DNA from: Kiritimatiellia bacterium | GTDB taxonomy: Bacteria; Verrucomicrobiota; Kiritimatiellia; RFP12; UBA1067 | DNA length: 64,000 nt | Direction: 5' to 3' | Assembly (NCBI GenBank): GCA_050949565.1 | Contig: JBMNFY010000004.1 | Coordinates: 32,001 to 96,000, forward strand | Part shown: positions 1 through 64,000 of the stretch, in pieces | How positions within the stretch are numbered: the first letter of the stretch is position 1 | Layout of the letters: the number at the start of each line of letters is the position of its first letter | Notes under the pieces: generated by a model | The model's input: only the letters and a program-made list of their open reading frames with translations | The model's database searches: none | What the model was told of the DNA's origin: nothing | Made by a program: the position numbers and the translations under genes

Positions 1-57
1 ACTGCGTGGTCGCAATGGGGGAGGTCGACCGGCGACGTTCGACCCGCGACCTGCGGC

Positions 58-125
58 GATCCCGATCCCGATGGCGATGCCGATTTCGATGTGTCCGCAA
101 ACTCCTAACTCCTAAATCCTAAACT
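58..125. repeat. CGATNN hexamer run (58-90) plus C-rich heptamer run (CCTAAAT/CCTAACT, 100-125) upstream of gspE
   Basis: gatcccgatcccgatggcgatgccgatttcgat and actcctaactcctaaatcctaaact read directly; both families recur elsewhere in the window. Confidence 0.85.
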
Positions 126-203
126 TTCCTTCGCGCGCGGCGCGCGTTCAACAAAGTTGAATCGCGCCAAGCGCGTTTTAGGCATGGAAAATGCGCGTGT
201 CAT

Positions 204-220
204 ACCTTATACTATAAGGT
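204..220. promoter_or_regulatory. Perfect palindrome ACCTTATA-C-TATAAGGT overlapping a TATACT -10-like box; candidate operator/promoter of the gsp operon
   Basis: 8-1-8 inverted repeat, AT-rich, 43 nt before the gspE start. Confidence 0.45.
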
Positions 221-263
221 TTCGTTTTATGGGATCGGAATTTTTTGTGAAAGGATCGCCTTC

Positions 264-1958
264 ATGCCGGTTCAGCCGGATGCTTTTGCCGCCCTTGTCC
301 TGAAGAAAACAGGGCTGTTTACCGACTTGCAGCTTGACCATGTTTTGGCGGCTGACCGTTCGGACGGGACGGGTATTACGGGTGTGGTGGTGCGCCTGGG
401 GCTGGCGCGTGAGGATGAGTTCCTGCGCAAGATCGGCGAGGTGCTGGGCTTTACCTATACCGAATTGACGCAGACGCGGCCGACGGATGAGGCGCTGACC
501 AAGCTGCCGGCGCGTGCGGTGTACCAGTACAATGTGTTGCCGCTGACCGTCGATAACGGTGTGCTGACGGTGGTGACCTGTGATCCCTTCGATACCGGCA
601 TGACGGATGGCCTGCGGCTGGCGGCGGGTTGCCCGGTGCGGGTGACGCTTAGTCCGCGCGAAGAGATCAACAAGGCGGTTCAAAAATATTACGGCGTGGG
701 TGCCGACGCGATCGAGAAGATGATCGAGGATGGCCGCTATGCGGTGGACGCTGATCTGGCCTCGATCTCCAAGATCGATGTGAATGAGATGGGGGCCGAG
801 GCCTCGATCGTGCGCTTTGTGAACCAGATCATCGCCGAGGCGGACCGCCAGGGCGCGACCGATATCCACGTCGAGCCGATGGAGGACGAACTGCGGATCC
901 GTTACCGGATCGACGGCATGTTGCACAAGGTGGATGTGCCGCCGCAACTCAACCGGCTCAAGGCGGCGATCATTTCGCGTATCAAGGTCATGGCGAACTT
1001 GGATATCGCGGAGAAGCGGTTGCCGATGGACGGTCGTATCGGCGTCAGGCTCAACAATGACGACATCGACATCCGTGTCTCTACGATGCCGACGGCCTAC
1101 GGCGAGTCGATCTCGCTGCGTCTGTTGCAGAAGGCGGGCAACTTCGTTAAGCTGAGCGATCTTGGCTTTAATGATTTCGACTACGGCCATGTGGTCAAGT
1201 TGATCAACCGCCCCAATGGGATTTTTCTGGTGACCGGTCCCACCGGGTCGGGTAAGTCGACCTCGCTCTACGCCTTTCTGCACGAGATCAACAAGATGCA
1301 GGTGCGTATTCTGACGGTCGAAGACCCGATCGAGTACGAGATGCCGGGCATCAACCAAGTGTTGGTGCGGCAGGACATCGGGCTGACTTTCGCGCGTGCG
1401 CTGCGCGCCTTCCTGCGTCAGGATCCGGACATCATCATGGTCGGTGAAATTCGTGACGGCGAGACGGCGGAGATTGCGATCAACGCTTCGCTCACGGGCC
1501 ATCTGGTGTTCAGCACACTGCACACCAACGACGCGGCGGGTGCCTTCGCGCGCTTGATCGATATGGGCGCGGAGCCGTTTCTGGTGGCGTCAGCGGTGGC
1601 TGGCGTGATGGCGCAGCGCTTGGTGCGGCGGCTCTGCCTGAAGTGCCGTCGCGAGATTCCGCTGGATACGAAGTGGTATGATCTGTCGTATCCGCCGGCG
1701 AAGCAGACCGTCTGCGTGTCTGATGGGTGTGAGGCATGCACCAAGACCGGATATCGCGGACGTGGTGGACTCTTCGAGTTGCTGGTGGTCACGGAGGATA
1801 TCGAATCGGCGATCATCGGGCGCCAGTCTTCGAGCGAAATCCGCGAAATCGCGCTCACGCACGGCATGAAGACGCTGCGCGAGGACGGCTGGGCCAAGGT
1901 CTTCAGCGGCATGACGTCGGTGGAGGAGATCATCCGCGTGACGGAAGACGTGGCGTGA
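264..1958 (+). CDS. gspE: Type II secretion ATPase GspE/PilB family
   Basis: Walker A GPTGSGKS, TVEDPIEY, LRQDPDIIMVGEIRD, TGHLVFSTLHTN, tetracysteine CLKC/CEAC. Confidence 0.95.
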   Translation: MPVQPDAFAALVLKKTGLFTDLQLDHVLAADRSDGTGITGVVVRLGLAREDEFLRKIGEVLGFTYTELTQTRPTDEALTKLPARAVYQYNVLPLTVDNGVLTVVTCDPFDTGMTDGLRLAAGCPVRVTLSPREEINKAVQKYYGVGADAIEKMIEDGRYAVDADLASISKIDVNEMGAEASIVRFVNQIIAEADRQGATDIHVEPMEDELRIRYRIDGMLHKVDVPPQLNRLKAAIISRIKVMANLDIAEKRLPMDGRIGVRLNNDDIDIRVSTMPTAYGESISLRLLQKAGNFVKLSDLGFNDFDYGHVVKLINRPNGIFLVTGPTGSGKSTSLYAFLHEINKMQVRILTVEDPIEYEMPGINQVLVRQDIGLTFARALRAFLRQDPDIIMVGEIRDGETAEIAINASLTGHLVFSTLHTNDAAGAFARLIDMGAEPFLVASAVAGVMAQRLVRRLCLKCRREIPLDTKWYDLSYPPAKQTVCVSDGCEACTKTGYRGRGGLFELLVVTEDIESAIIGRQSSSEIREIALTHGMKTLREDGWAKVFSGMTSVEEIIRVTEDVA

Positions 1959-1966
1959 GGAGTGAG

Positions 1967-2043
1967 AATTTAGGAGTTAGGATTTAGGAGTTAGGAGTTG
2001 AGATGGGGCGGTTCCCAAAATTCCTAAATCCTAAATCCTAACT
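1967..2043. repeat. Inverted pair of heptamer arrays (TTTAGGA/GTTAGGA ... TCCTAAA) between gspE and gspF
   Basis: aatttaggagttaggatttaggagttaggagtt ... aattcctaaatcctaaatcctaact. Confidence 0.9.
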
Positions 2044-2059
2044 GACAGAGACTGGGTGC

Positions 2060-3307
2060 ATGGCGAATTTTTCTTACAAAGCGTTGACGAAAGACGGCCG
2101 CAAGGTCGAGGGTGTGCTGGAGGCGGCTGACCGCCGCGCCGCGCTGGCGGCGGTTGAAAAGCTGGGGCACACGCCGATTTCTGTGGTCGAGACCCGGAGC
2201 AAGCAGGCCAAGGCCAAGGGCACGCCGTTTTGGAAGCTCAAGATCGGCGGCGGCAAGGTGCGTATGAAGGCCACCGAAGTGCTACTCTTCACGTCGGAGC
2301 TGAGCGACCTGCTGGAGGCCGGCATGACGCTGGGCGCGGCGCTGAACTGTCTTGCCAATCAGGGTGAAGAGGATTCGGCGCAGAGCCAGATCGCCGGCGA
2401 CCTGCGCGACCGCATCATTCGCGGTGAGCAACTTTCGGACGCTGTGACGGCGCACCCCGACACCTTCCCGCCGCTTTACGGCAACATGATCCGGGCCGGC
2501 GAGGCGTCGGGCGCGATGATCGAGGTGCTGCGTCGTCTGGTGGAGCACTACGAGCGCAATGAGAGCATGCGTTCCAAGATCACTTCGGCGATGACCTACC
2601 CGATCGTGGTGTTGATCTTCGGGGTGGTCACGGTGATTTTCGCGATGGTCAAGGTGATCCCGCAGTTCGCCAAGATTTTCGAGGGTATGGGCACCACCCT
2701 GCCGTTGCCGACGCGCATTCTGGTGGGCACGAGCGATTTCGTCGTCAAGTACGGTGTTTTTCTGGCGGTGGCGATCGGCATAGGGGTGGTGATGTTCCGG
2801 CGTTATCTGAAGACCGATACCGGGCGCCTTTGGTGGGACGGCCTCAAGCTGAAAGCGCCGTTGATTAAGGGCATCGTGGCCTGCGGTGCGTATTCGAGTT
2901 TGGCCTATACCATGAAAACCCTGCTCGCCAACGGCGTGAATGTCTTGCAGGCGTTACGGATCGCCGAGGAGACTTGCGGCAATGCATTGATCGCCAGTGC
3001 CCTGCGCACCGCGCGTCAGCGCGTGACGGACGGCACCTCCATTTCCGGACCGCTGGCTACCAGCAAGGTGTTTCCCAAGATGATGACCGACATGTTGGCT
3101 GTCGGCGAGCAATCGGGCGACATGCCCTCGTCGTTGGGGCATATCGGGCGGCGGTACGAGAATGAGATGGACCGTAACATCAAGATTTTCACCAACGCAC
3201 TGGAACCGATCCTGATCGTGCTGATCGGCGGCGTGGTCGGTTTCGTGGCGGTCAGTATCCTGATGGCGGTCTTTAAGGTCACCTCGTCGCTCAGTCCGGC
3301 GGGCTGA
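2060..3307 (+). CDS. gspF: Type II secretion inner-membrane platform protein GspF/PilC
   Basis: N-terminal FSYKALTKDG, RAGEASG and AVGEQSG motifs, three TM segments, EPILIV. Confidence 0.95.
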   Translation: MANFSYKALTKDGRKVEGVLEAADRRAALAAVEKLGHTPISVVETRSKQAKAKGTPFWKLKIGGGKVRMKATEVLLFTSELSDLLEAGMTLGAALNCLANQGEEDSAQSQIAGDLRDRIIRGEQLSDAVTAHPDTFPPLYGNMIRAGEASGAMIEVLRRLVEHYERNESMRSKITSAMTYPIVVLIFGVVTVIFAMVKVIPQFAKIFEGMGTTLPLPTRILVGTSDFVVKYGVFLAVAIGIGVVMFRRYLKTDTGRLWWDGLKLKAPLIKGIVACGAYSSLAYTMKTLLANGVNVLQALRIAEETCGNALIASALRTARQRVTDGTSISGPLATSKVFPKMMTDMLAVGEQSGDMPSSLGHIGRRYENEMDRNIKIFTNALEPILIVLIGGVVGFVAVSILMAVFKVTSSLSPAG

Positions 3308-3354
3308 GCGGCATTGAGTGGTGCGGTAGGCATGTTCGACAGAACAAACAAAAG

Positions 3355-3509
3355 GAGGCACTTTAAAAAAACCTCGTAGCATGGGCGTCCCGCCCATGAA
3401 CACGGGCAAGATGCCCGTGCCACACCCCTCGTGGCATGGGCGCCCCCGCCCATGGGACACGGGCAAGATGCCCGTGCCACACCTGTGAGCAGGTTTTTGC
3501 GAGAGCCTC
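3355..3509. repeat. MITE-like shell with terminal inverted repeats enclosing two REP doublets (3376-3423, 3431-3480)
   Basis: GTAG/GTGG-catgggcgtcccgcccatg...cacgggcaagatgcccgtg-CCAC twice; ends gaggcac.../...gagagcctc; second copy at 62525-62625. Confidence 0.85.
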
Positions 3510-3526
3510 AGTAAGGAGAAAGCAAA

Positions 3527-3928
3527 ATGAAGAAAGATAGAGACGAAAAACGCAGGCGGAACCGCAGAAGCGGCTTCACGCTGGTGGAACTGCTGCTGGT
3601 GGTCTGCATTCTCGGCATCCTGGCCGCAGTGGTCATCCCGAATGTGATCGGCCATGACGAGGAGGCGCGGCGTCAGGCGACGCGCACGAGCATCGCGGCG
3701 ATCGAGCAGGCGGTGCAGATCTTTGCGATGCGCCATAACGGCAAATTGCCGGATTCGCTGGAAGAGCTGACCGTCGGGACCGATGATGCGCCGGGACTGC
3801 TGAAAGAGGGTGCGCTCGCAGATTCGTGGGGCACTCCGTTCCAGTACACCAAGACCGGCAAGAAGTTCAAGGTCGTCTCGGCTGGGCCGGACGGCGAGAT
3901 CGGCACCGAGGATGATCTCACGAACTAG
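3527..3928 (+). CDS. gspG: Major pseudopilin GspG
   Basis: RRSG|FTLVELL prepilin site; DSWGTPFQY and SAGPDG GspG C-terminal motifs; aaggag RBS. Confidence 0.93.
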   Translation: MKKDRDEKRRRNRRSGFTLVELLLVVCILGILAAVVIPNVIGHDEEARRQATRTSIAAIEQAVQIFAMRHNGKLPDSLEELTVGTDDAPGLLKEGALADSWGTPFQYTKTGKKFKVVSAGPDGEIGTEDDLTN

Positions 3929-4640
3929 GCGCCCCGGCGGCTTCACGCTGGTGGAGTTACTGGTGGTCATGGTGATCATCGGCGTGATGGCGCTGGTGAT
4001 CTTGCCGTCGTTCGGGACGGGTTCAGACATCGCGCGGATCAAGACCGCGTCGCGCGGGGTGATGCAGATGACGCGCTACGCGCGCACCATGGCAGTGCTC
4101 TACCAGACGCCGATGGATCTGGTGATCACGTCGAGCGGAGAATTGCGCGTTGAGCGTCGTGGCGGCGCTTCCGGAGGAGCGGGGGCCGCTACGGAAGGTG
4201 AGGATGCGCAGTCCGAGGCGTGGCGGCCGTCGGCCGAGCGCCAAGAGCTGGACGAACTGGCTACCCCGACCGATGGTGGGGAGGCCGCCGCAGGAGAGGG
4301 TGGGGGGAGCGGCTATGTCATGGCCGATCTCAACGCCTCGAAGCGTTACGAGCAGATCAGGTTTGTTGTGGCGCTTGACGAAGAGGCGCTGGAGTCGGAA
4401 GAGGCCGAGTTGCAGATCGAGGTGGAGGCGGACGAGGAGTCAGAAGACGCGGACGAATCCAACTGGGTTGACTCGGACAGGGAGCGGCCCCGGATGGCGC
4501 GGATCCCGTTCGAGACCAATGGGAGGTGTCTGCCGTTTGTTGTCCAGGTGATGGCTGGCGACGAAGATGCCGTGGATAGGATCACGGTGAAGGTCGACCG
4601 CTTCGGGGTGCCGAGGGTGGTCGATGAGGATGAGCGGTAA
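3912..4640 (+). CDS. gspH: Minor pseudopilin GspH-like
   Basis: Start reassigned to ATG 3912 (MISRTRRPGG|FTLVELL); acidic insertion; operon position. Confidence 0.75.
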   Translation: MISRTRRPGGFTLVELLVVMVIIGVMALVILPSFGTGSDIARIKTASRGVMQMTRYARTMAVLYQTPMDLVITSSGELRVERRGGASGGAGAATEGEDAQSEAWRPSAERQELDELATPTDGGEAAAGEGGGSGYVMADLNASKRYEQIRFVVALDEEALESEEAELQIEVEADEESEDADESNWVDSDRERPRMARIPFETNGRCLPFVVQVMAGDEDAVDRITVKVDRFGVPRVVDEDER

Positions 4641-5092
4641 TGCGGCGCGACGGATTCACGCTGATTGAGATTTTGCTGGCGACCATGATTCTGGCCGGCG
4701 GGCTATTCAGCCTGATGGTCGGGCTGAGCAATTGTGCCCAGATGATGGTGCTCTCAAAAGAGTATCAGGACGCGCAGTTTGTTTTCAGTCTGGGCGAACG
4801 ATGCTTTCCGATTCCACCGAATGACGAAATCACCGACCCCGAAGAGGACGAGCGGCTGAACATTGATCCGGTCGGCGCGGAAGAGATGATCGACGAACTA
4901 GAGATGGATGTGTCGCGGGAGGTTCGGGAGACTTACAAGGATTTCACTTTCGAGCGGATGGTCGAGGAGAAGGAACTGGCGACCAATGAAGAGGACGATG
5001 GCCTCTATGTGTTGCGCACGCGCATTTCGTGGGGTAGCGGTAAAGAGGGGTACTACGAGGAACTGGTGCGGCTGATCCGCAAAGGGAAGTAG
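4640..5092 (+). CDS. gspI: Minor pseudopilin GspI-like
   Basis: MRRDG|FTLIEILL; TAATG overlap with the upstream gene. Confidence 0.75.
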   Translation: MRRDGFTLIEILLATMILAGGLFSLMVGLSNCAQMMVLSKEYQDAQFVFSLGERCFPIPPNDEITDPEEDERLNIDPVGAEEMIDELEMDVSREVRETYKDFTFERMVEEKELATNEEDDGLYVLRTRISWGSGKEGYYEELVRLIRKGK

Positions 5093-5120
5093 ACAACTCA
5101 CCCAATCAAGAATGAGAGAG

Positions 5121-5477
5121 AAATCGGTTGGTGGCAAGGAGTCATGCTAGTTTAGTGCGTGGTTTGCGTGTGCGCAGTCGGGAGCGCGGGCGTCCCCGCC
5201 CGCAACAGCGTGTCTTGCGGTTTCTGTTTTGTCCGCAGATTTGCGCAGATTGCGCAGATTTTTTCATTTGCCCGCAGGGTGGGAGGGACGAGCGTCTGCT
5301 CGTCCGCGGGCAAGCAGACGCTTGCCCCTCCCGGCGCTCCGCGAGCCCGGATACCGCGCATCGGAATCTCAATCGGCCTTTCACAGAGCGGGCGGGGACG
5401 CCCGCGCTCCCGACTCACTGCTCCCCTTTTCACCAGAAAAGCATGATCTTCGCACATCCCCGTCACCAACCGATCAC
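5121..5477. repeat. Composite nested palindromic element: outer IR, 28-bp perfect inner IR (5176-5203/5388-5415), nested GGAG-REP doublet (5281-5332)
   Basis: Homologous copy at 53467-53722 and right arm at 20665-20712. Confidence 0.85.
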
Positions 5478-6426
5478 GGGCGAATCTTGCGAATCGCATC
5501 TGTGCAACACTGATTGCGGTCGGAGCAGTGGGGGTAAGGTACGGGGTTCCCGTTCGGGGTTTACCCTGCTTGAACTGATCATGGCGATCATGATCCTCGC
5601 GATCATGATGATCCTCTCGTTTTTTTGTTTTGATGCCGTGGTGCAGAGCTGGAACGCAGGCATGGAGATGTCGGACGCTATGTCGCAGGCCGATTATGTG
5701 ATGAATCAGGTTGTGTCCGGGTTGCGCTCCGCCTATTTTTCGCAGAGCGTGCAGAAGGACGATGAGCGCGGTTTTCAGTTTTCCGATGGCGGGGAAGGGC
5801 CGGAGGCGCGCGATTCAATTTCATGGATGAAAGAGGGGCGCGCTTTTGTGGGCGGATTGAAGGCGATTGACGGCAAGGCCGAAATCGCCGACATGCCGCA
5901 CCGCGTGATGCTGTATGTCGAGGACGAGGGACGCGAGGGCGGCGGCGGGTTGATGGCGAAGGCGTGGTCCAGCGATTTTCAGCCGGATGATTTTGATGTG
6001 GAAGAGGACGTCAAGGCCTTCTTGGTTTCGCCGCGCGTGATGGGGATGGACTGCAAAGTGCTGAAGAAGCCGCCGGAGGCGAATGCCAAAGAGATCGAGT
6101 GGGAGGACGAGTGGACCTCCTCCAACGCCCTGCCCTACAAGGTGTCGGTCACGCTCTATCTGCGGCCGCTGAAAGAGCGCGACGATCCGATCGCCGTGAC
6201 GCGCGACATCGAACTGCCGGTCTGGGATATCTCGCAGAATCCCGTTCGGAGCGGGGCGGCGTCGAATGAGAAGATCCCAGCGCGTTCGCCGCGCACCCAG
6301 TCTGGAACAGGGGCCGGCAGGGCCCCGCAGCCGGGCACGCCCGGTAGAGGGCCGGGCATGGATGGCATGCCGCAGCGGCAACCGATTGCGCCGGGCGGAC
6401 GTCCGCCGATGGGGGGGCCGCCATGA
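5443..6426 (+). CDS. gspJ: Minor pseudopilin GspJ-like; start uncertain (ATG 5443, or TTG 5128/GTG 5131), all candidates lie within the repeat
   Basis: RSG|FTLLELIMAIMIL at 5551-5600; LPYKVSVTL motif; Pro/Gly-rich tail. Confidence 0.75.
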   Translation: MIFAHPRHQPITGESCESHLCNTDCGRSSGGKVRGSRSGFTLLELIMAIMILAIMMILSFFCFDAVVQSWNAGMEMSDAMSQADYVMNQVVSGLRSAYFSQSVQKDDERGFQFSDGGEGPEARDSISWMKEGRAFVGGLKAIDGKAEIADMPHRVMLYVEDEGREGGGGLMAKAWSSDFQPDDFDVEEDVKAFLVSPRVMGMDCKVLKKPPEANAKEIEWEDEWTSSNALPYKVSVTLYLRPLKERDDPIAVTRDIELPVWDISQNPVRSGAASNEKIPARSPRTQSGTGAGRAPQPGTPGRGPGMDGMPQRQPIAPGGRPPMGGPP

Positions 6427-7874
6427 CGTTTTTAGGTTTCGGGTTTCGGGTTTCTGGTTTCAGTCGCACCGTTCGCGCGATTCACGCTGGCTTGCCGCAC
6501 ACGTTCATAGCGGAGCGGTTCGCGTACACGTACACGAAATACGGGCGGGGCACCGATTTCGATAGCGATACCGATTTCGATAGCGATTGTTTCGCCTGCC
6601 CGGTGCTAGATTTGGAGTGCGGCGGCAAGCGGTATTCCGCGCGACGCCGCTTTGGCGCGGACGGGCCGGAAAGCGGTGCCGCGACCCGCGCACAGCGCGG
6701 CTCTTGTCACCGCACTCCAAAATGCGTCGGACTCCCTTTTCACCGGAAAGATAAGGAGAGCGGCTCGGCGCTGATTATCGCGCTCTGGACGATCGCGCTA
6801 CTGTCATTGCTGGTTATGTCGTTTGCGCTGGACGCCATGCTGGAGGGCAAGATCAATGTTTACGTTCGGCAGCGGCGTCAGGTGGATTATTTGACACAGT
6901 CGGGCATTTCAATCGCCGAGATGCTGTTGCTGACCTACAAGAATGCGACGCCCGCCTCCACGTCGCCCACGACAGCCACAGGGGCGTCTTCGCAACAGAC
7001 GGCCGCAGGCGGGGATGAGGATGACAAGTGGTTGCAGGCCAAGCTTGACCTGCAGCACGGTTCCGCCAAGGTGAATGCATACGCTATTGAGCCGGACAAA
7101 CCCGAAAATGGCGTGGTGACGGTTGAGATCACCTCGGCTGACGCCAATAAGTGGCCGATCAATCTGCTGGTCAAAGGGGATATCGCCGACCAGATTTGGG
7201 AAAACATTCTGAATGTTATCGGGTTGCCGATGGAGTATCAGGAAGAGGTGGTCGATAGTTGGTATGACTGGCTGGACGCTGACAGCACCATCACCGGACG
7301 GAGCGGCGCCGAAGATGAGTATTACAACGATCTCGACAAGCCGTATAAAGTGCGGAACGGCCCGATCTCCTCGGTCGCCGAGTTGGAAATGATCAGGGGC
7401 ATCCGTGATCGACCCGCTATTTTCAGCGGCGGCGTCTTGAACCCCGAGGAGAAGAATAAGAAGGCGCAGGTCCGTATCCAATTTGGGCTTAAGGCTTTTT
7501 TTGACATCTATGGGGAAACTGTTAAGATCAATGTCAATTCCGCTGAGCTAGAGGTGTTGTTGACAGTGCCGGGCATCGATGGCGACAGTTTGTTGGCGAA
7601 TGCGATCATAGAAGAGCGGAGGACTGGCGCCAACCGGACTACATCAGGAGATGCGTCGGCCGAAAGCCTGTTGTTTAAAGACTGGAACGATCTGAACACG
7701 CGCATTCCCGGCGGTGTCCCGAGCGAGGCGGAGCCTTTTTTGGCTTACGCGCCTCAGAAGTATTTTGAAATCGCGGTGACGGGCGAGGCGGGAGGAATCT
7801 CGCACCAGATCAAGGCAGTGGCGATTGTCGAGGGCGACCGGGTGCGTTATCTGCGCTGGCGTGAAGATCCGTAG
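6423..7874 (+). CDS. gspK: Minor pseudopilin GspK with a 114-aa repeat-derived leader
   Basis: KESG|SALIIALW, DWLDAD, GAEDEYY, RNGPISSVAELEMIRG, ININSA-like motif, LRWRE end; ATGA overlap with the gspJ stop. Confidence 0.9.
   Translation: MTFLGFGFRVSGFSRTVRAIHAGLPHTFIAERFAYTYTKYGRGTDFDSDTDFDSDCFACPVLDLECGGKRYSARRRFGADGPESGAATRAQRGSCHRTPKCVGLPFHRKDKESGSALIIALWTIALLSLLVMSFALDAMLEGKINVYVRQRRQVDYLTQSGISIAEMLLLTYKNATPASTSPTTATGASSQQTAAGGDEDDKWLQAKLDLQHGSAKVNAYAIEPDKPENGVVTVEITSADANKWPINLLVKGDIADQIWENILNVIGLPMEYQEEVVDSWYDWLDADSTITGRSGAEDEYYNDLDKPYKVRNGPISSVAELEMIRGIRDRPAIFSGGVLNPEEKNKKAQVRIQFGLKAFFDIYGETVKINVNSAELEVLLTVPGIDGDSLLANAIIEERRTGANRTTSGDASAESLLFKDWNDLNTRIPGGVPSEAEPFLAYAPQKYFEIAVTGEAGGISHQIKAVAIVEGDRVRYLRWREDP
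6611..6721. repeat. TGGAGTGCGG...CCGCACTCCA REP-like palindromic doublet inside the gspK leader
   Basis: 6670-6719 is identical over 50 nt to 53359-53408. Confidence 0.9.
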
Positions 7875-7890
7875 GGAAGCGCATGTTGAT

Positions 7891-9312
7891 ATGACGAAGA
7901 GCGATTTGATAGCGTTGTTGGCGGAAGGCGGCGTGCTGCGGGGCGTGAAATTCGCCCCGCGCGGACGTGACGGCTGGACGCGTATCGGCGGAGGGGTCTG
8001 GCCGCTGGAGACGCCCGATGCCGAAGTGGCGGCTGACGAAACCGAGGTCGACGCGACCGCGCCCCTTGTGGTTGCGGACGAGACCGTGGTCGAGAGCGAT
8101 AAGCCGCTGACGCGGGCGTTGGTGGCGGCCCGTTCGGCGTTGGGGGCGCGTGACATCGTGTTGGCGCTGCCGCTTTCTCAGGTGTTGGTGCGTGTCTTCA
8201 AGATGCCGCTGGAGGTTCGTGACGACGTGGCGGATGCCGTGACGTTGCAGATGGACAAGCTCTCCCCCTTCCCCGGTGAGGAGTTGGCGGTCGGCTGCGA
8301 AATCCTGAGTGAAACCGAGTCGCATCTTTGGGTGTTTGCCGCTGCTCTGCCGGCTGCGGTTTTCGAAGAGTTGGGCGCGGCGTTGGACGAGGCACGCTTG
8401 CAGGCGGTGCGCACGGACGTCGCCGTGCTGGGCTGGCTGCGATCACTGAGCGGTCCCTGCCAACTGATGCGCCCCGGTCGGCGCGTGGTGTTGATGGATC
8501 CGGACGGTTCGTGGGATTTGGCGGTGCTGGATCACGGTGTGCCGGTTTTGGCGCGCGGTCTGGGCGGGGCTGCATCCGTTGAAGATGTGATCCGGGAGTT
8601 GACCCTCTCCCTGTTGAATGCCGAAATGGAGGCCGGTGGCGGCACGGTGGCTGAGGTGTTGGTGGTCTCGCAGCAAGCGCCGGACCGGACGCTCGTCGAA
8701 AAGCTGCGTGACTTGACCGGTGCCGAAGTCCGGCATGTGGTGCCGCCGACGCCGGACGGCGGGGTCGAGGGCGTGGCGCTGCGTGCCGGCGAGGGCGCTG
8801 CGTTGGACCTCACGCCGCAAGTGTGGCGCGACCAGATCAAGGCGTTGCGCGTCCGCAAGCGGGTCATGACCGGCGTGGGGATTGCGCTGGCGATATGGGC
8901 GGGGCTGATGGGCACGCTCTTCGCCGGGCCGGCGGTTTACAAGCAGCTCACCGCGCAGGTCCGCAAGCACTCGCGCGCGCACGCCAAGGCCTATAGGCAG
9001 GTCTCCGACACGCGCGAGCGCGTCAACCTGATCGAGTCCTACACCGACCGCTCCCGTTCGTCGCTGGAGATGCTGCGCTTGGTCTCCTCGGTCTTGCCAC
9101 AAGGGGTCACGCTGATCGGATTCACGTATCGGCGCGACGAAGGCGTGAAGGTTTCGGGCGAGGCCGATCAGCCGACGGTGGTTTACGATTTCAAGAATGC
9201 GGTGACCGAAAACCCGCTGTTCGAATCGGTCGGGTTGGTCGGCCCTTCGATCAGCAGGGGCAAGCATAAGTTTGACGTCGACGCAACGTTCAAGGGGAGG
9301 CCTGAGAAATGA
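7891..9312 (+). CDS. gspL: GspL-like (PilM/PilN-like) assembly platform protein
   Basis: Actin-like cytoplasmic region (LSPFP), single TM, PilN-like periplasmic domain (VKVSGEA); operon position; ATG 7891. Confidence 0.7.
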   Translation: MTKSDLIALLAEGGVLRGVKFAPRGRDGWTRIGGGVWPLETPDAEVAADETEVDATAPLVVADETVVESDKPLTRALVAARSALGARDIVLALPLSQVLVRVFKMPLEVRDDVADAVTLQMDKLSPFPGEELAVGCEILSETESHLWVFAAALPAAVFEELGAALDEARLQAVRTDVAVLGWLRSLSGPCQLMRPGRRVVLMDPDGSWDLAVLDHGVPVLARGLGGAASVEDVIRELTLSLLNAEMEAGGGTVAEVLVVSQQAPDRTLVEKLRDLTGAEVRHVVPPTPDGGVEGVALRAGEGAALDLTPQVWRDQIKALRVRKRVMTGVGIALAIWAGLMGTLFAGPAVYKQLTAQVRKHSRAHAKAYRQVSDTRERVNLIESYTDRSRSSLEMLRLVSSVLPQGVTLIGFTYRRDEGVKVSGEADQPTVVYDFKNAVTENPLFESVGLVGPSISRGKHKFDVDATFKGRPEK

Positions 9313-10088
9313 GTACGGTGACCTCCCGCGAGAAGAACATGTTGCTGATAGCCGTGGTGGTGCTGCTGTATGCGGCCGCAGCCCTGAGCTACAAAAAGCA
9401 GATGACGAACTGGAAGGCGGCGGAACGTATCTACCGGTCTGCACAGAAAAAAGTGCAGGAGGAGCGCGCATTGATTGCAGCCCGCGACGAGTGGAGTGCC
9501 CGTTATGCACAGATGCGCGACCTGATGCCGGTGTTCCCGTATGAGCAGGATGTCGATACCTACTGGCTGAATGTCATGGATGCGGCGGCGTCGCGCAACG
9601 GGCTCATGATCGCGCGGCGTCAGGCCAACAAAGAGATTGAGGTCGGCGATGTCTACGAACTGCCGATTGAGTGCAAGGATTGGGAGGGCACGCTTGAGGC
9701 GTTGGTCAAGTTCCTCTATGATTTGCACAAAGAAGGAGCCATGCTGGATGTGCGGCAGCTCTTTATCCGTCCGGCTAACCGGCCGGGCTATCTGAAGGGG
9801 ACCTTCACCCTGTACTGCGCTTACATGCGGGGTGACGATGCCCGTCCGCCCGCCGGAAAGCAAGCCGCTCCGGCTGCGGCGGTGGACGCGGACGCGCCGT
9901 CGTCAGAGGGCGACGCCGGCACGCCAGTCCAAGCGCCGTCTGAGGCGCAGCCGCAGGCAGCCCCCGAGGCGGTGCCCGAGCCTCCTGAGCCTGCGCCGCT
10001 GCCTGAGACCGCGAACACGACGAACACTCCGGCGGCCGCACCGGCCGCCGGGCCAGTGCCTGACGAGCCCGAAGGGAATGTGCCGTAA
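9309..10088 (+). CDS. gspM: GspM/PilO-like protein with Pro/Ala-rich tail
   Basis: TSREKNMLL plus TM, coiled coil, WEGTLEALVKFLY; ATGA overlap. Confidence 0.7.
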   Translation: MSTVTSREKNMLLIAVVVLLYAAAALSYKKQMTNWKAAERIYRSAQKKVQEERALIAARDEWSARYAQMRDLMPVFPYEQDVDTYWLNVMDAAASRNGLMIARRQANKEIEVGDVYELPIECKDWEGTLEALVKFLYDLHKEGAMLDVRQLFIRPANRPGYLKGTFTLYCAYMRGDDARPPAGKQAAPAAAVDADAPSSEGDAGTPVQAPSEAQPQAAPEAVPEPPEPAPLPETANTTNTPAAAPAAGPVPDEPEGNVP

Positions 10089-10118
10089 GCAGACACCACG
10101 TTTTGTGAGGAAACACGT

Positions 10119-13073
10119 ATGAACAACATTTGCAATCATCTGATGAATCTGGGCGCGGTCAGCGTGCTCGTCCTGGGTGTTGCTCTGGCGCAAGACCAGA
10201 CGCCGCAGCCGGCCGCCGTTCCGGTCCCGGCGCAAAATCGCCCGACGCCCGTGACGCGCCGCCCGTTGAATCCCGTGCGTCGGCCGACGGCACCGGGTGC
10301 CGCTGCCACGCCGCCTGCCGCGCCGGCATCGTCGGAGCCGCTTGAGCCCACGCTGGATAAGAGCATGTTGAAAAACAAGAGCACCATGCCGGGGTTGAAG
10401 TATAAAAAGAACCCGATCGAGATCGTGCTGATGGACTACGCGCTGGTGACCGGCAAGACCCTGCTGACATCGCCGGGCGTGCAGCCGCTGCTCAAAAACG
10501 AGATCACGCTTGAGAGCCAGGAGGGAGTGCCGCTGACCCGTGAGGAGTATCTGGACGCGATTGAGTCCGTACTCAGCATGAACGGAATCGTGCTTGAGCC
10601 GTTCGGCGAGAAGTTTCTAAAGGTTCTGCCGCTCAAAACCGTGCGTACCGATGGCATCCGCATCCAGATGGATACGCCAGACGGCGGATATCCTGAAAAG
10701 AGTCAGGTGGTCAGTCAGATGATCCAGCTTAAGGCCATCGCGGTCAGCGAGGCGCAGAAGGCGATCGAAGGCTTCAAACGGCCCGACGGGCTGATCCAGA
10801 CGTTTGAGCGTACCAACAGCCTGCTGGTCACCGACACGCAGGAGAATGTCAACCGTATGCTGGAGATCATCAAGTTCATCGACCAGCCGCTGGTGGCGAC
10901 CGAAGAGGTCCATGTGCGCGTGATCCGTTTTGCCAAGGCTGATGAGATCAAGAAGCGCCTTGAAGAGATTGTCGCAGAGTCGCAAAAGCAGAGTCAGGCC
11001 AAGGAAGAGATCAAGGCCAACACCTCCGGGTCGCCCGGATTTACCAGGACCGCCGGGGCGACCTCGCCGCTGACCGGTCGGCCGCTGCCGCCCGGTCTCT
11101 CGCGCCTGACCGCAGCCGCGCAACAACAGCAGGCGGCTTCCTCGCCCAACGAGATTCTCGAGACCTTGGTAAGCGATGCCGACCGGGGCATGATTCGCGG
11201 CAAGGTACAGATCATCTCGGACGAACGTTCCAATCAGCTCATCATCATCACCCGCAAAGAGAACATGAACTTCTTCGAGCGCATCATCAATGTGCTGGAT
11301 GTCGAAACCGCGCCGGATGTCAAGGTCGAGGTCCAGCGCCTTGAATTCGCCGATGCCGAAGAGGTCTCCACCATGCTGAACGACCTGATTGGCAACGCCT
11401 CGTCTAAGAAGGACGACGCTGCACCGACCGCAGCCGCCAAGAGCGACGCGCCTTCGCGCAGCACAACGCTCGCAGAGGCCGCCGCAGCCCGGACGCGACG
11501 CTCGTCGTCCGCCGCTTCCGGCGCGGGAGACTCTGGAGCCGCCAAGCTCGGCCAGCTCAGTAAAGACAACATCAAAATCTTGGCCGACAAGCGCACCAAC
11601 GCCATTGTCATGATGGGTAGTCCCAGCGACCTGGCTGCGATCAAAGAGATCATCAAAAACATGGACATCCAGCTCTCGCAGGTGCTGATCGAGACCGTGG
11701 TGCTGGAGGTCGAGTTGGGTGACGATCTGAAGACAGGTATGGATTGGGTGATGCGGGGCAAACACACGACGCATGAGCCGATTTACGGCGATCCTGATGA
11801 TCCGACTAAAATCACGGGGTATGCACGCAGAGTCAATCGCAACACGATCTTCAACAACGGCGACCAGATGGGTGGCGGCGGCGGGAGCGGCTCGTCGCTA
11901 CTGGGGGGATTGTTGGGGCTGGGAGCGACAGTGGCAACAAACGCGGCGGATACGGCATCTGGGGTTCTCGGGGCGCGGACGGGGATCAGCTATTTCCTGA
12001 AATCCGACAAGTTGAACATTGCAGCGCTGATCGAAGCGTCAAAATCTGACTCGCGCACCAAAGTGCTTTCCTCGCCAGTATTGATGACCGTGGACAACAA
12101 AGAAGCCACGCTGAAGGCGACCTCCATGCGCTATCTCTACAAAGGCGTACGCTACTCGGGGAGTACGCAATATGGCACCGAAGTGCCGGACTTCGAGCAG
12201 CGCGATATTGGCTTGACCGTTAACATCACGCCGCGGATCAATCCGAGCGGGGCCGTGACACTTACGATTGAGAAAACCTTTGAAACCGTGGGTGCCAATC
12301 AGCAGGTTGGTGAAGAATCCTACCCAACGGTCAACACACGCGAGGTCAAGGCAGATGTCTCGGTTGAGAATATGCAGACTGTGGTGCTGGGTGGTCTGGT
12401 GCAGAATGAGATTAAAACAGAGGAAGTAGGAATCCCCATTCTTAAAGATATCCCTTGGATCGGCAAATACCTTTTTGGGCAAACCTCACATGTTGAAAAC
12501 CGTTCCGAGCTTCTGATTTTTCTGACCCCGTATGTGTTGGACACGCCGAAAGAACTGGAGGCCGAGGCCGCACGGCGGAAAGTTGCTCTTTCGGATGATC
12601 AGCCCTGGATGGATTACGGTTGGTCAAAAAGCAAATTGGCCGATCCTATGCCATTGGCGGAGAGAATACGGCGTACCAAACAAGGCTGGGCCACGGAGGA
12701 TACCAATTACGAGGCCGAGAAAGAATACGAAAAACTGCTGAAGGCACGCAAAGAACAAATAGACAAACGGACAAAGAAGGATGCCGAAAAGGCAATGCGT
12801 CGGGCAGAGGAGGAGAATGACGACGCGACCGAGGCCAAATTGCGGGCAGTGCTGAGCGAGATGCAGGCCAAAAAACGGGCACGCATGGCAGAAGAAGATC
12901 AACGGCCCGTGGGCGAGTCTCCCTCGACTATTACGGTGACGGATTCGACAGAGGTGCTCATGCCCAAGGACATGCCGCTTGAGCAATTGCTTGCTCCTGA
13001 TGCGGCACCGGTATCCCCCAATCAGCAGGACGAAGCGGACGAGCCGAAAAAAGCGTGGTGGAAGCTCTGGTGA
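10119..13073 (+). CDS. gspD: Type II secretion secretin GspD with long C-terminal extension
   Basis: Signal peptide; repeated N-domains (ERTNSLL, DERSNQLII, DKRTNAIV); QVLIE, VVLGGL, GIPILKDIPWIGKYLF, SELLIFLTPYV. Confidence 0.95.
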   Translation: MNNICNHLMNLGAVSVLVLGVALAQDQTPQPAAVPVPAQNRPTPVTRRPLNPVRRPTAPGAAATPPAAPASSEPLEPTLDKSMLKNKSTMPGLKYKKNPIEIVLMDYALVTGKTLLTSPGVQPLLKNEITLESQEGVPLTREEYLDAIESVLSMNGIVLEPFGEKFLKVLPLKTVRTDGIRIQMDTPDGGYPEKSQVVSQMIQLKAIAVSEAQKAIEGFKRPDGLIQTFERTNSLLVTDTQENVNRMLEIIKFIDQPLVATEEVHVRVIRFAKADEIKKRLEEIVAESQKQSQAKEEIKANTSGSPGFTRTAGATSPLTGRPLPPGLSRLTAAAQQQQAASSPNEILETLVSDADRGMIRGKVQIISDERSNQLIIITRKENMNFFERIINVLDVETAPDVKVEVQRLEFADAEEVSTMLNDLIGNASSKKDDAAPTAAAKSDAPSRSTTLAEAAAARTRRSSSAASGAGDSGAAKLGQLSKDNIKILADKRTNAIVMMGSPSDLAAIKEIIKNMDIQLSQVLIETVVLEVELGDDLKTGMDWVMRGKHTTHEPIYGDPDDPTKITGYARRVNRNTIFNNGDQMGGGGGSGSSLLGGLLGLGATVATNAADTASGVLGARTGISYFLKSDKLNIAALIEASKSDSRTKVLSSPVLMTVDNKEATLKATSMRYLYKGVRYSGSTQYGTEVPDFEQRDIGLTVNITPRINPSGAVTLTIEKTFETVGANQQVGEESYPTVNTREVKADVSVENMQTVVLGGLVQNEIKTEEVGIPILKDIPWIGKYLFGQTSHVENRSELLIFLTPYVLDTPKELEAEAARRKVALSDDQPWMDYGWSKSKLADPMPLAERIRRTKQGWATEDTNYEAEKEYEKLLKARKEQIDKRTKKDAEKAMRRAEEENDDATEAKLRAVLSEMQAKKRARMAEEDQRPVGESPSTITVTDSTEVLMPKDMPLEQLLAPDAAPVSPNQQDEADEPKKAWWKLW

Positions 13074-16000
13074 TGGCTGGGTGGTGCTGGGCAGTGCTGG
13101 GTGCGGCCGGCAAGCATGTCTTGGTCGCTATTGTGGACTCGGCGAACTGCTATGCGAGCCGCCATGTCTTGCTTGCTATTGTGGACTCGGCGAACTGTTA
13201 TGCGAGCCGTGCGTTCAAGCGCAATGTCATCGATAACGAAGGCTGGGCGGACTGGCGCGAGGGGAATGCGGAAAGCCTGCTGCTGGTCTGGTGGGACCGT
13301 GCCGAGATCCCTGAGCGGACTTGGTCAGAGACGGCGTTTCTTTTTTCATCGGGCGGGGAGTCAGCTTCGCTCTCCACGCCGCTCGTGGCGGTCTTCTCGC
13401 CCGATGGTATGCTCGCAGTACCGGTGATCGATAATGCGGAAGGCGTACTGCTGGATTTTGACGCATTCACGGAGGCTGTCGATGAGCGTCTTGAGGCGTG
13501 GGCGGATGTGCCGTCCGGTGCGCTGGTCTGGCCGCCCGTGACGCAGGCTTCTGGTCAGCGCGCGCGCTGGTCGCTGGATTACTACGGATCGCGCGAAAAA
13601 GGATTTGCCAAGCAGTGGCCGGTGTTGGTAGCGATTGTCGATTCGGGCGTAGCATCGGCGACAACCGAGGCGTGGGTGCGCGGTGTGTTGATGTCCGAGG
13701 AGTGGCAGGATTGGCTGGACTCCACGAACATCCTGCTGGTCTGGTGGGATCGCGCTAAGATTTCACGGGCGCAGTGGGACAAAGTGGCCTTCCTGTTTGC
13801 GTCTGGCGAGGGCGGCATCGTGTTGCCGCAGATGGTGCTTTTTGATACGAACGGGTTGAAGGTCGATCAGTTTCTCGCAGTCAACAACGGGGATAACAAT
13901 CTGTCGAGTGCCGGTGACTTCATTGATCGGCTGGATGAGGCGATGGAGTGGGACGGCCTCCAGATCGGGCCCGGATGGGTCGGGTTCACGGATCCGGCGC
14001 AGACCGTGTCGGCGACCACCAACGCTGTGACGGTGACGGTGAAACGTTGGGGTGGCGCGAGTGAGGGGGCGCAGACCTTCCGTGTGTTCACGGTGTCGGG
14101 GAGCGAGACGAACGCGGCGGTTGCGGGGATTCACTATAAATCCGTAAACGCTTCGGTGAGTTGGGCCGCTGGGGAGAGCGGCGAGAAAACGGTTATCGTA
14201 CCGCTATTGGACGGCGCCGATGTCATCGTGACCCAGCGCGTGTTTCATGTGAGATTGGAGAAAGGGGCGGGCACTACGGCGAAACTGGGCACGACCAATC
14301 ATACGGTTACGGTCGATTATGCGCCGGGCGTGATCGGCTTCACGACGAACGCATTGACCGTGTATGCCGGAAGCGATTACGCTGAAGTAACGGTGCGGCG
14401 ATCTGGCGGGGTGCTGGGCAAGCAGACAGTCACGCTGAAGACGCATGCCGGAACCGCCGCCGCTTATTTCAAAACGGTGACCACCAATCTCGTCTGGGCG
14501 TCGGGTGAGTTAGGCGATAAGCAGGTGCGGATTCCACTGCAAGGGGATGCGCTGGATTTTGGGGCGCCGCTGACGGGGCAGGTTTTCTACGCGGTGTTGT
14601 CGCCGGCGGCGACCAATATGACAGCCCGGCTCAGTATCACTAATCAGGTGATTACGCTTCAAGGCTCTGCTTCATCTGCAGGCGACTGGAAGTATGATAG
14701 TAGCAACGGCGTGTGGCGCGTAGCCTCAAACACGAGCCAAGCCTCTGCATTGACGTGGGGTGCCCGGGAAGGAGGCTGGCTTACCTTCGCGTGGCACAAG
14801 ATTACTTCTGGCGGCACGCTTGCGGCAGCGTTGCCCGGTGTGGTCACCAACACGGCGGTGACGGATGTGACCAACCGCGTGGCACTGGCGCAGGGAACCA
14901 ACGTTGTGTGGATGCTCACCAACTGCACAGCGACGGTCAAGCTACTACGCTGGGAATCGGCGCAGGTGCAGCTGAGAGCGCCCGCAGACGGTTTCAGCGC
15001 GACAAACAAGATTGTGACGCTTTCTTGGGAGGTGCCGTCCGATAGTGTTGTGACCTCGTATCTGTACTACGCGCAATCACCGGATCCGATGCCGATGCAG
15101 CAACATGTCGGCGTCGCCGTGACCAATCAAGTGTCGTATACCAATGCCACGCCGGGTGCCGTTGAGTTCAAATGGCATGTGGAGATGGATATCCACGGGG
15201 ACTTGCAGACAACCGCACGAGTAGTGGGGCCGACGTGGTCGATCAACTTCCTGAAGCGAAAAGAGGTGTCGGTGGCGACACCCCCACCGGTTGCTGCCAG
15301 TGCTTCGCCGAATATCGTGCTGTATCAATACGTGCCGGCGCGCATCCCGATGGCGGAGCGTCTGAAGGCCGTGCACGGCGCGGCACGCCGCTATACGGCA
15401 AAGGGACTGCCGCGCGGATTGAAAATTGATGCGTCCACCGGCATCATTGCCGGAACGCCGAAGCGTGCGGGCACATTCCGCGCGACGGTCAAAACGACAG
15501 CAGCCGGGGCGGCATCCGCTGTTGAATTGGAGATCGAGGTTCTGCCCTGTCCGGCGTTTGCGCTGGGCGAGTTTCAGGGCGTGGTGCTGGACGAAGCGAG
15601 CCGGGTGCGCGGTGCGCTCGTGCTCAAGGTGTCGAAGAGCGGTGCGCTGTCGGGCAAGCTCGAAAGCGGCGGTCGGCGCCAGTCGCTGCGCGGTGCATGG
15701 GTTGAGGGAGACGAACAGGCGTGGACGGTCAGGCTGTCCGCCGGTCGTGCCGAGGCGATGGCCTTGGCTCTTACCTCCGAGGGTGCTGAGGGCGTGACGG
15801 TCGAGGGCTGGCGGGTACTGGCGCGGCAGGTCGCGTCCCCGCAGGCGGCCCAGCAGGTCGCGGGGGCCTACACGGCGGTGCTGCACGCCGAGGCGGCGGA
15901 CGCCTCCTGCGCACCGGCTGGCTATGGTTTCATGACATACACAGTGGCCTCACGGACAGGCTCGGTGAAGTACGGTGGGGTTTTGGCCGATGGGACGCGC

Positions 16001-16528
16001 GTGAGCGGTTCAGCAAAGATTGTGGCCGGCGACGAGGCAGGCGCGGCACTCTTCCCGCTTTACAAGGGTTTGTACGCGCGGCGCGGCGAGGTCTCGGGCG
16101 TGGTTGCCAGTACGCCGGATGGCAGCGTGGTGTTCGGGCAAGGCGGCTGGGTGAATCCCGGCGGCGGCGGATCACGCCAAGGCTCGCGGGTGTCCTTCGA
16201 TGCCGCGCTTGACGGCGTGGGCGCGCGTTACGCGCAGCCTGCCGACTGGCGTATGCTGGATGGCGCGTGGCTGACTGCGGACGGACGGCCGTTCGCGACG
16301 CTGTCGGCGGCCGGGGGCAAGCTGCTCGCGCAGACTGCCGGGGTCACCTTCTCACTGACGAAGCAGAGCGGGATATTCGCCGGGCGTTTCACAGACGAAA
16401 CCAACACAGCGCGGACATTCAAAGGGGTGTATATGCCTGCCCTGCTGTACGGCGCCGGTTTTTATCTCTGCCCCGACAGCGGGGATGGAGCAACCCCCTG
16501 CTCGCTGCCGGTTGAACTGGAGCAGTGA
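13073..16528 (+). CDS. Large surface/secreted-type protein: two thioredoxin-like repeats, two Calx-beta-like domains, putative Ig domain, C-terminal beta domain
   Basis: TGATG overlap with the gspD stop; duplicated VLVAIVDS...LLVWWDR; GFTDPAQTV..VTVKRWGG and GFTTNALTV..VTVRRSGG; AKGLPRGLKIDASTGIIAGTP. Confidence 0.75.
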   Translation: MAGWCWAVLGAAGKHVLVAIVDSANCYASRHVLLAIVDSANCYASRAFKRNVIDNEGWADWREGNAESLLLVWWDRAEIPERTWSETAFLFSSGGESASLSTPLVAVFSPDGMLAVPVIDNAEGVLLDFDAFTEAVDERLEAWADVPSGALVWPPVTQASGQRARWSLDYYGSREKGFAKQWPVLVAIVDSGVASATTEAWVRGVLMSEEWQDWLDSTNILLVWWDRAKISRAQWDKVAFLFASGEGGIVLPQMVLFDTNGLKVDQFLAVNNGDNNLSSAGDFIDRLDEAMEWDGLQIGPGWVGFTDPAQTVSATTNAVTVTVKRWGGASEGAQTFRVFTVSGSETNAAVAGIHYKSVNASVSWAAGESGEKTVIVPLLDGADVIVTQRVFHVRLEKGAGTTAKLGTTNHTVTVDYAPGVIGFTTNALTVYAGSDYAEVTVRRSGGVLGKQTVTLKTHAGTAAAYFKTVTTNLVWASGELGDKQVRIPLQGDALDFGAPLTGQVFYAVLSPAATNMTARLSITNQVITLQGSASSAGDWKYDSSNGVWRVASNTSQASALTWGAREGGWLTFAWHKITSGGTLAAALPGVVTNTAVTDVTNRVALAQGTNVVWMLTNCTATVKLLRWESAQVQLRAPADGFSATNKIVTLSWEVPSDSVVTSYLYYAQSPDPMPMQQHVGVAVTNQVSYTNATPGAVEFKWHVEMDIHGDLQTTARVVGPTWSINFLKRKEVSVATPPPVAASASPNIVLYQYVPARIPMAERLKAVHGAARRYTAKGLPRGLKIDASTGIIAGTPKRAGTFRATVKTTAAGAASAVELEIEVLPCPAFALGEFQGVVLDEASRVRGALVLKVSKSGALSGKLESGGRRQSLRGAWVEGDEQAWTVRLSAGRAEAMALALTSEGAEGVTVEGWRVLARQVASPQAAQQVAGAYTAVLHAEAADASCAPAGYGFMTYTVASRTGSVKYGGVLADGTRVSGSAKIVAGDEAGAALFPLYKGLYARRGEVSGVVASTPDGSVVFGQGGWVNPGGGGSRQGSRVSFDAALDGVGARYAQPADWRMLDGAWLTADGRPFATLSAAGGKLLAQTAGVTFSLTKQSGIFAGRFTDETNTARTFKGVYMPALLYGAGFYLCPDSGDGATPCSLPVELEQ
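13074..13107 (+). repeat. GCTGGG-N4 decamer array; 34-bp exact direct repeat of 16536-16569
   Basis: tggctgggtggtgctgggcagtgctgggtgcggc at both sites. Confidence 0.9.
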
Positions 16529-16530
16529 TG

Positions 16531-16695
16531 GGTGGTGGCTGGGTGGTGCTGGGCAGTGCTGGGTGCGGCTGGGCGCAGGCCCCCAGAGACACCCAGCGCC
16601 ACCCAGAGGCACGCAGGCAGAGCAGGGCGGGTGGTGCTGGGTGGTGCTGGGCAGACCCCAGAAACACCCAGTTCCACCCAGAAACACCCAGCTCC
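16531..16695. repeat. Two hairpins of inverted decamer arrays (GCTGGGNNNN)n ... (CCCAGNNNNA)n
   Basis: gctgggtggt gctgggcagt gctgggtgcg gctggg / ccccagagac acccagcgcc acccag; second arm pair 16627-16692. Confidence 0.9.
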
Positions 16696-16715
16696 CCAAA
16701 AAAAGAAGGCACGAT

Positions 16716-17288
16716 ATGAGCGAGCGTTTTCTGAAAAGTCCCGGTGATCCTCGGAAGCTGCTGGCCTACAAAAAAGCGGAGATCATCTATCTGCTCACAT
16801 ATCGGTTTTGCGAGCGCTTCCTGAGAAAAGGTGATCGCACGATCGATCAGATGGTGCAGGCGGCGCGGTCGGGCAAACAAAACATTATCGAGGGCGTCGA
16901 GGCTGCGGTGACCTCGAAAGAGACGGAGATCAAGCTCATCAACGTTGCACGGGCCAGCCTAGGGGAACTGCTGGAGGATTACCGCGACTATCTGGCAACC
17001 CGAAGTCTGGCGGTTTGGGAGAAGGAATCCGAGAAGGCGGTTTTTGTCCGCAAGAAGAGCCGTAACCCGGAGGCCGACTACGAGACCTTCAGGGAGTTTG
17101 TGGAAACCCGCTCGGACGAAGTCGTGGCCAACATCGCCGTCTGCCTCATTTACCAGTGCCGCTACCTGCTGGAACGGCTTCTGAAGCAGCGCGAAGAGGC
17201 GTTCCGGTCGGAAGGGGGGCTCCGGGAGCGCATGACGCATGTGCGGCTTGAAGCCCGGCGGCAGAAGCGGCCGGGCGGCACCGGGTAG
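16716..17288 (+). CDS. Four-helix-bundle protein with suffix domain (23S rRNA IVS protein / Avd-like superfamily)
   Basis: LLAYKKAEIIY, RTIDQMVQAARSGKQNIIEG, KLINVARASLGELLEDY, EGGLRERMT signature; start ATG 16716. Confidence 0.88.
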   Translation: MSERFLKSPGDPRKLLAYKKAEIIYLLTYRFCERFLRKGDRTIDQMVQAARSGKQNIIEGVEAAVTSKETEIKLINVARASLGELLEDYRDYLATRSLAVWEKESEKAVFVRKKSRNPEADYETFREFVETRSDEVVANIAVCLIYQCRYLLERLLKQREEAFRSEGGLRERMTHVRLEARRQKRPGGTG

Positions 17289-17389
17289 TGCTGGTGCTGG
17301 GACTGGCTGGGGCTGGGTCATGCTGGGTAGCGCTGGGTATGGCTGGGTGGGTCCCCAGAAACACCCAGCGCCACCCAGAAATACCCAGC
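17281..17389. repeat. Third decamer hairpin array directly downstream of the four-helix-bundle gene
   Basis: gctgggtcat gctgggtagc gctgggtatg gctggg / ccccagaaac acccagcgcc acccagaaat acccagc. Confidence 0.9.
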
Positions 17390-17433
17390 AGCGCGCGCGG
17401 TGCGCAAAACTGCAAAACTGCAAAACTTGGCCG

Positions 17434-17462
17434 TTGACAGTCCGCATGCGATCGGCTAACCT
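17434..17462 (+). promoter_or_regulatory. Sigma70 promoter of rplM-rpsI
   Basis: TTGACA-17 nt-TAACCT, preceded by (GCAAAACT)x3 at 17404-17427. Confidence 0.7.
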
Positions 17463-17507
17463 AATAAACCATTTTTCGCGAAGAAGGAAGAGAGACAGGT
17501 TATAACC

Positions 17508-17939
17508 ATGACGAAGACGTTTGTACCGAAGGATCCGGGCACGGCCCGTAAGTGGCAGTTGGTGGATGCGACCGATAAGCCGCTGGGACGGCTTGCCGTC
17601 AACATCGCGAATGCTCTGCGCGGTAAGGACCGCCCCACGTTTGATCCGAGCGTGGACACGGGCGATTTTGTGATCGTGATCAATGCGGAGAAGGTTCGCT
17701 TGACCGGTCGCAAGCTCGATCAAAAAGAGTATCAGCGCTATTCTGGCTACCGCGGCGGGCTGAAACGTTTCTCCGCGCGGACCATGCTGGAAAAACACCC
17801 AGACCGTGTGATTATGGAGGCGGTGTGGGGCATGCTGCCGAAGAACACGTTGAGCCGTAAGCTGATGACCCGGGTGCGGGTCTACCGCGGCGCGGAGCAT
17901 CCGCACGCGGCGCAGCAGCCTGTGGCGGCAGCGTTCTAA
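17508..17939 (+). CDS. rplM: 50S ribosomal protein L13
   Basis: [39 protein letters not shown]. Confidence 0.98.
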
Positions 17940-17974
17940 ACATTCCAATCATTCCAACGAGAAGGTTGACGAAG

Positions 17975-18367
17975 ATGTCGAAAGAAATTGCAGCGGGCAC
18001 CGGGCGCCGGAAAACAGCGGTCGCGCGTGTGCGCCTCTATCCGGGGACGGGCAAGTGGTCCGTGAATGACGTGGCGATCGAGGAGTACATTCCGAGTGAT
18101 GCGTTGCGCCAGTATTTGAGCCAGCCGCTGGCTCTGACGGGGATGGAAGGCAAATATGACGTGTCTATCACCGCGAAGGGTGGCGGGATCAGCGGCCAGT
18201 CCGGCGCGATCCGGCACGGTCTCTCCCGCGCGCTGGTGGCATCCGACGCGAGCTTGCGCGAGGTGCTCAAGAAGGCGGGATGCCTGACGCGTGATTCCCG
18301 CATGAAGGAGCGCAAAAAGCCGGGCCAGCCCGGCGCCCGCAAGCGCTTCCAGTTCTCGAAGCGTTAA
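17975..18367 (+). CDS. rpsI: 30S ribosomal protein S9
   Basis: [45 protein letters not shown]. Confidence 0.98.
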
Positions 18368-18399
18368 TCGTTTGATTTTTCACATCACTCTATCGAATG

Positions 18400-18442
18400 T
18401 GCGGGCGCCTGCCTCTCGCGGGCGTCCGCATTTTGCATTTTT
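18400..18442 (+). terminator. Intrinsic terminator after rpsI
   Basis: tgcgggcgcctgc/gcgggcgtccgca stem followed by a T-rich tail. Confidence 0.65.
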
Positions 18443-18456
18443 AGGTTACCACGTTT

Positions 18457-20652
18457 ATGTCATTAGGTTTATTTAAGAAACTCGCGGGGAAACTTCTGGG
18501 CGGATCCGACGCTCCCGCAAAATCAGCGCCGGCAAAAGGTAAGGACAAAAAAGCCAACGCTACGTCGGGACGCGCGAGCGACACGCAGCGGAAAAAAGGC
18601 CGCCGGAATGGCACCAACGCCAAAGATAGCGGCAGTACCAAAAAAAGCGGTGCCAAAAGCGGTGCCAAAAGCGACGGTGCTAAGGCCGGAAACGGTCGTG
18701 CCAACCGGTCGTCTCGTGGATCGCGTGGCGATGCCCCGCAGCGTACCCGGCGCGAAGAACCTCGCGATGAACGCAGCGAACGCAAGCAGCCCGCATCGGT
18801 TGCGCCGACCGCAGCGGCCCGCGCGGTCGCACGGCCGAGCGCCAAAAGGCGGCGTGGCCGTGATGCTGAGCGTGAAGAACGCGTGAACACCGATCCCAAG
18901 GCGCACCGCCCCGGCGGGGCGTTGGCCGATACCGAGGTCGCTCGGCGTTTGGAAGAGCACGCCGCTTGGTCGCTCGACCAGTATGCGGTAGAGCCGGCTG
19001 AGGGTAAGAAGCGCTTTCACGATTTTGATCTGCCGTCGGAGCTGATGCACGCGGTGTGCGATCTGGGTTTCCAATACTGTACGCCCATTCAGGCGCTCAG
19101 CCTCGAGCATGCGCTGGCCGGTAAGAATGTCGCCGGCAAGGCGCAGACCGGCACCGGCAAGACCGCGGCTTTTCTGGTTGCGATTCTTACGCGCTATCTG
19201 CGCACGCCCGAGGCGCGCCACGAAAGAGGCGGCACGCCCCGCGCGCTGGTGATCGCGCCGACACGTGAGTTGGTGATTCAGATTTGCAAGGACGCTGCCA
19301 ATATCGGTAAATACTGCGACCTGCGCTCGCTGGCCATCTACGGCGGCATGGACTACGAACGCCAGAAGCGCGAGGTGACCGCCGCGCCTGTCGATCTGCT
19401 GGTTGCCACGCCCGGACGCCTGCTCGATTTTGTGCGCTCGCGCGTCGTGGACCTGTCGAAGGTCGATACCCTGGTTATTGACGAGGCAGACCGCATGTTG
19501 GACATGGGGTTCATTCCAGATGTGCGGTCGATCATAAACCGCCTGCCGTCCAAAGACAAGCGCTGCACCATGCTGTACAGCGCGACGCTGGACGATGCGG
19601 TGATGCGCTTGGCGTCGCAGTGGATGGAAGCCCCCGTCAAGATTGAGGTGGAGTCGGAGCAAGTTACCACGAAAACGGTCAAGCAGATCGTCTACGTCGT
19701 TACGGCGAACGAAAAGTTCACAGTGCTCTACAATCTGATCCAGCAGTATCCGGAATCGCGTATGCTGGTCTTCTGCAACCGCCGCAGCACCACCGAGGAT
19801 GTCGCCAAGGGGTTGTCGCGTCGCGGGGTTCGTTGCGAGATGCTGAGCGGCGACGTGAACCAGAACCGTCGCCTGCACGTGCTGGAGGACTTCCGCGAAG
19901 GCAAGGTTCGTACAGTGGTGGCGACAGACGTAGCAGGGCGCGGCTTACACGTCGATGATATTGGGTTTGTCGTGAATTTCGACTTCCCCTACGAGCCGGA
20001 GGATTACGTACACCGCATCGGGCGCACGGGGCGTGCGGGTCACACCGGCACTGCGATTTCGTTTGCAGACGAAGATGAATCTTTTATTATTCCGGACATT
20101 GAGGAGTTCATTGGCGAAGAGCTGAAGTGTACGGTGCTGCACAGTGACGATCCGCTGTTGGCTAAGTTGCCGCCCTGTCCGCCGCGCCCCCGCGAAGGCG
20201 GCAAGTCGCGCACGGCGCAGCCGCGCAAGGAGCGGTCTCGTGGCGGTCGGCGGCAGGAGACCGCTTCTGCGTCGCGTGACGCGGAGAAGCGTGCGCCGCA
20301 GAAAAAAGATGCGGCGCATGCCGCCGACCAGTCGCCGCCGCGTGGGGCTGCCGCTGCGCCGGGTGAAACGGAGAAGCGCGCGCCGCAGAAAAAGAAGGAA
20401 GCGGAACGTGCTGCGCCGAAAAAGGCGGAGCAGCCGGAGCCCAAGCCGACGAAGCCTGAGCCCACTGCCGCGCCGCGTCGGAAGGCGCCTGCCAAACCGG
20501 CTGCGCAGTCCCGTGAGGCGAAACCGGCTGCTACGCCGACGTCAGCCCCCGCGCCGCGACGTACGTCTGCGGTGGTGCCGGCTCAGCCGACTGCGCTCGC
20601 GGTGCGTCGCGCGTCGCGTTTTTCTGAGGAATGGGTGCCGGGTGAGAAGTAA
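18457..20652 (+). CDS. rhlB: DEAD-box RNA helicase (RhlB-like) with long basic disordered N- and C-tails
   Basis: Q motif GFQYCTPIQ, AQTGTGKT, PTREL, DEAD, SAT, HRIGRTGRAG. Confidence 0.8.
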   Translation: MSLGLFKKLAGKLLGGSDAPAKSAPAKGKDKKANATSGRASDTQRKKGRRNGTNAKDSGSTKKSGAKSGAKSDGAKAGNGRANRSSRGSRGDAPQRTRREEPRDERSERKQPASVAPTAAARAVARPSAKRRRGRDAEREERVNTDPKAHRPGGALADTEVARRLEEHAAWSLDQYAVEPAEGKKRFHDFDLPSELMHAVCDLGFQYCTPIQALSLEHALAGKNVAGKAQTGTGKTAAFLVAILTRYLRTPEARHERGGTPRALVIAPTRELVIQICKDAANIGKYCDLRSLAIYGGMDYERQKREVTAAPVDLLVATPGRLLDFVRSRVVDLSKVDTLVIDEADRMLDMGFIPDVRSIINRLPSKDKRCTMLYSATLDDAVMRLASQWMEAPVKIEVESEQVTTKTVKQIVYVVTANEKFTVLYNLIQQYPESRMLVFCNRRSTTEDVAKGLSRRGVRCEMLSGDVNQNRRLHVLEDFREGKVRTVVATDVAGRGLHVDDIGFVVNFDFPYEPEDYVHRIGRTGRAGHTGTAISFADEDESFIIPDIEEFIGEELKCTVLHSDDPLLAKLPPCPPRPREGGKSRTAQPRKERSRGGRRQETASASRDAEKRAPQKKDAAHAADQSPPRGAAAAPGETEKRAPQKKKEAERAAPKKAEQPEPKPTKPEPTAAPRRKAPAKPAAQSREAKPAATPTSAPAPRRTSAVVPAQPTALAVRRASRFSEEWVPGEK

Positions 20653-20664
20653 TCAAGTTACAGG

Positions 20665-20712
20665 CAGGTGACAGGGATGTGCGAAGATCGCGCGTTTCTG
20701 GTGAAAAGGAGG
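20665..20712 (-). repeat. Isolated right arm of the 5121/53467 composite element; contains the SD of the next gene
   Basis: Reverse complement ctccttttcaccagaaacgcgcgatcttcgcacatccctgtcac matches 5421-5466 and 53668-53709. Confidence 0.8.
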
Positions 20713-20721
20713 AGGTAAGGT

Positions 20722-21327
20722 ATGTTGCGTAGGACTGGATGGCTGGGAGTGGCGTTGTGCGTGGTGGTCGGTGCGGTGCGTGCCGAAATGGTCAGCGTGG
20801 TGCAGATCACCGACATGCGCGGGCAGGTGGCATTCGAGATAATGAACCGCGAGGAGTACGCCGCGATTCAGAAAGAGATCAGGGAAGAGATGGCGGTCTA
20901 TCAAGCGGCTGCGGCCGATGCCAAAAAAGAGTGGGATGCCAACAAGGAGAACAAGCTCCCGTTCCAAGGCAACCGCATTAAGCCGCGTTCTGCGCGAAAG
21001 ATGCCCCCTGACTTCAATGATCGTGACAAGGCGGAAAAGCGTAAGTCGGTGCTTGAGGAGCGTGCGGCGCAGCGGCAGCTCAACGAGATGGAGAAGGAAA
21101 GTCAGAAGAAGGGTAAAACGCAGTCTGATTCCGCCATCGCCAAAGAAGAGGCTCGCGTCAAGGCGTATGAAGATGCGTTCACCATGATCAGCAAGCGCAT
21201 GGGCGAAAAGCTCGGCCGTCCGGTTCCCAGTATCGGTTTTGCCTTTGAGGCCGCGCCTAAGAAGGAAGAAGCGCCCAAGAAAGACGACAAGAAGGATGAC
21301 AAGAAGGCCGAGAAAAAGGCCGACTGA
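20722..21327 (+). CDS. Hypothetical exported helical Lys/Glu-rich protein
   Basis: Signal peptide ending AVRA, strong SD aaggaggagg. Confidence 0.75.
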   Translation: MLRRTGWLGVALCVVVGAVRAEMVSVVQITDMRGQVAFEIMNREEYAAIQKEIREEMAVYQAAAADAKKEWDANKENKLPFQGNRIKPRSARKMPPDFNDRDKAEKRKSVLEERAAQRQLNEMEKESQKKGKTQSDSAIAKEEARVKAYEDAFTMISKRMGEKLGRPVPSIGFAFEAAPKKEEAPKKDDKKDDKKAEKKAD

Positions 21328-21334
21328 GGTTGTT

Positions 21335-21410
21335 TCTCACACGAAGACACGAAGGGCACAAAGGGGAATGGGTGGAAAAACCTTTGTGTCCTTTGTGCCT
21401 TTGTGAGAGA
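21335..21410. repeat. Inverted nonamer arrays (CACGAAG/CACAAAG ... CTTTGTG)
   Basis: tctcacacgaagacacgaagggcacaaagg / cctttgtgtcctttgtgcctttgtgagaga; family also at 31546, 42157, 53048. Confidence 0.88.
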
Positions 21411-21448
21411 TTAAATTTTACGGGCTCTGCCCGTACGAGGAGAGTCGC

Positions 21449-22798
21449 ATGGCTAAGAAACGAATAACCGAGGACGTGCTTTGTCCGCCGCCGGCGACTT
21501 TGCCGGTCTTGACCACGTGGTCGGTCAAACGGCCGAACGCTGAGGTGGACGCCTTCCTATCGCGTCCGGCCTTCGCGCCGGAGGCCGAAGCCGCCGCTGC
21601 TGAGGTGCTGGCGGATATCCGCAAACGCGGTGACGCGGCGGTGCTTGCGGCGGCCAAACGTTTTGACCGTGCCGTGCTGACGGCCGAGGAAATGCGAGTG
21701 ACCGCCGCTGAACTGTCTGCGGCGACCAAGGCGGTGCCCGCGCGTGTGAAACGTGCCGTCAAGGATGCCCACGCGCGTGTGAAGCTCTTTGCCGAAGCAG
21801 GGCTGCACGAGCCTTGGTATTTGCGCACGCCGCAGGGCGGGTATGCGGGCGAGTTCTATTCACCGATGGACCGCGTGGGCGTGTACGTGCCGGGCGGCAC
21901 CGCGCCGCTCGCCTCCACGGCAGTGATGACCGTGACACTGGCTCAGGTGGCTGGCGTGCGTGAGATTGTCGCCTGTACGCCGTGCGGCCCGGACAAGCAG
22001 GTGAACCCGGTTCTGCTCTATGCGCTCAAACTCGCCGGTGCGACTGAAATCTACAAGGTGGGCGGCATCCAGTCGATCGGCCTGATGGCCTTCGGTACGA
22101 AGAGTGTGCGTCCGGTGCAGAAAATCGCGGGCCCCGGCAACGCCTTTGTGACCGCCGCCAAGCGTCAGGTCTACGGCTACGTGGCCATCGACCAGGTGGC
22201 CGGGCCGAGCGAGATCGCGGTACTTGCGGACGACTCGGCAAATCCGGCGTGGGTGGCGGCTGATCTGCTCTCGCAGGCCGAACACGGCAGCGGACATGAG
22301 AAGGCGTTGCTGGCCACCGACTCGCAGGCGCTCGCGGAGGCGGTGAGCGACGAGATTGTCTGGCAGACGCCGAAGTTGTCGCGTGCCGATAGGGTCGAGC
22401 GCGTGTTGCAGCGGCAGGGCATTCTGCTGGCGATTGTGCCGAACCTTAAGCAGGGTATGGAACTGGTGAACCGCTTCGCCCCGGAACACTTTGAGATCAT
22501 GACGCGCGATGCGCGGATGTGGCTCAACGACGTGCGCGCGGCGGGAGCGGTCTTTATCGGACCTTGGACGCCCGAGTCTGCCGGTGATTTTGTCGCCGGT
22601 CCTAGTCATGTGCTGCCGACTGGCGGCGCGGCGCGCATGTTTAGCGGACTGACGGCCGACGACTTCCGGCGACGCCACAGCTTCGTGGAGTTCACCGAGG
22701 CCGATCTGGCCGAGACCCTCGCATCGATCGAGACCTTTGCCGATGTCGAAGGACTCGATGCGCACGGCCGTTCGGCATCAATTCGCTTTCGCGAATGA
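21449..22798 (+). CDS. hisD: Histidinol dehydrogenase
   Basis: VGVYVPGG, GPGNAFV, AGPSE, DLLSQAEH, APEH, AGPSHVLPT. Confidence 0.97.
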   Translation: MAKKRITEDVLCPPPATLPVLTTWSVKRPNAEVDAFLSRPAFAPEAEAAAAEVLADIRKRGDAAVLAAAKRFDRAVLTAEEMRVTAAELSAATKAVPARVKRAVKDAHARVKLFAEAGLHEPWYLRTPQGGYAGEFYSPMDRVGVYVPGGTAPLASTAVMTVTLAQVAGVREIVACTPCGPDKQVNPVLLYALKLAGATEIYKVGGIQSIGLMAFGTKSVRPVQKIAGPGNAFVTAAKRQVYGYVAIDQVAGPSEIAVLADDSANPAWVAADLLSQAEHGSGHEKALLATDSQALAEAVSDEIVWQTPKLSRADRVERVLQRQGILLAIVPNLKQGMELVNRFAPEHFEIMTRDARMWLNDVRAAGAVFIGPWTPESAGDFVAGPSHVLPTGGAARMFSGLTADDFRRRHSFVEFTEADLAETLASIETFADVEGLDAHGRSASIRFRE

Positions 22799-22799
22799 A

Positions 22800-22835
22800 G
22801 TAATAGGCGATAGGTAGTAGGTAATAGGTAAGAGG
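22800..22835 (+). repeat. TAATAGG-type heptamer run after the hisD stop
   Basis: taataggcgataggtagtaggtaataggtaagagg; same family at 60190-60211. Confidence 0.8.
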
Positions 22836-22842
22836 TGTGATC

Positions 22843-23046
22843 TTTTTGTGACCACCCAGTGGTCACAAAGACGAGGGTAAAACCTTACACCCCGTAGCCG
22901 CTCCCCGCCCGTGGCCATTCACAGCATCACGGGCACTTTTCGGGCTACCCCCGCACGATCCCCATTGCATGTCCTGCGTGCGCCCGACGCCCGTTCTCTC
23001 GCCCGTTTTTACACTCGTCATTGCGACCACTGGGTGGTCGCAATAA
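22843..23046. repeat. About 205-bp non-autonomous element with palindromic ends TTG(T/C)GACCAC-NNN-GTGGTC(A/G)CAA
   Basis: Diverged inverted copy at 50237-50445; partial end at 1-16. Confidence 0.88.
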
Positions 23047-23054
23047 CGCGCAAC

Positions 23055-23426
23055 TTACGGCGCAGGCGCGGGAGCCGGCGCTGCGGGAGCCGCAGGGGTC
23101 GCAGGCGCGCTCGGTGCCGAGAACGGCAGTGCTTGCTGTTCAGCAGCGGCAGGCGCGGGCGTTTTGACGCCCTCCATGACCGAGGTGCCGACGTGGGAGG
23201 TCAGGCGCGAAAGCACCAGCGTGTTCAGCAGGAAGATGATCCCCAGAATGACCGTAGTTTTGGTCAAGACGTTGCCCATCTGGGCACCGAAAAGGGCCTC
23301 TCCCATACCGCCGCCGAAGCTGACGCCCAGTCCACCCTCTTTTGGCTTTTGCAACAGGATCACCCCGCCCAGCAAAAAGCACACAACTATTTCGAGCACA
23401 TACAAAAAACCGATCAGAATCTGCAT
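23055..23426 (-). CDS. secG: Preprotein translocase subunit SecG
   Basis: ILLQKPKEGGLGVSFGGG, LFGA, NVLTKTT, two TM helices. Confidence 0.93.
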   Translation of the reverse strand: MQILIGFLYVLEIVVCFLLGGVILLQKPKEGGLGVSFGGGMGEALFGAQMGNVLTKTTVILGIIFLLNTLVLSRLTSHVGTSVMEGVKTPAPAAAEQQALPFSAPSAPATPAAPAAPAPAPAP

Positions 23427-23541
23427 AACCGCACTCCGTTACACGTCCCCACATTAGCATCGGGGCCAAAACGAACGTCACTTATAGCAAATAACGGCGG
23501 CTGTCAGCAATAGCAATTTTTGCGGTATCAACAATCGGGAA

Positions 23542-23570
23542 TTGTCAAGCGGGACGGAAAGCACTACACT
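23542..23570 (+). promoter_or_regulatory. Sigma70 promoter for the rib operon leader
   Basis: TTGTCA-17 nt-TACACT just upstream of the riboswitch. Confidence 0.65.
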
Positions 23571-23583
23571 GTTCGGCAAATGA

Positions 23584-23727
23584 GTGTCTTCGGGGCAAGG
23601 TGACCCGGCTGTGAGGCTGGGGATTCCTGACCGGCGGTAGAGCCCGCGACTGGCAAGCTGTTCCTGCTTGCCACTGACACGGTTTGATTCCGTGGCCGAC
23701 AGTTAAAGTCTGGATGATAGAAGGCAT
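23584..23727 (+). ncRNA. FMN riboswitch (RFN element)
   Basis: TCTTCGGGGCAAGGTGA..ATTCCTGACCGGCGGTAGAGCCCGCGA..GATTCCGTGGCCGACAGTTAAAGTCTGGATGATAGAAGG, upstream of ribBA. Confidence 0.93.
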
Positions 23728-23746
23728 CTTGGTGCGTATGGCTTTG

Positions 23747-23780
23747 CCCCGGCTTGTAACATGCCGGGGTTTTTTGTTTT
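23747..23780 (+). terminator. Riboswitch expression-platform intrinsic terminator
   Basis: ccccggc-ttgtaacat-gccgggg followed by ttttttgtttt. Confidence 0.85.
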
Positions 23781-23790
23781 GGAGAAGGGT

Positions 23791-24999
23791 ATGGAGAGCG
23801 AGTCGATGTTTGATACAGTCGAGACATGCGTCGAGGCGTTTCGGCAAGGCCAGATGGTGATCGTGGCCGATGACGAAAACCGCGAGAATGAGGGCGACCT
23901 GATCATTGCGGCGGAGAAGATCACACCGGAAGCCATCAACTTCATGGTTACCAACGCGCGCGGACTGGTTTGCGTGCCGATGACCGGTGCCCGCCTGCGC
24001 GAATTGGGCGTAGAACGCGCGCCGAGCCGCAACCGGGGGGATAAATTTGCGACGGCTTTCACCTATTCGGTTGATGCCGCCACTGGCGTGACGACTGGCA
24101 TCAGCGCTGCCGACCGCGCGTGGACGGTCAAGACGTTGCTTGATCCCGCCGCCGGCCCGGAGTCGATCGTGAGCCCCGGCCATATCTTTCCGCTGGAGGC
24201 GCGCGAGGGCGGGGTGCTGGTGCGTGCCGGCCATACCGAGGCGGCTGTCGATCTCGCCAAACTGGCCGGGCTCAAGCCGGCGGGCGTGATCTGCGAGATC
24301 ATGCTGCCGGATGGCTCGATGGCGCGTCTGCCGGATCTGCGCGAGTTTGCCACGCAACATGGGCTCAAGATGCTGTCGATCGCGGACCTGATCCAGTATC
24401 GCCGCCACCGGGAACGGCTGATTGATCTCGTTGAGGAGGTAGAGTTGCCGACCGCGTACGGCCAGTTTAAGCTGCGTCTTTATACGTCGTCACCGGATGG
24501 CCGGGAGCATCTCGCGCTGGTCAAGGGCGACCTTGCTAAAGTCGACGCCCCCTTGGTGCGCGTGCACAGCGAATGTCTGACCGGCGATGTGCTCGGTTCG
24601 TTGCGCTGCGACTGCGGCAACCAGCTCCACACGGCGATGCAGATGGTGGAGAAGGAGGGGTGCGGTGTGATCCTGTATATGCGTCAGGAAGGGCGCGGCA
24701 TCGGTCTGGTCAATAAACTGCATGCCTATAAGCTGCAAGAGAACGGGCTGGACACCGTGGACGCCAACCTGAAACTGGGCTTTCCGGCGGACCTGCGCGA
24801 TTACGGCGTGGGCGCGCAGATTTTGGCGGATCTCGGGTTGAAGCGCATCCGTCTGATGACGAACAACCCCAAGAAGTTGGCCGGTCTGCAAGGTTATGGC
24901 TTGGAGATTGTCGAGCGTGTGCCGCTGGTGTTTCAGCCCGGCGACCACAATCGGCGCTATCTTGCGACCAAGAAGGCGCGCATGGGGCACATGATTTAG
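23791..24999 (+). CDS. ribBA: Bifunctional DHBP synthase / GTP cyclohydrolase II
   Basis: [47 protein letters not shown]; start placed after the terminator. Confidence 0.96.
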
Positions 25000-25012
25000 G
25001 AAAGGAAACATC

Positions 25013-25474
25013 ATGAAAGAGATCGTGGGAAAATTGGATGCAACGGGCCTGAAGATGGCCTTGGTGGTCAGCCGCTTCAACAGCTTTTTCACCGAGCAGT
25101 TGGTGAAGGGCGCAGTGGATTGTTTTGTGCGGCATGGTGGCAAAGAGGCGGACCTCACGCTGGTGCGCGTGCCGGGTGCCAATGAACTGCCCCAGGTAGC
25201 GCAGCGTCTGGCGGCGACCGGGAAGGTCGATGCGGTGGTCACGTTGGGCGCGGTCATTCAAGGAGCAACCCCGCACGCCGATCTGATCAACGGCACGGTG
25301 GCGCGCTCGCTCGCCAAAATCGCGCTCGATACCGGCGTGCCGGTTCTGAACGGCATTGTCTGTGCGCTGAATTTGGAACAGGCGATCGAACGCGCCGGCA
25401 CCAAGCAGGGCAACAAGGGCTGGGACGCGGTGGCAGCCGCGATCGAGACGGTCAACGTGCTCAAGGCTTTGTGA
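25013..25474 (+). CDS. ribH: 6,7-dimethyl-8-ribityllumazine synthase
   Basis: SRFN, VPGANELP, LGAVIQGATPH, QAIERAGTKQGNKG. Confidence 0.96.
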   Translation: MKEIVGKLDATGLKMALVVSRFNSFFTEQLVKGAVDCFVRHGGKEADLTLVRVPGANELPQVAQRLAATGKVDAVVTLGAVIQGATPHADLINGTVARSLAKIALDTGVPVLNGIVCALNLEQAIERAGTKQGNKGWDAVAAAIETVNVLKAL

Positions 25475-25483
25475 GGCGTATCT

Positions 25484-25978
25484 ATGGCGACACGCAGACA
25501 AGGACGCGAGTGGGCGCTGCAGATGCTGTTTCAGGCGGATATGAATCCGGGGCTGGACATCGAGAAGTCGATTCCTAAGTTCTGGCGGCAGCAGTACACC
25601 TGCAAGGTCGAAGAGGCCGAAGATCGTGATGTCGAGCTGCCCGCATCCAAAAAACCGGTGGAGGACCGCGTGGCACCGCCGAAGATTCGCGACTTCACCG
25701 AAAAGCTGGTGCGCGGTGTGCTAGGGCATCTTGACGAGATCGACGACAAGCTGGCCGCCTACACCAAAAACTGGCCGCTGTACCGCATGGGAACCGTCGA
25801 GCGCAATGTCCTGCGGCTCGCCTTCTACGAGTTGCTCTATTGCAGTGACGTGCCGCCTGCGGTTGTGCTAAATGAAGCGATCGATCTGGCCAAGTATTTC
25901 AGCAACACCGATTCTGGACGCTTTGTTAATGGCATCCTCGACCGCTTGAACAAGGATCTGCACCCAACGTCGAAGTGA
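25484..25978 (+). CDS. nusB: Transcription antitermination factor NusB
   Basis: RRQGREWALQMLF, ERNVLRLAFYEL, NEAIDLAK, FVNGILD. Confidence 0.96.
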   Translation: MATRRQGREWALQMLFQADMNPGLDIEKSIPKFWRQQYTCKVEEAEDRDVELPASKKPVEDRVAPPKIRDFTEKLVRGVLGHLDEIDDKLAAYTKNWPLYRMGTVERNVLRLAFYELLYCSDVPPAVVLNEAIDLAKYFSNTDSGRFVNGILDRLNKDLHPTSK

Positions 25979-25994
25979 AGGGCTTTTGGAAAAA

Positions 25995-26035
25995 GGATCA
26001 GACAGATCGGGCTGATCAGACGGATCTGACGGATC
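25995..26035 (+). repeat. GATCNGACG-type nonamer run after nusB
   Basis: gatcagacagatcgggctgatcagacggatctgacggatc. Confidence 0.75.
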
Positions 26036-26053
26036 AAACAAAAAACGAGCAGC

Positions 26054-27160
26054 ATGAATAGCGTTTCCAGCCATGACCGCAAGTGGATGCGGCGGGCGAT
26101 TGCGCTGGCGCGGCGCGGCGAAGGGCACACGCGCCCCAACCCGCCGGTCGGCGCTGTGGTCGTGTACGGCACCGGCAAACTGGGCGAGGGCTTTCACCGT
26201 CGCGCGGGCGAGGCGCATGCCGAGGTCGTGGCACTGGATGCTTGTCGCGGCGCGGCGCGCGGCGCGACGCTGTATGTGACGCTTGAGCCGTGCTCCACGC
26301 AGGGGCGTACGCCGCCCTGCACCGACCGCATTCTGAGCGAAGGCATCGCGCGCGTGGTGGTCGGCTGCTGCGATGAGAACAGCTGTCACCGCGGACGCGG
26401 TCTGGAGATCCTGGCCGCGCACGGGGTCGAGGTGGTCTGCGGCGTTTGCGAAGAAGAAGCACGCGAGTTGGCGCGTCCGTTTTTCAAGCACGTCACCACG
26501 GGACTGCCGTATGTGACGGTCAAGCTCGCGATGACGCTTGACGGGCGCATCGCCGACCGTGAGCAGCGTTCGCAATGGATCACCGGCGCGGCGGCACGCG
26601 CCGAGGTGCAGCGCCTGCGGCGGCGCGTGGATGTGATGCTGGTCGGGGCGGGCACGGTCTGCGCCGATGATCCGTCGTTGCTCTGTCGGTTGCGCGGAGC
26701 GGGGGACGACCTGATGCGTGTGGTGGTGGATGCGTCGGGGCGCACGCCGGCGCGGGCGCAGGTGTATACCGATGCGGCGGCGGCGCGTACGGTTGTGGCG
26801 ACGACGCAGGCCGGGGCAGCCCGCAAGGCGGCGGACTGGGCGCGGCAGGGTGCTCAGGTCTGGACATTCGACGCCGATGCCGATGGACGCGTGCCGCTCG
26901 AACCCTTGTTGAAACGATTGGGTGCGGCGGGGGTTCTGCATGTGCTCTGTGAAGGTGGCGGACGTTTGGCCGGTGCCTTGCAGGATGCGGGACTGGTGGA
27001 TGCCTACGATCTTTTTTATGCGCCGGTGCTGTTGGGTGACAGCCGGGCAGTCGGTGCGCTGGAAGGACGCGGCACGTTGCTGGCCGACGTGCTGCGCTGG
27101 CGTTGTGTGGATGTGAAGCGGTTCGGCGAGGATGTCCGGATCCGTGTACGGAGGGCGTGA
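26054..27160 (+). CDS. ribD: Riboflavin biosynthesis deaminase/reductase
   Basis: PNPPVG, HAE, TLEPC..GRTPPC, TLDG, SQWIT, EGGG. Confidence 0.96.
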   Translation: MNSVSSHDRKWMRRAIALARRGEGHTRPNPPVGAVVVYGTGKLGEGFHRRAGEAHAEVVALDACRGAARGATLYVTLEPCSTQGRTPPCTDRILSEGIARVVVGCCDENSCHRGRGLEILAAHGVEVVCGVCEEEARELARPFFKHVTTGLPYVTVKLAMTLDGRIADREQRSQWITGAAARAEVQRLRRRVDVMLVGAGTVCADDPSLLCRLRGAGDDLMRVVVDASGRTPARAQVYTDAAAARTVVATTQAGAARKAADWARQGAQVWTFDADADGRVPLEPLLKRLGAAGVLHVLCEGGGRLAGALQDAGLVDAYDLFYAPVLLGDSRAVGALEGRGTLLADVLRWRCVDVKRFGEDVRIRVRRA

Positions 27161-27163
27161 CAC

Positions 27164-27802
27164 ATGTTTACGGGACTCGTGCAGCGGGTAGGCGTGTTGA
27201 AGCAGCTGGCGCGCGCCGGCGAAGGGTGGGCGTTGACGCTGACGCATACGCCATGGCCGGATGCGCTCGTGCTCGGCGAGAGTGTCGCGGTACAGGGCGC
27301 GTGCCTGACGGTGACAGCGCAGGGCGAAGGATGGTTCACGGCTGATCTTTTGGACGAGACGCTGCAACGCACCGCGCTAAGGCGGCTGGGCGAAGGAACG
27401 CGGGTCAATCTCGAACGGGCTTTGGCGTTGGGCGACCGTCTCGGCGGCCACATCGTAAGCGGGCATGTCGATGAGCGCGGCGTGCTGGGCGCGATCGAAG
27501 ACCGCGGGCGCGATGTGGCGTGGTGGATCACCTGCTCCACGTCGTTGGCGCGGCAGACGGTGTTGAAAGGTTCGGTCGCAATTGACGGCGTGAGCCTCAC
27601 GGTCTCGGGACTCAGTGATAACGGCTTTGAGGTCAATCTCATTCCCCACACGCTGAAAGAAACCAGCCTGTGCGACCGTCGGGTCGGCGATGAGGTCAAT
27701 CTGGAAGGCGACCTGCTGGGCAAGTATGTGGCGCGTCTGTTGGGTCGGGATGAGTCGGGCGGAATCACCGAACGCATGTTGGCGGAGAACGGATTTTTAT
27801 GA
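27164..27802 (+). CDS. ribE: Riboflavin synthase alpha chain
   Basis: MFTGLV, VNLERA, GGHIVSGHVD, KGSVAIDGVSLTV, IPHT. Confidence 0.96.
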   Translation: MFTGLVQRVGVLKQLARAGEGWALTLTHTPWPDALVLGESVAVQGACLTVTAQGEGWFTADLLDETLQRTALRRLGEGTRVNLERALALGDRLGGHIVSGHVDERGVLGAIEDRGRDVAWWITCSTSLARQTVLKGSVAIDGVSLTVSGLSDNGFEVNLIPHTLKETSLCDRRVGDEVNLEGDLLGKYVARLLGRDESGGITERMLAENGFL

Positions 27803-28743
27803 AAAGTGTGCTGTGCTTGGGATTGACGCCGACCTTGCAGCGGACACTGGTGTTTGACCGGCTGGAGATGGACGAGGTCAATCGCGCGCGTCAGGTCGTG
27901 GAATCGGCCGGCGGCAAGGCACTCAACGCAGCGCGTGCGCTGGTGGCGCTGGGCACGCCGACGCAGGTCGCCGGTTTCAACGGTGGTGACACCGGACGCC
28001 GGGTGACGGCGTATCTCTCCGCCTACGGTGTGGATGCACGCACGTTGACCACCACGAAGGCGCCGACCCGTATCTGCACGACTCTGATTGACCGCGCGGG
28101 CGGCACGGTGACCGAACTGGTTGAGGAGGCGCCGGCACCGGGTGTCGCCGCCTTACGCCGCTTCATGCGCGACACGCTGCGTCGGACGGCGGAGGCCGCA
28201 ATGTTGGTCATCTGCGGCACGCTGCCGCCCTACGCCGATGATACGTTCTACGTGCCGTTTGTGCGCGCCGCCACCGAGGCCGGCGTGCCGGTGGTGATCG
28301 ACTCACACCGTCAGGCGCTCGTCAACGTGCTGGCCGAGCGGCCGCTGCTCGCCAAGCTCAACGTGCGCGAACTGGAGACCACGCTGGGAGAACAACTGGC
28401 ATCCGAACAGCAGATCGTGCGCGGCATGCGTGAGATGCTCGCGCGCGGGGCGCGCCATGTCTTTGTGACGCAGGGCGGCAAAGCCGCGTATCTGGTGACG
28501 TCGCGCGGCGCATGGCGTTTCACGCCGCCGGAGATCAAGCAGCGCGTCAACCCGATCGGCAGCGGCGACAGCGCTACGGCCGGTATCGCGCATGCGTTGG
28601 TCACGGGCAAACCGATGACGCGCGCGGTCGCCCTCGGGCTAGCGTGCGGAAGTGCGAATGTCGAAAGCCTGACCCCTGCCGATCTCGATGTCAAGCGCGT
28701 CGCGGAACTGGCACGCAGGGTGGGTTTAGGATTTAGGATTTAG
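27799..28743 (+). CDS. PfkB-family sugar-phosphate kinase (1-phosphofructokinase/LacC-like)
   Basis: AGGKALN, TRIC, KLNVRE, NPIGSGDS. Confidence 0.85.
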   Translation: MKSVLCLGLTPTLQRTLVFDRLEMDEVNRARQVVESAGGKALNAARALVALGTPTQVAGFNGGDTGRRVTAYLSAYGVDARTLTTTKAPTRICTTLIDRAGGTVTELVEEAPAPGVAALRRFMRDTLRRTAEAAMLVICGTLPPYADDTFYVPFVRAATEAGVPVVIDSHRQALVNVLAERPLLAKLNVRELETTLGEQLASEQQIVRGMREMLARGARHVFVTQGGKAAYLVTSRGAWRFTPPEIKQRVNPIGSGDSATAGIAHALVTGKPMTRAVALGLACGSANVESLTPADLDVKRVAELARRVGLGFRI

Positions 28744-28759
28744 GATTTAGGATTTAGGA
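28725..28759 (+). repeat. (TTTAGGA)x5 heptamer array supplying the pfkB stop codon
   Basis: Five perfect units; TAG at 28741-28743 lies within the array. Confidence 0.95.
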
Positions 28760-28795
28760 TTTGGGCTTATCTCTTACTTCCACGTCTCACCGCGC

Positions 28796-31159
28796 TTAGG
28801 GCGCTGTGAAGCTGGTCACCACCTTGAAGAAGCGGCGGGGTACCGTCGGGTCGCGGGGGATCGTGAAGATGACTTGGCTGCCTGTCGCTTGGATGCTGTC
28901 GCCGATCTTCACCCAGTTGGTTTGGGTGAGATCGTCCACTCTGTAGACCGTATACCAGAGGCCGCTTTCGGCGTTGTCGATCTTGATGGTGGCCGTTCCG
29001 TCGCCGATGACGAACCCCTCGCCGTCTGCGGCGAAGGCGGGCGCGGCGGGAAGGCCTGACGCGAGGTAGTAGGTTTCGCCGATCGCCGGGGCACCGGTGA
29101 AGGTGCCGCCCGTGCCGGCGAACATGTCGATGTTCCAGTCTGTTGCTCCCGCCGCGTCCGCGTTGGCCGGGATACTCCACGGCATTCCGGGACCCTCGGT
29201 GTTCAGCACAATGCCCGTGCAGCCGTCGAACATTTCCTGATAGCAGCCCTCGGCCAGCGTCGTGGCGGGCAGCGCCGGCGCGTTTGTCAGTCCCGTACAG
29301 CCGGCGAACATGCGGTAATAGCAGCTCTTGGCCAGCGTCGTGGCGGGCAGCGCCGGTGCGCTGCTGAGCGCCGTACAGTTGCAGAAGAGGAACGAGAAAC
29401 AGTTGGTGGTCATGGCCGGATGCGCGCCGGCGGTCACCGTCGCATGGTCGAGCAGGGTCTCGATGTTGCCGGAGCAGGCGACTGTTCCCGGATCGGCAAC
29501 AATCGCCCATTCGGAACCATAATAGCCGGAAATGCGGCTGTTGCCCGTCCCGCGGAAGTAGAGCTTGTACGCGCCATTGGTGTAGTTCGCCGCGATGGTT
29601 GTCCCTGCGGAGGCGGTGATCTCGTACCACTTTATCGTGTTGGCGGAATAGGAAAGCGTTGCGTTCCATGATTTTGGGGGCACCGTGATCTTGAAGAACT
29701 CCGCGCTCGAGAAGGTGATGTACCCGAGCGGTTTCGCTGTCGCATCCGCGTTGGCGACGGTCACCGCATAGTCCCAGTCCCCGCCGCTCGTCGTGAAGGT
29801 GTAGACATTGTTGGGCAGCCAGAGGTAGAGCTTGCCGTTTTCGTCGGCGGCGAGGCCGTTGACGTTGTAGGGATCGAGGCCGTTGACGGTGGCTGCCGCA
29901 TTGGGCGTGAGATAGGGCACCGTCACGCACCAGACACGGACCGTGCCGTTGCTGGGTGCGGGGGCGATGGTGCTGTTCGCCAGGCGGATCGAGCCGCCGG
30001 TAAAGGTGTTCGCGCCGGAGACCGAACCGCCGCTCCCCGGCCCGATGTCCGCGCCGCCGCTCTTGCCCCGCGTGAAGACGATGCCGCCGCTGATGGTGAC
30101 CGTGCCGCCTGCGCCATAGTAACCGCCGCCGATGCCCGCGCCGTAAAGACCGCCCGTGGCCGTGACTGTGCCGCCTGCGCCATGGTGGCCGCCGCCGATG
30201 CCGGCGGCGTAACCGTTGGCGTCGCTCGTGCCGCTCGTGGCCGTGACCGTGCCGCCGTCGCCGTAGTAGCCGCCGCCAATACCCGCGCCTTCGGAGCCGC
30301 TGGAGGCTGTGACCGTGCCGCCGCTGATGGTGACCATGCCGCCGTTGCCTTGGTAGCCGCCGCCGATGCCCGCGCCTTCGTTACCGGCGGTGGCCATGAG
30401 CGTGCCGCCGGAGACGTCCACCGTGCCGCCTGCTCCGTTCCTGCCGCCGCCGATGCCCGCGCTTTGGTAGCCGCCCTGCGCCGTGACCGTGCCGCCGACG
30501 ATGGTGACCGTGCCGCCGGCACCGCCGTAGCCGCCACCGATGCCCGCGCCGCCGTTGCCGTCCCAGCCACCGGTGGCCGTGAGCGTGCCGCCTGAGATGG
30601 TGACCGTGCCGCCGATGCCCGCGCCTTGGTAACCGCCCAGTGCCGTGACCGTGCCGCCGGAAATCATGACCGTGCCGCTGTCGCCGCCTTCTCCGCCGCC
30701 GATGCCCGCGCCCCGGTCGCCGCCCGTCACCGTCAGCGCACTGGCCTCGTCGCCGGGCGTGTTGGTGATGGAGAGCGTCCGTCCCGCCGCAACCGCAAGG
30801 CCTGCCTGGGTCGCGCCGGAGGCGAGCGTGTTCGTTCCCGTGAGGAAGAGCGAGACGTTGGCGTTCGTCCCCAGTTCGAAGGCGCATTGGTTATTGCTGG
30901 TTGCCCGGAGCGTCAGGTTCGAGAGCGTGACCGTGCTCGTTACATTCGCCGAGACGACGACGCGTACCATACCCCATTCGTTGGTGCCGGAGAGCGTGAA
31001 CGGCCCCGCCCCGGAGAGCGTGAGCGTGTACGCGGCATACGACCAGCCCGTGCCGCTGGACGAGATGTCGTCGTCAAGGGCAACGCCGTTGACCGTCACT
31101 CCGGTCGGGGTAGCGCTGGCGGTTGTTGCGAGCAGGCCCGCGCAAGCGAGCGCGAGCAT
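28796..31159 (-). CDS. Secreted surface protein: GAGIGGG glycine-rich beta-helix repeats, BspA-like LPATTLA repeats, C-terminal beta domain
   Basis: Hydrophobic N-terminus ending TASA; repeated GGTVTISGGTVTAxGG..GAGIGGG; ALPATTLA..CY..MF.GCT twice (78-bp period). Confidence 0.85.
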   Translation of the reverse strand: MLALACAGLLATTASATPTGVTVNGVALDDDISSSGTGWSYAAYTLTLSGAGPFTLSGTNEWGMVRVVVSANVTSTVTLSNLTLRATSNNQCAFELGTNANVSLFLTGTNTLASGATQAGLAVAAGRTLSITNTPGDEASALTVTGGDRGAGIGGGEGGDSGTVMISGGTVTALGGYQGAGIGGTVTISGGTLTATGGWDGNGGAGIGGGYGGAGGTVTIVGGTVTAQGGYQSAGIGGGRNGAGGTVDVSGGTLMATAGNEGAGIGGGYQGNGGMVTISGGTVTASSGSEGAGIGGGYYGDGGTVTATSGTSDANGYAAGIGGGHHGAGGTVTATGGLYGAGIGGGYYGAGGTVTISGGIVFTRGKSGGADIGPGSGGSVSGANTFTGGSIRLANSTIAPAPSNGTVRVWCVTVPYLTPNAAATVNGLDPYNVNGLAADENGKLYLWLPNNVYTFTTSGGDWDYAVTVANADATAKPLGYITFSSAEFFKITVPPKSWNATLSYSANTIKWYEITASAGTTIAANYTNGAYKLYFRGTGNSRISGYYGSEWAIVADPGTVACSGNIETLLDHATVTAGAHPAMTTNCFSFLFCNCTALSSAPALPATTLAKSCYYRMFAGCTGLTNAPALPATTLAEGCYQEMFDGCTGIVLNTEGPGMPWSIPANADAAGATDWNIDMFAGTGGTFTGAPAIGETYYLASGLPAAPAFAADGEGFVIGDGTATIKIDNAESGLWYTVYRVDDLTQTNWVKIGDSIQATGSQVIFTIPRDPTVPRRFFKVVTSFTAP

Positions 31160-31165
31160 TGACAG

Positions 31166-31214
31166 TTTAACGCAGAGACGCGGAGACGCAGAGATTGGTT
31201 TCTGGTTTCAAGTT
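31166..31214. repeat. CGCAGAGA octamer run plus GGTTTCT heptamer run upstream of the surface-protein start
   Basis: 31166-31196 is the exact 31-nt reverse complement of 50494-50524; heptamer family also at 6435-6462. Confidence 0.88.
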
Positions 31215-31353
31215 CCATCCACAGAGCGGTGTTGTTCATGGTTGATCTTTTTGCTGAATTGAATACGGTATAAACATTATCCGGAAACAGTCGCGACTAA
31301 TAATGAGAGGGGGGAGGCGACGCAAGAACAAACGAGTAACATGTGTGTTTGTT

Positions 31354-31426
31354 AGTTCATGAGTACATGAGTACATGGGTTCATTGGTTTAGCGTGGTCA
31401 AAATCGGGATCGGGATCGAAATCGAT
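31354..31426. repeat. GTTCATGA-type octamer run and ATCGGG hexamer run
   Basis: gttcatgagtacatgagtacatgggttcattgg; aatcgggatcgggatcgaaatcgat. Confidence 0.8.
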
Positions 31427-31592
31427 AGAACCTTGGCTTGGCTTCGGCTTCAGGTTTTATGCGCGGTTTGGTTGCCGATTCTGCCGTACCTAAGCCAGTT
31501 TAAGGCTGTCGGTGCCGTTGGCCATGGCGATAAACCATGTGCCGCCTTTGCGGCTTTGTGTGAGATTGGATTGGGTCGCGGGCTCCGCCGCA

Positions 31593-32636
31593 TCAGAAGA
31601 ACCACTTGGCCAGACGCAGGATGCCTTGTTTCCACGGCACGCGATGGGAGACGCCCGACGCGTCCTTGAAGGAGTCAAGGTTGGCGACGTACCAGTGGTA
31701 GTTACGGATCAGCGCATCTTTGTTGGAGTAGCGCGGCGCGTATCCCAAGACACGTTCGGCCTTTTCGATGCTCACAAAGGAGTCCTCGCAGGCGGTCTCA
31801 TACACCCACTTGTAGAGCGGCGAGAGGCGCAGCAACTCTAGGAAGCGTAGCGCCCAGATCACCGGTTTGGCCGGCAACCCACGGATCTTTTTGCCGTGCC
31901 CGGCGACATCCAGCACGGCTTGATAATCTTCGCGCATGGTGGTGAACGCTTTGGCGCCGATGTTGAACGTGTCGTTGACCTTGGCGCTGTCCAGCGTGAG
32001 CGTCAGCCAGATCGCCTCGCAGAGGTCCTCCACGTCGAGAAGTTGGTAGCGGTTGCGTCCGCTGCCGATCATCGGGAAGCCGTGGCCGGTGTACGCCCAG
32101 TCATAGAAGAGCGCGAACACGCCAAGCCTTTCAGGGCCGACGAAAGATTTGGGACGGATGATCGGGACGCAAAGCCCCTGCTCGCGCGCTTTGAGGCACT
32201 CCTCTTCCGCCAGAATCTTGGCGCGTCCATACGGCCCGACGCCGATCAGCGGGTCGTTCTCTACAAGCGGATGATGGTCGGGGATGCCGTACACGGCGGT
32301 TGACGAGATCATGACGGCACGTTCGACACCGGCTTCACGCGCGACAGCCATCACGTTGCGCGTACCGTCGACATCGGTGGTCATGATGTCCTCTTCGGAG
32401 TAGAGCGGCAGCGCCGCTGCGGTGTGGATCACCCAAGTGACGCCCTGCATGACCTGTTTCAAAGCCACCACATCGCGAATGTCGCCGACAACCGCCTGAA
32501 TCTGATCTTTCTCAGGATAATCGAACGGCATGAGGTCGATCGAACGGATATCCGTGATGCCTTTTGACCGGAGGTGCCGGATCAAGTTGATTCCAAGGAA
32601 ACCGCTACCGCCTGTCACTAAAACGCATTGATTCAT
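31593..32636 (-). CDS. NAD-dependent epimerase/dehydratase (extended SDR)
   Basis: VLVTGGSGFLG, HTAA, SSTAVYG, YGRAK. Confidence 0.9.
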   Translation of the reverse strand: MNQCVLVTGGSGFLGINLIRHLRSKGITDIRSIDLMPFDYPEKDQIQAVVGDIRDVVALKQVMQGVTWVIHTAAALPLYSEEDIMTTDVDGTRNVMAVAREAGVERAVMISSTAVYGIPDHHPLVENDPLIGVGPYGRAKILAEEECLKAREQGLCVPIIRPKSFVGPERLGVFALFYDWAYTGHGFPMIGSGRNRYQLLDVEDLCEAIWLTLTLDSAKVNDTFNIGAKAFTTMREDYQAVLDVAGHGKKIRGLPAKPVIWALRFLELLRLSPLYKWVYETACEDSFVSIEKAERVLGYAPRYSNKDALIRNYHWYVANLDSFKDASGVSHRVPWKQGILRLAKWFF

Positions 32637-32723
32637 GAACTACAATCCCTTCGTGTTCGCCAAATGTCGAGACACGTTACCAAATCCGCCGGATGTTGGC
32701 ACTTCAAAACGGGTGCGACCGCG

Positions 32724-33410
32724 TCATTCCGCGATGGTCATTTCCCAGGGCGGCGTCTCAATGGCTTTCTTGCCGTCATCGAGCAAAAGTTCTGATTGCT
32801 GTGCATCGCTGGTGAGTTCGTCCCAGAAATCTTTTCTCAGCTTTCCGTCGAATATCTCAAAAGCCTGTTCGGTTTCTTTTTCTTTGAAAAATGCTTTGTA
32901 AGCGTCTGCAGGAAAAGAGCCGCCTGCATGTGAAAAATACACATTGCCGCCATAACGTCTGTAAAGCGCCCTGTTTCGTTTCCACAAAAGCACGTCCTCT
33001 TTTAGCATGTCATCCGTAGGCACGAAAAAACTGGGCTTCAGCCACGCAATTTCTTTTTTGATTTTGGCGACTCTGTTTGAGACATCTACAGTTCCGACAA
33101 GGTTCTCCAGTTCTTTGTTGAGGTGCGCAATCCGCTGGTCATAAGTCCCCTTGGCTAGTTTTTCAAAAAACTCACGCTGCTTTTCAAGCTCTTGCGGCAT
33201 GACCACGATATTTTCACTTTTGTCAAACTGATCCAGAAGCGTTTTCATGATGATGGCTGAGGCATCATTCGTTTCACTTATCGCAACCCCATTCACCATC
33301 GCGACCGTGCGCGTGTCTCCAGGCTTAGCGCTTGACACGCTTAACAAGATTACAAATACGAGAGCAATCGCAGAACCGCAAACAATGTACAGCAGTTTTT
33401 TCTTTTTCAT
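32724..33410 (-). CDS. Hypothetical membrane-anchored protein, low GC
   Basis: 228-aa ORF with KKKK plus TM N-terminus; AT-rich relative to its flanks. Confidence 0.7.
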   Translation of the reverse strand: MKKKKLLYIVCGSAIALVFVILLSVSSAKPGDTRTVAMVNGVAISETNDASAIIMKTLLDQFDKSENIVVMPQELEKQREFFEKLAKGTYDQRIAHLNKELENLVGTVDVSNRVAKIKKEIAWLKPSFFVPTDDMLKEDVLLWKRNRALYRRYGGNVYFSHAGGSFPADAYKAFFKEKETEQAFEIFDGKLRKDFWDELTSDAQQSELLLDDGKKAIETPPWEMTIAE

Positions 33411-33595
33411 GGTAGAGCGCTCCGTCTACTCAACGCCTGATCGTTTGCCCACCTTTTACACGGATCCTTATTTCAAGTCAATGGCAGAAACCCTGAATCA
33501 AAATCGCTAATGCGTTTGACACGTCCGGTGTGAAGTCCGCATAATGATACTACCAATTAGGTCTCTGTCAGATGGATGGGCACCGGGAGGTTGAT

Positions 33596-35329
33596 ATGAA
33601 AAATGGATTGAGGGCGGTTTTGGCCGTTGCTGTGTGCGGCGTCGCGTGCGCCGGGAGTGCGTTGGGTGCAACGCGCATCGTGTCGGTCTACGTAGAGAGT
33701 TTCGCGGAGCTGCAAAAGCAAGCCGCGCTGGGGGCCGGGGCGTTTCAGGCGCCGATGCTTGCGGCGTTGCCGATGATGATGACCGGTGGCTTGCCGGGTG
33801 CGGCGCAGATGGATAACAGCAAGCCGGTCGCGATGCACCTGCTCGCACTCGATGGCGGCGAAACCGGCATGGTCATTGAGGTTGCGCCCAGTGCCGCGCC
33901 GGAGGCTTACCTCAAGGCGTTGGCCGGGGGGGAGGCCGAAGGGGCGCTGCCCGAGCCGAAGGACGGCATCTACACGCTGGGCAAGCACATGGCGGCAAAG
34001 GTCGCGGGCGGCCGCCTGTATATCGTGACGCATGCGAAAAAACAGGCCGCATTGCTGGGGACGGACCTGACGGCGTACTCTGAGTTGCCGACGTTGCCTG
34101 GCGTGCTGCGTGTGTCGGTGGAGCCTCAGGCCGTGGTGCCCTATCTGAAAAAAGCAACGGCGTCCATACCGGTGCAGGTCAACGCGCCTGACGCCGAGAA
34201 GCAACGCCGCGCGGTGGAGCGCGCGCTGGGTTTCTATAGCGGGATGCTCGAACAGCTCAAAGCGCTTCATCTGGGGCTCAACATCCAGAATGAAGGGGTG
34301 TTCGTCCGCTCGCGCCTGATACCGCGCGCGGGATCGGATCTGGCAGCGTTGATGCTCTCCGGCAAGCCCGTTTCTACGAAACAGCAGGCGTTTCTGAAAA
34401 AGGATTCGCTGTTCAGTTATGCGTCGGGCGGGTCGACCGTGCCGAAGACGCTGGAGAACGCGCTCATCGAGATGTATACCGAGCTCGTCGCCTCGTCGCC
34501 GATGTATACCGGCGGCGCAACCAATGACTGGGCTGCGGTCTTGAAGCAATCGATCGCGCTGTGGGGTGTGCCGCAAGCCTTGGCCGTGAGCCGACCGGTG
34601 CCGGACGGCGCGCTGCACGTACAGGGATGCTGGCAGATGGATGATCCTGTCGGCTATTTGGAATCGCAGTTCGCCATGATGAAAGAGCCGTTTTTCGTTA
34701 CGATGATGAAGCAGAGCGGTATCAAGTTCCCGGGGCCGACCAAGCGTACGGTTGACGACATGAAGGTGTACGATTGGAAGATGGAGTTCGATGAGCAGGC
34801 GATGGAGAAAACAGTGCGCGCTGCGTTCCCTCCCGATCTGCCGGCCGAAAAGGCCGATGCCGCCGTGGCGGCGCATCAGCAGACTTTTCGCACACTGAAG
34901 GTACTTTTGGGTGACGGCTACACCTATGCGACCAGCGGCAAGGATCTGATTTTGGCTATGGGCGGCGAGGCCGTGCTTGCCGATGCGGTCAAACGCGCCA
35001 AAGCCTCGGCGGGTGCATCCGCAGAGGCCGATCGTATCGAAGCGTTGTTGTCGCCATCGGCTGATCCGCACAGCATCGGCAGCATCGCGTTGGCGCGCAT
35101 CATAGCGCTCTCTCTGGCGGCGCGTCCCGAAACGGCGGACATCGCGAAAGGGATCCCGGATAGCGAGGGGATCGTCTTCGCGGGTTGGCCGTTCAAGGGA
35201 GAGACGTTGTCCGCCATGTTGATTCCGACCTCAGAGATCAAGGCCATCACGGCCGCCGCCATGGCTGGCCAAGCGGCGGCTCGGAAGCGTAACGCGCCCG
35301 CACGGCCACCCGTCCCTGATAATTTTTAA
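33596..35329 (+). CDS. Hypothetical exported protein
   Basis: ggagg RBS, signal peptide; upstream TTGACA(33516)-18 nt-CATAAT. Confidence 0.8.
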   Translation: MKNGLRAVLAVAVCGVACAGSALGATRIVSVYVESFAELQKQAALGAGAFQAPMLAALPMMMTGGLPGAAQMDNSKPVAMHLLALDGGETGMVIEVAPSAAPEAYLKALAGGEAEGALPEPKDGIYTLGKHMAAKVAGGRLYIVTHAKKQAALLGTDLTAYSELPTLPGVLRVSVEPQAVVPYLKKATASIPVQVNAPDAEKQRRAVERALGFYSGMLEQLKALHLGLNIQNEGVFVRSRLIPRAGSDLAALMLSGKPVSTKQQAFLKKDSLFSYASGGSTVPKTLENALIEMYTELVASSPMYTGGATNDWAAVLKQSIALWGVPQALAVSRPVPDGALHVQGCWQMDDPVGYLESQFAMMKEPFFVTMMKQSGIKFPGPTKRTVDDMKVYDWKMEFDEQAMEKTVRAAFPPDLPAEKADAAVAAHQQTFRTLKVLLGDGYTYATSGKDLILAMGGEAVLADAVKRAKASAGASAEADRIEALLSPSADPHSIGSIALARIIALSLAARPETADIAKGIPDSEGIVFAGWPFKGETLSAMLIPTSEIKAITAAAMAGQAAARKRNAPARPPVPDNF

Positions 35330-35369
35330 TCCCGCACCACACAAACGAGTAAGAGCAAGGAGAGACATT

Positions 35370-36794
35370 ATGGAACGCATTTCGTATTCACGTCGGTCAT
35401 TTCTTAAACGTACGGGCGTCGCGTCGGCATGCGCGGCATTTCCTTTTCTACGTGTAGCCGGACAAACCAGTCCCAATGAAAAGGTCAACCTCGCCTGTTG
35501 CGGCATCGGCAATCAGGGCGCGGGCGACATCAACGCATTGTTTGCCACGGGCCTCTGTAACATCGTGGCGTTGTGCGACACAGAGATGGGGGGCAAGCGG
35601 ACGCAAAAAACGTTGCAGAAGTTTCCCAATGCGCCGCGTTTCACTGACTTCCGCAAGATGTTCGACAAGCACGACAAGGAGATCGACGCGGTGTTGGTCG
35701 CCACGCCGGACCACTCGCATTTCGTCATCACGATGGAGGCGATGCGTCGTGGCAAGGGCGTGTTCGTGGAGAAGCCGCTGGCCCATTCGTTCAATCAGAT
35801 CGATCTGCTGATGGCGGCTGAGCAGAAGTACAAAGTCGCCACGCAAATGGGCAACCAAGGCCACTCCGACGGCAACTACTTTCAGTTCAAGACCTGGCAG
35901 GAAGCCGGCGTCCTCGACAATGTGACCAAGTTCGTGGCCCACATGAATGGCGGTCGCCGCTGGCACAAGTGGAAGGGCGATCCCGCAGCCATCAAAAAGG
36001 CGATCGCGAAACAGCCGAACACCAACAACGTGGATTGGGACACCTGGCTGGCGCATGTCGCGGAGCATGACTTCACCGAGCAGTATCTCAATGGCGACTG
36101 GCGCTGCTTCTATGAATTCGGCAACGGTGCGTTGGGCGATTGGGGTGCCCACATTCTCGATACCGGTCACGAATTCCTGAAGTGGGGCCTGCCGACGTCG
36201 GTCGAGCCGCTCAAAATGGAAGGGTGGAATCCGTACGTCTTCCCGATGGCCTCTACGCTGCTCTTCAAGGTGCCGGCACGCGGACCGGGCCTGCCGGCCT
36301 GCGATGTGTACTGGTACGACGGTGTGGGCAACCATCCTGAACTGCCGGAGGGATTCCACGGGGTCAAGACCAACAGCAACGCGCCGGCGTCGCTCGGCGG
36401 CTCTGACCAAGGCAAGGCGCTGCCGCCCGGCAAGGAGATTTACGGTGACGGCGTGATATTCAAGGGCGGTTCGCACGGCTCCACGCTCTCGGTGATCGGC
36501 GGTGAAAAAGCCGATGCGGTGAAGGCCACGCTGCCGCAGGTTCCGAAGAGCCCCTCGAATCACTACAAGAACTTCCTGCTCGGCGTCAAGGGCGAGGAGG
36601 TCTGCCGTTCGCGCTTCGCGGTGTCCGGTCCGCTCTGCCAGTTCATGTGCCTCGGCATCATCGTGCAGAATGTCAACGCCAAGCTGGAGTTTGATCCCAA
36701 GACCCGCAAGATCACCAATCACGACGCCGCTCAGGCGTTGTTGCGGATCGGTGAGCCCCCGCGTAAGGGTTGGGAAGAGTACTTCAAGGTCTAG
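35370..36794 (+). CDS. Tat-exported Gfo/Idh/MocA oxidoreductase
   Basis: SRRSFLK, ATPDHSH, EKP, TQMGNQG, GALGDWGAH. Confidence 0.92.
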   Translation: MERISYSRRSFLKRTGVASACAAFPFLRVAGQTSPNEKVNLACCGIGNQGAGDINALFATGLCNIVALCDTEMGGKRTQKTLQKFPNAPRFTDFRKMFDKHDKEIDAVLVATPDHSHFVITMEAMRRGKGVFVEKPLAHSFNQIDLLMAAEQKYKVATQMGNQGHSDGNYFQFKTWQEAGVLDNVTKFVAHMNGGRRWHKWKGDPAAIKKAIAKQPNTNNVDWDTWLAHVAEHDFTEQYLNGDWRCFYEFGNGALGDWGAHILDTGHEFLKWGLPTSVEPLKMEGWNPYVFPMASTLLFKVPARGPGLPACDVYWYDGVGNHPELPEGFHGVKTNSNAPASLGGSDQGKALPPGKEIYGDGVIFKGGSHGSTLSVIGGEKADAVKATLPQVPKSPSNHYKNFLLGVKGEEVCRSRFAVSGPLCQFMCLGIIVQNVNAKLEFDPKTRKITNHDAAQALLRIGEPPRKGWEEYFKV

Positions 36795-36836
36795 TGCGCG
36801 TGAGGGTTGCGACCCAACGCAAGGAGTCTGTTTGTA

Positions 36837-37598
36837 ATGAGTCAACCTGTTCGGATCATGCCCTGTCTGGATATGCAGGAGGGACGCGTCGTCAAAGGCG
36901 TGCATTTTGTCGATATCCGTGACGCGGGTGATCCTGTCGCATGCGCCCGCGCTTATTGTGCCGCAGGCGCCGATGAGCTCGCCATGCTGGATATCACGGC
37001 GACGGTTGAGGGACGCGCCACACTGCTGGATGTGGTGCGGCGCGTGGCCGATGCCGTGACCGTGCCCTTTACGGTGGGCGGCGGCATCTCCGACGTGTCG
37101 ACCGCTGAAGCGGTGCTCGCGGCTGGTGCCGACAAGGTGTCGATCAGCAGTGCGGCATTCCGCAAGCCGGAACTGGTGCCGGAGTTGATTCGCGCGTTCG
37201 GTGCCGACAAGGTGACCGTGGCGATCGACGTGGATCGTAGCGCGACGCTGCCGTCCGGGTACGAGGTCTATATCGACGGCGGCCGTACCGCGACTGGCAC
37301 GGACGCCGTGGAGTGGGCCAAGCGCGTGGACGGCTTCGGTGTGCCGGTCATCCTGCCCACCAGCAAGGCGGGCGACGGCGCGTGCACCGGATATGACCTG
37401 CCGGTGATCCGTGCGATCAAACAGGCCGTTTCGGCGGAGGTCGTAGCATCCGGCGGCGCCGGAACGCTTGAGCATTTCTACGACGCCGTTCAGGCGGGAG
37501 CCACGATCCTGCTGGCTGCCTCGATCTTTCACTTTGGTGAGATCGGCATCGGTGACCTGAAGGCGTACCTCAGCGAACGCGGCGTGACGCTCCTGTAA
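36837..37598 (+). CDS. hisF: Imidazole glycerol phosphate synthase cyclase subunit
   Basis: [44 protein letters not shown]. Confidence 0.9.
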
Positions 37599-37625
37599 CG
37601 CCCCGGCGCACGAGGCAAAGCGGTT

Positions 37626-38627
37626 ATGCGGATACTGGTGACAGGAGCGGCGGGTTTTATCGGTGCCCACTTGACGGCGCGTCTGCTGCGCGACGGACAC
37701 GCGGTGACGGGCATCGATGCCTTTACGCCGTACTACGACGTGCAGTTCAAACATGACCGCTGGGCGGCGCTCGTCGGACGTGCGGTGGACGAGGGCCAAG
37801 AGGCGCGCCTGATCACATGCGATGTGTGTGATGGGGAGCGGTTGCAGGGCGTATTCGCGGAGTTTCAACCAGAGTGCGTCGTGCATCTCGCGGCACAGCC
37901 CGGCATGCGTGCGTCGCTCAATGCGCCGTTCGTCTGCCAGAAGAACAACGTGGAGGGCTTTCTCTCGTTGCTCGAGTGCTGCCGCCATGCGGCGGTTACG
38001 CCGCGTCTGGTGTATGCCTCCTCATCCTCGGTCTACGGCAACAGTGCCGTGCTGCCCTTTACAGAAGAGCAGCCTGCGGACCGGCCGGTGAGTCTCTACG
38101 CCGCCACGAAACGGGCGAATGAGCTGATGGCGCATACCTACGCGCAACTCTACGGTATCCCGTGCGTCGGTCTGCGGCTCTTCACGGCGTATGGCCCGTG
38201 GTGTCGGCCCGATATGGCGCTCTACCTGTTTGCCGACGCGCTGTCGCAGCGCCGTCCGTTGCAAGTGTTTCAGGGCGGCGACGTGAGCCGCGATTTCACC
38301 CACATCGACGATGTGGTGGAGGGCATCGTGCGCTGCATCGACATGCCGCTACACGCTCGGTATGAGCTTTTCAATGTGGGCAGCGGACGACCGGTCGTGC
38401 TGCTGAGCGCGGTCCGCCTGCTGGCGGAGAAGTTGGGTGTGACGCCGCAGATTGAGGTCGCGCCACTGCCGCCCGGCGATATCCCCGCGACGTGGGCGAG
38501 CCTCGCGCGGATTCAGGCTCGTACCGGATATCAGCCTGCCACGACGCTGGAGGAGGGTCTTGACCGGTTTGTTGCGTGGTTCCGCGCCTATGCCTTGGCG
38601 GGGGCCGGGAACGGAGTTGCGCGATGA
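37626..38627 (+). CDS. UDP-glucuronate 4-epimerase-like SDR
   Basis: [44 protein letters not shown]. Confidence 0.88.
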
Positions 38628-39949
38628 GGTGGTGGCTCTACAACGTGTTGTTTGCTGTGGCCTACGTCGTGATGCTGCCGCATTTCCTGTTGCGCATGAA
38701 GCGGCGCGGTGGATACCGCAGCCGCATGGGCGACCGCTTCGGACGCTATCCGGCTGACGTGCTCACGCGGTTGCAACAAATGCAGGGCGCGGTCTGGATT
38801 CATGCTGTCAGCGTGGGCGAGGTCTATGTGGCGGGACAGATGATGCGGGCCATGCGGGCGCGCGAGCTCGGTCTCCGTTTTGTTTTCAGTACCACCAGTT
38901 CCACCGGATGGCGCGAAGCCGAAAAGCAGGTCGGTCCCGAGGATGTGCTCGTGTACAACCCGCTGGATTTTCCGCTCTGCGTGCGCCGGGCTCTGGCCGC
39001 GATTCGGCCGCGCGCGTTGATTCTGACGGAGTCCGAAATCTGGCCCACGTTGATCCGCGCTTGCCATCGGCGGGGCGTGCCGCTCTTTCTGATCAACGCA
39101 CGGGTCTCCGACCGCTCGGCACCCGGCTACCGTCGTCTGCGCTTCTGGTTCGGGCCGGTCTTGCGCACGTTCACCGCGATTTTAGCGCAGTCCGAGGCCG
39201 ACAAGCAACGCCTCGTGGACGCAGGTGCCGATCCGGAGCGTATCACGGTGACCGGCAGTTTCAAGTTCGACGTGGCGATCAGGAACCCCGCTAAAGAGCA
39301 GGAGGTCGCCGCGTTTCTGGCGCGGGTGGATTGTGGCCCGGCGCGTACGATACTGCTGGGCGGCTCGACATGGCCCGGTGAAGACGCGGCACTGCTCCGC
39401 ATTTACAGCCATCTCAGGACACGCCATCCGGACCTGCGCCTCGTGCTGGTGCCGCGCCACTTTGAAAAAGCCGATGCCGTGCAGGCGGAGATCGAACGCG
39501 CCGGTTTTGCATGCGTGCGGAAATCAACAGGGATGCTCCATGAACCATCCGGCGAAAATACCCGTCCGCTGTCAGATATCGATCCTGCCTCTCCGCCCGT
39601 TATTCTGGCCGACACTACGGGCGAACTGATGGGGTTTTACGGCAACGCGCAGATCGTGTTCGTGGGTAAAAGCCTATACGAGCACGGGGCGCAGAACATG
39701 ATCGAGCCCTGCCTCTGCGGCGCAGCGACGCTGGTCGGTCCGTACACCGAAAACTTCCGCCCGGTGATGTCCGATCTGCTGGCGGCCGATGCCTTGATAC
39801 AGGTGCCCGATGAAGCGACGTTGGAGCACGAGATTGAGCGTCTGATGAACGATGCAGAGGCGCGCCGCGCTCTGGGCGCCCGCGCCACGGAAGCCGTGTT
39901 GCGCCGCAAAGGGGTGGTTGACCGCTGTGCGGAGTTCATTAGTGCATGA
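38624..39949 (+). CDS. waaA: 3-deoxy-D-manno-octulosonic acid transferase
   Basis: WIHAVSVGE, PLDF, ESEIWP, INARVS, LVPRH, DTTGEL, QNMIEP. Confidence 0.93.
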   Translation: MRWWLYNVLFAVAYVVMLPHFLLRMKRRGGYRSRMGDRFGRYPADVLTRLQQMQGAVWIHAVSVGEVYVAGQMMRAMRARELGLRFVFSTTSSTGWREAEKQVGPEDVLVYNPLDFPLCVRRALAAIRPRALILTESEIWPTLIRACHRRGVPLFLINARVSDRSAPGYRRLRFWFGPVLRTFTAILAQSEADKQRLVDAGADPERITVTGSFKFDVAIRNPAKEQEVAAFLARVDCGPARTILLGGSTWPGEDAALLRIYSHLRTRHPDLRLVLVPRHFEKADAVQAEIERAGFACVRKSTGMLHEPSGENTRPLSDIDPASPPVILADTTGELMGFYGNAQIVFVGKSLYEHGAQNMIEPCLCGAATLVGPYTENFRPVMSDLLAADALIQVPDEATLEHEIERLMNDAEARRALGARATEAVLRRKGVVDRCAEFISA

Positions 39950-39979
39950 GTTCATTAGTGCATGAGTTCATTAGTGCAT
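39932..39979 (+). repeat. (GAGTTCATTAGTGCAT)x3 tandem containing the waaA stop
   Basis: Three perfect 16-nt units; TGA at 39947-39949 spans a unit junction. Confidence 0.93.
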
Positions 39980-40085
39980 TATTTTGTCGTCGCGCCGCGC
40001 ACGGCACAACAATCATGTCAATCGGGTCAGTCATGTCTAAAAAACGGGCGTTTCTTTGCGGCTGTTCTTTGCTAAACTACTTCCC

Positions 40086-41273
40086 ATGACATCTATCACT
40101 CTTCATCCTAATCGGGATTTTTCCGTAGTTCGCCGGCATCCGTGGGTTTTTTCTGGTGCGATATGCAGCGTGGACGGCGCGCCGGAACCTGGCGAAAGCG
40201 TGCGGGTCATCGCCGCCGACGGCAAGCCGCTCGGCACGGGCGCGTTTTCGCCTGCGTCGCAGATCCGCGTGCGCATGTGGTCGTTCGATCCCGAGGTCAC
40301 GGTGGATGACGCGTTTGTCAGCGACCGCATCGCGCGTGCTGTGGGTGCGCGTGCGGGGTTCTTGGGCGACGGAGCAACAAATGCTTTTCGGCTGATCAAT
40401 GCGGAAGCGGACGGTGTTCCGGGGTTGATCGCCGACCGCTATGCTGATTGGATCGTCTGCCAGTTCACGACTGTAGGGGCCGAGTACTGGAAGCGTGTGA
40501 TCGTTGACGCACTCCAGCGCTACTTCCCCTGTCGCGGCATCTACGAGCGCTCGGATATGGAGGCGCGCGCACATGAGGGGCTGCCGCAGGTTTCTGGCGT
40601 GCTGGCGGGTGAGCCGCCGCCGGAGCGGATCGAGATCGTGGAGAACGGATGCCGCTATCAGGTGGATGTGCGGGCCGGACACAAGACTGGGTTTTATCTG
40701 GATCAGCGCGAAAACCGCGAGCGTATCAAGCGGTACGCTAACGGGGGTGACGTGCTCAACGCCTTTTCCTATACGGGCGGCTTCGGGATCGCGGCGGTCG
40801 CGGCCGGTGCGGCCTCGGTCACGCATGTCGATCTCTCGGCAGAGGCATTGGCACTCGCTAAATCCAATACCGCGCTCAATACGTGTCACGTCGAGGAGTC
40901 ATCCTTCATTCAGGGCAATGTGTTCGAGGTGCTGCGTACGTTTCGCGATCAGGGACGCAGCTTCGACTTGGTGGTGCTGGACCCTCCCAAGTTTGCAGAG
41001 TCCAAGGGAAGCCTGATGAAAGCGTCGCGCGGCTACAAGGATATCAATCTGCTGGGCATCAAGCTGCTGCGTCCCGGCGGCGTGCTGGCCACATTCTCGT
41101 GTTCCGGTTTGATGACGCCGGATCTGTTCCATAAGGTCGTCGCCGACGCGGCGGTGGACGCGAAGCGTGATATTCAAGTGATCGCGCGGTTACAGCAAGC
41201 CGAGGATCATCCAGAAGGGCTCTGCTTCCCAGAAGGGCTCTATCTCAAAGGGCTCCTCTGCCGCGCGTGGTAA
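40086..41273 (+). CDS. rlmI: 23S rRNA m5C1962 methyltransferase RlmI-like
   Basis: RHPWVFSGA, EADGVPGL, GHKTGFYLDQR, FSYTGGF, LDPPKF, FSCSG, YLKG. Confidence 0.88.
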   Translation: MTSITLHPNRDFSVVRRHPWVFSGAICSVDGAPEPGESVRVIAADGKPLGTGAFSPASQIRVRMWSFDPEVTVDDAFVSDRIARAVGARAGFLGDGATNAFRLINAEADGVPGLIADRYADWIVCQFTTVGAEYWKRVIVDALQRYFPCRGIYERSDMEARAHEGLPQVSGVLAGEPPPERIEIVENGCRYQVDVRAGHKTGFYLDQRENRERIKRYANGGDVLNAFSYTGGFGIAAVAAGAASVTHVDLSAEALALAKSNTALNTCHVEESSFIQGNVFEVLRTFRDQGRSFDLVVLDPPKFAESKGSLMKASRGYKDINLLGIKLLRPGGVLATFSCSGLMTPDLFHKVVADAAVDAKRDIQVIARLQQAEDHPEGLCFPEGLYLKGLLCRAW

Positions 41274-41291
41274 GGGGAGAAGGGGGAATCG

Positions 41292-42047
41292 ATGACGTTG
41301 ACGTTGGTTATACCGGTTTACAAGGAGCATCTCAGGTTCGAGAGTTCGCTGCGGCAGATCGTCGCGTTTATGGCGGAGGAGAAGGCGCAGGGGGTTGAGA
41401 TCGACGTGGTTTTTGTGGACGACGGATCGCCCGAGGCGAGCGCGGCGGTCATCAACGATTTGATTTCCGACCGTAACGATCCCCGCATGCGGTTGCTCCG
41501 CTATGCGGTGAATCAAGGTAAGGGGTATGCGGTTCGCACTGGTATCTTGGCCGCTGGCGGCGAGTTGATATTGATGTCGGACGCGGATTTGTCGACCCCG
41601 CTGCAGGACTGGCGCAAGCTCAAGGATGCGCTGGACGCAGGCGCGGACATTGCTTGCGGTTCGCGCGCGGTGCGCGGTGCGCACATCGGCAAGCCGCCGC
41701 CGTTTCATCGGCGTGTGCTGAGCCGCATCTTCAATTTGCTGGTCCGTTTGGCCGGTGTCCATAACTTCAAAGACACGCAGTGCGGCTTCAAGCTCTTCCG
41801 TGCCGAGCCTGCAAAAATCATCTTTGAAAGGATGCGTACGCGACGCTTCGCGTTTGATGTCGAGATGATTGCCATGGCGCGGGATCTGGGCTACAACGTG
41901 GCAGAGGTGCCGGTGCGCTGGGACTACAGCGGGCACTCTACGGTGAAGGTGTTTTCGAGTGGCAGTCGCATGTTGATTGACCTGTTGCGCCTGGCCGTGC
42001 GGCGATGGATATTCGGGCGGACGAAAGCGCGGCGCGCGGAACGCTGA
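41292..42047 (+). CDS. GT2 glycosyltransferase (dolichyl-phosphate beta-glucosyltransferase-like)
   Basis: VDDGS, NQGKGYAV, DADLS, DTQCGFKLF, FAFDVE. Confidence 0.9.
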   Translation: MTLTLVIPVYKEHLRFESSLRQIVAFMAEEKAQGVEIDVVFVDDGSPEASAAVINDLISDRNDPRMRLLRYAVNQGKGYAVRTGILAAGGELILMSDADLSTPLQDWRKLKDALDAGADIACGSRAVRGAHIGKPPPFHRRVLSRIFNLLVRLAGVHNFKDTQCGFKLFRAEPAKIIFERMRTRRFAFDVEMIAMARDLGYNVAEVPVRWDYSGHSTVKVFSSGSRMLIDLLRLAVRRWIFGRTKARRAER

Positions 42048-42063
42048 GACGCGCGGGGCGCGA

Positions 42064-42215
42064 TTTGGGATTTAGGATTTAGGAGTTAGGAGTTTAACGC
42101 AGAGACGCAGAGATTTTTGGGAGGGTGCTGCTCGGTTGTTTCACGCGATGGAAAACTTTGTGGCCTTCGTGGCCTTTGTGTGAGATTGAATTGGGTTGCG
42201 GGCTGCGCCCGCGTT
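42064..42215. repeat. Layered repeat mosaic: TTTAGGA heptamers, CGCAGAGA octamers, then CTTTGTG nonamers with a tail shared with 31546-31593
   Basis: Read directly; ctttgtgtgagattg.attgggt.gcgggct.cgcc occurs at both sites. Confidence 0.85.
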
Positions 42216-42252
42216 GGTTGTCAACACGCAATCGGGAGGGACGAAGAAGAGT

Positions 42253-45200
42253 ATGAAGAAATGCTTGGTGTGGAGTGCTGTTTTTTTGGCCGGGATCGCA
42301 AGTGCGGCCGGTATCGTTGAGGGAGAGAAGTCGCTGCCGCTCGTCCAGGATGTGGATGTGGTGGTGATCGGCGGTTCGTCCGGTGCCGTGGCGGCGGCGC
42401 TCAAAGCGGCGGAGGCCGGTGCCAAGGTTTTTGTGGCCGCGCCGCGGCCCTATCTCGGTGAGGATATGGCGGGTAAGCTCAGGTTGCGGCTCGCCAGTGA
42501 CGATGACACCCGTTGTGGGCTGATCACGAAGATGTTCATGCCGGAAAAGCGCCGTCCTGAGTCGTTGCCCTTCACGTACAAGGCCGACAAGGTATCGGCC
42601 GCAGCGCACAAGGATATCGACGGCAAGATGTTGGCGGACGGCAAGTGGACTGACGCGCCTATCCACAGTGTGCAGTTTGAGGAGGATGTCTCGTTCGAGC
42701 TGGATCTAGGGGCTGTGGTTGAACTGGGTTCATTTGTCGCTGCGGTTTTTCATCGCGAGTGGGGGTCGGGCTTTGCGACCGCCAAAATCCGCGTGTCTGG
42801 TAGTCAGGATAAACAAAGCTGGAAGGTGCTGGGCGAGACAACGGAGCGCGTGAGAGAGTTGGAGCCGGAGTGTGCGACTTTCACCCTGCCGCTGGTCGGC
42901 AAACACCGCTACCTTAAGGTCGATGCGATACTCGACGCCAGCATGAAGCGGCAGTTGCTCGGTGAGTTCTACGTGTATCCGGCCAAGGAGTCGGCGGCCG
43001 GCCAAGGAATCGCCGATCAGACGTCGCCGTTGAAAGTCAAGAAGACGTTGGATACGGCGCTGCTGAAGGCTGGTGTGCCCTTCCTTACCGGTACGCACGC
43101 GACCGAACCGCTGATCGACAGCGCCGGCAAGCTGTCGGGGGTGGTGATCGCAAACCGCAGCGGACGCCAAGCGATCAAAGCCAAAGTGGTGATCGATGCC
43201 ACGGAGCGCGGTCTAATGGCGCGGGCGGCGGGTGGTCAGGCAACGCCTTTCCCAGCCGGCACCTACACCTTCAAGCGCGTTGTGGTGGCGGGCGAGGCCC
43301 CGCGTGCCGAGGGTCTGCGCGTCAAAGAGCTGTTCGGTCTCTACGATGCGCGCATTACCGGCATTAAGCCGCCCAAAGGCTCACCTGAGTCAATTGCGGG
43401 CCGAATGTTCGAGTGCGAGATTGATCTGCCGATGAAGGATGGTTCTGCTCGTTCGTTTGCCGAGGCGGAGCAGAAGGCGCGTGACCTGACCTTCGTGCCA
43501 AGCCAGTTGGAGTCGGCCGATACGCTGTCGCTGGTGCACCCCGACCGCATCCAGGGTCAGGCGTCATCGCAGGCGCCTTGGCCTGGTGCCGATGCGATTG
43601 ACCTGAAGGCCTTTCAGCCGGCGGGTACGGAGTTCCTGTTTGTGCTGAGTGCCATGGCCGATCTGTCGCGGCAGGCGGCCGAGCAACTGATGAAGCCCGG
43701 CAACCTGATGGCCGTGGGTGAGCGTCTGGGAACGGAAGCCGCCAAGCTGGCGGCGCGCCGCCCGGCTCTGGGCAACGTGCGTGTGGCTGGCGGGAAGCTG
43801 TCCGCGCCGCGTACCGCCGTGAAAGTTGGCGAACACTCTAGAACCCTGCCGCCCTACCTGTCGAACACCTCCGGTTCTGTCACGGCGGAAGCGCGCGAGC
43901 TGCCGGTGCTGGCCGAGTGCGATGTTATGGTGGCCGGTGCCGGCACCGGCGGAGGGCCGGCGGGTATCGCCGCCGCGCGCCACGGTGCACGTACGATCGT
44001 GTGCGAATACATCTACCAGATGGGTGGCGTGCAGACCGATGGCCTGATCGGCATCTACTACTGGGGCAACCGCGTGGGCTTCACCAGCGTGATTGATCAG
44101 GGCGTGAAGGAGACAGGTCTTGTTTTTTCGCAGAGCAAGTCCGAGTGGTACCGCAGTCAGAACCGCAAGGCCGGCGCCGAAATCTGGTACGGCACGATGG
44201 TGACCGGCGTGGTGGTCGAGAACGGCGCGGTGACCGGCGTGGTGGTGGTGACGCCGGATGGCGAGCGTGGTGTGATCCGCTGCAAGGTGGCGATCGACGG
44301 TACCGGCAACGCCGAGTTGGCCGCGCTGGCGGGCGAGGAGACGGAGTTTATCACGGCCGACGAACTCGTGCTGCAAGGGGTGGGAATGACACCGCGCCTG
44401 ATGGGCGCCAGTTACACGAATACCGACATCGGTTTCGTGGACGACACTGACGCCGCCGACCTCTGCTTCTTTGCGCTGCGCTCTCGTTACAGCATGCGCG
44501 AGGGGATCTGGGACCAGGCGCAGGTCATCAACAGCCGCGAGCGCCGCCGCCTGATCGGCGCGTTCTACATGACGCCGCTCGACGTCGTGAACGAGCGCAC
44601 CTACCCCGATGTGATCGTGCAGCCGTACAGTAACTTTGACTCGCACGGCCACACCGTGCACGAGCAGTTTTTCATTGAAGATCCGGGGCACCACGGTATG
44701 CGGGTCAACCTGCCCTATCGCTGTCTGCTGCCGAAGAAACTGGAGGGCCTGCTGGTGACGGGGCTCGGCATCAGCGCCCACCGCGATGCCATGCCGATCC
44801 TGCGTATGCAGCCGGACGTGCAGAATCAGGGTTACGCGGCTGGCACCGCCGCCGCGATGGCCATCAAGGCCGGCGTCACGGTGCGCAAGGTGGATATGAA
44901 GGCGCTGCAGCGGCATCTGGTCGAGATGAAGATCGTGCCGTCGGAGGTGCTGACCATGAAGGACTCTTTCCCGCTGCCGGATTCGCGTTTTGCGGAAGCG
45001 GTGAAGAGCCTGCCCGACGCCTATCAAGGGCTCGGCGTGGTGATGACCGATGCCGCGCGTAGCGTGCCGCTGATGAAGGCGGCCTTCAAACAGGCGAGCA
45101 AGCCCGAGGAGCGTTTCGTCTATGCCCACGTTTTGGCCATGATGGGACATGCGGACGGCGAGCGTGACCTGATCGAAAAGGTGGAGGCGATCGAGTGGGA

Positions 45201-45678
45201 CAAGGGCTGGAACTTCCGCGGCATGGGGCAGTTCAACCGTAGCGTGAGCTGGGTGGACAGCTACATTATCGCGCTGGGTCGCGCCCGTTCCAAGCAGGCG
45301 GTTGCCGCGATCATTCGGAAGGCGAATGCGCTCGACGCTTCCCACGAGTTTTCTCACTTCCGTGCCGTGGCTATGGCGCTGGAGGCGATCGGTGACCGTT
45401 CGGCGGCGCCTGTGCTGGGTGCGCTGCTCGCCAAAGAGGGCGTGGGCGGCTACTCATTTACGATGCAGGCCGACCTGCCGGTGATCAAGAACTACTCGAA
45501 CCGTGAAGGCGACATCGAGCGCTCCAATTGTCTGCGTGAACTCTCGGTGGCGCGCGCCTTGTACCGTTTGGGTGATCATCAGGGCCTAGGCGAAAAGACG
45601 TTGCGCGCCTATGCGCATGATCCGCGCGGCGCGTACGCGACGCACGCGACGCTTGTGTTGGAAGAGGGGAGAAAATAG
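42253..45678 (+). CDS. Exported FAD-dependent oxidoreductase (tandem FAD modules, F5/8-like insert, helical-repeat tail)
   Basis: Signal peptide; DVVVIGGSSG and DVMVAGAGTGG; VIDAT/AIDGTG; LPYRCLLPK. Confidence 0.85.
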   Translation: MKKCLVWSAVFLAGIASAAGIVEGEKSLPLVQDVDVVVIGGSSGAVAAALKAAEAGAKVFVAAPRPYLGEDMAGKLRLRLASDDDTRCGLITKMFMPEKRRPESLPFTYKADKVSAAAHKDIDGKMLADGKWTDAPIHSVQFEEDVSFELDLGAVVELGSFVAAVFHREWGSGFATAKIRVSGSQDKQSWKVLGETTERVRELEPECATFTLPLVGKHRYLKVDAILDASMKRQLLGEFYVYPAKESAAGQGIADQTSPLKVKKTLDTALLKAGVPFLTGTHATEPLIDSAGKLSGVVIANRSGRQAIKAKVVIDATERGLMARAAGGQATPFPAGTYTFKRVVVAGEAPRAEGLRVKELFGLYDARITGIKPPKGSPESIAGRMFECEIDLPMKDGSARSFAEAEQKARDLTFVPSQLESADTLSLVHPDRIQGQASSQAPWPGADAIDLKAFQPAGTEFLFVLSAMADLSRQAAEQLMKPGNLMAVGERLGTEAAKLAARRPALGNVRVAGGKLSAPRTAVKVGEHSRTLPPYLSNTSGSVTAEARELPVLAECDVMVAGAGTGGGPAGIAAARHGARTIVCEYIYQMGGVQTDGLIGIYYWGNRVGFTSVIDQGVKETGLVFSQSKSEWYRSQNRKAGAEIWYGTMVTGVVVENGAVTGVVVVTPDGERGVIRCKVAIDGTGNAELAALAGEETEFITADELVLQGVGMTPRLMGASYTNTDIGFVDDTDAADLCFFALRSRYSMREGIWDQAQVINSRERRRLIGAFYMTPLDVVNERTYPDVIVQPYSNFDSHGHTVHEQFFIEDPGHHGMRVNLPYRCLLPKKLEGLLVTGLGISAHRDAMPILRMQPDVQNQGYAAGTAAAMAIKAGVTVRKVDMKALQRHLVEMKIVPSEVLTMKDSFPLPDSRFAEAVKSLPDAYQGLGVVMTDAARSVPLMKAAFKQASKPEERFVYAHVLAMMGHADGERDLIEKVEAIEWDKGWNFRGMGQFNRSVSWVDSYIIALGRARSKQAVAAIIRKANALDASHEFSHFRAVAMALEAIGDRSAAPVLGALLAKEGVGGYSFTMQADLPVIKNYSNREGDIERSNCLRELSVARALYRLGDHQGLGEKTLRAYAHDPRGAYATHATLVLEEGRK

Positions 45679-45688
45679 TGGCGAAACC

Positions 45689-48600
45689 CTATTCGGACTC
45701 GACCAGCACGCGGAACCCGACATCGTAGACCCGTTGCCACGGAGCATACGGCACGCGCGCCGCGAAGGTGGCGTAGCGCGGGCGTTTCCACCATGAACCG
45801 CCGCGAGCGATTGCGCGCCCATCCGGCAGCCGGTCTGTGGTCCACTCCCAGACGTTGCCGTGTACGTCGCGCAGGCCCCAGGCGTTGGGAGCGAAGCGGC
45901 CAACCGGCGACGAGACGCGGAAGCCGTCCGACACGTTGGTGATGGCCGGTCGCCATGCCGGGATGGCTGCGCCGGGCATGTTGCCGCGCAGCCGTTCCAT
46001 CTTGTGGAACACGGCGTCGGCCAAGTTGGCGTGTGCGCTGAAGTCTGCGTCAACCGCGCCGTATGACATCGGTGTGGCGGCGCCCGCGCGCGCGGCCCAC
46101 TCCCATTCGTCGCCGCTCGGCAAGCGCACGCGCAAACCGCTGCGCTGCGCGGCGAAACGACAGAAGGCGGAGGCGGCATCGAACGACACGCGGCAGACTG
46201 GCTGCGTCGGTGTGTTGAGCGGATAGCCGCGCTCTTCCTGCGTGAACTGCATGTATTCGCCCCGCTCCAGGAAGCTGTCGTGATGCGGGTCAAAGCGCGC
46301 GTACTGTTCGTTGGTCACTTCGTCTACACTGATCCAGAATGGTTGCTTGATCGTGACATGGCGTCCGTCGGCGGCGGCGTAGGCGCCGGCCGGGATGCGC
46401 GTCAGCGTGAGTGAGACGCCGTCGCCCAAATCGAGCGTGCGCGTGACCGCGCCAAGCGCTTGTTGCTTGGCGCGAGCGGCGGCCGCGTCGAAGGGCCACC
46501 CCGGCACGGCAGGTGCAGGCGGAGGCGGGGGCGGCGGATCTCCAGGCGGCAACGCCGGAGCGGCCAATTTAGCGACGCCGTACGTGACTTCGTGTGCCTC
46601 GTCCAAGTTGGCGTAGCGGCGCTGCATTTCCGCGCGGCGTTCGGCGACCCGTCCCATGCGCTTGGCACCGACGTTCTCGCTCCATGTGCCGTGATTGGGA
46701 CGGTTCATGTCGATCCAGGTGGTCAGCCGGTCCCACGATTCTGCGTCTAGGCGCACGCCGTGGTGATTGGCCTCAAGGATCTGAAACAGTTCGGTCGTTG
46801 ACACATGGAAGTTGCAGGGCGTCTGCAAGTGGTTGTCGCCTTCCTGAGTCTGACTGCGGATGTAGGCGCAGAGCGCTAGGTAAGCCGGCGGGAAAAGATT
46901 GTTCGCGTTGATGTAGTAGACCTCCTTGGTCTTGATGGAGACGCCGGGACGCAACGTGAAATCGGGGCGGCCGGCACGACCGTCGTGGCAACGCACGCAA
47001 TAGCGGTCCAGCACGGGTTGCACCTCACGGTTGAAGGCGACGCCGCGTTCGGGGCCGTACCACGGCTGGATCTGCGAGGGCGGCCGCTCCATGGCCTGCA
47101 TGCGACGCGTCGAGCCGATGCTGCTGTTTTGCGGCTCGTGGCAGCCGGAGCAGGATTGCAGTTCGCCGGGCATGACCGTCAGCCAACTCCGCATCAGTTG
47201 TAGCGCGCGTCCCTGTTCGTCGAGCGGTTGGAGTGAGATCGGCGTGTTTGCCGGCACCTCGAAATAGGCCGATCCGTCTGACTCGACCGGCACGGTGCCC
47301 ATGATGCGCACTACATCCCACGGACCGTCGAAGCCGACGCGGTCGGTCTCGGAGCCCATGCCGCGGTAGGCGTAGGAGTAGGTCATCAACCGCAGTGATT
47401 TGACGGTGCCGCGCGGCACACCGGCAAGGCCGGGGCCTTCGTAGATGTCCACGACTTTGACCCGCCCGTGTTTTTCCGCAAGATTCACATGGTCTTGCAA
47501 CACGACTGGTCGCGGAATCGGCTGGACTGGAATCGGCTCGAAGAGGGCTTGCCCCGGCTCCTCATGGATGAGCGTGATGTTGTCGAAGGTATCAACGAGA
47601 TACAAGCCCCACAGCGCATCGGGCTCCGGTTTGCAAGCGGTGAGGATGTAACCGCCGCCTAACGGCCAAGGGTGCAGAAACTTGGGCCATGAGTCATCGA
47701 CCAATTCGTCCTTGACTCGGTTTTCGACCGGCTGACCGCGACCGGGGATGCGCTGAATCACGCCTTGTGTTTCGCGCCGTCCCATTGCGGGGTCGAACAT
47801 CACCAGTTCGCCCATGCGTGGCACGCCATGGTGACCCGAAACGATGGCGGTGAAGCGACGAGGGTCTCCGGGAACGGGGCGCGCGTAGAAGAGCGCGTTG
47901 GGCCAGTAGCAGTTACTGCCGTACAGTTCGCGCTGGCCGGTGCCGTCGGGATTTAGGGTGAAGAGCAGACGCGAGACATAATGTACGATGCCGCTGTACT
48001 CCCAGCGCAGGTACATGATGCGCCCGTCCGGCATCTGCGTGGGATACCAGTTGTGGTCTTGGTCGAAGGTCAGCCGACGGATCGAGCCGTCAGCAGGCAT
48101 CCAGCGGTAGAGCGCAGCAACGTACGAGGAGCCGACCACACACGGCACACCGATAAACGTGGCGTTGGAGAGAAAGATCACCGAGTCGTCGGCCAGCCAG
48201 CAACCGGCGTAGTTGTCGACATCATCGTCCGGAATGAAGGGGAACATCTTGGGCTGTGCTGGCGCGGCGAGGTCCAACTCATAGACGCGGTGCAGGCGCT
48301 TTTCATTTTCGCCGGTGAACATCAAACGGTGCGCGTCCCAGTGGAGTTGCAGATCGCCGATGTAGGTGCCGGGCTCGGCACGATGCAGCGAGGTCACCGT
48401 TGGTGTGTCGCGCAGACCGGTAAGAAATGCGATTTCGTTGGTGAGTCCTCTGCGGTTGACATCGCGTTGCTGCTGCCAATTCTGCGGCAGAGCCAGATTG
48501 TTGGCCCCGCGACGTATCAGCAAGAACCGGTCGGCATCCAGCAACGGATTGGCCAGCAGTGCGGAGCGGACCTGCCGCACCAGTGCGTCGGCTTCTGCAA

Positions 48601-48883
48601 CTGCGGCGGGGTCCTGCTTGTCAAGGCGCTCCATGAACGCATCGCGGCGCGTGCCGAGAGTTGCGCACCATGCGCGGTCCGTCTGACCGCAACGTTGCGG
48701 CCAGCGAGCAGCCATGTCCTCCAGCGCCAGCCGTACTGCTTCCGGTTGGATGCGGGCGAGACGGCGACGCACCTCTGCCGGTTGGATGACGGGTTCAGCC
48801 GCATGGCACGCGAATGCGGTCAGCATGACCAAAAGTGGCGGGATGCGTTTCACGAGAGTCCCCTTTTTAAGTGTAGTGTCCAT
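45689..48883 (-). CDS. HzsA-middle-domain-like beta-propeller/c-type heme protein fused to an FGE-sulfatase (SUMF1) domain
   Basis: YLRWEY, GTVPVESDGSAYFEVPA..LQPLD, CSGCHE, CVRCHD; RLPSGDEWEWAARAG, NAWGLRDVHGNVWEW, GFRV. Confidence 0.85.
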   Translation of the reverse strand: MDTTLKKGTLVKRIPPLLVMLTAFACHAAEPVIQPAEVRRRLARIQPEAVRLALEDMAARWPQRCGQTDRAWCATLGTRRDAFMERLDKQDPAAVAEADALVRQVRSALLANPLLDADRFLLIRRGANNLALPQNWQQQRDVNRRGLTNEIAFLTGLRDTPTVTSLHRAEPGTYIGDLQLHWDAHRLMFTGENEKRLHRVYELDLAAPAQPKMFPFIPDDDVDNYAGCWLADDSVIFLSNATFIGVPCVVGSSYVAALYRWMPADGSIRRLTFDQDHNWYPTQMPDGRIMYLRWEYSGIVHYVSRLLFTLNPDGTGQRELYGSNCYWPNALFYARPVPGDPRRFTAIVSGHHGVPRMGELVMFDPAMGRRETQGVIQRIPGRGQPVENRVKDELVDDSWPKFLHPWPLGGGYILTACKPEPDALWGLYLVDTFDNITLIHEEPGQALFEPIPVQPIPRPVVLQDHVNLAEKHGRVKVVDIYEGPGLAGVPRGTVKSLRLMTYSYAYRGMGSETDRVGFDGPWDVVRIMGTVPVESDGSAYFEVPANTPISLQPLDEQGRALQLMRSWLTVMPGELQSCSGCHEPQNSSIGSTRRMQAMERPPSQIQPWYGPERGVAFNREVQPVLDRYCVRCHDGRAGRPDFTLRPGVSIKTKEVYYINANNLFPPAYLALCAYIRSQTQEGDNHLQTPCNFHVSTTELFQILEANHHGVRLDAESWDRLTTWIDMNRPNHGTWSENVGAKRMGRVAERRAEMQRRYANLDEAHEVTYGVAKLAAPALPPGDPPPPPPPAPAVPGWPFDAAAARAKQQALGAVTRTLDLGDGVSLTLTRIPAGAYAAADGRHVTIKQPFWISVDEVTNEQYARFDPHHDSFLERGEYMQFTQEERGYPLNTPTQPVCRVSFDAASAFCRFAAQRSGLRVRLPSGDEWEWAARAGAATPMSYGAVDADFSAHANLADAVFHKMERLRGNMPGAAIPAWRPAITNVSDGFRVSSPVGRFAPNAWGLRDVHGNVWEWTTDRLPDGRAIARGGSWWKRPRYATFAARVPYAPWQRVYDVGFRVLVESE

Positions 48884-48903
48884 GCTCGTTGAAAGTTAAT
48901 CAT

Positions 48904-50181
48904 TTAAGCAGGTAAGCCGCCGAAAAATCCGTCCTCGATCCAGATTGGTTTATAACCGCGGTCCAGCAGGAAGCGGAACGCGGTAGCGTAGCGCTCATAG
49001 ATGTCCGGGACGAAATTCTTGTAGAACGGCCACCAGTACTGCTCGTGTCCGGCGATGTTGACAAGATGGCTCTTGGCGGGGATCTCGATGCGTTTCAAGA
49101 TGTTGGGCACGATCTTGTCCACCGGCGTCCAATCACAGCCGCCGACAGAGGCACTGTAAAAGATGAGGCCGCTTTCAAAATGCATCCAGCCTTGGTAATC
49201 GTGCAGATATGCGAGAATCTCGTCCGGCAGATGGAAGTCGCAGATCTTCTTGTCTTTGGCGTCAGGCTTGCGCCCGCGCGTCGGCAGCATTTTGACGCCG
49301 CGGTCAGCCAGAACCTTATAGCAGTCCGGCGGCACATCGGCCCAGTGTATTTGCAAACCGGCGGTGTAGGCGCGGCCGGCGATCCTCTTCAGTTCACCGG
49401 CGACCAGATCGAAATCGGCGGCAAGCTGTTCAGGCGTGGCGTTCAGATACGGGATGTCAGGAAACTCATTCTCGGAGTGAAACGCGAGACGGAGCCAGTC
49501 TGCATTGTCCTCGAACTCGGACTTGTAGGTGTCGGGAAACATCGACAGACTGAAGTCGCGCTCGGGCGTGGTATTGAAGCAGTTGAGGTTGATCTTGACC
49601 CCGAAGTTCCGGTGCAGCTCGCGGAGCTTGGCAAGGTAGAAACAGTCGAACAGGCTTTTGTATTTGTTGCGGGCGATGTCCCTGAAGAAAAAGCTGTGGT
49701 CGTCGATATAGCAGCGGAATCGCGGAAATGAGTTTTGAGCCCAGACCGGGCGGGTACGTATTTCTCGGCGTACACCGTTGATGGTCGCACGGCACCGGAT
49801 CTCGGTGACGCGGTCACGCAATAGAGCGACGCCCTGAAACGTATTGTTGCCTTGCCGCACCTGAATCTTTCTGCCGTCGGCAGTGAACAGTTTGAGTTTC
49901 GCGGAATCGGGCGCGACGCCGGAGACTTTAACCTTCAGCATGTGTCCGCCGCCGGTGTTGTTCGGCACGGTTCCGAGTACCGGGAAGCCGCTTTGCTCGT
50001 GGATGATGCCGCCGTCAAAGGGCTCTATGAAGCGGAAGTCCTCCGAAGCTCCCAGCACCCCTGCTTCCGCGCATGCGGGGGCATTTGTGCGCGACGAGCA
50101 GCATCCGCCTGCGAACGCCCCAACCGCCAAACCGCAACACGCCGTTTCAAGAAACTCTCTTCTGGATGTTTTCCGTTTCAT
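48904..50181 (-). CDS. Tat-exported protein with a polysaccharide-deacetylase-like barrel
   Basis: Start reassigned to MKRKTSRREFL; YIDD, LAFH and GHEQY motifs. Confidence 0.65.
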   Translation of the reverse strand: MKRKTSRREFLETACCGLAVGAFAGGCCSSRTNAPACAEAGVLGASEDFRFIEPFDGGIIHEQSGFPVLGTVPNNTGGGHMLKVKVSGVAPDSAKLKLFTADGRKIQVRQGNNTFQGVALLRDRVTEIRCRATINGVRREIRTRPVWAQNSFPRFRCYIDDHSFFFRDIARNKYKSLFDCFYLAKLRELHRNFGVKINLNCFNTTPERDFSLSMFPDTYKSEFEDNADWLRLAFHSENEFPDIPYLNATPEQLAADFDLVAGELKRIAGRAYTAGLQIHWADVPPDCYKVLADRGVKMLPTRGRKPDAKDKKICDFHLPDEILAYLHDYQGWMHFESGLIFYSASVGGCDWTPVDKIVPNILKRIEIPAKSHLVNIAGHEQYWWPFYKNFVPDIYERYATAFRFLLDRGYKPIWIEDGFFGGLPA

Positions 50182-50236
50182 GGTTGTCTCCCTTTTCGTT
50201 CCGCCAGTATAGCAGTTTTGAAAAAGTGTAGTTGAA

Positions 50237-50445
50237 TTATTGCGACCACCCAGTGGTCGCAATGATGAGTGTAAAAACGGGCGGGAGGATGGGCACCGGG
50301 CGCGCACAGGGCATGCAATGAGGGGTGCGCGCGGGAAGACAGCCCAGGAAAACGCCCGAAATGCTGTGAATGGTCACGGGCGGGGCGGGGCTACGTGGTT
50401 CAAGGTTTTAACCTCACCTTTGTGACCACTGGGTGGTCACAAAAA
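50237..50445. repeat. Second, inverted copy of the about 205-bp palindrome-ended element
   Basis: Reverse complement aligns along the whole of 22843-23046. Confidence 0.88.
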
Positions 50446-50544
50446 GTGGCTCGCAATGACGGGCGTAAAAATGGCGGCGTGAGCATCGTAAAAAATCTCT
50501 GCGTCTCCGCGTCTCTGCGTTAAATAAAACGATTTGTGGCCGGT

Positions 50545-52860
50545 TTAGTAGTGGACTTTAGTGGATTCGCCGGGTTTTACGGTTATGTTTTTGGCCTTGC
50601 CTTTGTAGGACAGGCGGAGCTTTCCGGTGGCGTTGGGGCCTGCGAAAATGTGGGCTTCCGTCAGTGCGCCATTGTTCCAAGCTGCGTTGACGGTGTAATC
50701 GCCGCGTGCGCGCAATCCGGCGAAACTTCCCTGCGGCCAGTTTTTGGGCAGCGCCGGTAGCAACGTGATCTGATCGCCGTGGCTGTGCAGGAGCATTTCG
50801 GCAATGGCGGCGGTAGCGCCGAAATTACCGTCGATCTGGAAAGGCGGATGATTGTCCCAGAGGTTCGGCAGTGTGGACCGCGCCAGTATCGCATGCAGGT
50901 TGTCGTAGGCTTGCGCGCTGTCGGAGAGACGCGCGAAGATGCCGATCGTCCACGCCCTGCTCCAGCCGGTGTGCGCGCCGCCATGCTTCAAACGGAATTC
51001 CAGCGTGCGGCGTACCGCATCACGCATGGCCGGATCATTGTCGAGATCGATCTGGTTGCCGGGATAAGCTCCCAGTACGTGCGAGATATGCCTGTGTCCG
51101 GGTTCAGCCTCCGCAAAGGGCCGTCTCCACTCCATCAGCCGTCCGTCCTCCCCGACTCGCGGCTTGTAGACCTTGGGCAACGCAGCTTTGATCTTTTTGA
51201 CCAAAGGCTCGTCTGTGCGGCCAAGGACATCTGCCGCCTCCAGATAATCGTGGAAGACCTGCAGAACCATGAATTGGTCGAAAGTGTTGCCGGACGATAG
51301 CGCGGCATTGGCTGTGGTGCCGTCGCCCTTGACATAGCGGAATGAGTTCTCGGGCGAACTCGACGGTCGCGCCATCAGTTGGCCGGTGGCGGGATCGGCG
51401 ATCAGCCACGAATCGACGAATGCCGTGGATTCAGTCAGGATGTCCCAGTTGTCTGCGAGAATGCGCTTGTCGCGGTTAAATCGGTAGTGATCGAGGATGT
51501 GCATGACCATCCACTGCCCGCCGAAGAAAGAACCGCCCCAAAAAACGCGCGATGACATGATCTTGGCATTGGCCCAGATGTCGGTGGCGTGTCCCATGCA
51601 CCAGCCCGCCATACCCAGGCGCCGCGCCATCTCGCGTCCGGTCGGCAGGCAATACCGGATGAAGTCCAGCAAAGGCTGGTGCATCTCCGGCAGGTTGGTG
51701 GTTTCGGCAGGCCAGTAGTTCATTTGCAGGTTGATGTTCAAATGAAAGTCCGAACCCCAAGGCGCCTGGGGGTGGGGGTTCCAAACGCCTTGCAGGTTGG
51801 CGGGAAATGCGCCGGGGCGGGAGGAGGCGATCAGCAGGTAACGACCGAATTGGAAATACGTTTCAATCAGGTCCGGATCATCATGATTGCCCGCTTTGAT
51901 ATGGTCTAAGCGGGCTTTGGTCGGCAATGCCAGAATGTCTTCCGCTGTTTTGCCGATATCCAGACTGACCCTGCCGAAGTATTTGCTGTGCTCTTCTATG
52001 GCCCGCTGCTGCAATGCGTCGCCCGAGAGGCCGCTCAATTTGTCGAGAGTTTGCTTTGCTTTGTTTTGCCAGCCGTCAGGGAGCTTCGCGCCGGCATGAC
52101 GCCGGTCCAAGTCAGTGGCGATAGCGACCAGAACAGTGATCTGGCCGGGCTCCGAAATTTCCAGATGTTGCTTGTCGGCACGGACTTTTGCGGCAGGCAG
52201 TGCCCGGATGTGTCCGACGTAGCGGGTAGCGTCCGTGCCGGTCGCGGCGCCCCGCTTGATGATCTCATTGTTCTCGACCGATCCCCCGTCGACGCTCAAG
52301 CGGATTTTAGTCTGCTGATCCGCCGCAATCGTTATGGCGATCACGTCTTCTTGGCCGCAGGCAAAAACACGTTGGGTTATTGACGAACCGTTTTCAAGGG
52401 TGTAGATGTTGTTCGCGATGCCGGTCTTCAGGTCAAGTTCCCGGTAGCACTTGCTGAGGGGCGATGGAGTGACATACTCGATCTCCAGCCAACCGAAGGG
52501 CTGATAGCTGTCGGGGTTGATGCCTCCTTCCTGCAAGCTTTTCTCGAAAAAACGGTCCGCCCCGGCATAATCGCCAGCGGTTTCAAGTTCGCGCACGGTC
52601 TCCAAATGCTTGAAGCTGTCGGCAGGCATGACTTTGGCGGGGCCGCGGTGCCAGATGGTCTCCTCGTTGAGCAGGATTTTTTCTTTCGGAAAATTGCCGA
52701 ACGGCATAGCGCCGAGCCGCCCGTTGCCGACTGGATAAGCGACATCCCATTTGTCGCCCGCTCCCGCGTTATCCCAGATAATCAGGTTATTGCTGTCCGC
52801 GATGACGGATAAAGCGGACAGACACAGGCATAGGCCAATCAGGTGTGTTCTTGTTCTCAT
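50545..52860 (-). CDS. GH95 alpha-L-fucosidase family protein
   Basis: [61 protein letters not shown]. Confidence 0.93.
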
Positions 52861-52989
52861 GGTTTTTTCTCGCTGTTTTTCAATGATGAGGCTCTTGATG
52901 ACTGATTTGTCCATAATATCCATCAGCACACTGAAAGATAATTAGCCAATAAATGTCAACATGGTATCAGAAGAGGAGCATGCCTTCAA

Positions 52990-53737
52990 GGTAATCGGTT
53001 GACATAAGGGTAATCGGTTAGTGACAGGGAGGGTGCTCGGTTTTTTTCACACGAAGGCACAAAGGACACGAAGGTTTTTTGGGAGGCAGGGCTCGGGTTT
53101 ATTTAACCACGGAATACTGAACATACGGAAAGGCACAGCTCTGCTGTTTCACGCGAAGGCACGAAGATTAGAGGGCGAGTGTCCCCACGAGCCGCCTTCC
53201 GCTGCGCGGAAGGATGGGAGGGACGAGCGTCGCTCGTCCGCGGGCAAGCAGACGCTTGTCCGGTACTTAGCAAGCCTGACAACTGGACTTGCGGTGACAA
53301 GCGGTATTCCGCACGACGCCGCTTTTTGAGCATGAGTACGGCGGCAGGGCTGTGCGCAAAAGCGGTGCCGCGACCCGCGCACAGCGCGGCTCTTGTCACC
53401 GCACTCCAGATTTGGACGACAAAGGGACAGGTATTTAGACCATGGAAAGTTGAGCGTTGGGCGTTGGGGTAATCGGTTAGTGACAGGGGGCACGCGAGTT
53501 TAGTGCGTGTTTTGTGCGTATGCAACTGGAGGCGGGCGTCCCCGCCCGCTCTGTGAAAGGTCGATCGAGATTCCGATGCGCGGTTTGGTTTCCAATGGAA
53601 GTGGGCGCATCAATCTTTTGCAAGACACGTTGTTGCGGGCGAGGACGCCCGGCTCCAGTTCTCTGCTCTCCTTTTCACCAGAAACGCATAATCTTCGCAC
53701 TCCCTGTCGCTAACCGATTACCCGATTACCCGATTAC
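52990..53737. repeat. About 750-bp mosaic of at least seven repeat families in a divergent intergenic region
   Basis: GTAATCGG octamers, CACGAAG nonamers, CACGGA run, GAGGGCGAG REP, GGGAGGGACGAG REP, TGGA..TCCA doublet (53283-53409), composite element (53467-53722). Confidence 0.88.
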
Positions 53738-53829
53738 GCTTTTATGTTAGACGAACTGTCGCAACGTAGTGTAAGCTTCCGGTCGCTGTAGTGGATCGTT
53801 TGCGTTGGATCGTTTGCTGAGGTGATGCT

Positions 53830-56800
53830 ATGCGAGTGAATCAGGGAAGGTTGTGGTTGGTGGGCTGCCTGCTGGCGTTGAATGCGGTGGGACAACTTGG
53901 GACGGAGCTGATCCCGAATAACGAACTGGCGCGTCTCGACGCCAATGGCTGGCCGGAAGGGTGGCCGGCGGGCAGGCGCGCGCGGATTGAGCAGGATGAG
54001 GCCGGACGCCGTCTGGTCTGCTCTGGCGCGGGTGCCGGCGTCAATTTTCGCATTCCGCTAAAGCCGGAGTACGGACGTCTCCGGCTCGCGATGGAGATGA
54101 AGGTCACAGATGTCGCGTTGGGCAAGGAGAGTTGGGAGACCGGCCGTCTCACGATGTCGTTTCACGACGCCCAAGGGAAGCGCATTGCTCCGTGGCCGAA
54201 TGTTTTCGGTATGATTGGCACCACCGACTGGACCGTGTGTGAGCGCGTTTACCCGATTCCGGAAGGTGCCGTCACGCTTGCGTTGTCGCCCTGCAATCTC
54301 GGGAAGTCGGGAACCGTTGAGTTCCGCGGGCTGTCATTGACTGTCTGCCGCTTGCGCGCGATGGTCAAGGCGGATGCGCCGCTGCCACCGGGTGCCGACG
54401 CGGAACCCGAATCGATCGCGGATGCCTGGCGGCAAACCACCGCAACGCGCGAACGTGTCTGTCTCAACGGCCTGTGGCGCTTCCGGCCTGTGCTGCCCGA
54501 CGAAACAACCACGACCGTGCCGGCGGCAGGCGATTGCTGGGGATGGTTCAAGGTGCCGGGCATGTGGCCGCACGGCGAATGGAGGCCTGAGAGCGGTGTG
54601 CAGCAAGTGTGGATTGCCCCTTGGTTGGAAGATCGTGTGCGTATCCGTGATGTGGATCAGGCGTGGTACAAGCGGCGCTTCACAGTGCCGGACGCTTGGG
54701 CGGGTCGTCGCTTGGAACTCTCGTTCACGATGCTGCAGACGCATGCGCGGGTGTTCGTGGACGGTCGGCCGTGCGGCGAGTTGTGGTACCCCGGCGGTGA
54801 GGTGGACCTGACCGGGCATCTCGTGCCCGGCCGCGAGCAGGAGTTGGCGCTGCTGGTCACGGCGCGTCCGTTGACCGCCGAGCGAAATGCCTTTATGGCC
54901 CCCGACCGGATCGTAACGGAGAAGGCGGGCGTCAATCACAAAGGAATCACGGGCGATCTCTTTCTCACCGCCATGCCGGCCGCAGCGCGCCTTGAAGATG
55001 TGCATGTCATCACCTCGGTGCGTGAGCGGCGTGTGACCTTCGCGACGGAAACCGCCGGTCTGGACGCAGGACCGTGGCGGCTGCGAGCCGAGGTCAGCGA
55101 GCGCGGCGGCGCGGCGGTCGTGCAGCGTTTTGAGTCAGACGCACTCGCGCCCGACGCAGCCGGCGTGCTGCGTTTCAGCGCGGCGTGGCCCGACGCCAAA
55201 CTCTGGGACACTGACACGCCGCAGCACCGCTACACGGCGACGCTTTCCCTGTTGGACAAGGCCGGTGCGGTGGTGGATGTCCTGACACCAGCGCATTTCG
55301 GTTTCCGCGAGATCCGCATTGAGGGCCGTGACTTCTTGCTCAATGGCACGCCGATCCATCTGCGCGCGCTGCACAACACAACCTCCGTCAGTGCGGCCGA
55401 CAAAGCCAGCCATTCGGCGGCAATCGAGATGTGCCGCCGAATGTTCGAATACGGCTTCAACGCCATTATCGCCGGCAATTACGATTTTATGCCCGGTTCG
55501 GTTAGCTATCTGGACGGCCTGCTCGATGCGTGCGACGAGACCGGCATGCTGCTGGCCTTCACGTTACCGCACCTCAAAGATTTCGGTTACCGGCTGGACA
55601 AGCCCGAGACGGCCGAGCGTTACCGTGCACAGACCGCTTGGCTGATCCGGCGCGCGCGCAACCATCCGTCGGTCATCTTCTACGCGATGAATCACAACTG
55701 CACCGGCTATTACGGTGACCAGAACCCGCAGAAGATCGATGGGGTCTACGAGATTCCGGAAGATGAGACGTCCAAAAGCGTTTGGTGGGCGCGCAACCGT
55801 AGGCAGGCGCGCATCACCGATGCCATCGCCAAATCGTTGGATGCCACGCGTCCGGTTTACCACCACCAATCCGGCAACCTCGGCGACATGCACACTGTGA
55901 ACTGTTATCTGAATTGGGCGCCGGTACAGGAACGCAGTGACTGGACCGAGCATTGGTCCGCGCATGGGGTCAAGCCGCTCTTTTTCGTGGAGTGGGGGCT
56001 GCCGCATATTTCGAGTTGGTCGAGTTATCGCGGGCCGCAATTCATCTGGCGCTGCGAAGCTTTTCAGAGTCTGTGGGCCGCTGAGTTCGCGGCGCAATTT
56101 TGGGGGGACGATGCCTATCTCGATAACGATGCAGCGGTCCACGCGTTGGATCACGAAGAACGACTGTGGGCCACGGGTAAGCCGTTCCGCTGGAGTACCC
56201 TCAATCAGCCGCTGCGATCACTTCCGCAGAATTACCACGCCGTACAGACGCTGTTCGCCAATGACAACTGGCGCAGCCACCGTGTCCGGGGCGTGTCAGC
56301 CATGTTGCCGTGGGACCAGGGCACTTTTTGGCGGCGCATCGCACCGACTGCCGAGGTCGCGACCGAGACGCCGCTCAAAGGGCTCAAGTGCCCCGGCATC
56401 GTGCCGGACCGCATTCAGCCCGGCTCGCAATATATTCAGGATCTCGGGCCGCGTGACGCCTTTTTGCCAAGCGAAGTGGGGGTGGCCTTTTTGCGCTGGA
56501 ACCAGCCGGATTGCGCATTTATCGCGGGGCCGGAAGAGGACCTGACCGCCAAAAACCATCTCTTCACGCCGGGCGCGAAGGTGCGTAAAAGCTTGGTGAT
56601 GCTCAACGACCGCCGCCGCGAGCAGAACGTGGCTTGGACTTGGCGGCTCTGGCGCAAGGGCGAGAATCTGATGGAGCGGCAGGGAGATGCGCGGGTCGCC
56701 GTCGGGGGGCAAGCCGTTATTCCGGTGACGTTTGATTTCCCGAAACGTATCCGGGACGGCGAGCGTCTGCGACTGACCGCGATCTTCGAGTTCGCGGACG

Positions 56801-58179
56801 GCATGACGCAGGTCGATGAAATCGCGTTGCATGCCGTGGCACCGACACAGCCGCCGCGCCTGACCGCGCCGGTTCACCTGATGGACCCGCACGGTCTGAC
56901 GGCGCGCCTCTTTGATCGGCTGGGCGTACGCTACGTGTCGTTCGACGGCACGCACGCGCCTGCGACCAACGCGCTGGTCGTGATTGGACGCGAAGCGCTG
57001 GACGGCTCGGCTGTACCTTGGATGACGCGCCTGGGCGAGGGTTTGCGGGTACTGGTCTTTGAACAGCGCGCAGAGACGTTGGAGCGCGGACTCGGTTTCC
57101 GCATTACCGAACGCGGTGCGCGCTGTCTCTTCCCGCGTGCCGAACATCCCGTGACGCGCGGACTGGACGAGGCCGCATTCCGCGACTGGACCGGCTCCGG
57201 CACGCTGGTGACGCCGTACCTGACCGGATTGCCCACCGCGGAGACGCATGATCCGCACGGTACGTGGTGCGGGTTCACCAACACGCGAGTCTGGCGCTGC
57301 GGCAACCGCGGCACGGTGGCGTCAGTACTGATTGAAAAACCGGCGCGCGGCGATTGGCGTGCGTTGTTGGACGGTGAGTTCGATCTGCAATACGCGGCAC
57401 TGCTGGAGCATGTGCAGGGACGCGGCCGCGCGATCTTCTGTCAGTTGGATGTGACCGGGCGGACCGAGAACGATCCGGTGGCGGATCGGCTGGTTGTCAA
57501 TCTGCTGGAGTATCTGGACCGCGCACAGACGACGGCTTGCCGCGAGACGGCTGTACTGGGTGCCGAGGCCGAGCGGCTCGCGCAGCAGCTCGGCGTGGTC
57601 CGGGGTAGGGCGGCCGGCGCGGGACGACGCCTGCTCGTGGTCAGCCCCGGCGCATCCGCGCCACCGCCGAATCTTTTCAAGGCGGTTGAAGGCGGACTGA
57701 ACGTTGTGTGCCTAGGGCTGGCGGGCGATGAACTGAAGGCGTGGTGTCCGATGCCGGTGACGACGGTGCTGACGAACGCCACGTTTACGCGGATTGAACA
57801 GCGGCCGCCCGAGTTGGACGGACTCTGCAACGCCGACTGGGCGTGGCATGGGCGTATCACGTTCGATGCGCTGGTGGTACCGGAGAGCGAGAAAGACACG
57901 TCGAGCCGCGCGTTGCGTGTGATCCGGCACGGCAAGGGGCGCGTGGTGCTCTGGCAGGTGCCGCCGTGGTTGATTGACGAGCAGACCAAGCCGTATCTGC
58001 GCACCAGTAAACGACGTGCGAACGCCATGGCCGCGCGGCTGTTGGCGAATCTGGGCGCCGCGCTGGACGCGCCGCTCGCGGAACGCTTCGCAAAAGTCGA
58101 GGAGCAGGAGTGGCTGAAGAGCTACTACCTCGACACGCCCGAAGCCGGTGACGATCCGTATCGCTATTATCGCTGGTGA
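53830..58179 (+). CDS. Large exported GH2-like glycoside hydrolase with an N-terminal CBM-like domain
   Basis: Signal peptide; LNGLWRF, WYKRRFTVP, KLWDTDTP, FGFREIRIEGRDFLLNG, RNHPSVIFY; ends DDPYRYYRW. Confidence 0.85.
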   Translation: MRVNQGRLWLVGCLLALNAVGQLGTELIPNNELARLDANGWPEGWPAGRRARIEQDEAGRRLVCSGAGAGVNFRIPLKPEYGRLRLAMEMKVTDVALGKESWETGRLTMSFHDAQGKRIAPWPNVFGMIGTTDWTVCERVYPIPEGAVTLALSPCNLGKSGTVEFRGLSLTVCRLRAMVKADAPLPPGADAEPESIADAWRQTTATRERVCLNGLWRFRPVLPDETTTTVPAAGDCWGWFKVPGMWPHGEWRPESGVQQVWIAPWLEDRVRIRDVDQAWYKRRFTVPDAWAGRRLELSFTMLQTHARVFVDGRPCGELWYPGGEVDLTGHLVPGREQELALLVTARPLTAERNAFMAPDRIVTEKAGVNHKGITGDLFLTAMPAAARLEDVHVITSVRERRVTFATETAGLDAGPWRLRAEVSERGGAAVVQRFESDALAPDAAGVLRFSAAWPDAKLWDTDTPQHRYTATLSLLDKAGAVVDVLTPAHFGFREIRIEGRDFLLNGTPIHLRALHNTTSVSAADKASHSAAIEMCRRMFEYGFNAIIAGNYDFMPGSVSYLDGLLDACDETGMLLAFTLPHLKDFGYRLDKPETAERYRAQTAWLIRRARNHPSVIFYAMNHNCTGYYGDQNPQKIDGVYEIPEDETSKSVWWARNRRQARITDAIAKSLDATRPVYHHQSGNLGDMHTVNCYLNWAPVQERSDWTEHWSAHGVKPLFFVEWGLPHISSWSSYRGPQFIWRCEAFQSLWAAEFAAQFWGDDAYLDNDAAVHALDHEERLWATGKPFRWSTLNQPLRSLPQNYHAVQTLFANDNWRSHRVRGVSAMLPWDQGTFWRRIAPTAEVATETPLKGLKCPGIVPDRIQPGSQYIQDLGPRDAFLPSEVGVAFLRWNQPDCAFIAGPEEDLTAKNHLFTPGAKVRKSLVMLNDRRREQNVAWTWRLWRKGENLMERQGDARVAVGGQAVIPVTFDFPKRIRDGERLRLTAIFEFADGMTQVDEIALHAVAPTQPPRLTAPVHLMDPHGLTARLFDRLGVRYVSFDGTHAPATNALVVIGREALDGSAVPWMTRLGEGLRVLVFEQRAETLERGLGFRITERGARCLFPRAEHPVTRGLDEAAFRDWTGSGTLVTPYLTGLPTAETHDPHGTWCGFTNTRVWRCGNRGTVASVLIEKPARGDWRALLDGEFDLQYAALLEHVQGRGRAIFCQLDVTGRTENDPVADRLVVNLLEYLDRAQTTACRETAVLGAEAERLAQQLGVVRGRAAGAGRRLLVVSPGASAPPPNLFKAVEGGLNVVCLGLAGDELKAWCPMPVTTVLTNATFTRIEQRPPELDGLCNADWAWHGRITFDALVVPESEKDTSSRALRVIRHGKGRVVLWQVPPWLIDEQTKPYLRTSKRRANAMAARLLANLGAALDAPLAERFAKVEEQEWLKSYYLDTPEAGDDPYRYYRW

Positions 58180-58246
58180 AACGACTAGGCATCCGTGTCC
58201 ATTTTCGTTATAGTTCAACCGAAAACAGTGCCCTAGAAAAGGAGCC

Positions 58247-59467
58247 GTGGTTGTGAAAAACATTCATGTTCAGGCGCAGAAAGACCATATCACCTCGCTA
58301 TGTACGGCCTCTCCGATTCAGGCGTTGGCCGAGCTTATCTGGAATGCGCTCGATGCCGACGCCTTTGATGTGAAGGTGGACGTCATCCAAAACGCGCTGG
58401 GTGGCATTGATGCGATTCGGGTGGCGGACGATGGCCAGGGCATCAACGCGCTGGAGGCGGATCAGCATTTCGGTAATCTCGGCGGTTCGTGGAAGCGCGA
58501 TGTGAACCGGACGCCGCTTTCGGGACGCGTGCTGCACGGCAACAAGGGCAGGGGGCGTTTCAAGGCGTTCGCACTCGGCAACCGGGTCGAGTGGCGGACC
58601 ACGCTGGAGGTTGACGGCGGTCTGCGCTCGTTCGTGCTGGCGGGCTCGGCTCATGATCCCAGTCTGTTCACGCTGACCGCAGCGGCAGCGCCTGGGCCGG
58701 CCACAGGCACAGAGGTGATGATCACGGACATCCGGCAGGACAAGGGTTCGCTGCTCGACACCGTCTGGGTGGTGCAGCAACTCGCCTCGCATTTCGCACT
58801 CTACCTTAAGGCTTATCCCAACGTGCGCATCTACTTTCAGGGATTGCTGGTCAGTCCTGTGATCGTGCAGCAAGCCAGCCGCCTTTACCATCTGAAATCC
58901 TCAGAGGGCGCCAAGGCCGACCTTCAAATCATTGAGTGGAAGACCAAGCAGGGACGCGGTAAAGTGGTCTTCTGCGACAGCGACGGCTTTGCGCTTCACG
59001 AAACCGACGCGGCGGTGCGTCCGGGCGGTGGCTTCAACTTCACCGCCTATCTGATAAGCCCACGGTTCGCCGCCTTGCACAACGAGAATCTGCTGGTGCT
59101 GGACGAGATGCATCCGGAGACCGTGGCGTTTCTGGACGCCGCGCGCGATATCCTGCGCCGCCATTTCCGCGAGCGGCGCGAGGAGTTGACCTCCGAACTT
59201 GTGCAGCAGTGGCACGACGATGGTGTCTATCCGTATGACGGTGAACCGGCCGATAAGGCCGACCGCGCTGCACGCAAGCGCTTTGACGGTTGCGCCCTTG
59301 CGATCCGCGCCTACTCCGACAACTTCGACACCATGACGGTCGTGGAAAAGAAACTACTCTTCCGCCTGCTGCGCGAGACGCTGGAGGCCAATCCCGATGG
59401 GACGACGCTGATCGCCGACCTGCTGGGGGTGCCGCCCAAGCGTCGGCGCGAGCTGCAGAAGCTGTAG
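58247..59467 (+). CDS. GHKL (MORC/MutL-like, HATPase_c_3) ATP-binding protein, possibly C-terminally truncated
   Basis: ELIWNALDA, DDGQGI, GNKGRGRF, GTEV motifs. Confidence 0.8.
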   Translation: MVVKNIHVQAQKDHITSLCTASPIQALAELIWNALDADAFDVKVDVIQNALGGIDAIRVADDGQGINALEADQHFGNLGGSWKRDVNRTPLSGRVLHGNKGRGRFKAFALGNRVEWRTTLEVDGGLRSFVLAGSAHDPSLFTLTAAAAPGPATGTEVMITDIRQDKGSLLDTVWVVQQLASHFALYLKAYPNVRIYFQGLLVSPVIVQQASRLYHLKSSEGAKADLQIIEWKTKQGRGKVVFCDSDGFALHETDAAVRPGGGFNFTAYLISPRFAALHNENLLVLDEMHPETVAFLDAARDILRRHFRERREELTSELVQQWHDDGVYPYDGEPADKADRAARKRFDGCALAIRAYSDNFDTMTVVEKKLLFRLLRETLEANPDGTTLIADLLGVPPKRRRELQKL

Positions 59468-59478
59468 TCATCGAAAAC

Positions 59479-59555
59479 TGGTGGGCGGCGAGGGACTCGA
59501 ACCCCCGACATTCTGGGTGTAAACCAGACTCTCTAACCAACTGAGATAGCCGCCC
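59479..59555 (-). tRNA. tRNA-Val(TAC)
   Basis: 77-nt cloverleaf GGGCGGC..TCTGG-TTTACAC-CCAGA..TTCGAGT..GCCGCCCACCA. Confidence 0.97.
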
Positions 59556-59613
59556 GGAAAGGACGCCTATTATGCCGGTTAAGTTGCGGTATATGCAAGC
59601 GTAGAATTGAAAA

Positions 59614-60207
59614 GTGACTTGCGATTCTGATTCATTGTATGCCCGCGCGGCGGATTTGTTGCGAGCGGGCGGTGTGGTGATTATCCCGACAGACACCGTT
59701 TACGGCATTGCGGCGCATCCGGCGTGCGCCGATGCCGTGGTGCGTATTTGTACGATCAAAGGACGCCCGTCCGGCAAACCGGTCGCGTTGCTCGCAGCCG
59801 ATCTCGCCGCCGTGCTTGCCTACGGGGCGGCGTTGCCGCCCGCCGCACGACGTCTGGCGACACGCTTTTGGCCGGGTGCGCTGACGCTGGTGTTGACGTG
59901 TGATGACGGTCGCGAGGAGGGGTTCCGCGTGCCTGATCACGTTGCGACGTGTCGTCTGTTGGCGGCCTGCGGCGGAACGCTCAGGGTGACCAGCGCCAAC
60001 CTGAGCGGTGCGATGCCCGCAGTCAGTGCTGTCGAAGCATTGCGGGATGTCGGGCTCGAAGCCGATATGGTCATTGACGGCGGGGTCTGCCCGGGCGGCG
60101 TGGCGAGCAGCGTGGTGCGTGTCCGCCCGGATGGCACGCTGGAGATTCTGCGCGAAGGCGCGATTGATGCTGAGACGATTCAGGGAGAAGTAATAGGTAA
60201 TAGGTGA
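59614..60207 (+). CDS. tsaC: L-threonylcarbamoyladenylate synthase
   Basis: PTDTVYG, KGRP..KP, FWPGALT, RVPDH, TSANLSG. Confidence 0.92.
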   Translation: MTCDSDSLYARAADLLRAGGVVIIPTDTVYGIAAHPACADAVVRICTIKGRPSGKPVALLAADLAAVLAYGAALPPAARRLATRFWPGALTLVLTCDDGREEGFRVPDHVATCRLLAACGGTLRVTSANLSGAMPAVSAVEALRDVGLEADMVIDGGVCPGGVASSVVRVRPDGTLEILREGAIDAETIQGEVIGNR

Positions 60208-60330
60208 GAGGTTCCTATGGGAGGGACGAGCGTTGCTCGTCCGCGGCGGCGTTCCACGCCGCCTCACCCGCAGTACCGGCAGTGCCCGCAGCCAGCCCCT
60301 CAAAAAATCTGCGTCAATCTGTGGTTGAAA

Positions 60331-60368
60331 CAAAAAAAGCGCTCCGGAAATTTCCGGAACGCTTTTTC
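60331..60368. terminator. Bidirectional intrinsic terminator between tsaC and rpsU
   Basis: aaaaaaagcgctccggaaatttccggaacgcttttt hairpin with A/T tracts on both sides. Confidence 0.8.
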
Positions 60369-60390
60369 ATTGGGTGACAACCCTGTCCGC

Positions 60391-60597
60391 TTACATCTCG
60401 CGCATGGCTCTGCGAGAATTATTACGGATGCGGGCGCGTGCCGATTTACGGCGAGCCTTCTCACTCGGTTTCTCGTAATAACGATTATTGCGAAGCTGCT
60501 TCAACAGGCCTTCCTTATCCATAATCTTCTTCAGGCGCTTGAGAGCACGCTCGACAGACTCGCCCTTCTTCAATCGGAGTTGGATCACGCTTGTCAC
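60391..60597 (-). CDS. rpsU: 30S ribosomal protein S21
   Basis: ESVERALKRLKK, YYEKPSE; GTG start with aggag RBS. Confidence 0.93.
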   Translation of the reverse strand: MTSVIQLRLKKGESVERALKRLKKIMDKEGLLKQLRNNRYYEKPSEKARRKSARARIRNNSRRAMREM

Positions 60598-60659
60598 CTC
60601 CTTTCATCCCCCGTGTCTCGGCACTAATCTCTCCTACGCCGGACCTCGGGTCAAAAAAA

Positions 60660-60745
60660 TGGTGGTAGGGCTTGGATTCGAACCAAGGAAGGCGTCTGCC
60701 AGCAGATTTACAGTCTGCCCCGGTTGGCCACTTCGGTACCCTACC
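60660..60745 (-). tRNA. tRNA-Tyr(GTA)
   Basis: GGTAGGG acceptor stem, GCAGA-CTGTAAA-TCTGC, long variable arm, CCA end. Confidence 0.97.
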
Positions 60746-60761
60746 CGTCAAAAGAGCCGTC

Positions 60762-60790
60762 ACTATCTCAAATCGGCGTGCGTATGTCAA
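60762..60790 (-). promoter_or_regulatory. Sigma70 promoter for tRNA-Tyr/rpsU
   Basis: TTGACA-17 nt-GATAGT on the minus strand. Confidence 0.65.
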
Positions 60791-60945
60791 CGCGGAACGT
60801 GATTTTTTTGCGGGGCCGCGGAGCAGTGTGGCCGCAAAAGCACTGTCCGGTTGTTTCATGCGAAGGCGCGAAAGGCATGGTGGCCTGAAAGGTCATTTCA
60901 AAATCGTTTCCGTTTGTTTCGCGCCGCTTGTGCAGCCCGTTTTCA

Positions 60946-61445
60946 TCATTTGTTGTGTGACAATATCTGTTTTAAGGTTTCGTAGATGTCCTCGGGATTC
61001 TCAATATCCCTGACATACACACCCCGGCATTGGGACCTTGCCCGGCTGTTTTCAGAATAATAGTTCCGAGCCCATATTTCTTCTGGATGATCCCTCTGGT
61101 CATACTGATTTCTTGGATGTTGTCGAAACCAATGCTCTTGTTTTCGACATTAAGAAACCCTTCAGCGTATTCCAGCCGGTCGTCGAAGAGCCGATACTCG
61201 GTTTGGGAATATGTGTTTTTCTTTAACACATAAGCAACGAAGGGGATAGCGAAGACAAACAGAATGAAGGCAAGACCAAAGGCAATTTTGATGGGTATTG
61301 GGATGCCACCGTTGGTAATGTGATTCGCAAAGAAACCGAATGCCAGCATGCCGACACCACCAATCACGGAATTGATTGCGATGGGAAAAACAGACATCCA
61401 GCCAAGGAACCTAGGCTTCAATACGAGTTTTGCTTCAGTCTTCAT
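60946..61445 (-). pseudogene. bPH_2 (PH-domain) membrane protein, apparently frameshifted near the 3' end
   Basis: Two TMs, TEYRLFDDRLE, QKKYGLGTIILKTAG; the expected DIENPEDIY tail is in another frame after (GT)3 at 61017-61022. Confidence 0.65.
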
Positions 61446-61512
61446 TTTCAACCTCGTTCAGCCACCCGCTTCTCGCAATAGGTGTTTTTGGTGCTTCCGC
61501 CTGTGATCTTTT

Positions 61513-62499
61513 TCAGTTGGGAGCTAGCGCCTCGACTTCACGGCGCATGCGCGCGAGATCGTCCGGCTCGATTGTCACTGCGCCCGCACCGGCATTTTCA
61601 ATTGCGTTGGCGGTTTTGCGCGCACCGCACAGCACGACCGTGATACCGGGCTGTGCGACGGTCCACGCGATCACGAGTTGGGCCACCGTGCATCCGTATT
61701 TCTCGTTGAGCGGTTGCCAGCCCGCCAGCAGATTCAGCACGCCGCGTCGACGCTCCGGCGCGAACCAGGAGAGTTGGTTGCGGAAGTACTCCGGCGGGAA
61801 GACCGTGTCCATCCCGACCTTGCCGGTGAGCAGGCCCTGCTCCAGCGGCGAGTAGGCCAAGATGGCGATGTCGTGTTCGATGCAGTACGGCAGCAGGTCG
61901 TTCTCGATGGTGCGGTCGAGCATGCTGTAACGCGGCTGGTTGGATACGATCACGCCGGCCGCGCGGTACTCGTCCATTTGTGCCGGTGTACAGTTCGAGA
62001 CGCCGATCTCGCGGATTTTACCTTGCTCACGCAACTCCATCAGACAGGCCATCGTGTCCTCGATCGGAGTCTTGAATGGCTCCAGCGCTTGCGCGTGCGT
62101 CTGCATCAAGTCGATGCGGTCGGTGCCCAACCGGCGCAAGCTGTCTTCGACCTCAATGCGGAGGGTGCGGGGCTCCAGACAGCGGCGCACCGTCTTGCCG
62201 TTTTGCTCAAAGTGCAGCGCGCCGGTGTCGTCGCCCCACCAGAGGCCGCACTTGGTGGCAATCAGAACATCGTCACGCCGGTCTGCGATCGCGCGTCCGA
62301 CGATCTCTTCGCTATGACCAAAGCCGTAGACCGGCGCGGTGTCGATCAAGTTGATTCCCGCGTCCAGTGAGGCGTGGATGGCGCGGATCGATTCGGCATC
62401 GTCCGATTCTCCCCACCACGGACCGCCTCCGACCGCCCATGTGCCCAAGGCGACGACCGACGCCTTCAACTCCGATTGACCCAATTGACGATAGTTCAT
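61513..62499 (-). CDS. Aldo/keto reductase
   Basis: LGTWAVGG, DTAPVYGFGHSE, SLRRLGTDRIDL, IGVSN, YSPLEQGLLTGK; start MNYRQLG. Confidence 0.93.
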   Translation of the reverse strand: MNYRQLGQSELKASVVALGTWAVGGGPWWGESDDAESIRAIHASLDAGINLIDTAPVYGFGHSEEIVGRAIADRRDDVLIATKCGLWWGDDTGALHFEQNGKTVRRCLEPRTLRIEVEDSLRRLGTDRIDLMQTHAQALEPFKTPIEDTMACLMELREQGKIREIGVSNCTPAQMDEYRAAGVIVSNQPRYSMLDRTIENDLLPYCIEHDIAILAYSPLEQGLLTGKVGMDTVFPPEYFRNQLSWFAPERRRGVLNLLAGWQPLNEKYGCTVAQLVIAWTVAQPGITVVLCGARKTANAIENAGAGAVTIEPDDLARMRREVEALAPN

Positions 62500-62524
62500 G
62501 ATTTTTCGATCCTTTTTGTTCTCT

Positions 62525-62625
62525 GAGGGGCTTGCAAAACCCCTTGTGACATGGGCGTCCCGCCCATGAAACACGGGCAAGATGCCCGTGCCACACCTGT
62601 AAGCAAGGGGTTTTGCAAGAGCCTC
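62525..62625. repeat. Second copy of the MITE-like shell with one REP doublet
   Basis: gaggggcttgcaaaacccctt ... aaggggttttgcaagagcctc around gtgacatgggcgtcccgcccatg..cacgggcaagatgcccgtgccac. Confidence 0.88.
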
Positions 62626-62632
62626 CTCTGTT

Positions 62633-64000
62633 CTAACGGCTCTTGGTGTACGCTTCCATCAAGGTATGGTACTTGACGATCATGTTCGGCACTTCCCACG
62701 CCGGCATGTCGCCGTTTTTGAGGAAGCCGAGGTATTTCTCCATAACTTGCCCGAAGTGCGCTTCGTGGCCGACCGCGTAGCTTGCCGGAATGTTGATGCG
62801 CCAGCCGGTCTCGTGCGCTTCGAAGCCGACGCCAGGATAGGTTTTGTTCAACGTAGCGATTGCCTCCTTGAGGGCGGCTTCCAGTTCGTCTTTCTTGACG
62901 TCCGGCACGCGGCGGGGCTCGACGTAGAGCACGGGCTTGTATCCTTCGGCCTCGCCCTGCTGGATAATCAGCGAGGAGCGCGTGCCGCGCATCAGCGAGA
63001 AGTGCGTGTCGCCCGTGCCCTCCGGAGCCTGGAAATTCCAGAGCACAGAGGCTTTGGCGTAGACGCCTTTGATCGAATAGGTGAACTCACCGTTTGCCTT
63101 GCACTGCAGCACGCCCTTGTCATCCAGATCTTTCTTCAGGAAGTCCGGCCAGGCGGTGAGCGAAGTGGAGGTCGTGAACTGCTCCAGGGTGATCGGCGTG
63201 CTCCAGACGCGCGCCTTCACCACGTTGATGTCGGCGGGTGTCAAGGTGACTTCCGGGAACGTTTCCCACTGGATCAGGTCGGTGAGGTGAGTGTTGACGT
63301 CGACGATCGCCTCGCCCTGCTGGGTGGTGTCGTAGTACCACGGCGGGCGCTGCAGCGGCTTGCCGGCCACCAGCTTGCAGAAGTGGTGTACGCTCTCTTT
63401 GGTCACCGCCGGATCATCGGGCGTTCCCTTTTCCTGCTCGCCGTAAACCTTGGGGAAGCGGGAGAGTTCGCGTTGCAGCAGGGTGGTGATCTCGTAGCGC
63501 TCGGTCATGATGTCGTAGAGCATCACGCCCTTCTCGCGCGCCACGTCGAACGCCTGCTTGAGCAGTTCAAAATCTTTGGGTGTGATAGCCATCGGCTTGT
63601 CGGCCAGCACGTTGTAGCCGGCCTGCACACTCTTGAGGATGTACTCGGTTTTGCGCGCATTGTTGCCGGCGAGCACCACGACGTTGCCGGCTTTATCCGC
63701 CAGCATCTTTTCAAAGAAATCCGCACCGGTGTAGACCTCGCTCTTCCAGGCGGTCGGCTCTTCGGCACGCGTGTTGAAGCCATTGATCCGGTCCATGTGC
63801 ATCTTGAGGTCGTTGCCTTCCGGCGCATAAACATGCACGGTGGGCGAGACTCCGGGATACATGCGCTTCTGAACCAGTGCGGCATGGAAATGCCCGGGGT
63901 CGAGCGTGATGAGTTTGATGGTGCCCTCGCAACAAGATTTGCCGCTGCTGGCTTCGGATTTTTTGCCACAACCGGCAAGCAGCACGGCGGCGGCACTGGC
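62633..64000 (-). CDS. Putative oxidoreductase lipoprotein (Gfo/Idh/MocA-like), 5' end outside the window
   Basis: LLAGC lipobox, LDPGHFHAALVQK, ADKP, YDIMTER, GHEAHF. Confidence 0.8.
   Translation of the reverse strand, partial: ASAAAVLLAGCGKKSEASSGKSCCEGTIKLITLDPGHFHAALVQKRMYPGVSPTVHVYAPEGNDLKMHMDRINGFNTRAEEPTAWKSEVYTGADFFEKMLADKAGNVVVLAGNNARKTEYILKSVQAGYNVLADKPMAITPKDFELLKQAFDVAREKGVMLYDIMTERYEITTLLQRELSRFPKVYGEQEKGTPDDPAVTKESVHHFCKLVAGKPLQRPPWYYDTTQQGEAIVDVNTHLTDLIQWETFPEVTLTPADINVVKARVWSTPITLEQFTTSTSLTAWPDFLKKDLDDKGVLQCKANGEFTYSIKGVYAKASVLWNFQAPEGTGDTHFSLMRGTRSSLIIQQGEAEGYKPVLYVEPRRVPDVKKDELEAALKEAIATLNKTYPGVGFEAHETGWRINIPASYAVGHEAHFGQVMEKYLGFLKNGDMPAWEVPNMIVKYHTLMEAYTKSR

Follow-up and report, generated by a model that had tools for sequence, protein, structure and literature searches.

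Orientation of intergenic short tandem repeats at gene ends in a PVC-group bacterial genome

Tandem-repeat arrays in the window

The window, the whole 64,000-nt stretch of DNA analyzed here, encodes T2SSE, T2SSF, secretin, L13, histidinol dehydrogenase, PfkB, Kdo transferase, GT2, GH95, GH2-like and Sua5/YrdC-family proteins, names that an earlier sequence-only reading had proposed and that hold by Pfam. That reading had also placed short tandem repeats in the spacers between genes, at positions borne out by tandem-repeat detection (TRF) and by the spacer sequences (Table 1). We denote by X the purine/G-rich orientation of a repeat and by X' its complementary, pyrimidine-rich orientation; the proposed rule is that, on each gene's sense strand, X follows stop codons and X' precedes starts.

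Table 1. Arrays, hairpins and associated features of the window
Position	Strand	Feature	Context or basis
57..122	+	(CGATCC)4.7 and (AACTCCT)3.3, X'	141-179 nt upstream of T2SSE gene; both agree with rule
1955..2062	.	ORF-less hairpin filling T2SSE-T2SSF spacer	TRF and spacer sequence
5176..5415	+	MITE-like element, ~240 nt, ~25-nt terminal inverted repeats	spacer sequence
6435..6461	+	solo arm (GGTTTCG)3.9	8 nt past a stop codon
13069..13103	+	(GCTGGGTGGT) array	at secretin gene stop (13073)
16525..16700	.	two consecutive hairpins, GCTGGG-type 5' and CCCAG-type 3' arms	16525-16616 and 16629-16695
16716..17288	+	four-helix-bundle gene (23S-rRNA-IVS-protein family plus suffix domain)	between hairpins
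17289..17427	.	hairpin, GCTGGG arrays 17289-17348, CCCAG array 17354-17388; then (GCAAAACT)3	upstream of L13 gene
21325..21412	.	ORF-less triplet-arm hairpin (CACGAAG/CACAAAG)x3...(CTTTGTG)x3	TRF and spacer sequence
22800..22836	+	solo arm (GTAATAG)5.3	1 nt past hisD stop; agrees with rule
28725..28762	+	solo arm (TTTAGGA)5.4	overlaps pfkB stop (28743), 52-nt convergent spacer
31170..31194	+	(ACGCAGAG)3.1	10 nt from start of minus-strand beta-helix gene; X' on its sense strand; agrees with rule
39932..39979	+	(GAGTTCATTAGTGCAT)3	overlaps Kdo-transferase gene stop (39949)
42062..42180	+	GT2-gene 3' spacer: (GATTTAG)4.9 and (ACGCAGAG)2.1 in X, T-run/G-run linker	
50496..50520	-	(CGCAGAGA)3.1, minus-strand reading	24 nt past GH95 stop; agrees with rule
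52990..53737	.	930-nt divergent spacer: GGTAATCGG copies and "linker plus triplet" modules, X, on left	
60190..60205	+	(GTAATAG)2.3	at Sua5/YrdC-family gene stop (60207)

Several of these arrays are the arms of hairpins. Between the T2SSE and T2SSF genes, a 5' arm (AGGAGTT/AGGATTT)6 at 1958-1999 is followed by a 3' arm (TCCTAAA)2.9 at 2022-2041, and the RNA folds at -41.9 kcal/mol on the plus strand (z -5.7) and -34.1 on the minus strand (z -6.3). For the triplet-arm hairpin the corresponding values are -42.2 (z -6.9) and -33.9 (z -7.0), and its arms are of the type that brackets GxxExxY genes in relatives. The two hairpins ahead of the four-helix-bundle gene have fold z of -2.7 and -3.9; overall, paired arms fold into long hairpins on both strands over a range of z -2.7 to -7.0. 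The solo arm at the pfkB stop does not fold significantly on either strand (z -0.6 and +1.0), and the GT2-gene 3' spacer, whose right end carries (CTTTGTGGC)2.8 in X' ahead of the next gene, does not as a whole exceed shuffles in structure (z -0.2). Solo modules have T-runs at their ends but not the significant hairpin of an intrinsic terminator (z -0.3 to +0.7), and positions 1-20000 hold 23 terminator-like sites vs 17.4 in shuffles.

The four-helix-bundle gene scores 67.7 bits against TIGR04258, 29.4 bits against TIGR02436 and 28 bits, under the cut-off, against PF05635. The MITE-like element contains (CGCAGATTTG)2.9 at 5234-5261 together with three GC-rich hairpins, and further genomic copies of it share 84-94% identity. 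On the right side of the 930-nt divergent spacer lies (CCGATTAC)3, at 53714-53737. The arrays at the left end of the window also lie upstream of a promoter-like site of the T2SSE gene at 185-213.

A mirrored orientation preference at gene ends

Genome-wide, 4.66 Mb contained 2037 intergenic arrays, and we learned the orientation of families on other contigs (leave-one-contig-out). Genes came from a simple caller of our own (3130 genes, 82% coding), in which starts are often truncated and some genes missed. Within 60 nt past stops, 256 of 301 arrays matched the learned orientation, as did 125/176 at 60-200 nt; the rule fades beyond ~200 nt, where 63/113 matched, a result that is not significant. 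Upstream of starts, the stop-type orientation was kept in 15 of 61 arrays within 60 nt and in 43 of 160 further out. With cross-validated binomial p values down to 1e-20 to 1e-37, the directional preference of intergenic short tandem repeats is confirmed as real, far beyond chance. The proposed rule is thus upheld, but the accompanying claim of no clear exception fails: 523 of 659 arrays (79%) obey and 136 disobey. Within the window, 10 of the 12 arrays with an assignable family orientation (again learned on other contigs) agree; of the two that disagree, one (21381-21405) is the 3' arm of a compact hairpin and was put on the stop side by the truncated hisD start, and the other (31403-31418) sits mid-spacer.

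Obedience depends on where in the spacer an array lies. By rank from the gene boundary, 418/514 arrays obey at rank 1, 129/187 at rank 2, 39/76 at rank 3 and 89/181 at rank 4 or higher; among rank-1 arrays, 278/323 obey within 60 nt of the gene and 21/39 beyond 200 nt. Both edges obey in 62 of the 87 spacers with labelled arrays at each edge. Within 200 nt, the stop-type orientation is found in 159/194 arrays of convergent spacers, 207/262 on the stop side and 33/129 on the start side of tandem spacers, and 13/74 in divergent spacers, so that each of the four gene arrangements has the mirror pattern, divergent spacers without any stop among them.

Finding X past stops and X' ahead of starts on the sense strand is algebraically equivalent to each spacer having X at its left and X' at its right, read on either strand. 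The polarity is therefore strand-symmetric: however the flanking genes are directed, spacers tend to run X...X', with the purine/G-rich orientation leading. This symmetry argues against the transcription-oriented grammar that the sequence-only reading had advanced, as a transcription-polar signal would hold one orientation at both gene ends and the observed orientation flips between them. What does find support in that interpretation is a shared cause for many families. These are not the unrelated families it had described, since many share one modular frame or occupy the same MITEs; given the arrays inside MITEs and the modular scaffolds in common, the families cannot be treated as independent.

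Proposed palindromic spacer elements and small genes between repeat arms

All six small-gene loci examined in this genome have inverted repeat arms on both sides, as do 25 of 26 in relatives, with differing repeat units and the purine/G-rich arm leading; all examined loci lie between protein-coding genes. Two gene families are involved. Four-helix-bundle loci are bracketed by inverted tandem-repeat arms in 16/16 cases from 16 relatives, the unit being different in each; read by eye, the G-rich arm comes first in all 16, although only slightly in L135. In the present genome one four-helix-bundle locus (C20:20448-20933) is C-first. GxxExxY loci of relatives are bracketed in 9/10 cases, purine-rich arm first, by three 8-9-mers of CACAGAG/CGCAGAG/CACGAAGG type, and such triplets are also common as solo arrays in this genome. 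Over the six loci of this genome and the 16 four-helix-bundle loci of relatives, bracket arms are 21-96 nt long and 71-100% complementary. PF05635 has nine matches above cut-off in this genome and matches in 25 of the 31 genomes searched; TIGR02436 matches four loci plus the four-helix-bundle gene of the window. Of the earlier suggestions, an unknown insertion process comes closest, since small genes of two families lie within X-gene-X' brackets. The arm order around these genes is the inverse of the rule stated in that reading.

With somewhat more confidence than doubt, we interpret the arrays as arms, whether paired, solo or eroded, of palindromic spacer elements resembling IVSs. They would belong to a large, fast-turnover population of stem-loop elements, selfish in nature, with the layout 5'-arm X (purine/G-rich tandem repeats)-loop-complementary arm X'-3', which reads identically on both strands. 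Because such an element is the same on both strands, X would lie beside the left gene and X' beside the right gene whatever their directions, and hence X after stops and X' before starts. In complete elements the loop gene would encode either a 23S-rRNA-IVS-family four-helix-bundle protein or a GxxExxY protein of the PD-(D/E)XK family; most copies would be gene-less, many of them reduced to one arm or split by later insertions. We infer that a surviving arm keeps its own side of the spacer, which would preserve polarity beside genes and blur it in the interior. A purine-rich first arm might provide a ribosome-binding-like sequence for the loop gene in either direction, or might avoid exposing pyrimidine/C-rich, Rho-attracting RNA before the partner arm is made.

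The main weakness of the palindrome reading is that a detectable partner arm accompanies only ~12% of arrays, so that erosion or turnover of partners has to be assumed. A strict search found an inverted partner for 150/2037 arrays and a sensitive search found one in the same spacer for 158/1343 (control 3.5%), and partner-less arrays are equally polar (316:77 at stops, 43:141 at starts). In this genome, G-first order prevails only weakly among the pairs detected, at 93:105 pairs and 39:27 families, a tally that mixes true hairpins with many copies of one MITE hairpin and with large host genes bracketed X'...X. Polarity is absent from outermost arrays whose distance to a called gene exceeds 200 nt, a result that pure geometry does not predict unless uncalled genes intervene.

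The elements are recent additions. At the T2SSE-T2SSF junction, genomes G010, G016 and G017 have no spacer whatsoever and G002 has one extra unit; spacer contents are wholly different between genomes that are ~97-98% identical in the flanking genes, and array copy number varies by single units. Assembled contigs break at these repeats, in DNA and RNA libraries alike.

Some arrays are carried by MITEs. Terminal inverted repeats are seen in two families, the element at 5176-5415 and a ~300-nt element with 18-nt terminal repeats and 27 aligned full copies, and not at each array. Similarity to the latter spans only ~300 nt of a 3.7-kb query, with at most 65 overlapping matches per position; its many non-coding copies lack a transposase, as MITEs do. 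Candidate 5-nt target-site duplications can be made out by eye in a portion of the aligned copies but not in every one. The orientation of the terminal-repeat MITE is 13:7 after stops and 1:7 before starts. Its insertion should be orientation-neutral, and this bias therefore points to selection or an insertion preference.

Alternative explanations and known repeat systems

With so few arrays having a detectable partner, orientation-dependent selection remains a live rival, in the form of directional transcription barriers, an account that we consider possible but unlikely. Transcripts entering a gene from either end would read pyrimidine/C-rich, unstructured X', resembling a Rho loading site, and terminate; those leaving would read harmless X, and wrong-way insertions near genes would be lost. 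Such shielding would fit a polarity that tracks distance from the gene and not rank alone, and that is shared by a terminal-repeat MITE and by the ~88% of arrays without a partner arm. The genome has a rho gene, X' RNAs have almost no structure (-5.4 kcal/mol over 81 nt in one example), and a composition-only predictor (GG/AG outward vs CC/CT inward) reaches 68-70% on held-out families. For ERIC and BOX, orientation-dependent effects on transcripts are established (PMC3049150). Against shielding, X' is the orientation of 46 of the 61 arrays that lie no more than 60 nt ahead of starts, where they would belong to the leader of the gene itself and be expected to terminate it; strong polarity is also seen in several G/C-neutral families, and co-directional spacers show no enrichment of paired arms. 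For ~68% of arrays, the strand that reads inward is C/CT-rich; the arrays are short, and some families G/C-neutral.

A transcription-oriented grammar, in which complementary arrays at gene or operon ends would pair in the mRNA, bracketing genes or punctuating operons and thereby serving processing or stability, appears improbable to us. Hairpins of spacers inside an operon do fold very stably, at least a dozen large genes have arrays of a single family on their two sides in the order X'...X, and same-family complementary arrays flank 12 of 155 genes vs 4.6 expected by permutation. The earlier idea of RNA stems bracketing genes thus fits a minority only, as in 143/155 genes the flanking arrays are from different families and few arrays have an inverted spacer partner. 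Moreover, the commonest families would yield such flanking pairs by chance, the small loop genes have the inverse arm order, array orientation flips from one end of a gene to the other, and the pattern also occurs in stop-less divergent spacers.

Quite improbable, too, is promoter avoidance, in which arrays with promoter-like sequence in the X direction would be selected against where they fire into a neighboring gene. Hexamers resembling a -10 element favor the outward strand, at 238:127 by stops and 139:86 by starts, an excess due mostly to a single family; only ~5% of arrays contain full two-hexamer sigma-70-type matches, with 47 outward and 27 inward among 875 near stops and 19 outward and 26 inward among 526 near starts, and promoters of the host lineage may differ. 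The minisatellite-bearing BrickBuilt MITE has been reported with orientation-dependent promoter activity, in the accessible part of its description (PMC4596501).

Replichore strand bias, general compositional skew or chance is scarcely credible: a single window could mislead, since its GC skew is positive throughout and its genes are mostly on the plus strand, but the rule holds on both gene strands in both GC-skew regimes (at stops 111:12, 64:17, 94:37 and 97:24) and is thus independent of replichore, X and X' alternate within 100 nt, and non-array spacer DNA is sense-strand G-rich at both gene sides and hence not mirrored.

Cyanobacterial STRR are tandem 7-nt units concentrated in intergenic DNA. 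The tandem 7-9-mers described here are also intergenic; their host, however, is a PVC-group bacterium whose nearest named relatives are Kiritimatiellia, Lentisphaerae and Verrucomicrobia MAGs. A literature search on STRR orientation found nothing relevant. Pneumococcal BOX, RUP and SPRITE, ERIC and Correia are small structured repeats whose location and orientation are shaped by selection; like the present arrays, they show enrichment in convergent spacers and insertion of one repeat into another, but the biases given in the accessible portion of that account are of location or a single orientation effect, with no multi-family mirror rule (PMC3049150). BrickBuilt of Porphyromonas gingivalis, as far as the available part of its description goes, is likewise non-autonomous, intergenic and multi-copy, with a variable internal repeat array and orientation-dependent effects; it is one MITE family with a 23-nt repeat (PMC4596501), whereas here hundreds of unit types obey one orientation rule at both neighboring gene ends. 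In a 2024 MITE review (PMC10969869), a word search returned "orientation" 0 times and "tandem repeat" 0 times.

The 428-nt IVS of Coxiella 23S rRNA carries an S23p/four-helix-bundle ORF (PMC4990558, in part). In the accessible sections, 23S rRNA IVSs share with our elements a small ORF of the same family (PF05635/TIGR02436) within the stem of flanking inverted repeats, as well as selfish-DNA behavior. They differ in that our elements lie between protein-coding genes, not in a 23S rRNA helix, and have stems of short tandem repeats whose unit changes at every locus; many of our copies are ORF-less or one-armed, and a second ORF family (GxxExxY) comes with a second arm type. REP/REPIN-RAYT systems combine few gene loci flanked by inverted repeats with very many gene-less palindromic spacer copies. 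The same combination of few gene-bearing bracketed loci and very many gene-less spacer palindromes is found here, but the loop genes belong to families other than the Y1 (HUH) transposases, and tandem-repeat arrays of many sequences make up the arms. This genome has five Y1_Tnp matches above cut-off, and separate REP-like palindromes are also present.

Orientation of tandem-repeat arrays around genes

TRF returned 76 rows for the window (G000:C4:32001-96000, G000 being this genome and C4 its contig) and 3917 non-redundant arrays across the genome (4.66 Mb, 21 contigs, 60% G+C). Arrays were denser in non-coding DNA (2.53 per kb) than in coding DNA (0.42 per kb), and those of periods 7, 8, 9 and 14 were mostly intergenic overall (528/686, 464/599, 575/1011 and 154/196 arrays, respectively). 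At least one array occupied 806 of the 1951 spacers of at least 60 nt (about 40%), so whatever orients the arrays would shape nearly every gene boundary. Genes were taken from a purpose-written caller (hexamer log-odds, greedy selection; 3130 genes, 82% coding), whose stops are exact, whose starts are often placed too far downstream, and which missed some genes. The main data set comprised 2037 intergenic arrays of period 5-20 flanked by genes on both sides. For each family, X denotes the purine- or G-rich orientation typical of stops and X' its complement; to guard against circularity, X was defined from other contigs alone.

The sequence-only reading had proposed that many unrelated families lie as X after stops and as X' before starts, with no clear exception. 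TRF and the spacer sequences recovered the arrays it listed in the window at their stated positions, and Pfam bore out its gene names (T2SSE, T2SSF, secretin, L13, histidinol dehydrogenase, PfkB, Kdo transferase, GT2, GH95, GH2-like and Sua5/YrdC). Orientation relative to gene ends was indeed non-random genome-wide, as a tendency of about 80% with exceptions: among labelled arrays lying up to 200 nt from a gene, 523 of 659 obeyed the rule, as did 10/12 in the window. With cross-contig labels, X made up 256/301, 125/176 and 63/113 arrays at <60, 60-200 and >200 nt after stops, and 15/61, 43/160 and 115/211 at the same distances before starts. By context (within 200 nt), X accounted for 159/194 arrays in convergent spacers, 207/262 on the stop side and 33/129 on the start side of tandem spacers, and 13/74 in divergent spacers; removing the three families that an abundant MITE carries changed this little (124/154, 199/249, 31/118 and 13/68). 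On the sense strand of the nearest gene, counts for ACGCAGAG were 63:11 after stops against 10:40 before starts, and for AGGATTT 51:10 against 11:24; by spacer half, ACGCAGAG was 36:16 on the left and 5:67 on the right. Replichore strand bias, the explanation that the sequence-only reading had named as a refutation, is excluded along with chance, since polarity persisted for genes of either strand and in regions of both GC-skew signs, and non-array spacer DNA, whose sense strand is G-rich flanking genes on both sides, lacks the mirror.

Whichever of the four arrangements neighbouring genes take, the proposed rule is the same as saying that X lies towards the left of a spacer and X' towards its right on the plus strand. 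Reverse-complementing X...X' gives X...X' once more, which makes this statement identical on both strands, and X is what is read 5' to 3' outward from either gene end. A transcription-polar signal would hold one orientation at both gene ends, whereas the observed orientation flips, and divergent spacers without any stop are polar too; the transcription-oriented mechanism suggested earlier is therefore unsupported. What had appeared to be a grammar thus becomes a testable structural statement, namely that a spacer reads X...X' whichever strand is taken.

Nor are the families independent: many of those taken as unrelated share one modular frame or the same MITEs. The ACGCAGAG frame consists, in order, of a T-run/G-run linker ending in GCTCGG with a T-rich stretch, three 8-mers and a T-run, and is joined in series to further linkers and triplets of the CACAGAG, CACGAAGG, CACGGAA and GCCAAGG types. 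The linker (167 hits to a strict pattern) is itself polar, at 70:9 near stops and 29:42 near starts. A MITE of about 300 nt with 18-nt terminal repeats (27 full copies, internal copy number variable) contains (GGTTTCA)n, (CGGGAT)n and a 9-mer hairpin, and it shares the orientation bias (13:7 after stops, 1:7 before starts). Adjacent arrays on the same spacer side tended to agree in orientation (odds ratio 2.15, p = 0.008).

Inverted arms around small genes

Hairpins formed by an array and its complement fold far better than shuffled sequences on both strands; copies of one MITE hairpin, together with one satellite locus, made up most of the set compared for wobble pairs (sense versus antisense stability). 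The 23S-rRNA-IVS four-helix-bundle family has 9 strong and 6 weak matches in the genome, which also holds 6-7 GxxExxY genes. One of the latter, a 131-aa PD-(D/E)XK gene (PF13366) on contig 15 that we reached through a 45-nt-period array, is flanked by 17 ACGCAGAG modules to the left and by CTCTGCG modules to the right. Each of the six small-gene loci examined in this genome lies between inverted repeat arms that measure 21-48 nt and are 71-100% complementary, and the gene may be on either strand. In 16 genomes of relatives across the order, 16/16 four-helix-bundle loci are bracketed by inverted tandem-repeat arms whose unit differs at each locus, and the G-rich arm leads in all 16 (printed arms, read by eye; in L135, a relative's sequence, only slightly). 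Nine of ten GxxExxY loci in relatives are bracketed by triplet-type arms with the purine-rich arm leading. One four-helix-bundle locus in this genome is C-first. The data do not support G-first order as a universal property of the inverted pairs detectable in the genome, where it is only a weak majority (39:27 families, a count that pools hairpins and large genes bracketed X'...X). These small genes show X-gene-X', the inverse of the proposed rule, as a spacer-centred palindrome predicts. Two very widespread small families of unknown role are thereby tied to one genomic habit, the loop of purine-first tandem-repeat hairpins.

Many four-helix-bundle genes of relatives lie no more than a few hundred bases from a contig end, which would be expected if their repeat arms break short-read assemblies; counts of repeats and elements in MAGs are therefore too low. 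The region was present in six metatranscriptome runs, and assembled contigs from three RNA libraries and one DNA library all end at arrays.

Precedents include repeat arrays within MITEs (PMC4596501), small repeats that nest in one another and act in an orientation-dependent way (PMC3049150), and IVS elements with an ORF of the four-helix-bundle family (PMC4990558). The small-gene elements resemble the 23S rRNA IVS in carrying an ORF of that family and, unlike it, sit between protein genes with stems made of tandem repeats. A literature search confined to main texts outside most subscription journals returned no account of a mirror rule for orientation shared by several families, nor of tandem-repeat hairpins that house four-helix-bundle or GxxExxY genes; the text of a 2024 MITE review contains 'orientation' and 'tandem repeat' 0 times each (PMC10969869).

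What orients the arrays

On the reading favoured here, with moderate confidence, the arrays are the arms of IVS-like palindromic spacer elements together with gene-less or one-armed descendants, whose geometry would give the mirror rule and whose interiors would take later insertions that blur it. Consistent with such geometry, polarity by rank from the gene fell from 81% to 69%, 51% and 49% (ranks 1, 2, 3, and 4 or more). Solo arrays would reflect erosion of the partner arm. The weakness of this reading is that most arrays stand alone: an inverted partner was detected for 150/2037 arrays in a strict search, which was too stringent, and for 158/1343 in a sensitive search (control 3.5%), which likewise yielded few; solo arrays were as polar as paired ones, and outermost arrays distant from called genes showed no polarity (21/39). 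Given these results, the biased MITE and the weak G-first majority, we infer arm erosion rather than observe it, and orientation-dependent selection near genes is likely also to act to some extent.

Such selection is the live rival in the form of directional insulation, in which inward-reading X' arrays would shield genes. CC and CT are frequent on the inward strand, a predictor based on composition was correct in 68-70% of cases in held-out families, SD-like 5-mers favour the outward over the inward strand (289:84 and 148:54), X' RNA is unstructured and a rho gene is present; yet X' makes up 46/61 arrays within 60 nt of starts, and families of neutral G/C are still polar. Promoter avoidance is poorly supported, as promoter-like motifs are too rare to account for the rule. 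RNA stems that bracket genes, another suggestion of the sequence-only reading, fit only a small minority of cases. Stop-codon supply fits only stop-abutting arrays (-15 to 20 nt, where 90 versus 43 close more frames outward), the trend turning opposite at 60-200 nt. Paired arms as a mark of operon-internal spacers find no support, paired fractions being similar across all contexts.

To return to palindromic elements, an extended form of that reading, which we consider rather improbable, would posit an undescribed class of selfish elements in intergenic spacers across a whole order of PVC bacteria. Each would carry a small four-helix-bundle (Avd/S23p-like) or GxxExxY PD-(D/E)XK gene in a hairpin loop, between arms of locus-specific short tandem repeats that are near-invariantly purine-first; mobility, or the formation of arms, would be driven by the nuclease-family protein, and the thousands of gene-less or one-armed arrays would be progeny of the elements, imposing mirror-symmetric directional surroundings on every gene boundary. 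Mobile elements of this kind, if mobile they are, would give compact bacterial operons a new route to structured spacers; if orientation is selected, the arrays would be a genome-wide instance of directional gene insulation.

Turnover and other features

At the T2SSE-T2SSF junction, stop and start lie only a few bases apart in three relatives (G010, G016, G017), two others (G001, G007) carry different purine-rich arrays, and five members of the genus have a TTAGGAN/TCCTAAN hairpin, the copy in one of them being degenerate and that of G002 one unit longer. Clean alignment between this genome and G002 covers about 51 kb, G002 contigs being mosaic relative to G000, and its only two indels of at least 6 nt are both single-unit changes within arrays. 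Two orthologous spacers differ wholly in content between flanking genes that are about 97-98% identical; one G000 allele has a REP-like palindrome nested in a triplet-hairpin loop. The two most frequent families occur mainly in this genus; fragmented assemblies of relatives will undercount repeats. The G002 contigs (L095-L114) are mosaics of distant G000 regions, reflecting rearrangements or misassembly at repeats, and two insertions of about 4.1 kb in G002 (L102) are missing from G000.

Positions of features (window coordinates unless a contig is named)
Feature	Position	Strand	Remark
Plain hairpins of array and complement	1955-2062, 16525-16700, 17289-17388, 21325-21412		z -2.7 to -7.0
Four-helix-bundle gene	16716-17288		one of the genome's 23S-rRNA-IVS family matches
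Element of ~240 nt with terminal repeats	5176-5415		interior arrays differ among copies
45-nt module, 17 copies	G000:C15:16569-17326		satellite-like arm growth
114-nt units, ~2-kb run	C17:1380579-1382733		satellite-like arm growth adjoining GxxExxY gene
GGTTTCGGG unit, ~27 copies	L115 (C18:11030-11290)		satellite-like arm growth by four-helix-bundle gene
57-nt unit of two GC-rich hairpins	3372-3483		tandem duplicate after T2SSF gene
Same 57-nt unit	62540-62600		near 62.55 kb
Same 57-nt unit	C17:877812-878075		within triplet-hairpin loop
REP-like perfect palindromes	22850-22875, 23035-23060, 50240-50265, 50425-50450		two related types, recurring in spacers
Y1_Tnp (RAYT/IS200-like) match	C4:30024-30218		just upstream of window; 5 over cut-off in genome
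FMN riboswitch (RF00050)	23582-23729	+	92 bits; upstream of gene starting 23761
tRNA	59482-59555	-	
pfkB-family gene end	28725-28743		final codons and stop within array
Kdo-transferase gene end	39932-39949		final codons and stop within array
87-nt coding tandem repeat, 4.2 copies	30243-30614	-	within beta-helix-repeat protein gene 28796-31159

In an Rfam scan the repeats matched no family, the riboswitch and the tRNA being the sole hits. The REP-like palindromes and Y1_Tnp genes possibly constitute a separate REP/RAYT system. Since the pfkB-family and Kdo-transferase genes end inside arrays, the C-terminal residues of their products are encoded by repeat units.

Follow-up and report, generated by a model that had tools for sequence, protein, structure and literature searches.

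The type II secretion pseudopilin gene gspK of a Kiritimatiellia bacterium most likely starts with a disposable 114-residue leader built largely from the genome's own mobile repeats

Class III leaders usually comprise a few to ~30 residues, and even the 'long' leaders of type IVb pilins span only ~15-30 aa. Leaders as long as the one reported here fall outside those described in the available portion of a review (PMC10191384), and in the open-access full-text literature we found no prepilin leaders of this size, no repeat-derived prepilin leaders and no Kiritimatiellia pseudopilins. Repeats inside genes do have precedents. In the accessible parts of two reports (PMC2229807, PMC3733652), Rickettsia palindromic elements (RPE), like REP and MITE insertions, are palindromic dispersed repeats that lie in frame within selected genes, where they are presumably translated and tolerated. 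RPEs occupy retained surface loops of mature proteins, and translation has been shown for some RPE proteins. In Yersinia, a YPAL/RU-2 MITE contributes part of the predicted signal peptide of YPO1552 (PMC2229807, available part), so that the targeting region at the N-terminus of an exported protein comes from a mobile repeat. Here we describe a pseudopilin gene in which similar elements appear to have entered a prepilin leader.

The window analyzed is a 64,000-nucleotide stretch of DNA from an anaerobic-digester Kiritimatiellia bacterium. The ORF of interest (6423-7874, + strand, 483 aa) lies in an operon with the order GspE, F, G, N_methyl protein (H), I, J, K, PilM/N-like (L), M and secretin D. 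Its product contains a PF21687 T2SSK_1st domain (E 2.9e-15; 57.4 bits, cut-off 26.2), and a phmmer search of the PDB returned XcpX (5vtm_X, E 1.3e-4) and GspK (3ci0_K, E 4e-3). When a structural model was submitted to Foldseek, the best 6 matches were all XcpX/GspK (E 3.7e-9 to 2e-6, target-normalised TM 0.61-0.67). In its T2SSK_1st domain, the fold of 6utu, 5vtm and 3ci0, the gspI-J-K-L gene order and the absence of Glu at +5, the protein resembles GspK/XcpX, the minor pseudopilin at the tip of the T2SS pseudopilus. It differs from the solved GspK/XcpX proteins in carrying an N-terminal extension and in a mature part that is merely 13-19% identical to theirs. No other PF21687 gene occurs in the genome, which elsewhere encodes a PilD-like protein (287 aa, with A24_N_bact and Peptidase_A24 domains). 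Comparison of the mature part with that of the related genome G002 gave pS 0.225 and pN 0.012 (pN/pS ~0.05), a ratio indicating that mature GspK is under strong purifying selection.

The features of the locus are collected in Table 1. As the initial annotation had stated, the start codon of gspK overlaps the gspJ stop: within ATGA (6423-6426), the ATG opens the 483-aa ORF and the TGA closes gspJ. The frame is then open for 113 codons up to G114, through the GGTTTCG run, the 18-nt doublet and the REP doublet, and SALIIALW follows directly after the G114 codon. Between the gspJ stop and G114, in-frame ATG, GTG or TTG codons occur only at 6423, 6492, 6603 and 6612, which bears out the earlier observation that none lies between the end of the REP and the cleavage site. 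Because no canonical in-frame start lies beyond 6612, any canonical initiation reads the REPIN-like doublet (hereafter REPIN). Counted from the sole upstream ATG, the leader would thus comprise 114 aa; even with initiation at TTG 6612, the closest canonical start, it would have no fewer than 50 aa.

Table 1. Coordinates of the features at the gspJ-gspK junction (positions in the window)
Feature	Position	Strand	Remark
gspJ (minor pseudopilin J)	5443..6426	+	from ATG 5443; Pfam N_methyl, ORF residues 141-163
G7 run, Shine-Dalgarno-like, within gspJ coding tail	6411..6417	+	5 nt upstream of gspK ATG
ATGA, gspK start on gspJ stop (translational coupling)	6423..6426	+	in-frame start there in 51/71 distinct junctions
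Predicted pre-GspK leader, 114 codons, last = G114	6423..6764	+	open frame; AF2 pLDDT <50 for residues 1-113; net charge +5
GGTTTCG heptamer run, 3.9 units	6435..6461	+	similar runs at ~8 other genome places
Exact 18-nt tandem doublet (CGAT-type hexamer run, read as TDFDSDTDFDSD)	6552..6587	+	~5 related genome sites
REPIN-like inverted doublet of dispersed REP family	6609..6724	+	long hairpin; stop-free in every forward frame
Out-of-frame 10-codon ORF, ATG 6722 to TAA 6752-6754	6722..6754	+	identical sequence in G002; basis of the frameshift alternative
Family C fragment, core CCCTTTTCACCRGAAA	6734..6749	+	4 window matches vs 0 expected; 27 genome motif matches
AAGGAG, codes K-E of KDKESG	6753..6758	+	possible Shine-Dalgarno only for a non-canonical start (CTG 6771, ATT 6774)
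G114 codon, -1 residue of predicted prepilin-peptidase site	6762..6764	+	G in 68/71 junctions
Mature GspK: alpha1 helix 115-174 + GspK/XcpX globular domain	6765..7874	+	Pfam, Foldseek, pN/pS

The earlier description of this leader as a mosaic of repeat families holds for most of its length, but not for 6463-6550 and 6588-6608, which are at background copy number in an 11-mer map. Tandem Repeats Finder recovered both of the main simple runs, the heptamer with 3.9 copies and a CGATAG-type run (period 6, 4.7 copies, 77% matches, 6560-6587). A GTACAC run that had also been listed is present at 6523-6534 but is a weak item because it has only two copies. The leader additionally holds a fragment of a third dispersed repeat family (family C), another copy of which makes up the gspJ ATG and its first ~12 codons. 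Scans for promoters and terminators found none within the leader, and at gathering score Rfam yielded only an FMN riboswitch and a tRNA elsewhere in the window, with sub-threshold hairpin look-alikes at 5000-7000. The other two frames of the leader contain 3 stops each, and 483 of 20,000 mononucleotide shuffles (~2.4%) were stop-free in the gspK frame.

The inverted arms of the REPIN lie at 6611-6629 and 6703-6721. The reported 50-nt identity to a distant site proved exact (6670-6719 = 53359-53408), with the second copy flanked by one minus-strand and one plus-strand ORF. Searched with blastn-short against the whole genome, the left and right REP halves gave 74 and 96 matches, of which 56 and 61 covered at least 80% of the length. 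The genome also contains Y1_Tnp-like genes (seven PF01797 hits, best E 3.7e-12), and the longest open frame covering REP copies has a median of 184 codons, against 490 at random sites. In its palindromic unit, ~60-95 copies, location mostly outside long ORFs and inverted-doublet hairpin, the family resembles REP/REPIN elements mobilized by RAYT (Y1) proteins; the copy in gspK differs from typical ones in sitting inside a coding frame. An open REPIN is by itself uninformative about translation, since none of the three forward frames of a REP unit contains a stop.

To place the leader in its family, we collected gspJ-gspK junctions from relatives and compared the 71 distinct ones. In 51 of them the gspJ stop is overlapped by an ATG, GTG or TTG in frame with gspK, across gaps of 8-440 nt. 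Of 22 related loci checked, 21 have a GGAGG-like motif or G-run 5-10 nt before that start. At the genus level, defined as at least 85% identity of the mature protein, the eight gap lengths (53, 83, 155, 203, 254, 320, 338 and 440 nt) are all 2 mod 3. Across these eight alleles the gspK frame contains no stop in ~610 codons, whereas the other frames contain 30 in ~1220 codons. A ninth allele, P0003, known as protein only, shows length changes of -11 and +4 residues relative to the window. The initial annotation had predicted hypervariable leaders of frame-preserving length, and this is what the relatives contain: leaders of 4-148 aa, with the start on the gspJ stop and the SD-like run conserved. 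Taken one at a time, shuffle estimates of the probability of an open frame are 0.004 for L003, 0.030 for L006, 0.025 for the window and 0.128, 0.126, 0.083 and 0.038 in four further cases. In relatives with high GC, chance alone keeps the gspK frame open through gspJ over 130-400 codons. Open gspK frames of up to 822 codons at 20 distant loci are a mere alternative frame over gspJ, and these were excluded as evidence.

Even inside a single genus, the leader alleles are completely different from one another. In G005 and G009 the long leaders (148 and 122 aa) are likewise mosaics of dispersed repeats from their own genomes, with 48 and 63 extra matches, and the near relatives L074 and L077 have alleles that lack any REPIN. 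Relative to G002, the three codon positions of the leader carry 4/3/5 substitutions. The neighboring gspJ has a leader of 39 aa, followed by G/FTLLE, and its C-terminal G/P/R-rich tail is hypervariable, with ~20% divergence and in-frame indels. These comparisons set the gspK leader apart from the long leaders of type IVb pilins, since it has 114 aa (148 aa in a relative), is derived from repeats and is unconserved even within a genus. Like RPEs, it carries a palindromic dispersed repeat in frame within a selected gene; unlike them, its inserts gather in one short, putatively discarded part, belong to several repeat families and turn over between close strains, and its translation is predicted from sequence. 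It also differs from YPO1552, where the repeat was proposed to create the signal, in that the repeats would be ballast upstream of a functional cleavage site and helix.

From the gene structure and its relatives, we conclude that gspK most likely begins with a throw-away leader of 114 residues, largely made of the genome's own mobile repeats. The frame-preserving comparative data support translation of the leader, and we infer that it is translated and cleaved and that its disposability is the reason why repeats accumulate. Translation would start at ATG 6423, on the gspJ stop and behind the SD-like G-run, and would yield a pre-GspK whose first 114 residues, encoded by the heptamer run, a unique spacer, the 18-nt doublet, the REPIN and the third-family fragment, are predicted to be hydrophilic, net-positive and unstructured. 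The leader would remain in the cytoplasm while the hydrophobic helix from S115 inserts into the membrane, and the PilD-type prepilin peptidase encoded elsewhere would cut after G114. Because the leader would be thrown away and no intergenic space separates gspJ from gspK, the sequence encoding the leader is expected to tolerate mobile repeats. Within this part of the operon it may be the only site at which they can land and persist, provided that they keep the frame and introduce neither a stop nor a membrane-like segment.

A different reading of the same junction is that 6427-6760 is an untranslated, repeat-filled spacer, with GspK made from CTG 6771 or ATT 6774 behind AAGGAG as a leaderless, unprocessed protein. 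The AAGGAG at 6753-6758 is perfect, with the CTG 12 nt and the ATT 15 nt downstream. REPs at the 5' ends of ORFs are often extragenic, both in the accessible part of PMC3733652 and in our survey of this genome, in which some long ORFs also have other REP copies in frame at their 5' end and a start farther downstream. The REPIN and the tail that follows it are perfectly conserved as DNA among three lineages. Moreover, stops interrupt the gspK frame in 5 of the 71 junctions, and at two distant loci (L046 and L109) no canonical start follows the stop, so that odd initiation or decay does occur in the family. Against these points, the AAGGAG spacing is long for a Shine-Dalgarno sequence, and the motif is private to this allele: no SD-like motif precedes the G codon in 9 other long-leader alleles, among them L074, L010, L008 and L076, whose nearest canonical starts are 57, 47, 43 and 35 codons away. 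The product would lack both the invariant G114 and a positive N-terminal flank; with K/R residues after the helix, its orientation would be expected to suffer under the positive-inside rule. Nor would such a start explain the conserved ATGA and SD or the eight in-frame, stop-free length variants. A non-canonical codon just before KESG had been named as the finding that would overturn the long leader; in frame, 6723-6761 contains no ATG, GTG, TTG, CTG, ATT, ATC or ATA. We therefore regard initiation downstream of the repeats as unlikely.

We also considered that the ancestral start was the out-of-frame ATG 6722, joined to gspK by a +1 shift on the CCC-TTT-T run or by a one-base indel to give a 14-aa leader. 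Skipping one T does produce a typical short basic leader ending KDKESG/S. The same frame structure, however, is shared by G002, L073 and P0003, no SD precedes 6722, which lies inside the REPIN end, and neither a stimulatory stop nor a rare codon is present. In roughly one in four REP copies, part of this ATG is REP sequence, and preservation of the upstream frame would be left unexplained. Such an origin seems to us extremely improbable. Separately, a sequencing error at the T-run near 6737 was rejected, as G002, L073 and protein P0003 share the frame.

If the repeats are translated, they could in addition have a selected regulatory role, with the REPIN hairpin throttling translation or stabilizing the mRNA, or with 7-nt slippage switching secretion. 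The REPIN stretch folds strongly (6596-6790, 195 nt, MFE -96.8 kcal/mol, z -3.0), and gain or loss of one 7-nt unit would shift the frame. The REPIN and tail (6609-6764, 156 nt) show no substitution relative to G002 and L073, whereas the flanks differ by 6-8%. Neutral junk of equal age should not look like this, a point against the main reading; recent insertion and recombination can also produce such low divergence. On the other side, some near relatives lack a REPIN, and the earlier suggestion that hairpins tune T2SS assembly is unsupported. The suggestion of phase variation fared no better: slipped-strand contingency loci have a long, perfect, varying tract, whereas this one is short, with merely 3.9 imperfect units whose number is constant in G002 and L073, and no frame-breaking length change was seen in close relatives or in RNA-library contigs, which hide rare variants. 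A selected regulatory role for the repeats is thus quite improbable. Also improbable, if less so than these alternatives, is a broader proposal in which repeat-built leaders of more than 100 residues are made and cut by PilD without practical size limit and form the sole landing pad for repeats inside a translationally coupled pseudopilin operon, with the REPIN hairpin selected as a brake that keeps the tip subunit GspK low.

The properties of the leader are those expected of a class III signal peptide as described in the available part of PMC10191384: it is hydrophilic and net-positive, ends in Gly and precedes a ~20-residue hydrophobic helix, in a genome with a gene for a bifunctional prepilin peptidase. 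Its GRAVY is -0.56, and with 18 K/R against 13 D/E it has a net charge of +5 and no hydrophobic segment (peak 19-residue mean hydropathy 0.63, against 2.49 for the helix). AF2 gave pLDDT <50 for residues 1-113, with the helix beginning at 115. Among distinct leaders that reach 40 aa or more, all 18 carry a net positive charge, for which GC-rich sequence partly accounts, and a TM-like 19-mer is absent from every one. Of the 17 strict prepilin-motif ORFs in the genome described here, 15 have leaders of 5-20 aa.

A long pre-GspK might instead be made from ATG 6423 with its leader kept or poorly removed, either as a tolerated or mildly harmful cytoplasmic tail or in an allele nearing loss. Three of the 71 junctions have A or R in place of G at -1, so some members of the family may escape processing, and KDKESG places an acidic E at -3. 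These observations are countered by the invariance of the G114 position in 38 of 38 aligned GspK proteins, by the presence of a full PilD-type peptidase and by strong purifying selection on the mature part of the sole GspK gene. In addition, under the assembly model in the available part of PMC10191384, a hydrophilic tail of 114 aa would be expected to block pseudopilus-tip assembly. Retention of the leader is accordingly very unlikely in our estimation.

Should the leader indeed be synthesized and then cut off, no known class III leader would come near it in length, and it would be a natural experiment in which SRP targeting, membrane insertion and peptidase cleavage tolerate >100 arbitrary hydrophilic residues upstream of the site. 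The locus would also be a concrete case of how mobile repeats survive within tightly packed, overlapping operons, and it shows the speed at which such a region turns over. Pilin-finding programs that filter by leader length would probably overlook genes of this kind.

In public sequencing data, one RNA-library contig matches 5945-6636 with 0 mismatches, running from the end of gspJ into the leader, and another covers 6735-7271; these contigs break at the REPIN, may contain DNA and are blind to transcript ends, strand and translation. At least 0.99 of sampled words were found in 14 DNA runs from 10 studies, which we left out as independent support because each is flagged as a possible source. 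Gene callers disagree on the starts of these genes: one source gives a form with a 53-aa leader, and the G005-type protein record begins at an internal Met.

The window lies in a genome of 4.66 Mb in 21 contigs (estimated completeness 92%) and contains a type II secretion operon identified with Pfam. Its gspK was assigned by PF21687 (E 2.9e-15), a family with a single gene in this genome, and the database relatives of the protein are named Kiritimatiellia. The gspK ATG overlaps the gspJ stop (ATGA), and the conserved cleavage site, G114/SALIIALW, lies 113 codons downstream, so that the prepilin would carry a leader of 114 residues.

The gspK gene is alive. Its mature part is under selection (pS 0.225 and pN 0.012 against the relative genome G002), and the leader differs from the same relative by 12 substitutions, distributed 4/3/5 over codon positions. 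In an AlphaFold model built from a 38-sequence alignment (mean pLDDT 68), residues 1-113 fall below pLDDT 50, with residue 115 as the exact start of a helix; the six best PDB matches of this model are all XcpX or GspK. G114 is invariant in the 38 aligned proteins, and another contig carries the gene for a 287-aa protein that has both domains of a prepilin peptidase. RNA-library contigs match 5945-6636 and 6735-7271 with no mismatch, breaking only at the multi-copy REP doublet, and are weak evidence for a live gene because such libraries can carry DNA.

Most of the leader consists of repeats, the non-repetitive share being ~40% (6463-6550 and 6588-6608). The initial annotation had described it as a mosaic of intergenic repeat families, and we recovered the heptamer run, the CGAT-type run and the inverted REP doublet (REPIN), including its exact 50-nt match to 53359-53408, a copy that lies between divergent ORFs; the "GTACAC run" also claimed there amounted to just two units. 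We also identified a fragment of a third dispersed repeat family (family C) in the leader tail. One REP half has 74 genomic matches and the other 96, and most copies fall outside long ORFs: the longest open frame over a copy has a median of 184 codons, versus 490 at random sites. In-frame ATG, GTG or TTG codons occur in the leader only at 6423, 6492, 6603 and 6612, which bears out the claim that none follows the REP, and we found no in-frame ATG, GTG, TTG, CTG, ATT, ATC or ATA between the REP and G114. The leader carries a net positive charge, is hydrophilic and lacks any membrane-like segment. Each of the 18 distinct leaders that are 40 aa or longer shares these properties, although GC-rich sequence favours Arg anyway.

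Coordinates of features in the window ((-), minus strand)
Feature	Position	Remarks
Type II secretion operon	264-13073	GspE, GspF, GspG, N_methyl protein (GspH), GspI, GspJ, GspK, PilM/PilN-like, GspM-like, secretin (Pfam)
gspI-gspJ spacer region	5093-5560	~350 nt of repeats
9-10-nt tandem	5234-5261	in this spacer; scores terminator-like
Family C motif	5424-5439
gspJ ATG	5443
gspJ C-terminal tail	6260-6422	low-complexity, G/P/R-rich
G7	6411-6417	SD-like run before gspK ATG
gspK ORF	6423-7874	483 aa
GGTTTCG x3.9	6435-6461	heptamer run in leader
CGAT-type run	6552-6587	with exact 18-nt doublet
Inverted REP doublet	6609-6724	folds as long hairpin
Family C fragment	6734-6749	leader tail; dispersed family ~95 nt, 27 motif hits in genome
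1157-aa ORF	13055-16528	Calx-beta and He_PIG domains
Family C motif	20695-20710 (-)
FMN riboswitch	23582-23729	92 bits (Rfam)
Family C motif	53669-53684
tRNA	59482-59555 (-)	Rfam

Taken alone, the open frame of this leader is a weak case for translation. Of shuffled versions of this leader, 2.4% remain open, and the REP is stop-free in every forward frame. Elsewhere in the genome, some long ORFs also begin with in-frame REP copies and have a start further down, the usual ground for dismissing such extensions (passages of PMC3733652). Distant relatives of high GC content show a gspK frame that is open across gspJ for hundreds of codons by chance. Therefore, comparison must decide.

We collected gspJ-gspK junctions from relatives' genomes (39 of 41 with a match), family genomes (175 of 201 with a match; 30 loci and 20 fetched stretches used) and 46 metagenome loci. 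From 102 loci entered, 15 were left out (no gspJ in the stretch, GspK N-terminus missing, or N in the gap), leaving 87, of which 74 were distinct. The gspJ frame passes the G codon in three of these, in the same frame as gspK in L016 and in another frame in L059 and L061. L016 (genome G010) and the protein record P0063 have both genes in a single uninterrupted frame (predicted GspJ-GspK fusion record, 653 aa); here either gspK must start internally or a two-helix fusion must be made.

Of the other 71 distinct junctions, 66 have no stop in the gspK frame between the gspJ stop and the G codon, 51 have an in-frame ATG, GTG or TTG on the gspJ stop, and the -1 residue is G (68), A (2) or R (1). Leaders counted from this start range from 4 (start Met included) to 148 residues. 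Gaps of 150 nt or more occur at 16 distinct junctions, 13 of which are open with the overlapping start; over these 16, the gspK frame has 5 stops in 1392 codons, every one of them in the three closed loci, versus 69 stops in the other two frames. A GGAGG-like motif or G-run precedes the overlapping start by 5-10 nt in 21 of 22 loci. In L074, L076, L010 and L008, the nearest canonical start is 35-57 codons off, and no SD-like motif precedes the G codon.

The comparison was sharpest at genus level (mature proteins at least 85% identical). Eight alleles (53, 83, 155, 203, 254, 320, 338 and 440 nt) all have ATGA, are all 2 mod 3 in length and contain no stop in the gspK frame versus 30 in the other frames, in agreement with the earlier prediction of hypervariable leaders of frame-preserving length. 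A ninth allele, available as protein only, differs from that of the window by -11 and +4 residues. The alleles are entirely unlike in content, some having no REPIN; that of genome G005 equals a short allele of 18 codons extended in frame by a block of ~130 codons, and in both G005 and G009 the long leader is composed of repeats dispersed in the respective genome. The junction data fit translation from a conserved coupled start through inserted sequence, not an untranslated spacer. Judged from these sequence comparisons, which support the core of the initial annotation, the repeats of the gspK leader are probably translated.

Less probably, GspK would start at a non-canonical codon downstream of the leader. 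A perfect AAGGAG at 6753-6758 is followed 12 nt later by an in-frame CTG, and in the distant loci L046 (genome G048) and L109 a stop interrupts the gspK frame within the gap, with no ATG, GTG or TTG after it; in L046 the mature part is not in the frame of the start that lies on the gspJ stop. Non-canonical initiation, a pseudogene or an assembly error could account for these two loci. Three further loci have closed frames and a new proximal start. As a second alternative, ribosomes that start at the out-of-frame ATG 6722 and shift +1 on a T-run would make a 14-aa leader of textbook type; this is unlikely because the frame is shared by three other assemblies and there is no SD at that ATG.

The REPIN and tail (6609-6764) show 0 substitutions in 156 nt against G002 (locus L002) and L073, versus 6-8% in flanking coding DNA and ~20% in the gspJ tail. 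Two readings are a recent insertion that recombination has spread and selection acting on the RNA. Over the whole leader, divergence from G002 is 3.5%, versus a pS of 0.225 in the mature part. Two further proposals, that unit slippage phase-varies type II secretion assembly and that the hairpins tune it, were unsupported.

According to the established model of prepilin biogenesis, in which the leader lies in the cytoplasm and the peptidase cuts after Gly (in sections of PMC10191384), the 114-aa leader would be made, stay cytoplasmic and then be removed. We propose that repeats may persist there because the leader is discarded and gspJ and gspK overlap; both leader cleavage and this "safe haven" logic are plausible. 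Selected genes with in-frame palindromic repeats (RPEs and others; passages of PMC2229807 and PMC3733652) are already known, and so are prepilin leaders of variable length (the same sections of PMC10191384). As far as full-text searches of open-access papers show, the combination of a very long leader, several repeat families and wholesale swapping within a genus, always in frame, is new. Long type IVb leaders are several times shorter than that of gspK.

The gspJ ATG and first ~12 codons are a family C copy in which the family's TAA has become CAA; this start yields a 39-aa leader, one of the longest among 64 distinct gspJ leaders (37 below 10 aa). G002 and L074 have a wholly different gspJ leader (28 aa, TCAACG-type repeats), and homology resumes ~12 nt before the G codon. 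Family C consists of a hairpin, then CCCTTTTCACCAGAAA, then conserved CGCATGATCTTCGCAC, and has no Rfam match. Because 21 of 27 copies precede a same-strand ORF of at least 150 aa within 425 nt downstream, there are hints of a 5'-UTR or promoter-type element. The gspJ C-terminal tail, which carries the SD-like run for gspK, diverges strongly among near relatives and has in-frame indels (3, 3 and 6 nt).

On contig C18 of the same genome (- strand, near 7845 and 3553-3596), another prepilin-motif gene has a 34-aa minimal leader; C18 also holds a REP copy that precedes an A/FTLIELV gene in frame, with a start between REP and gene. Y1_Tnp (RAYT-like) matches occur at C8:242562-242891 and, ~2 kb upstream of the window, at C4:30024-30218. 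The 1157-aa ORF directly 3' of the secretin gene possibly encodes a secreted substrate or surface protein.
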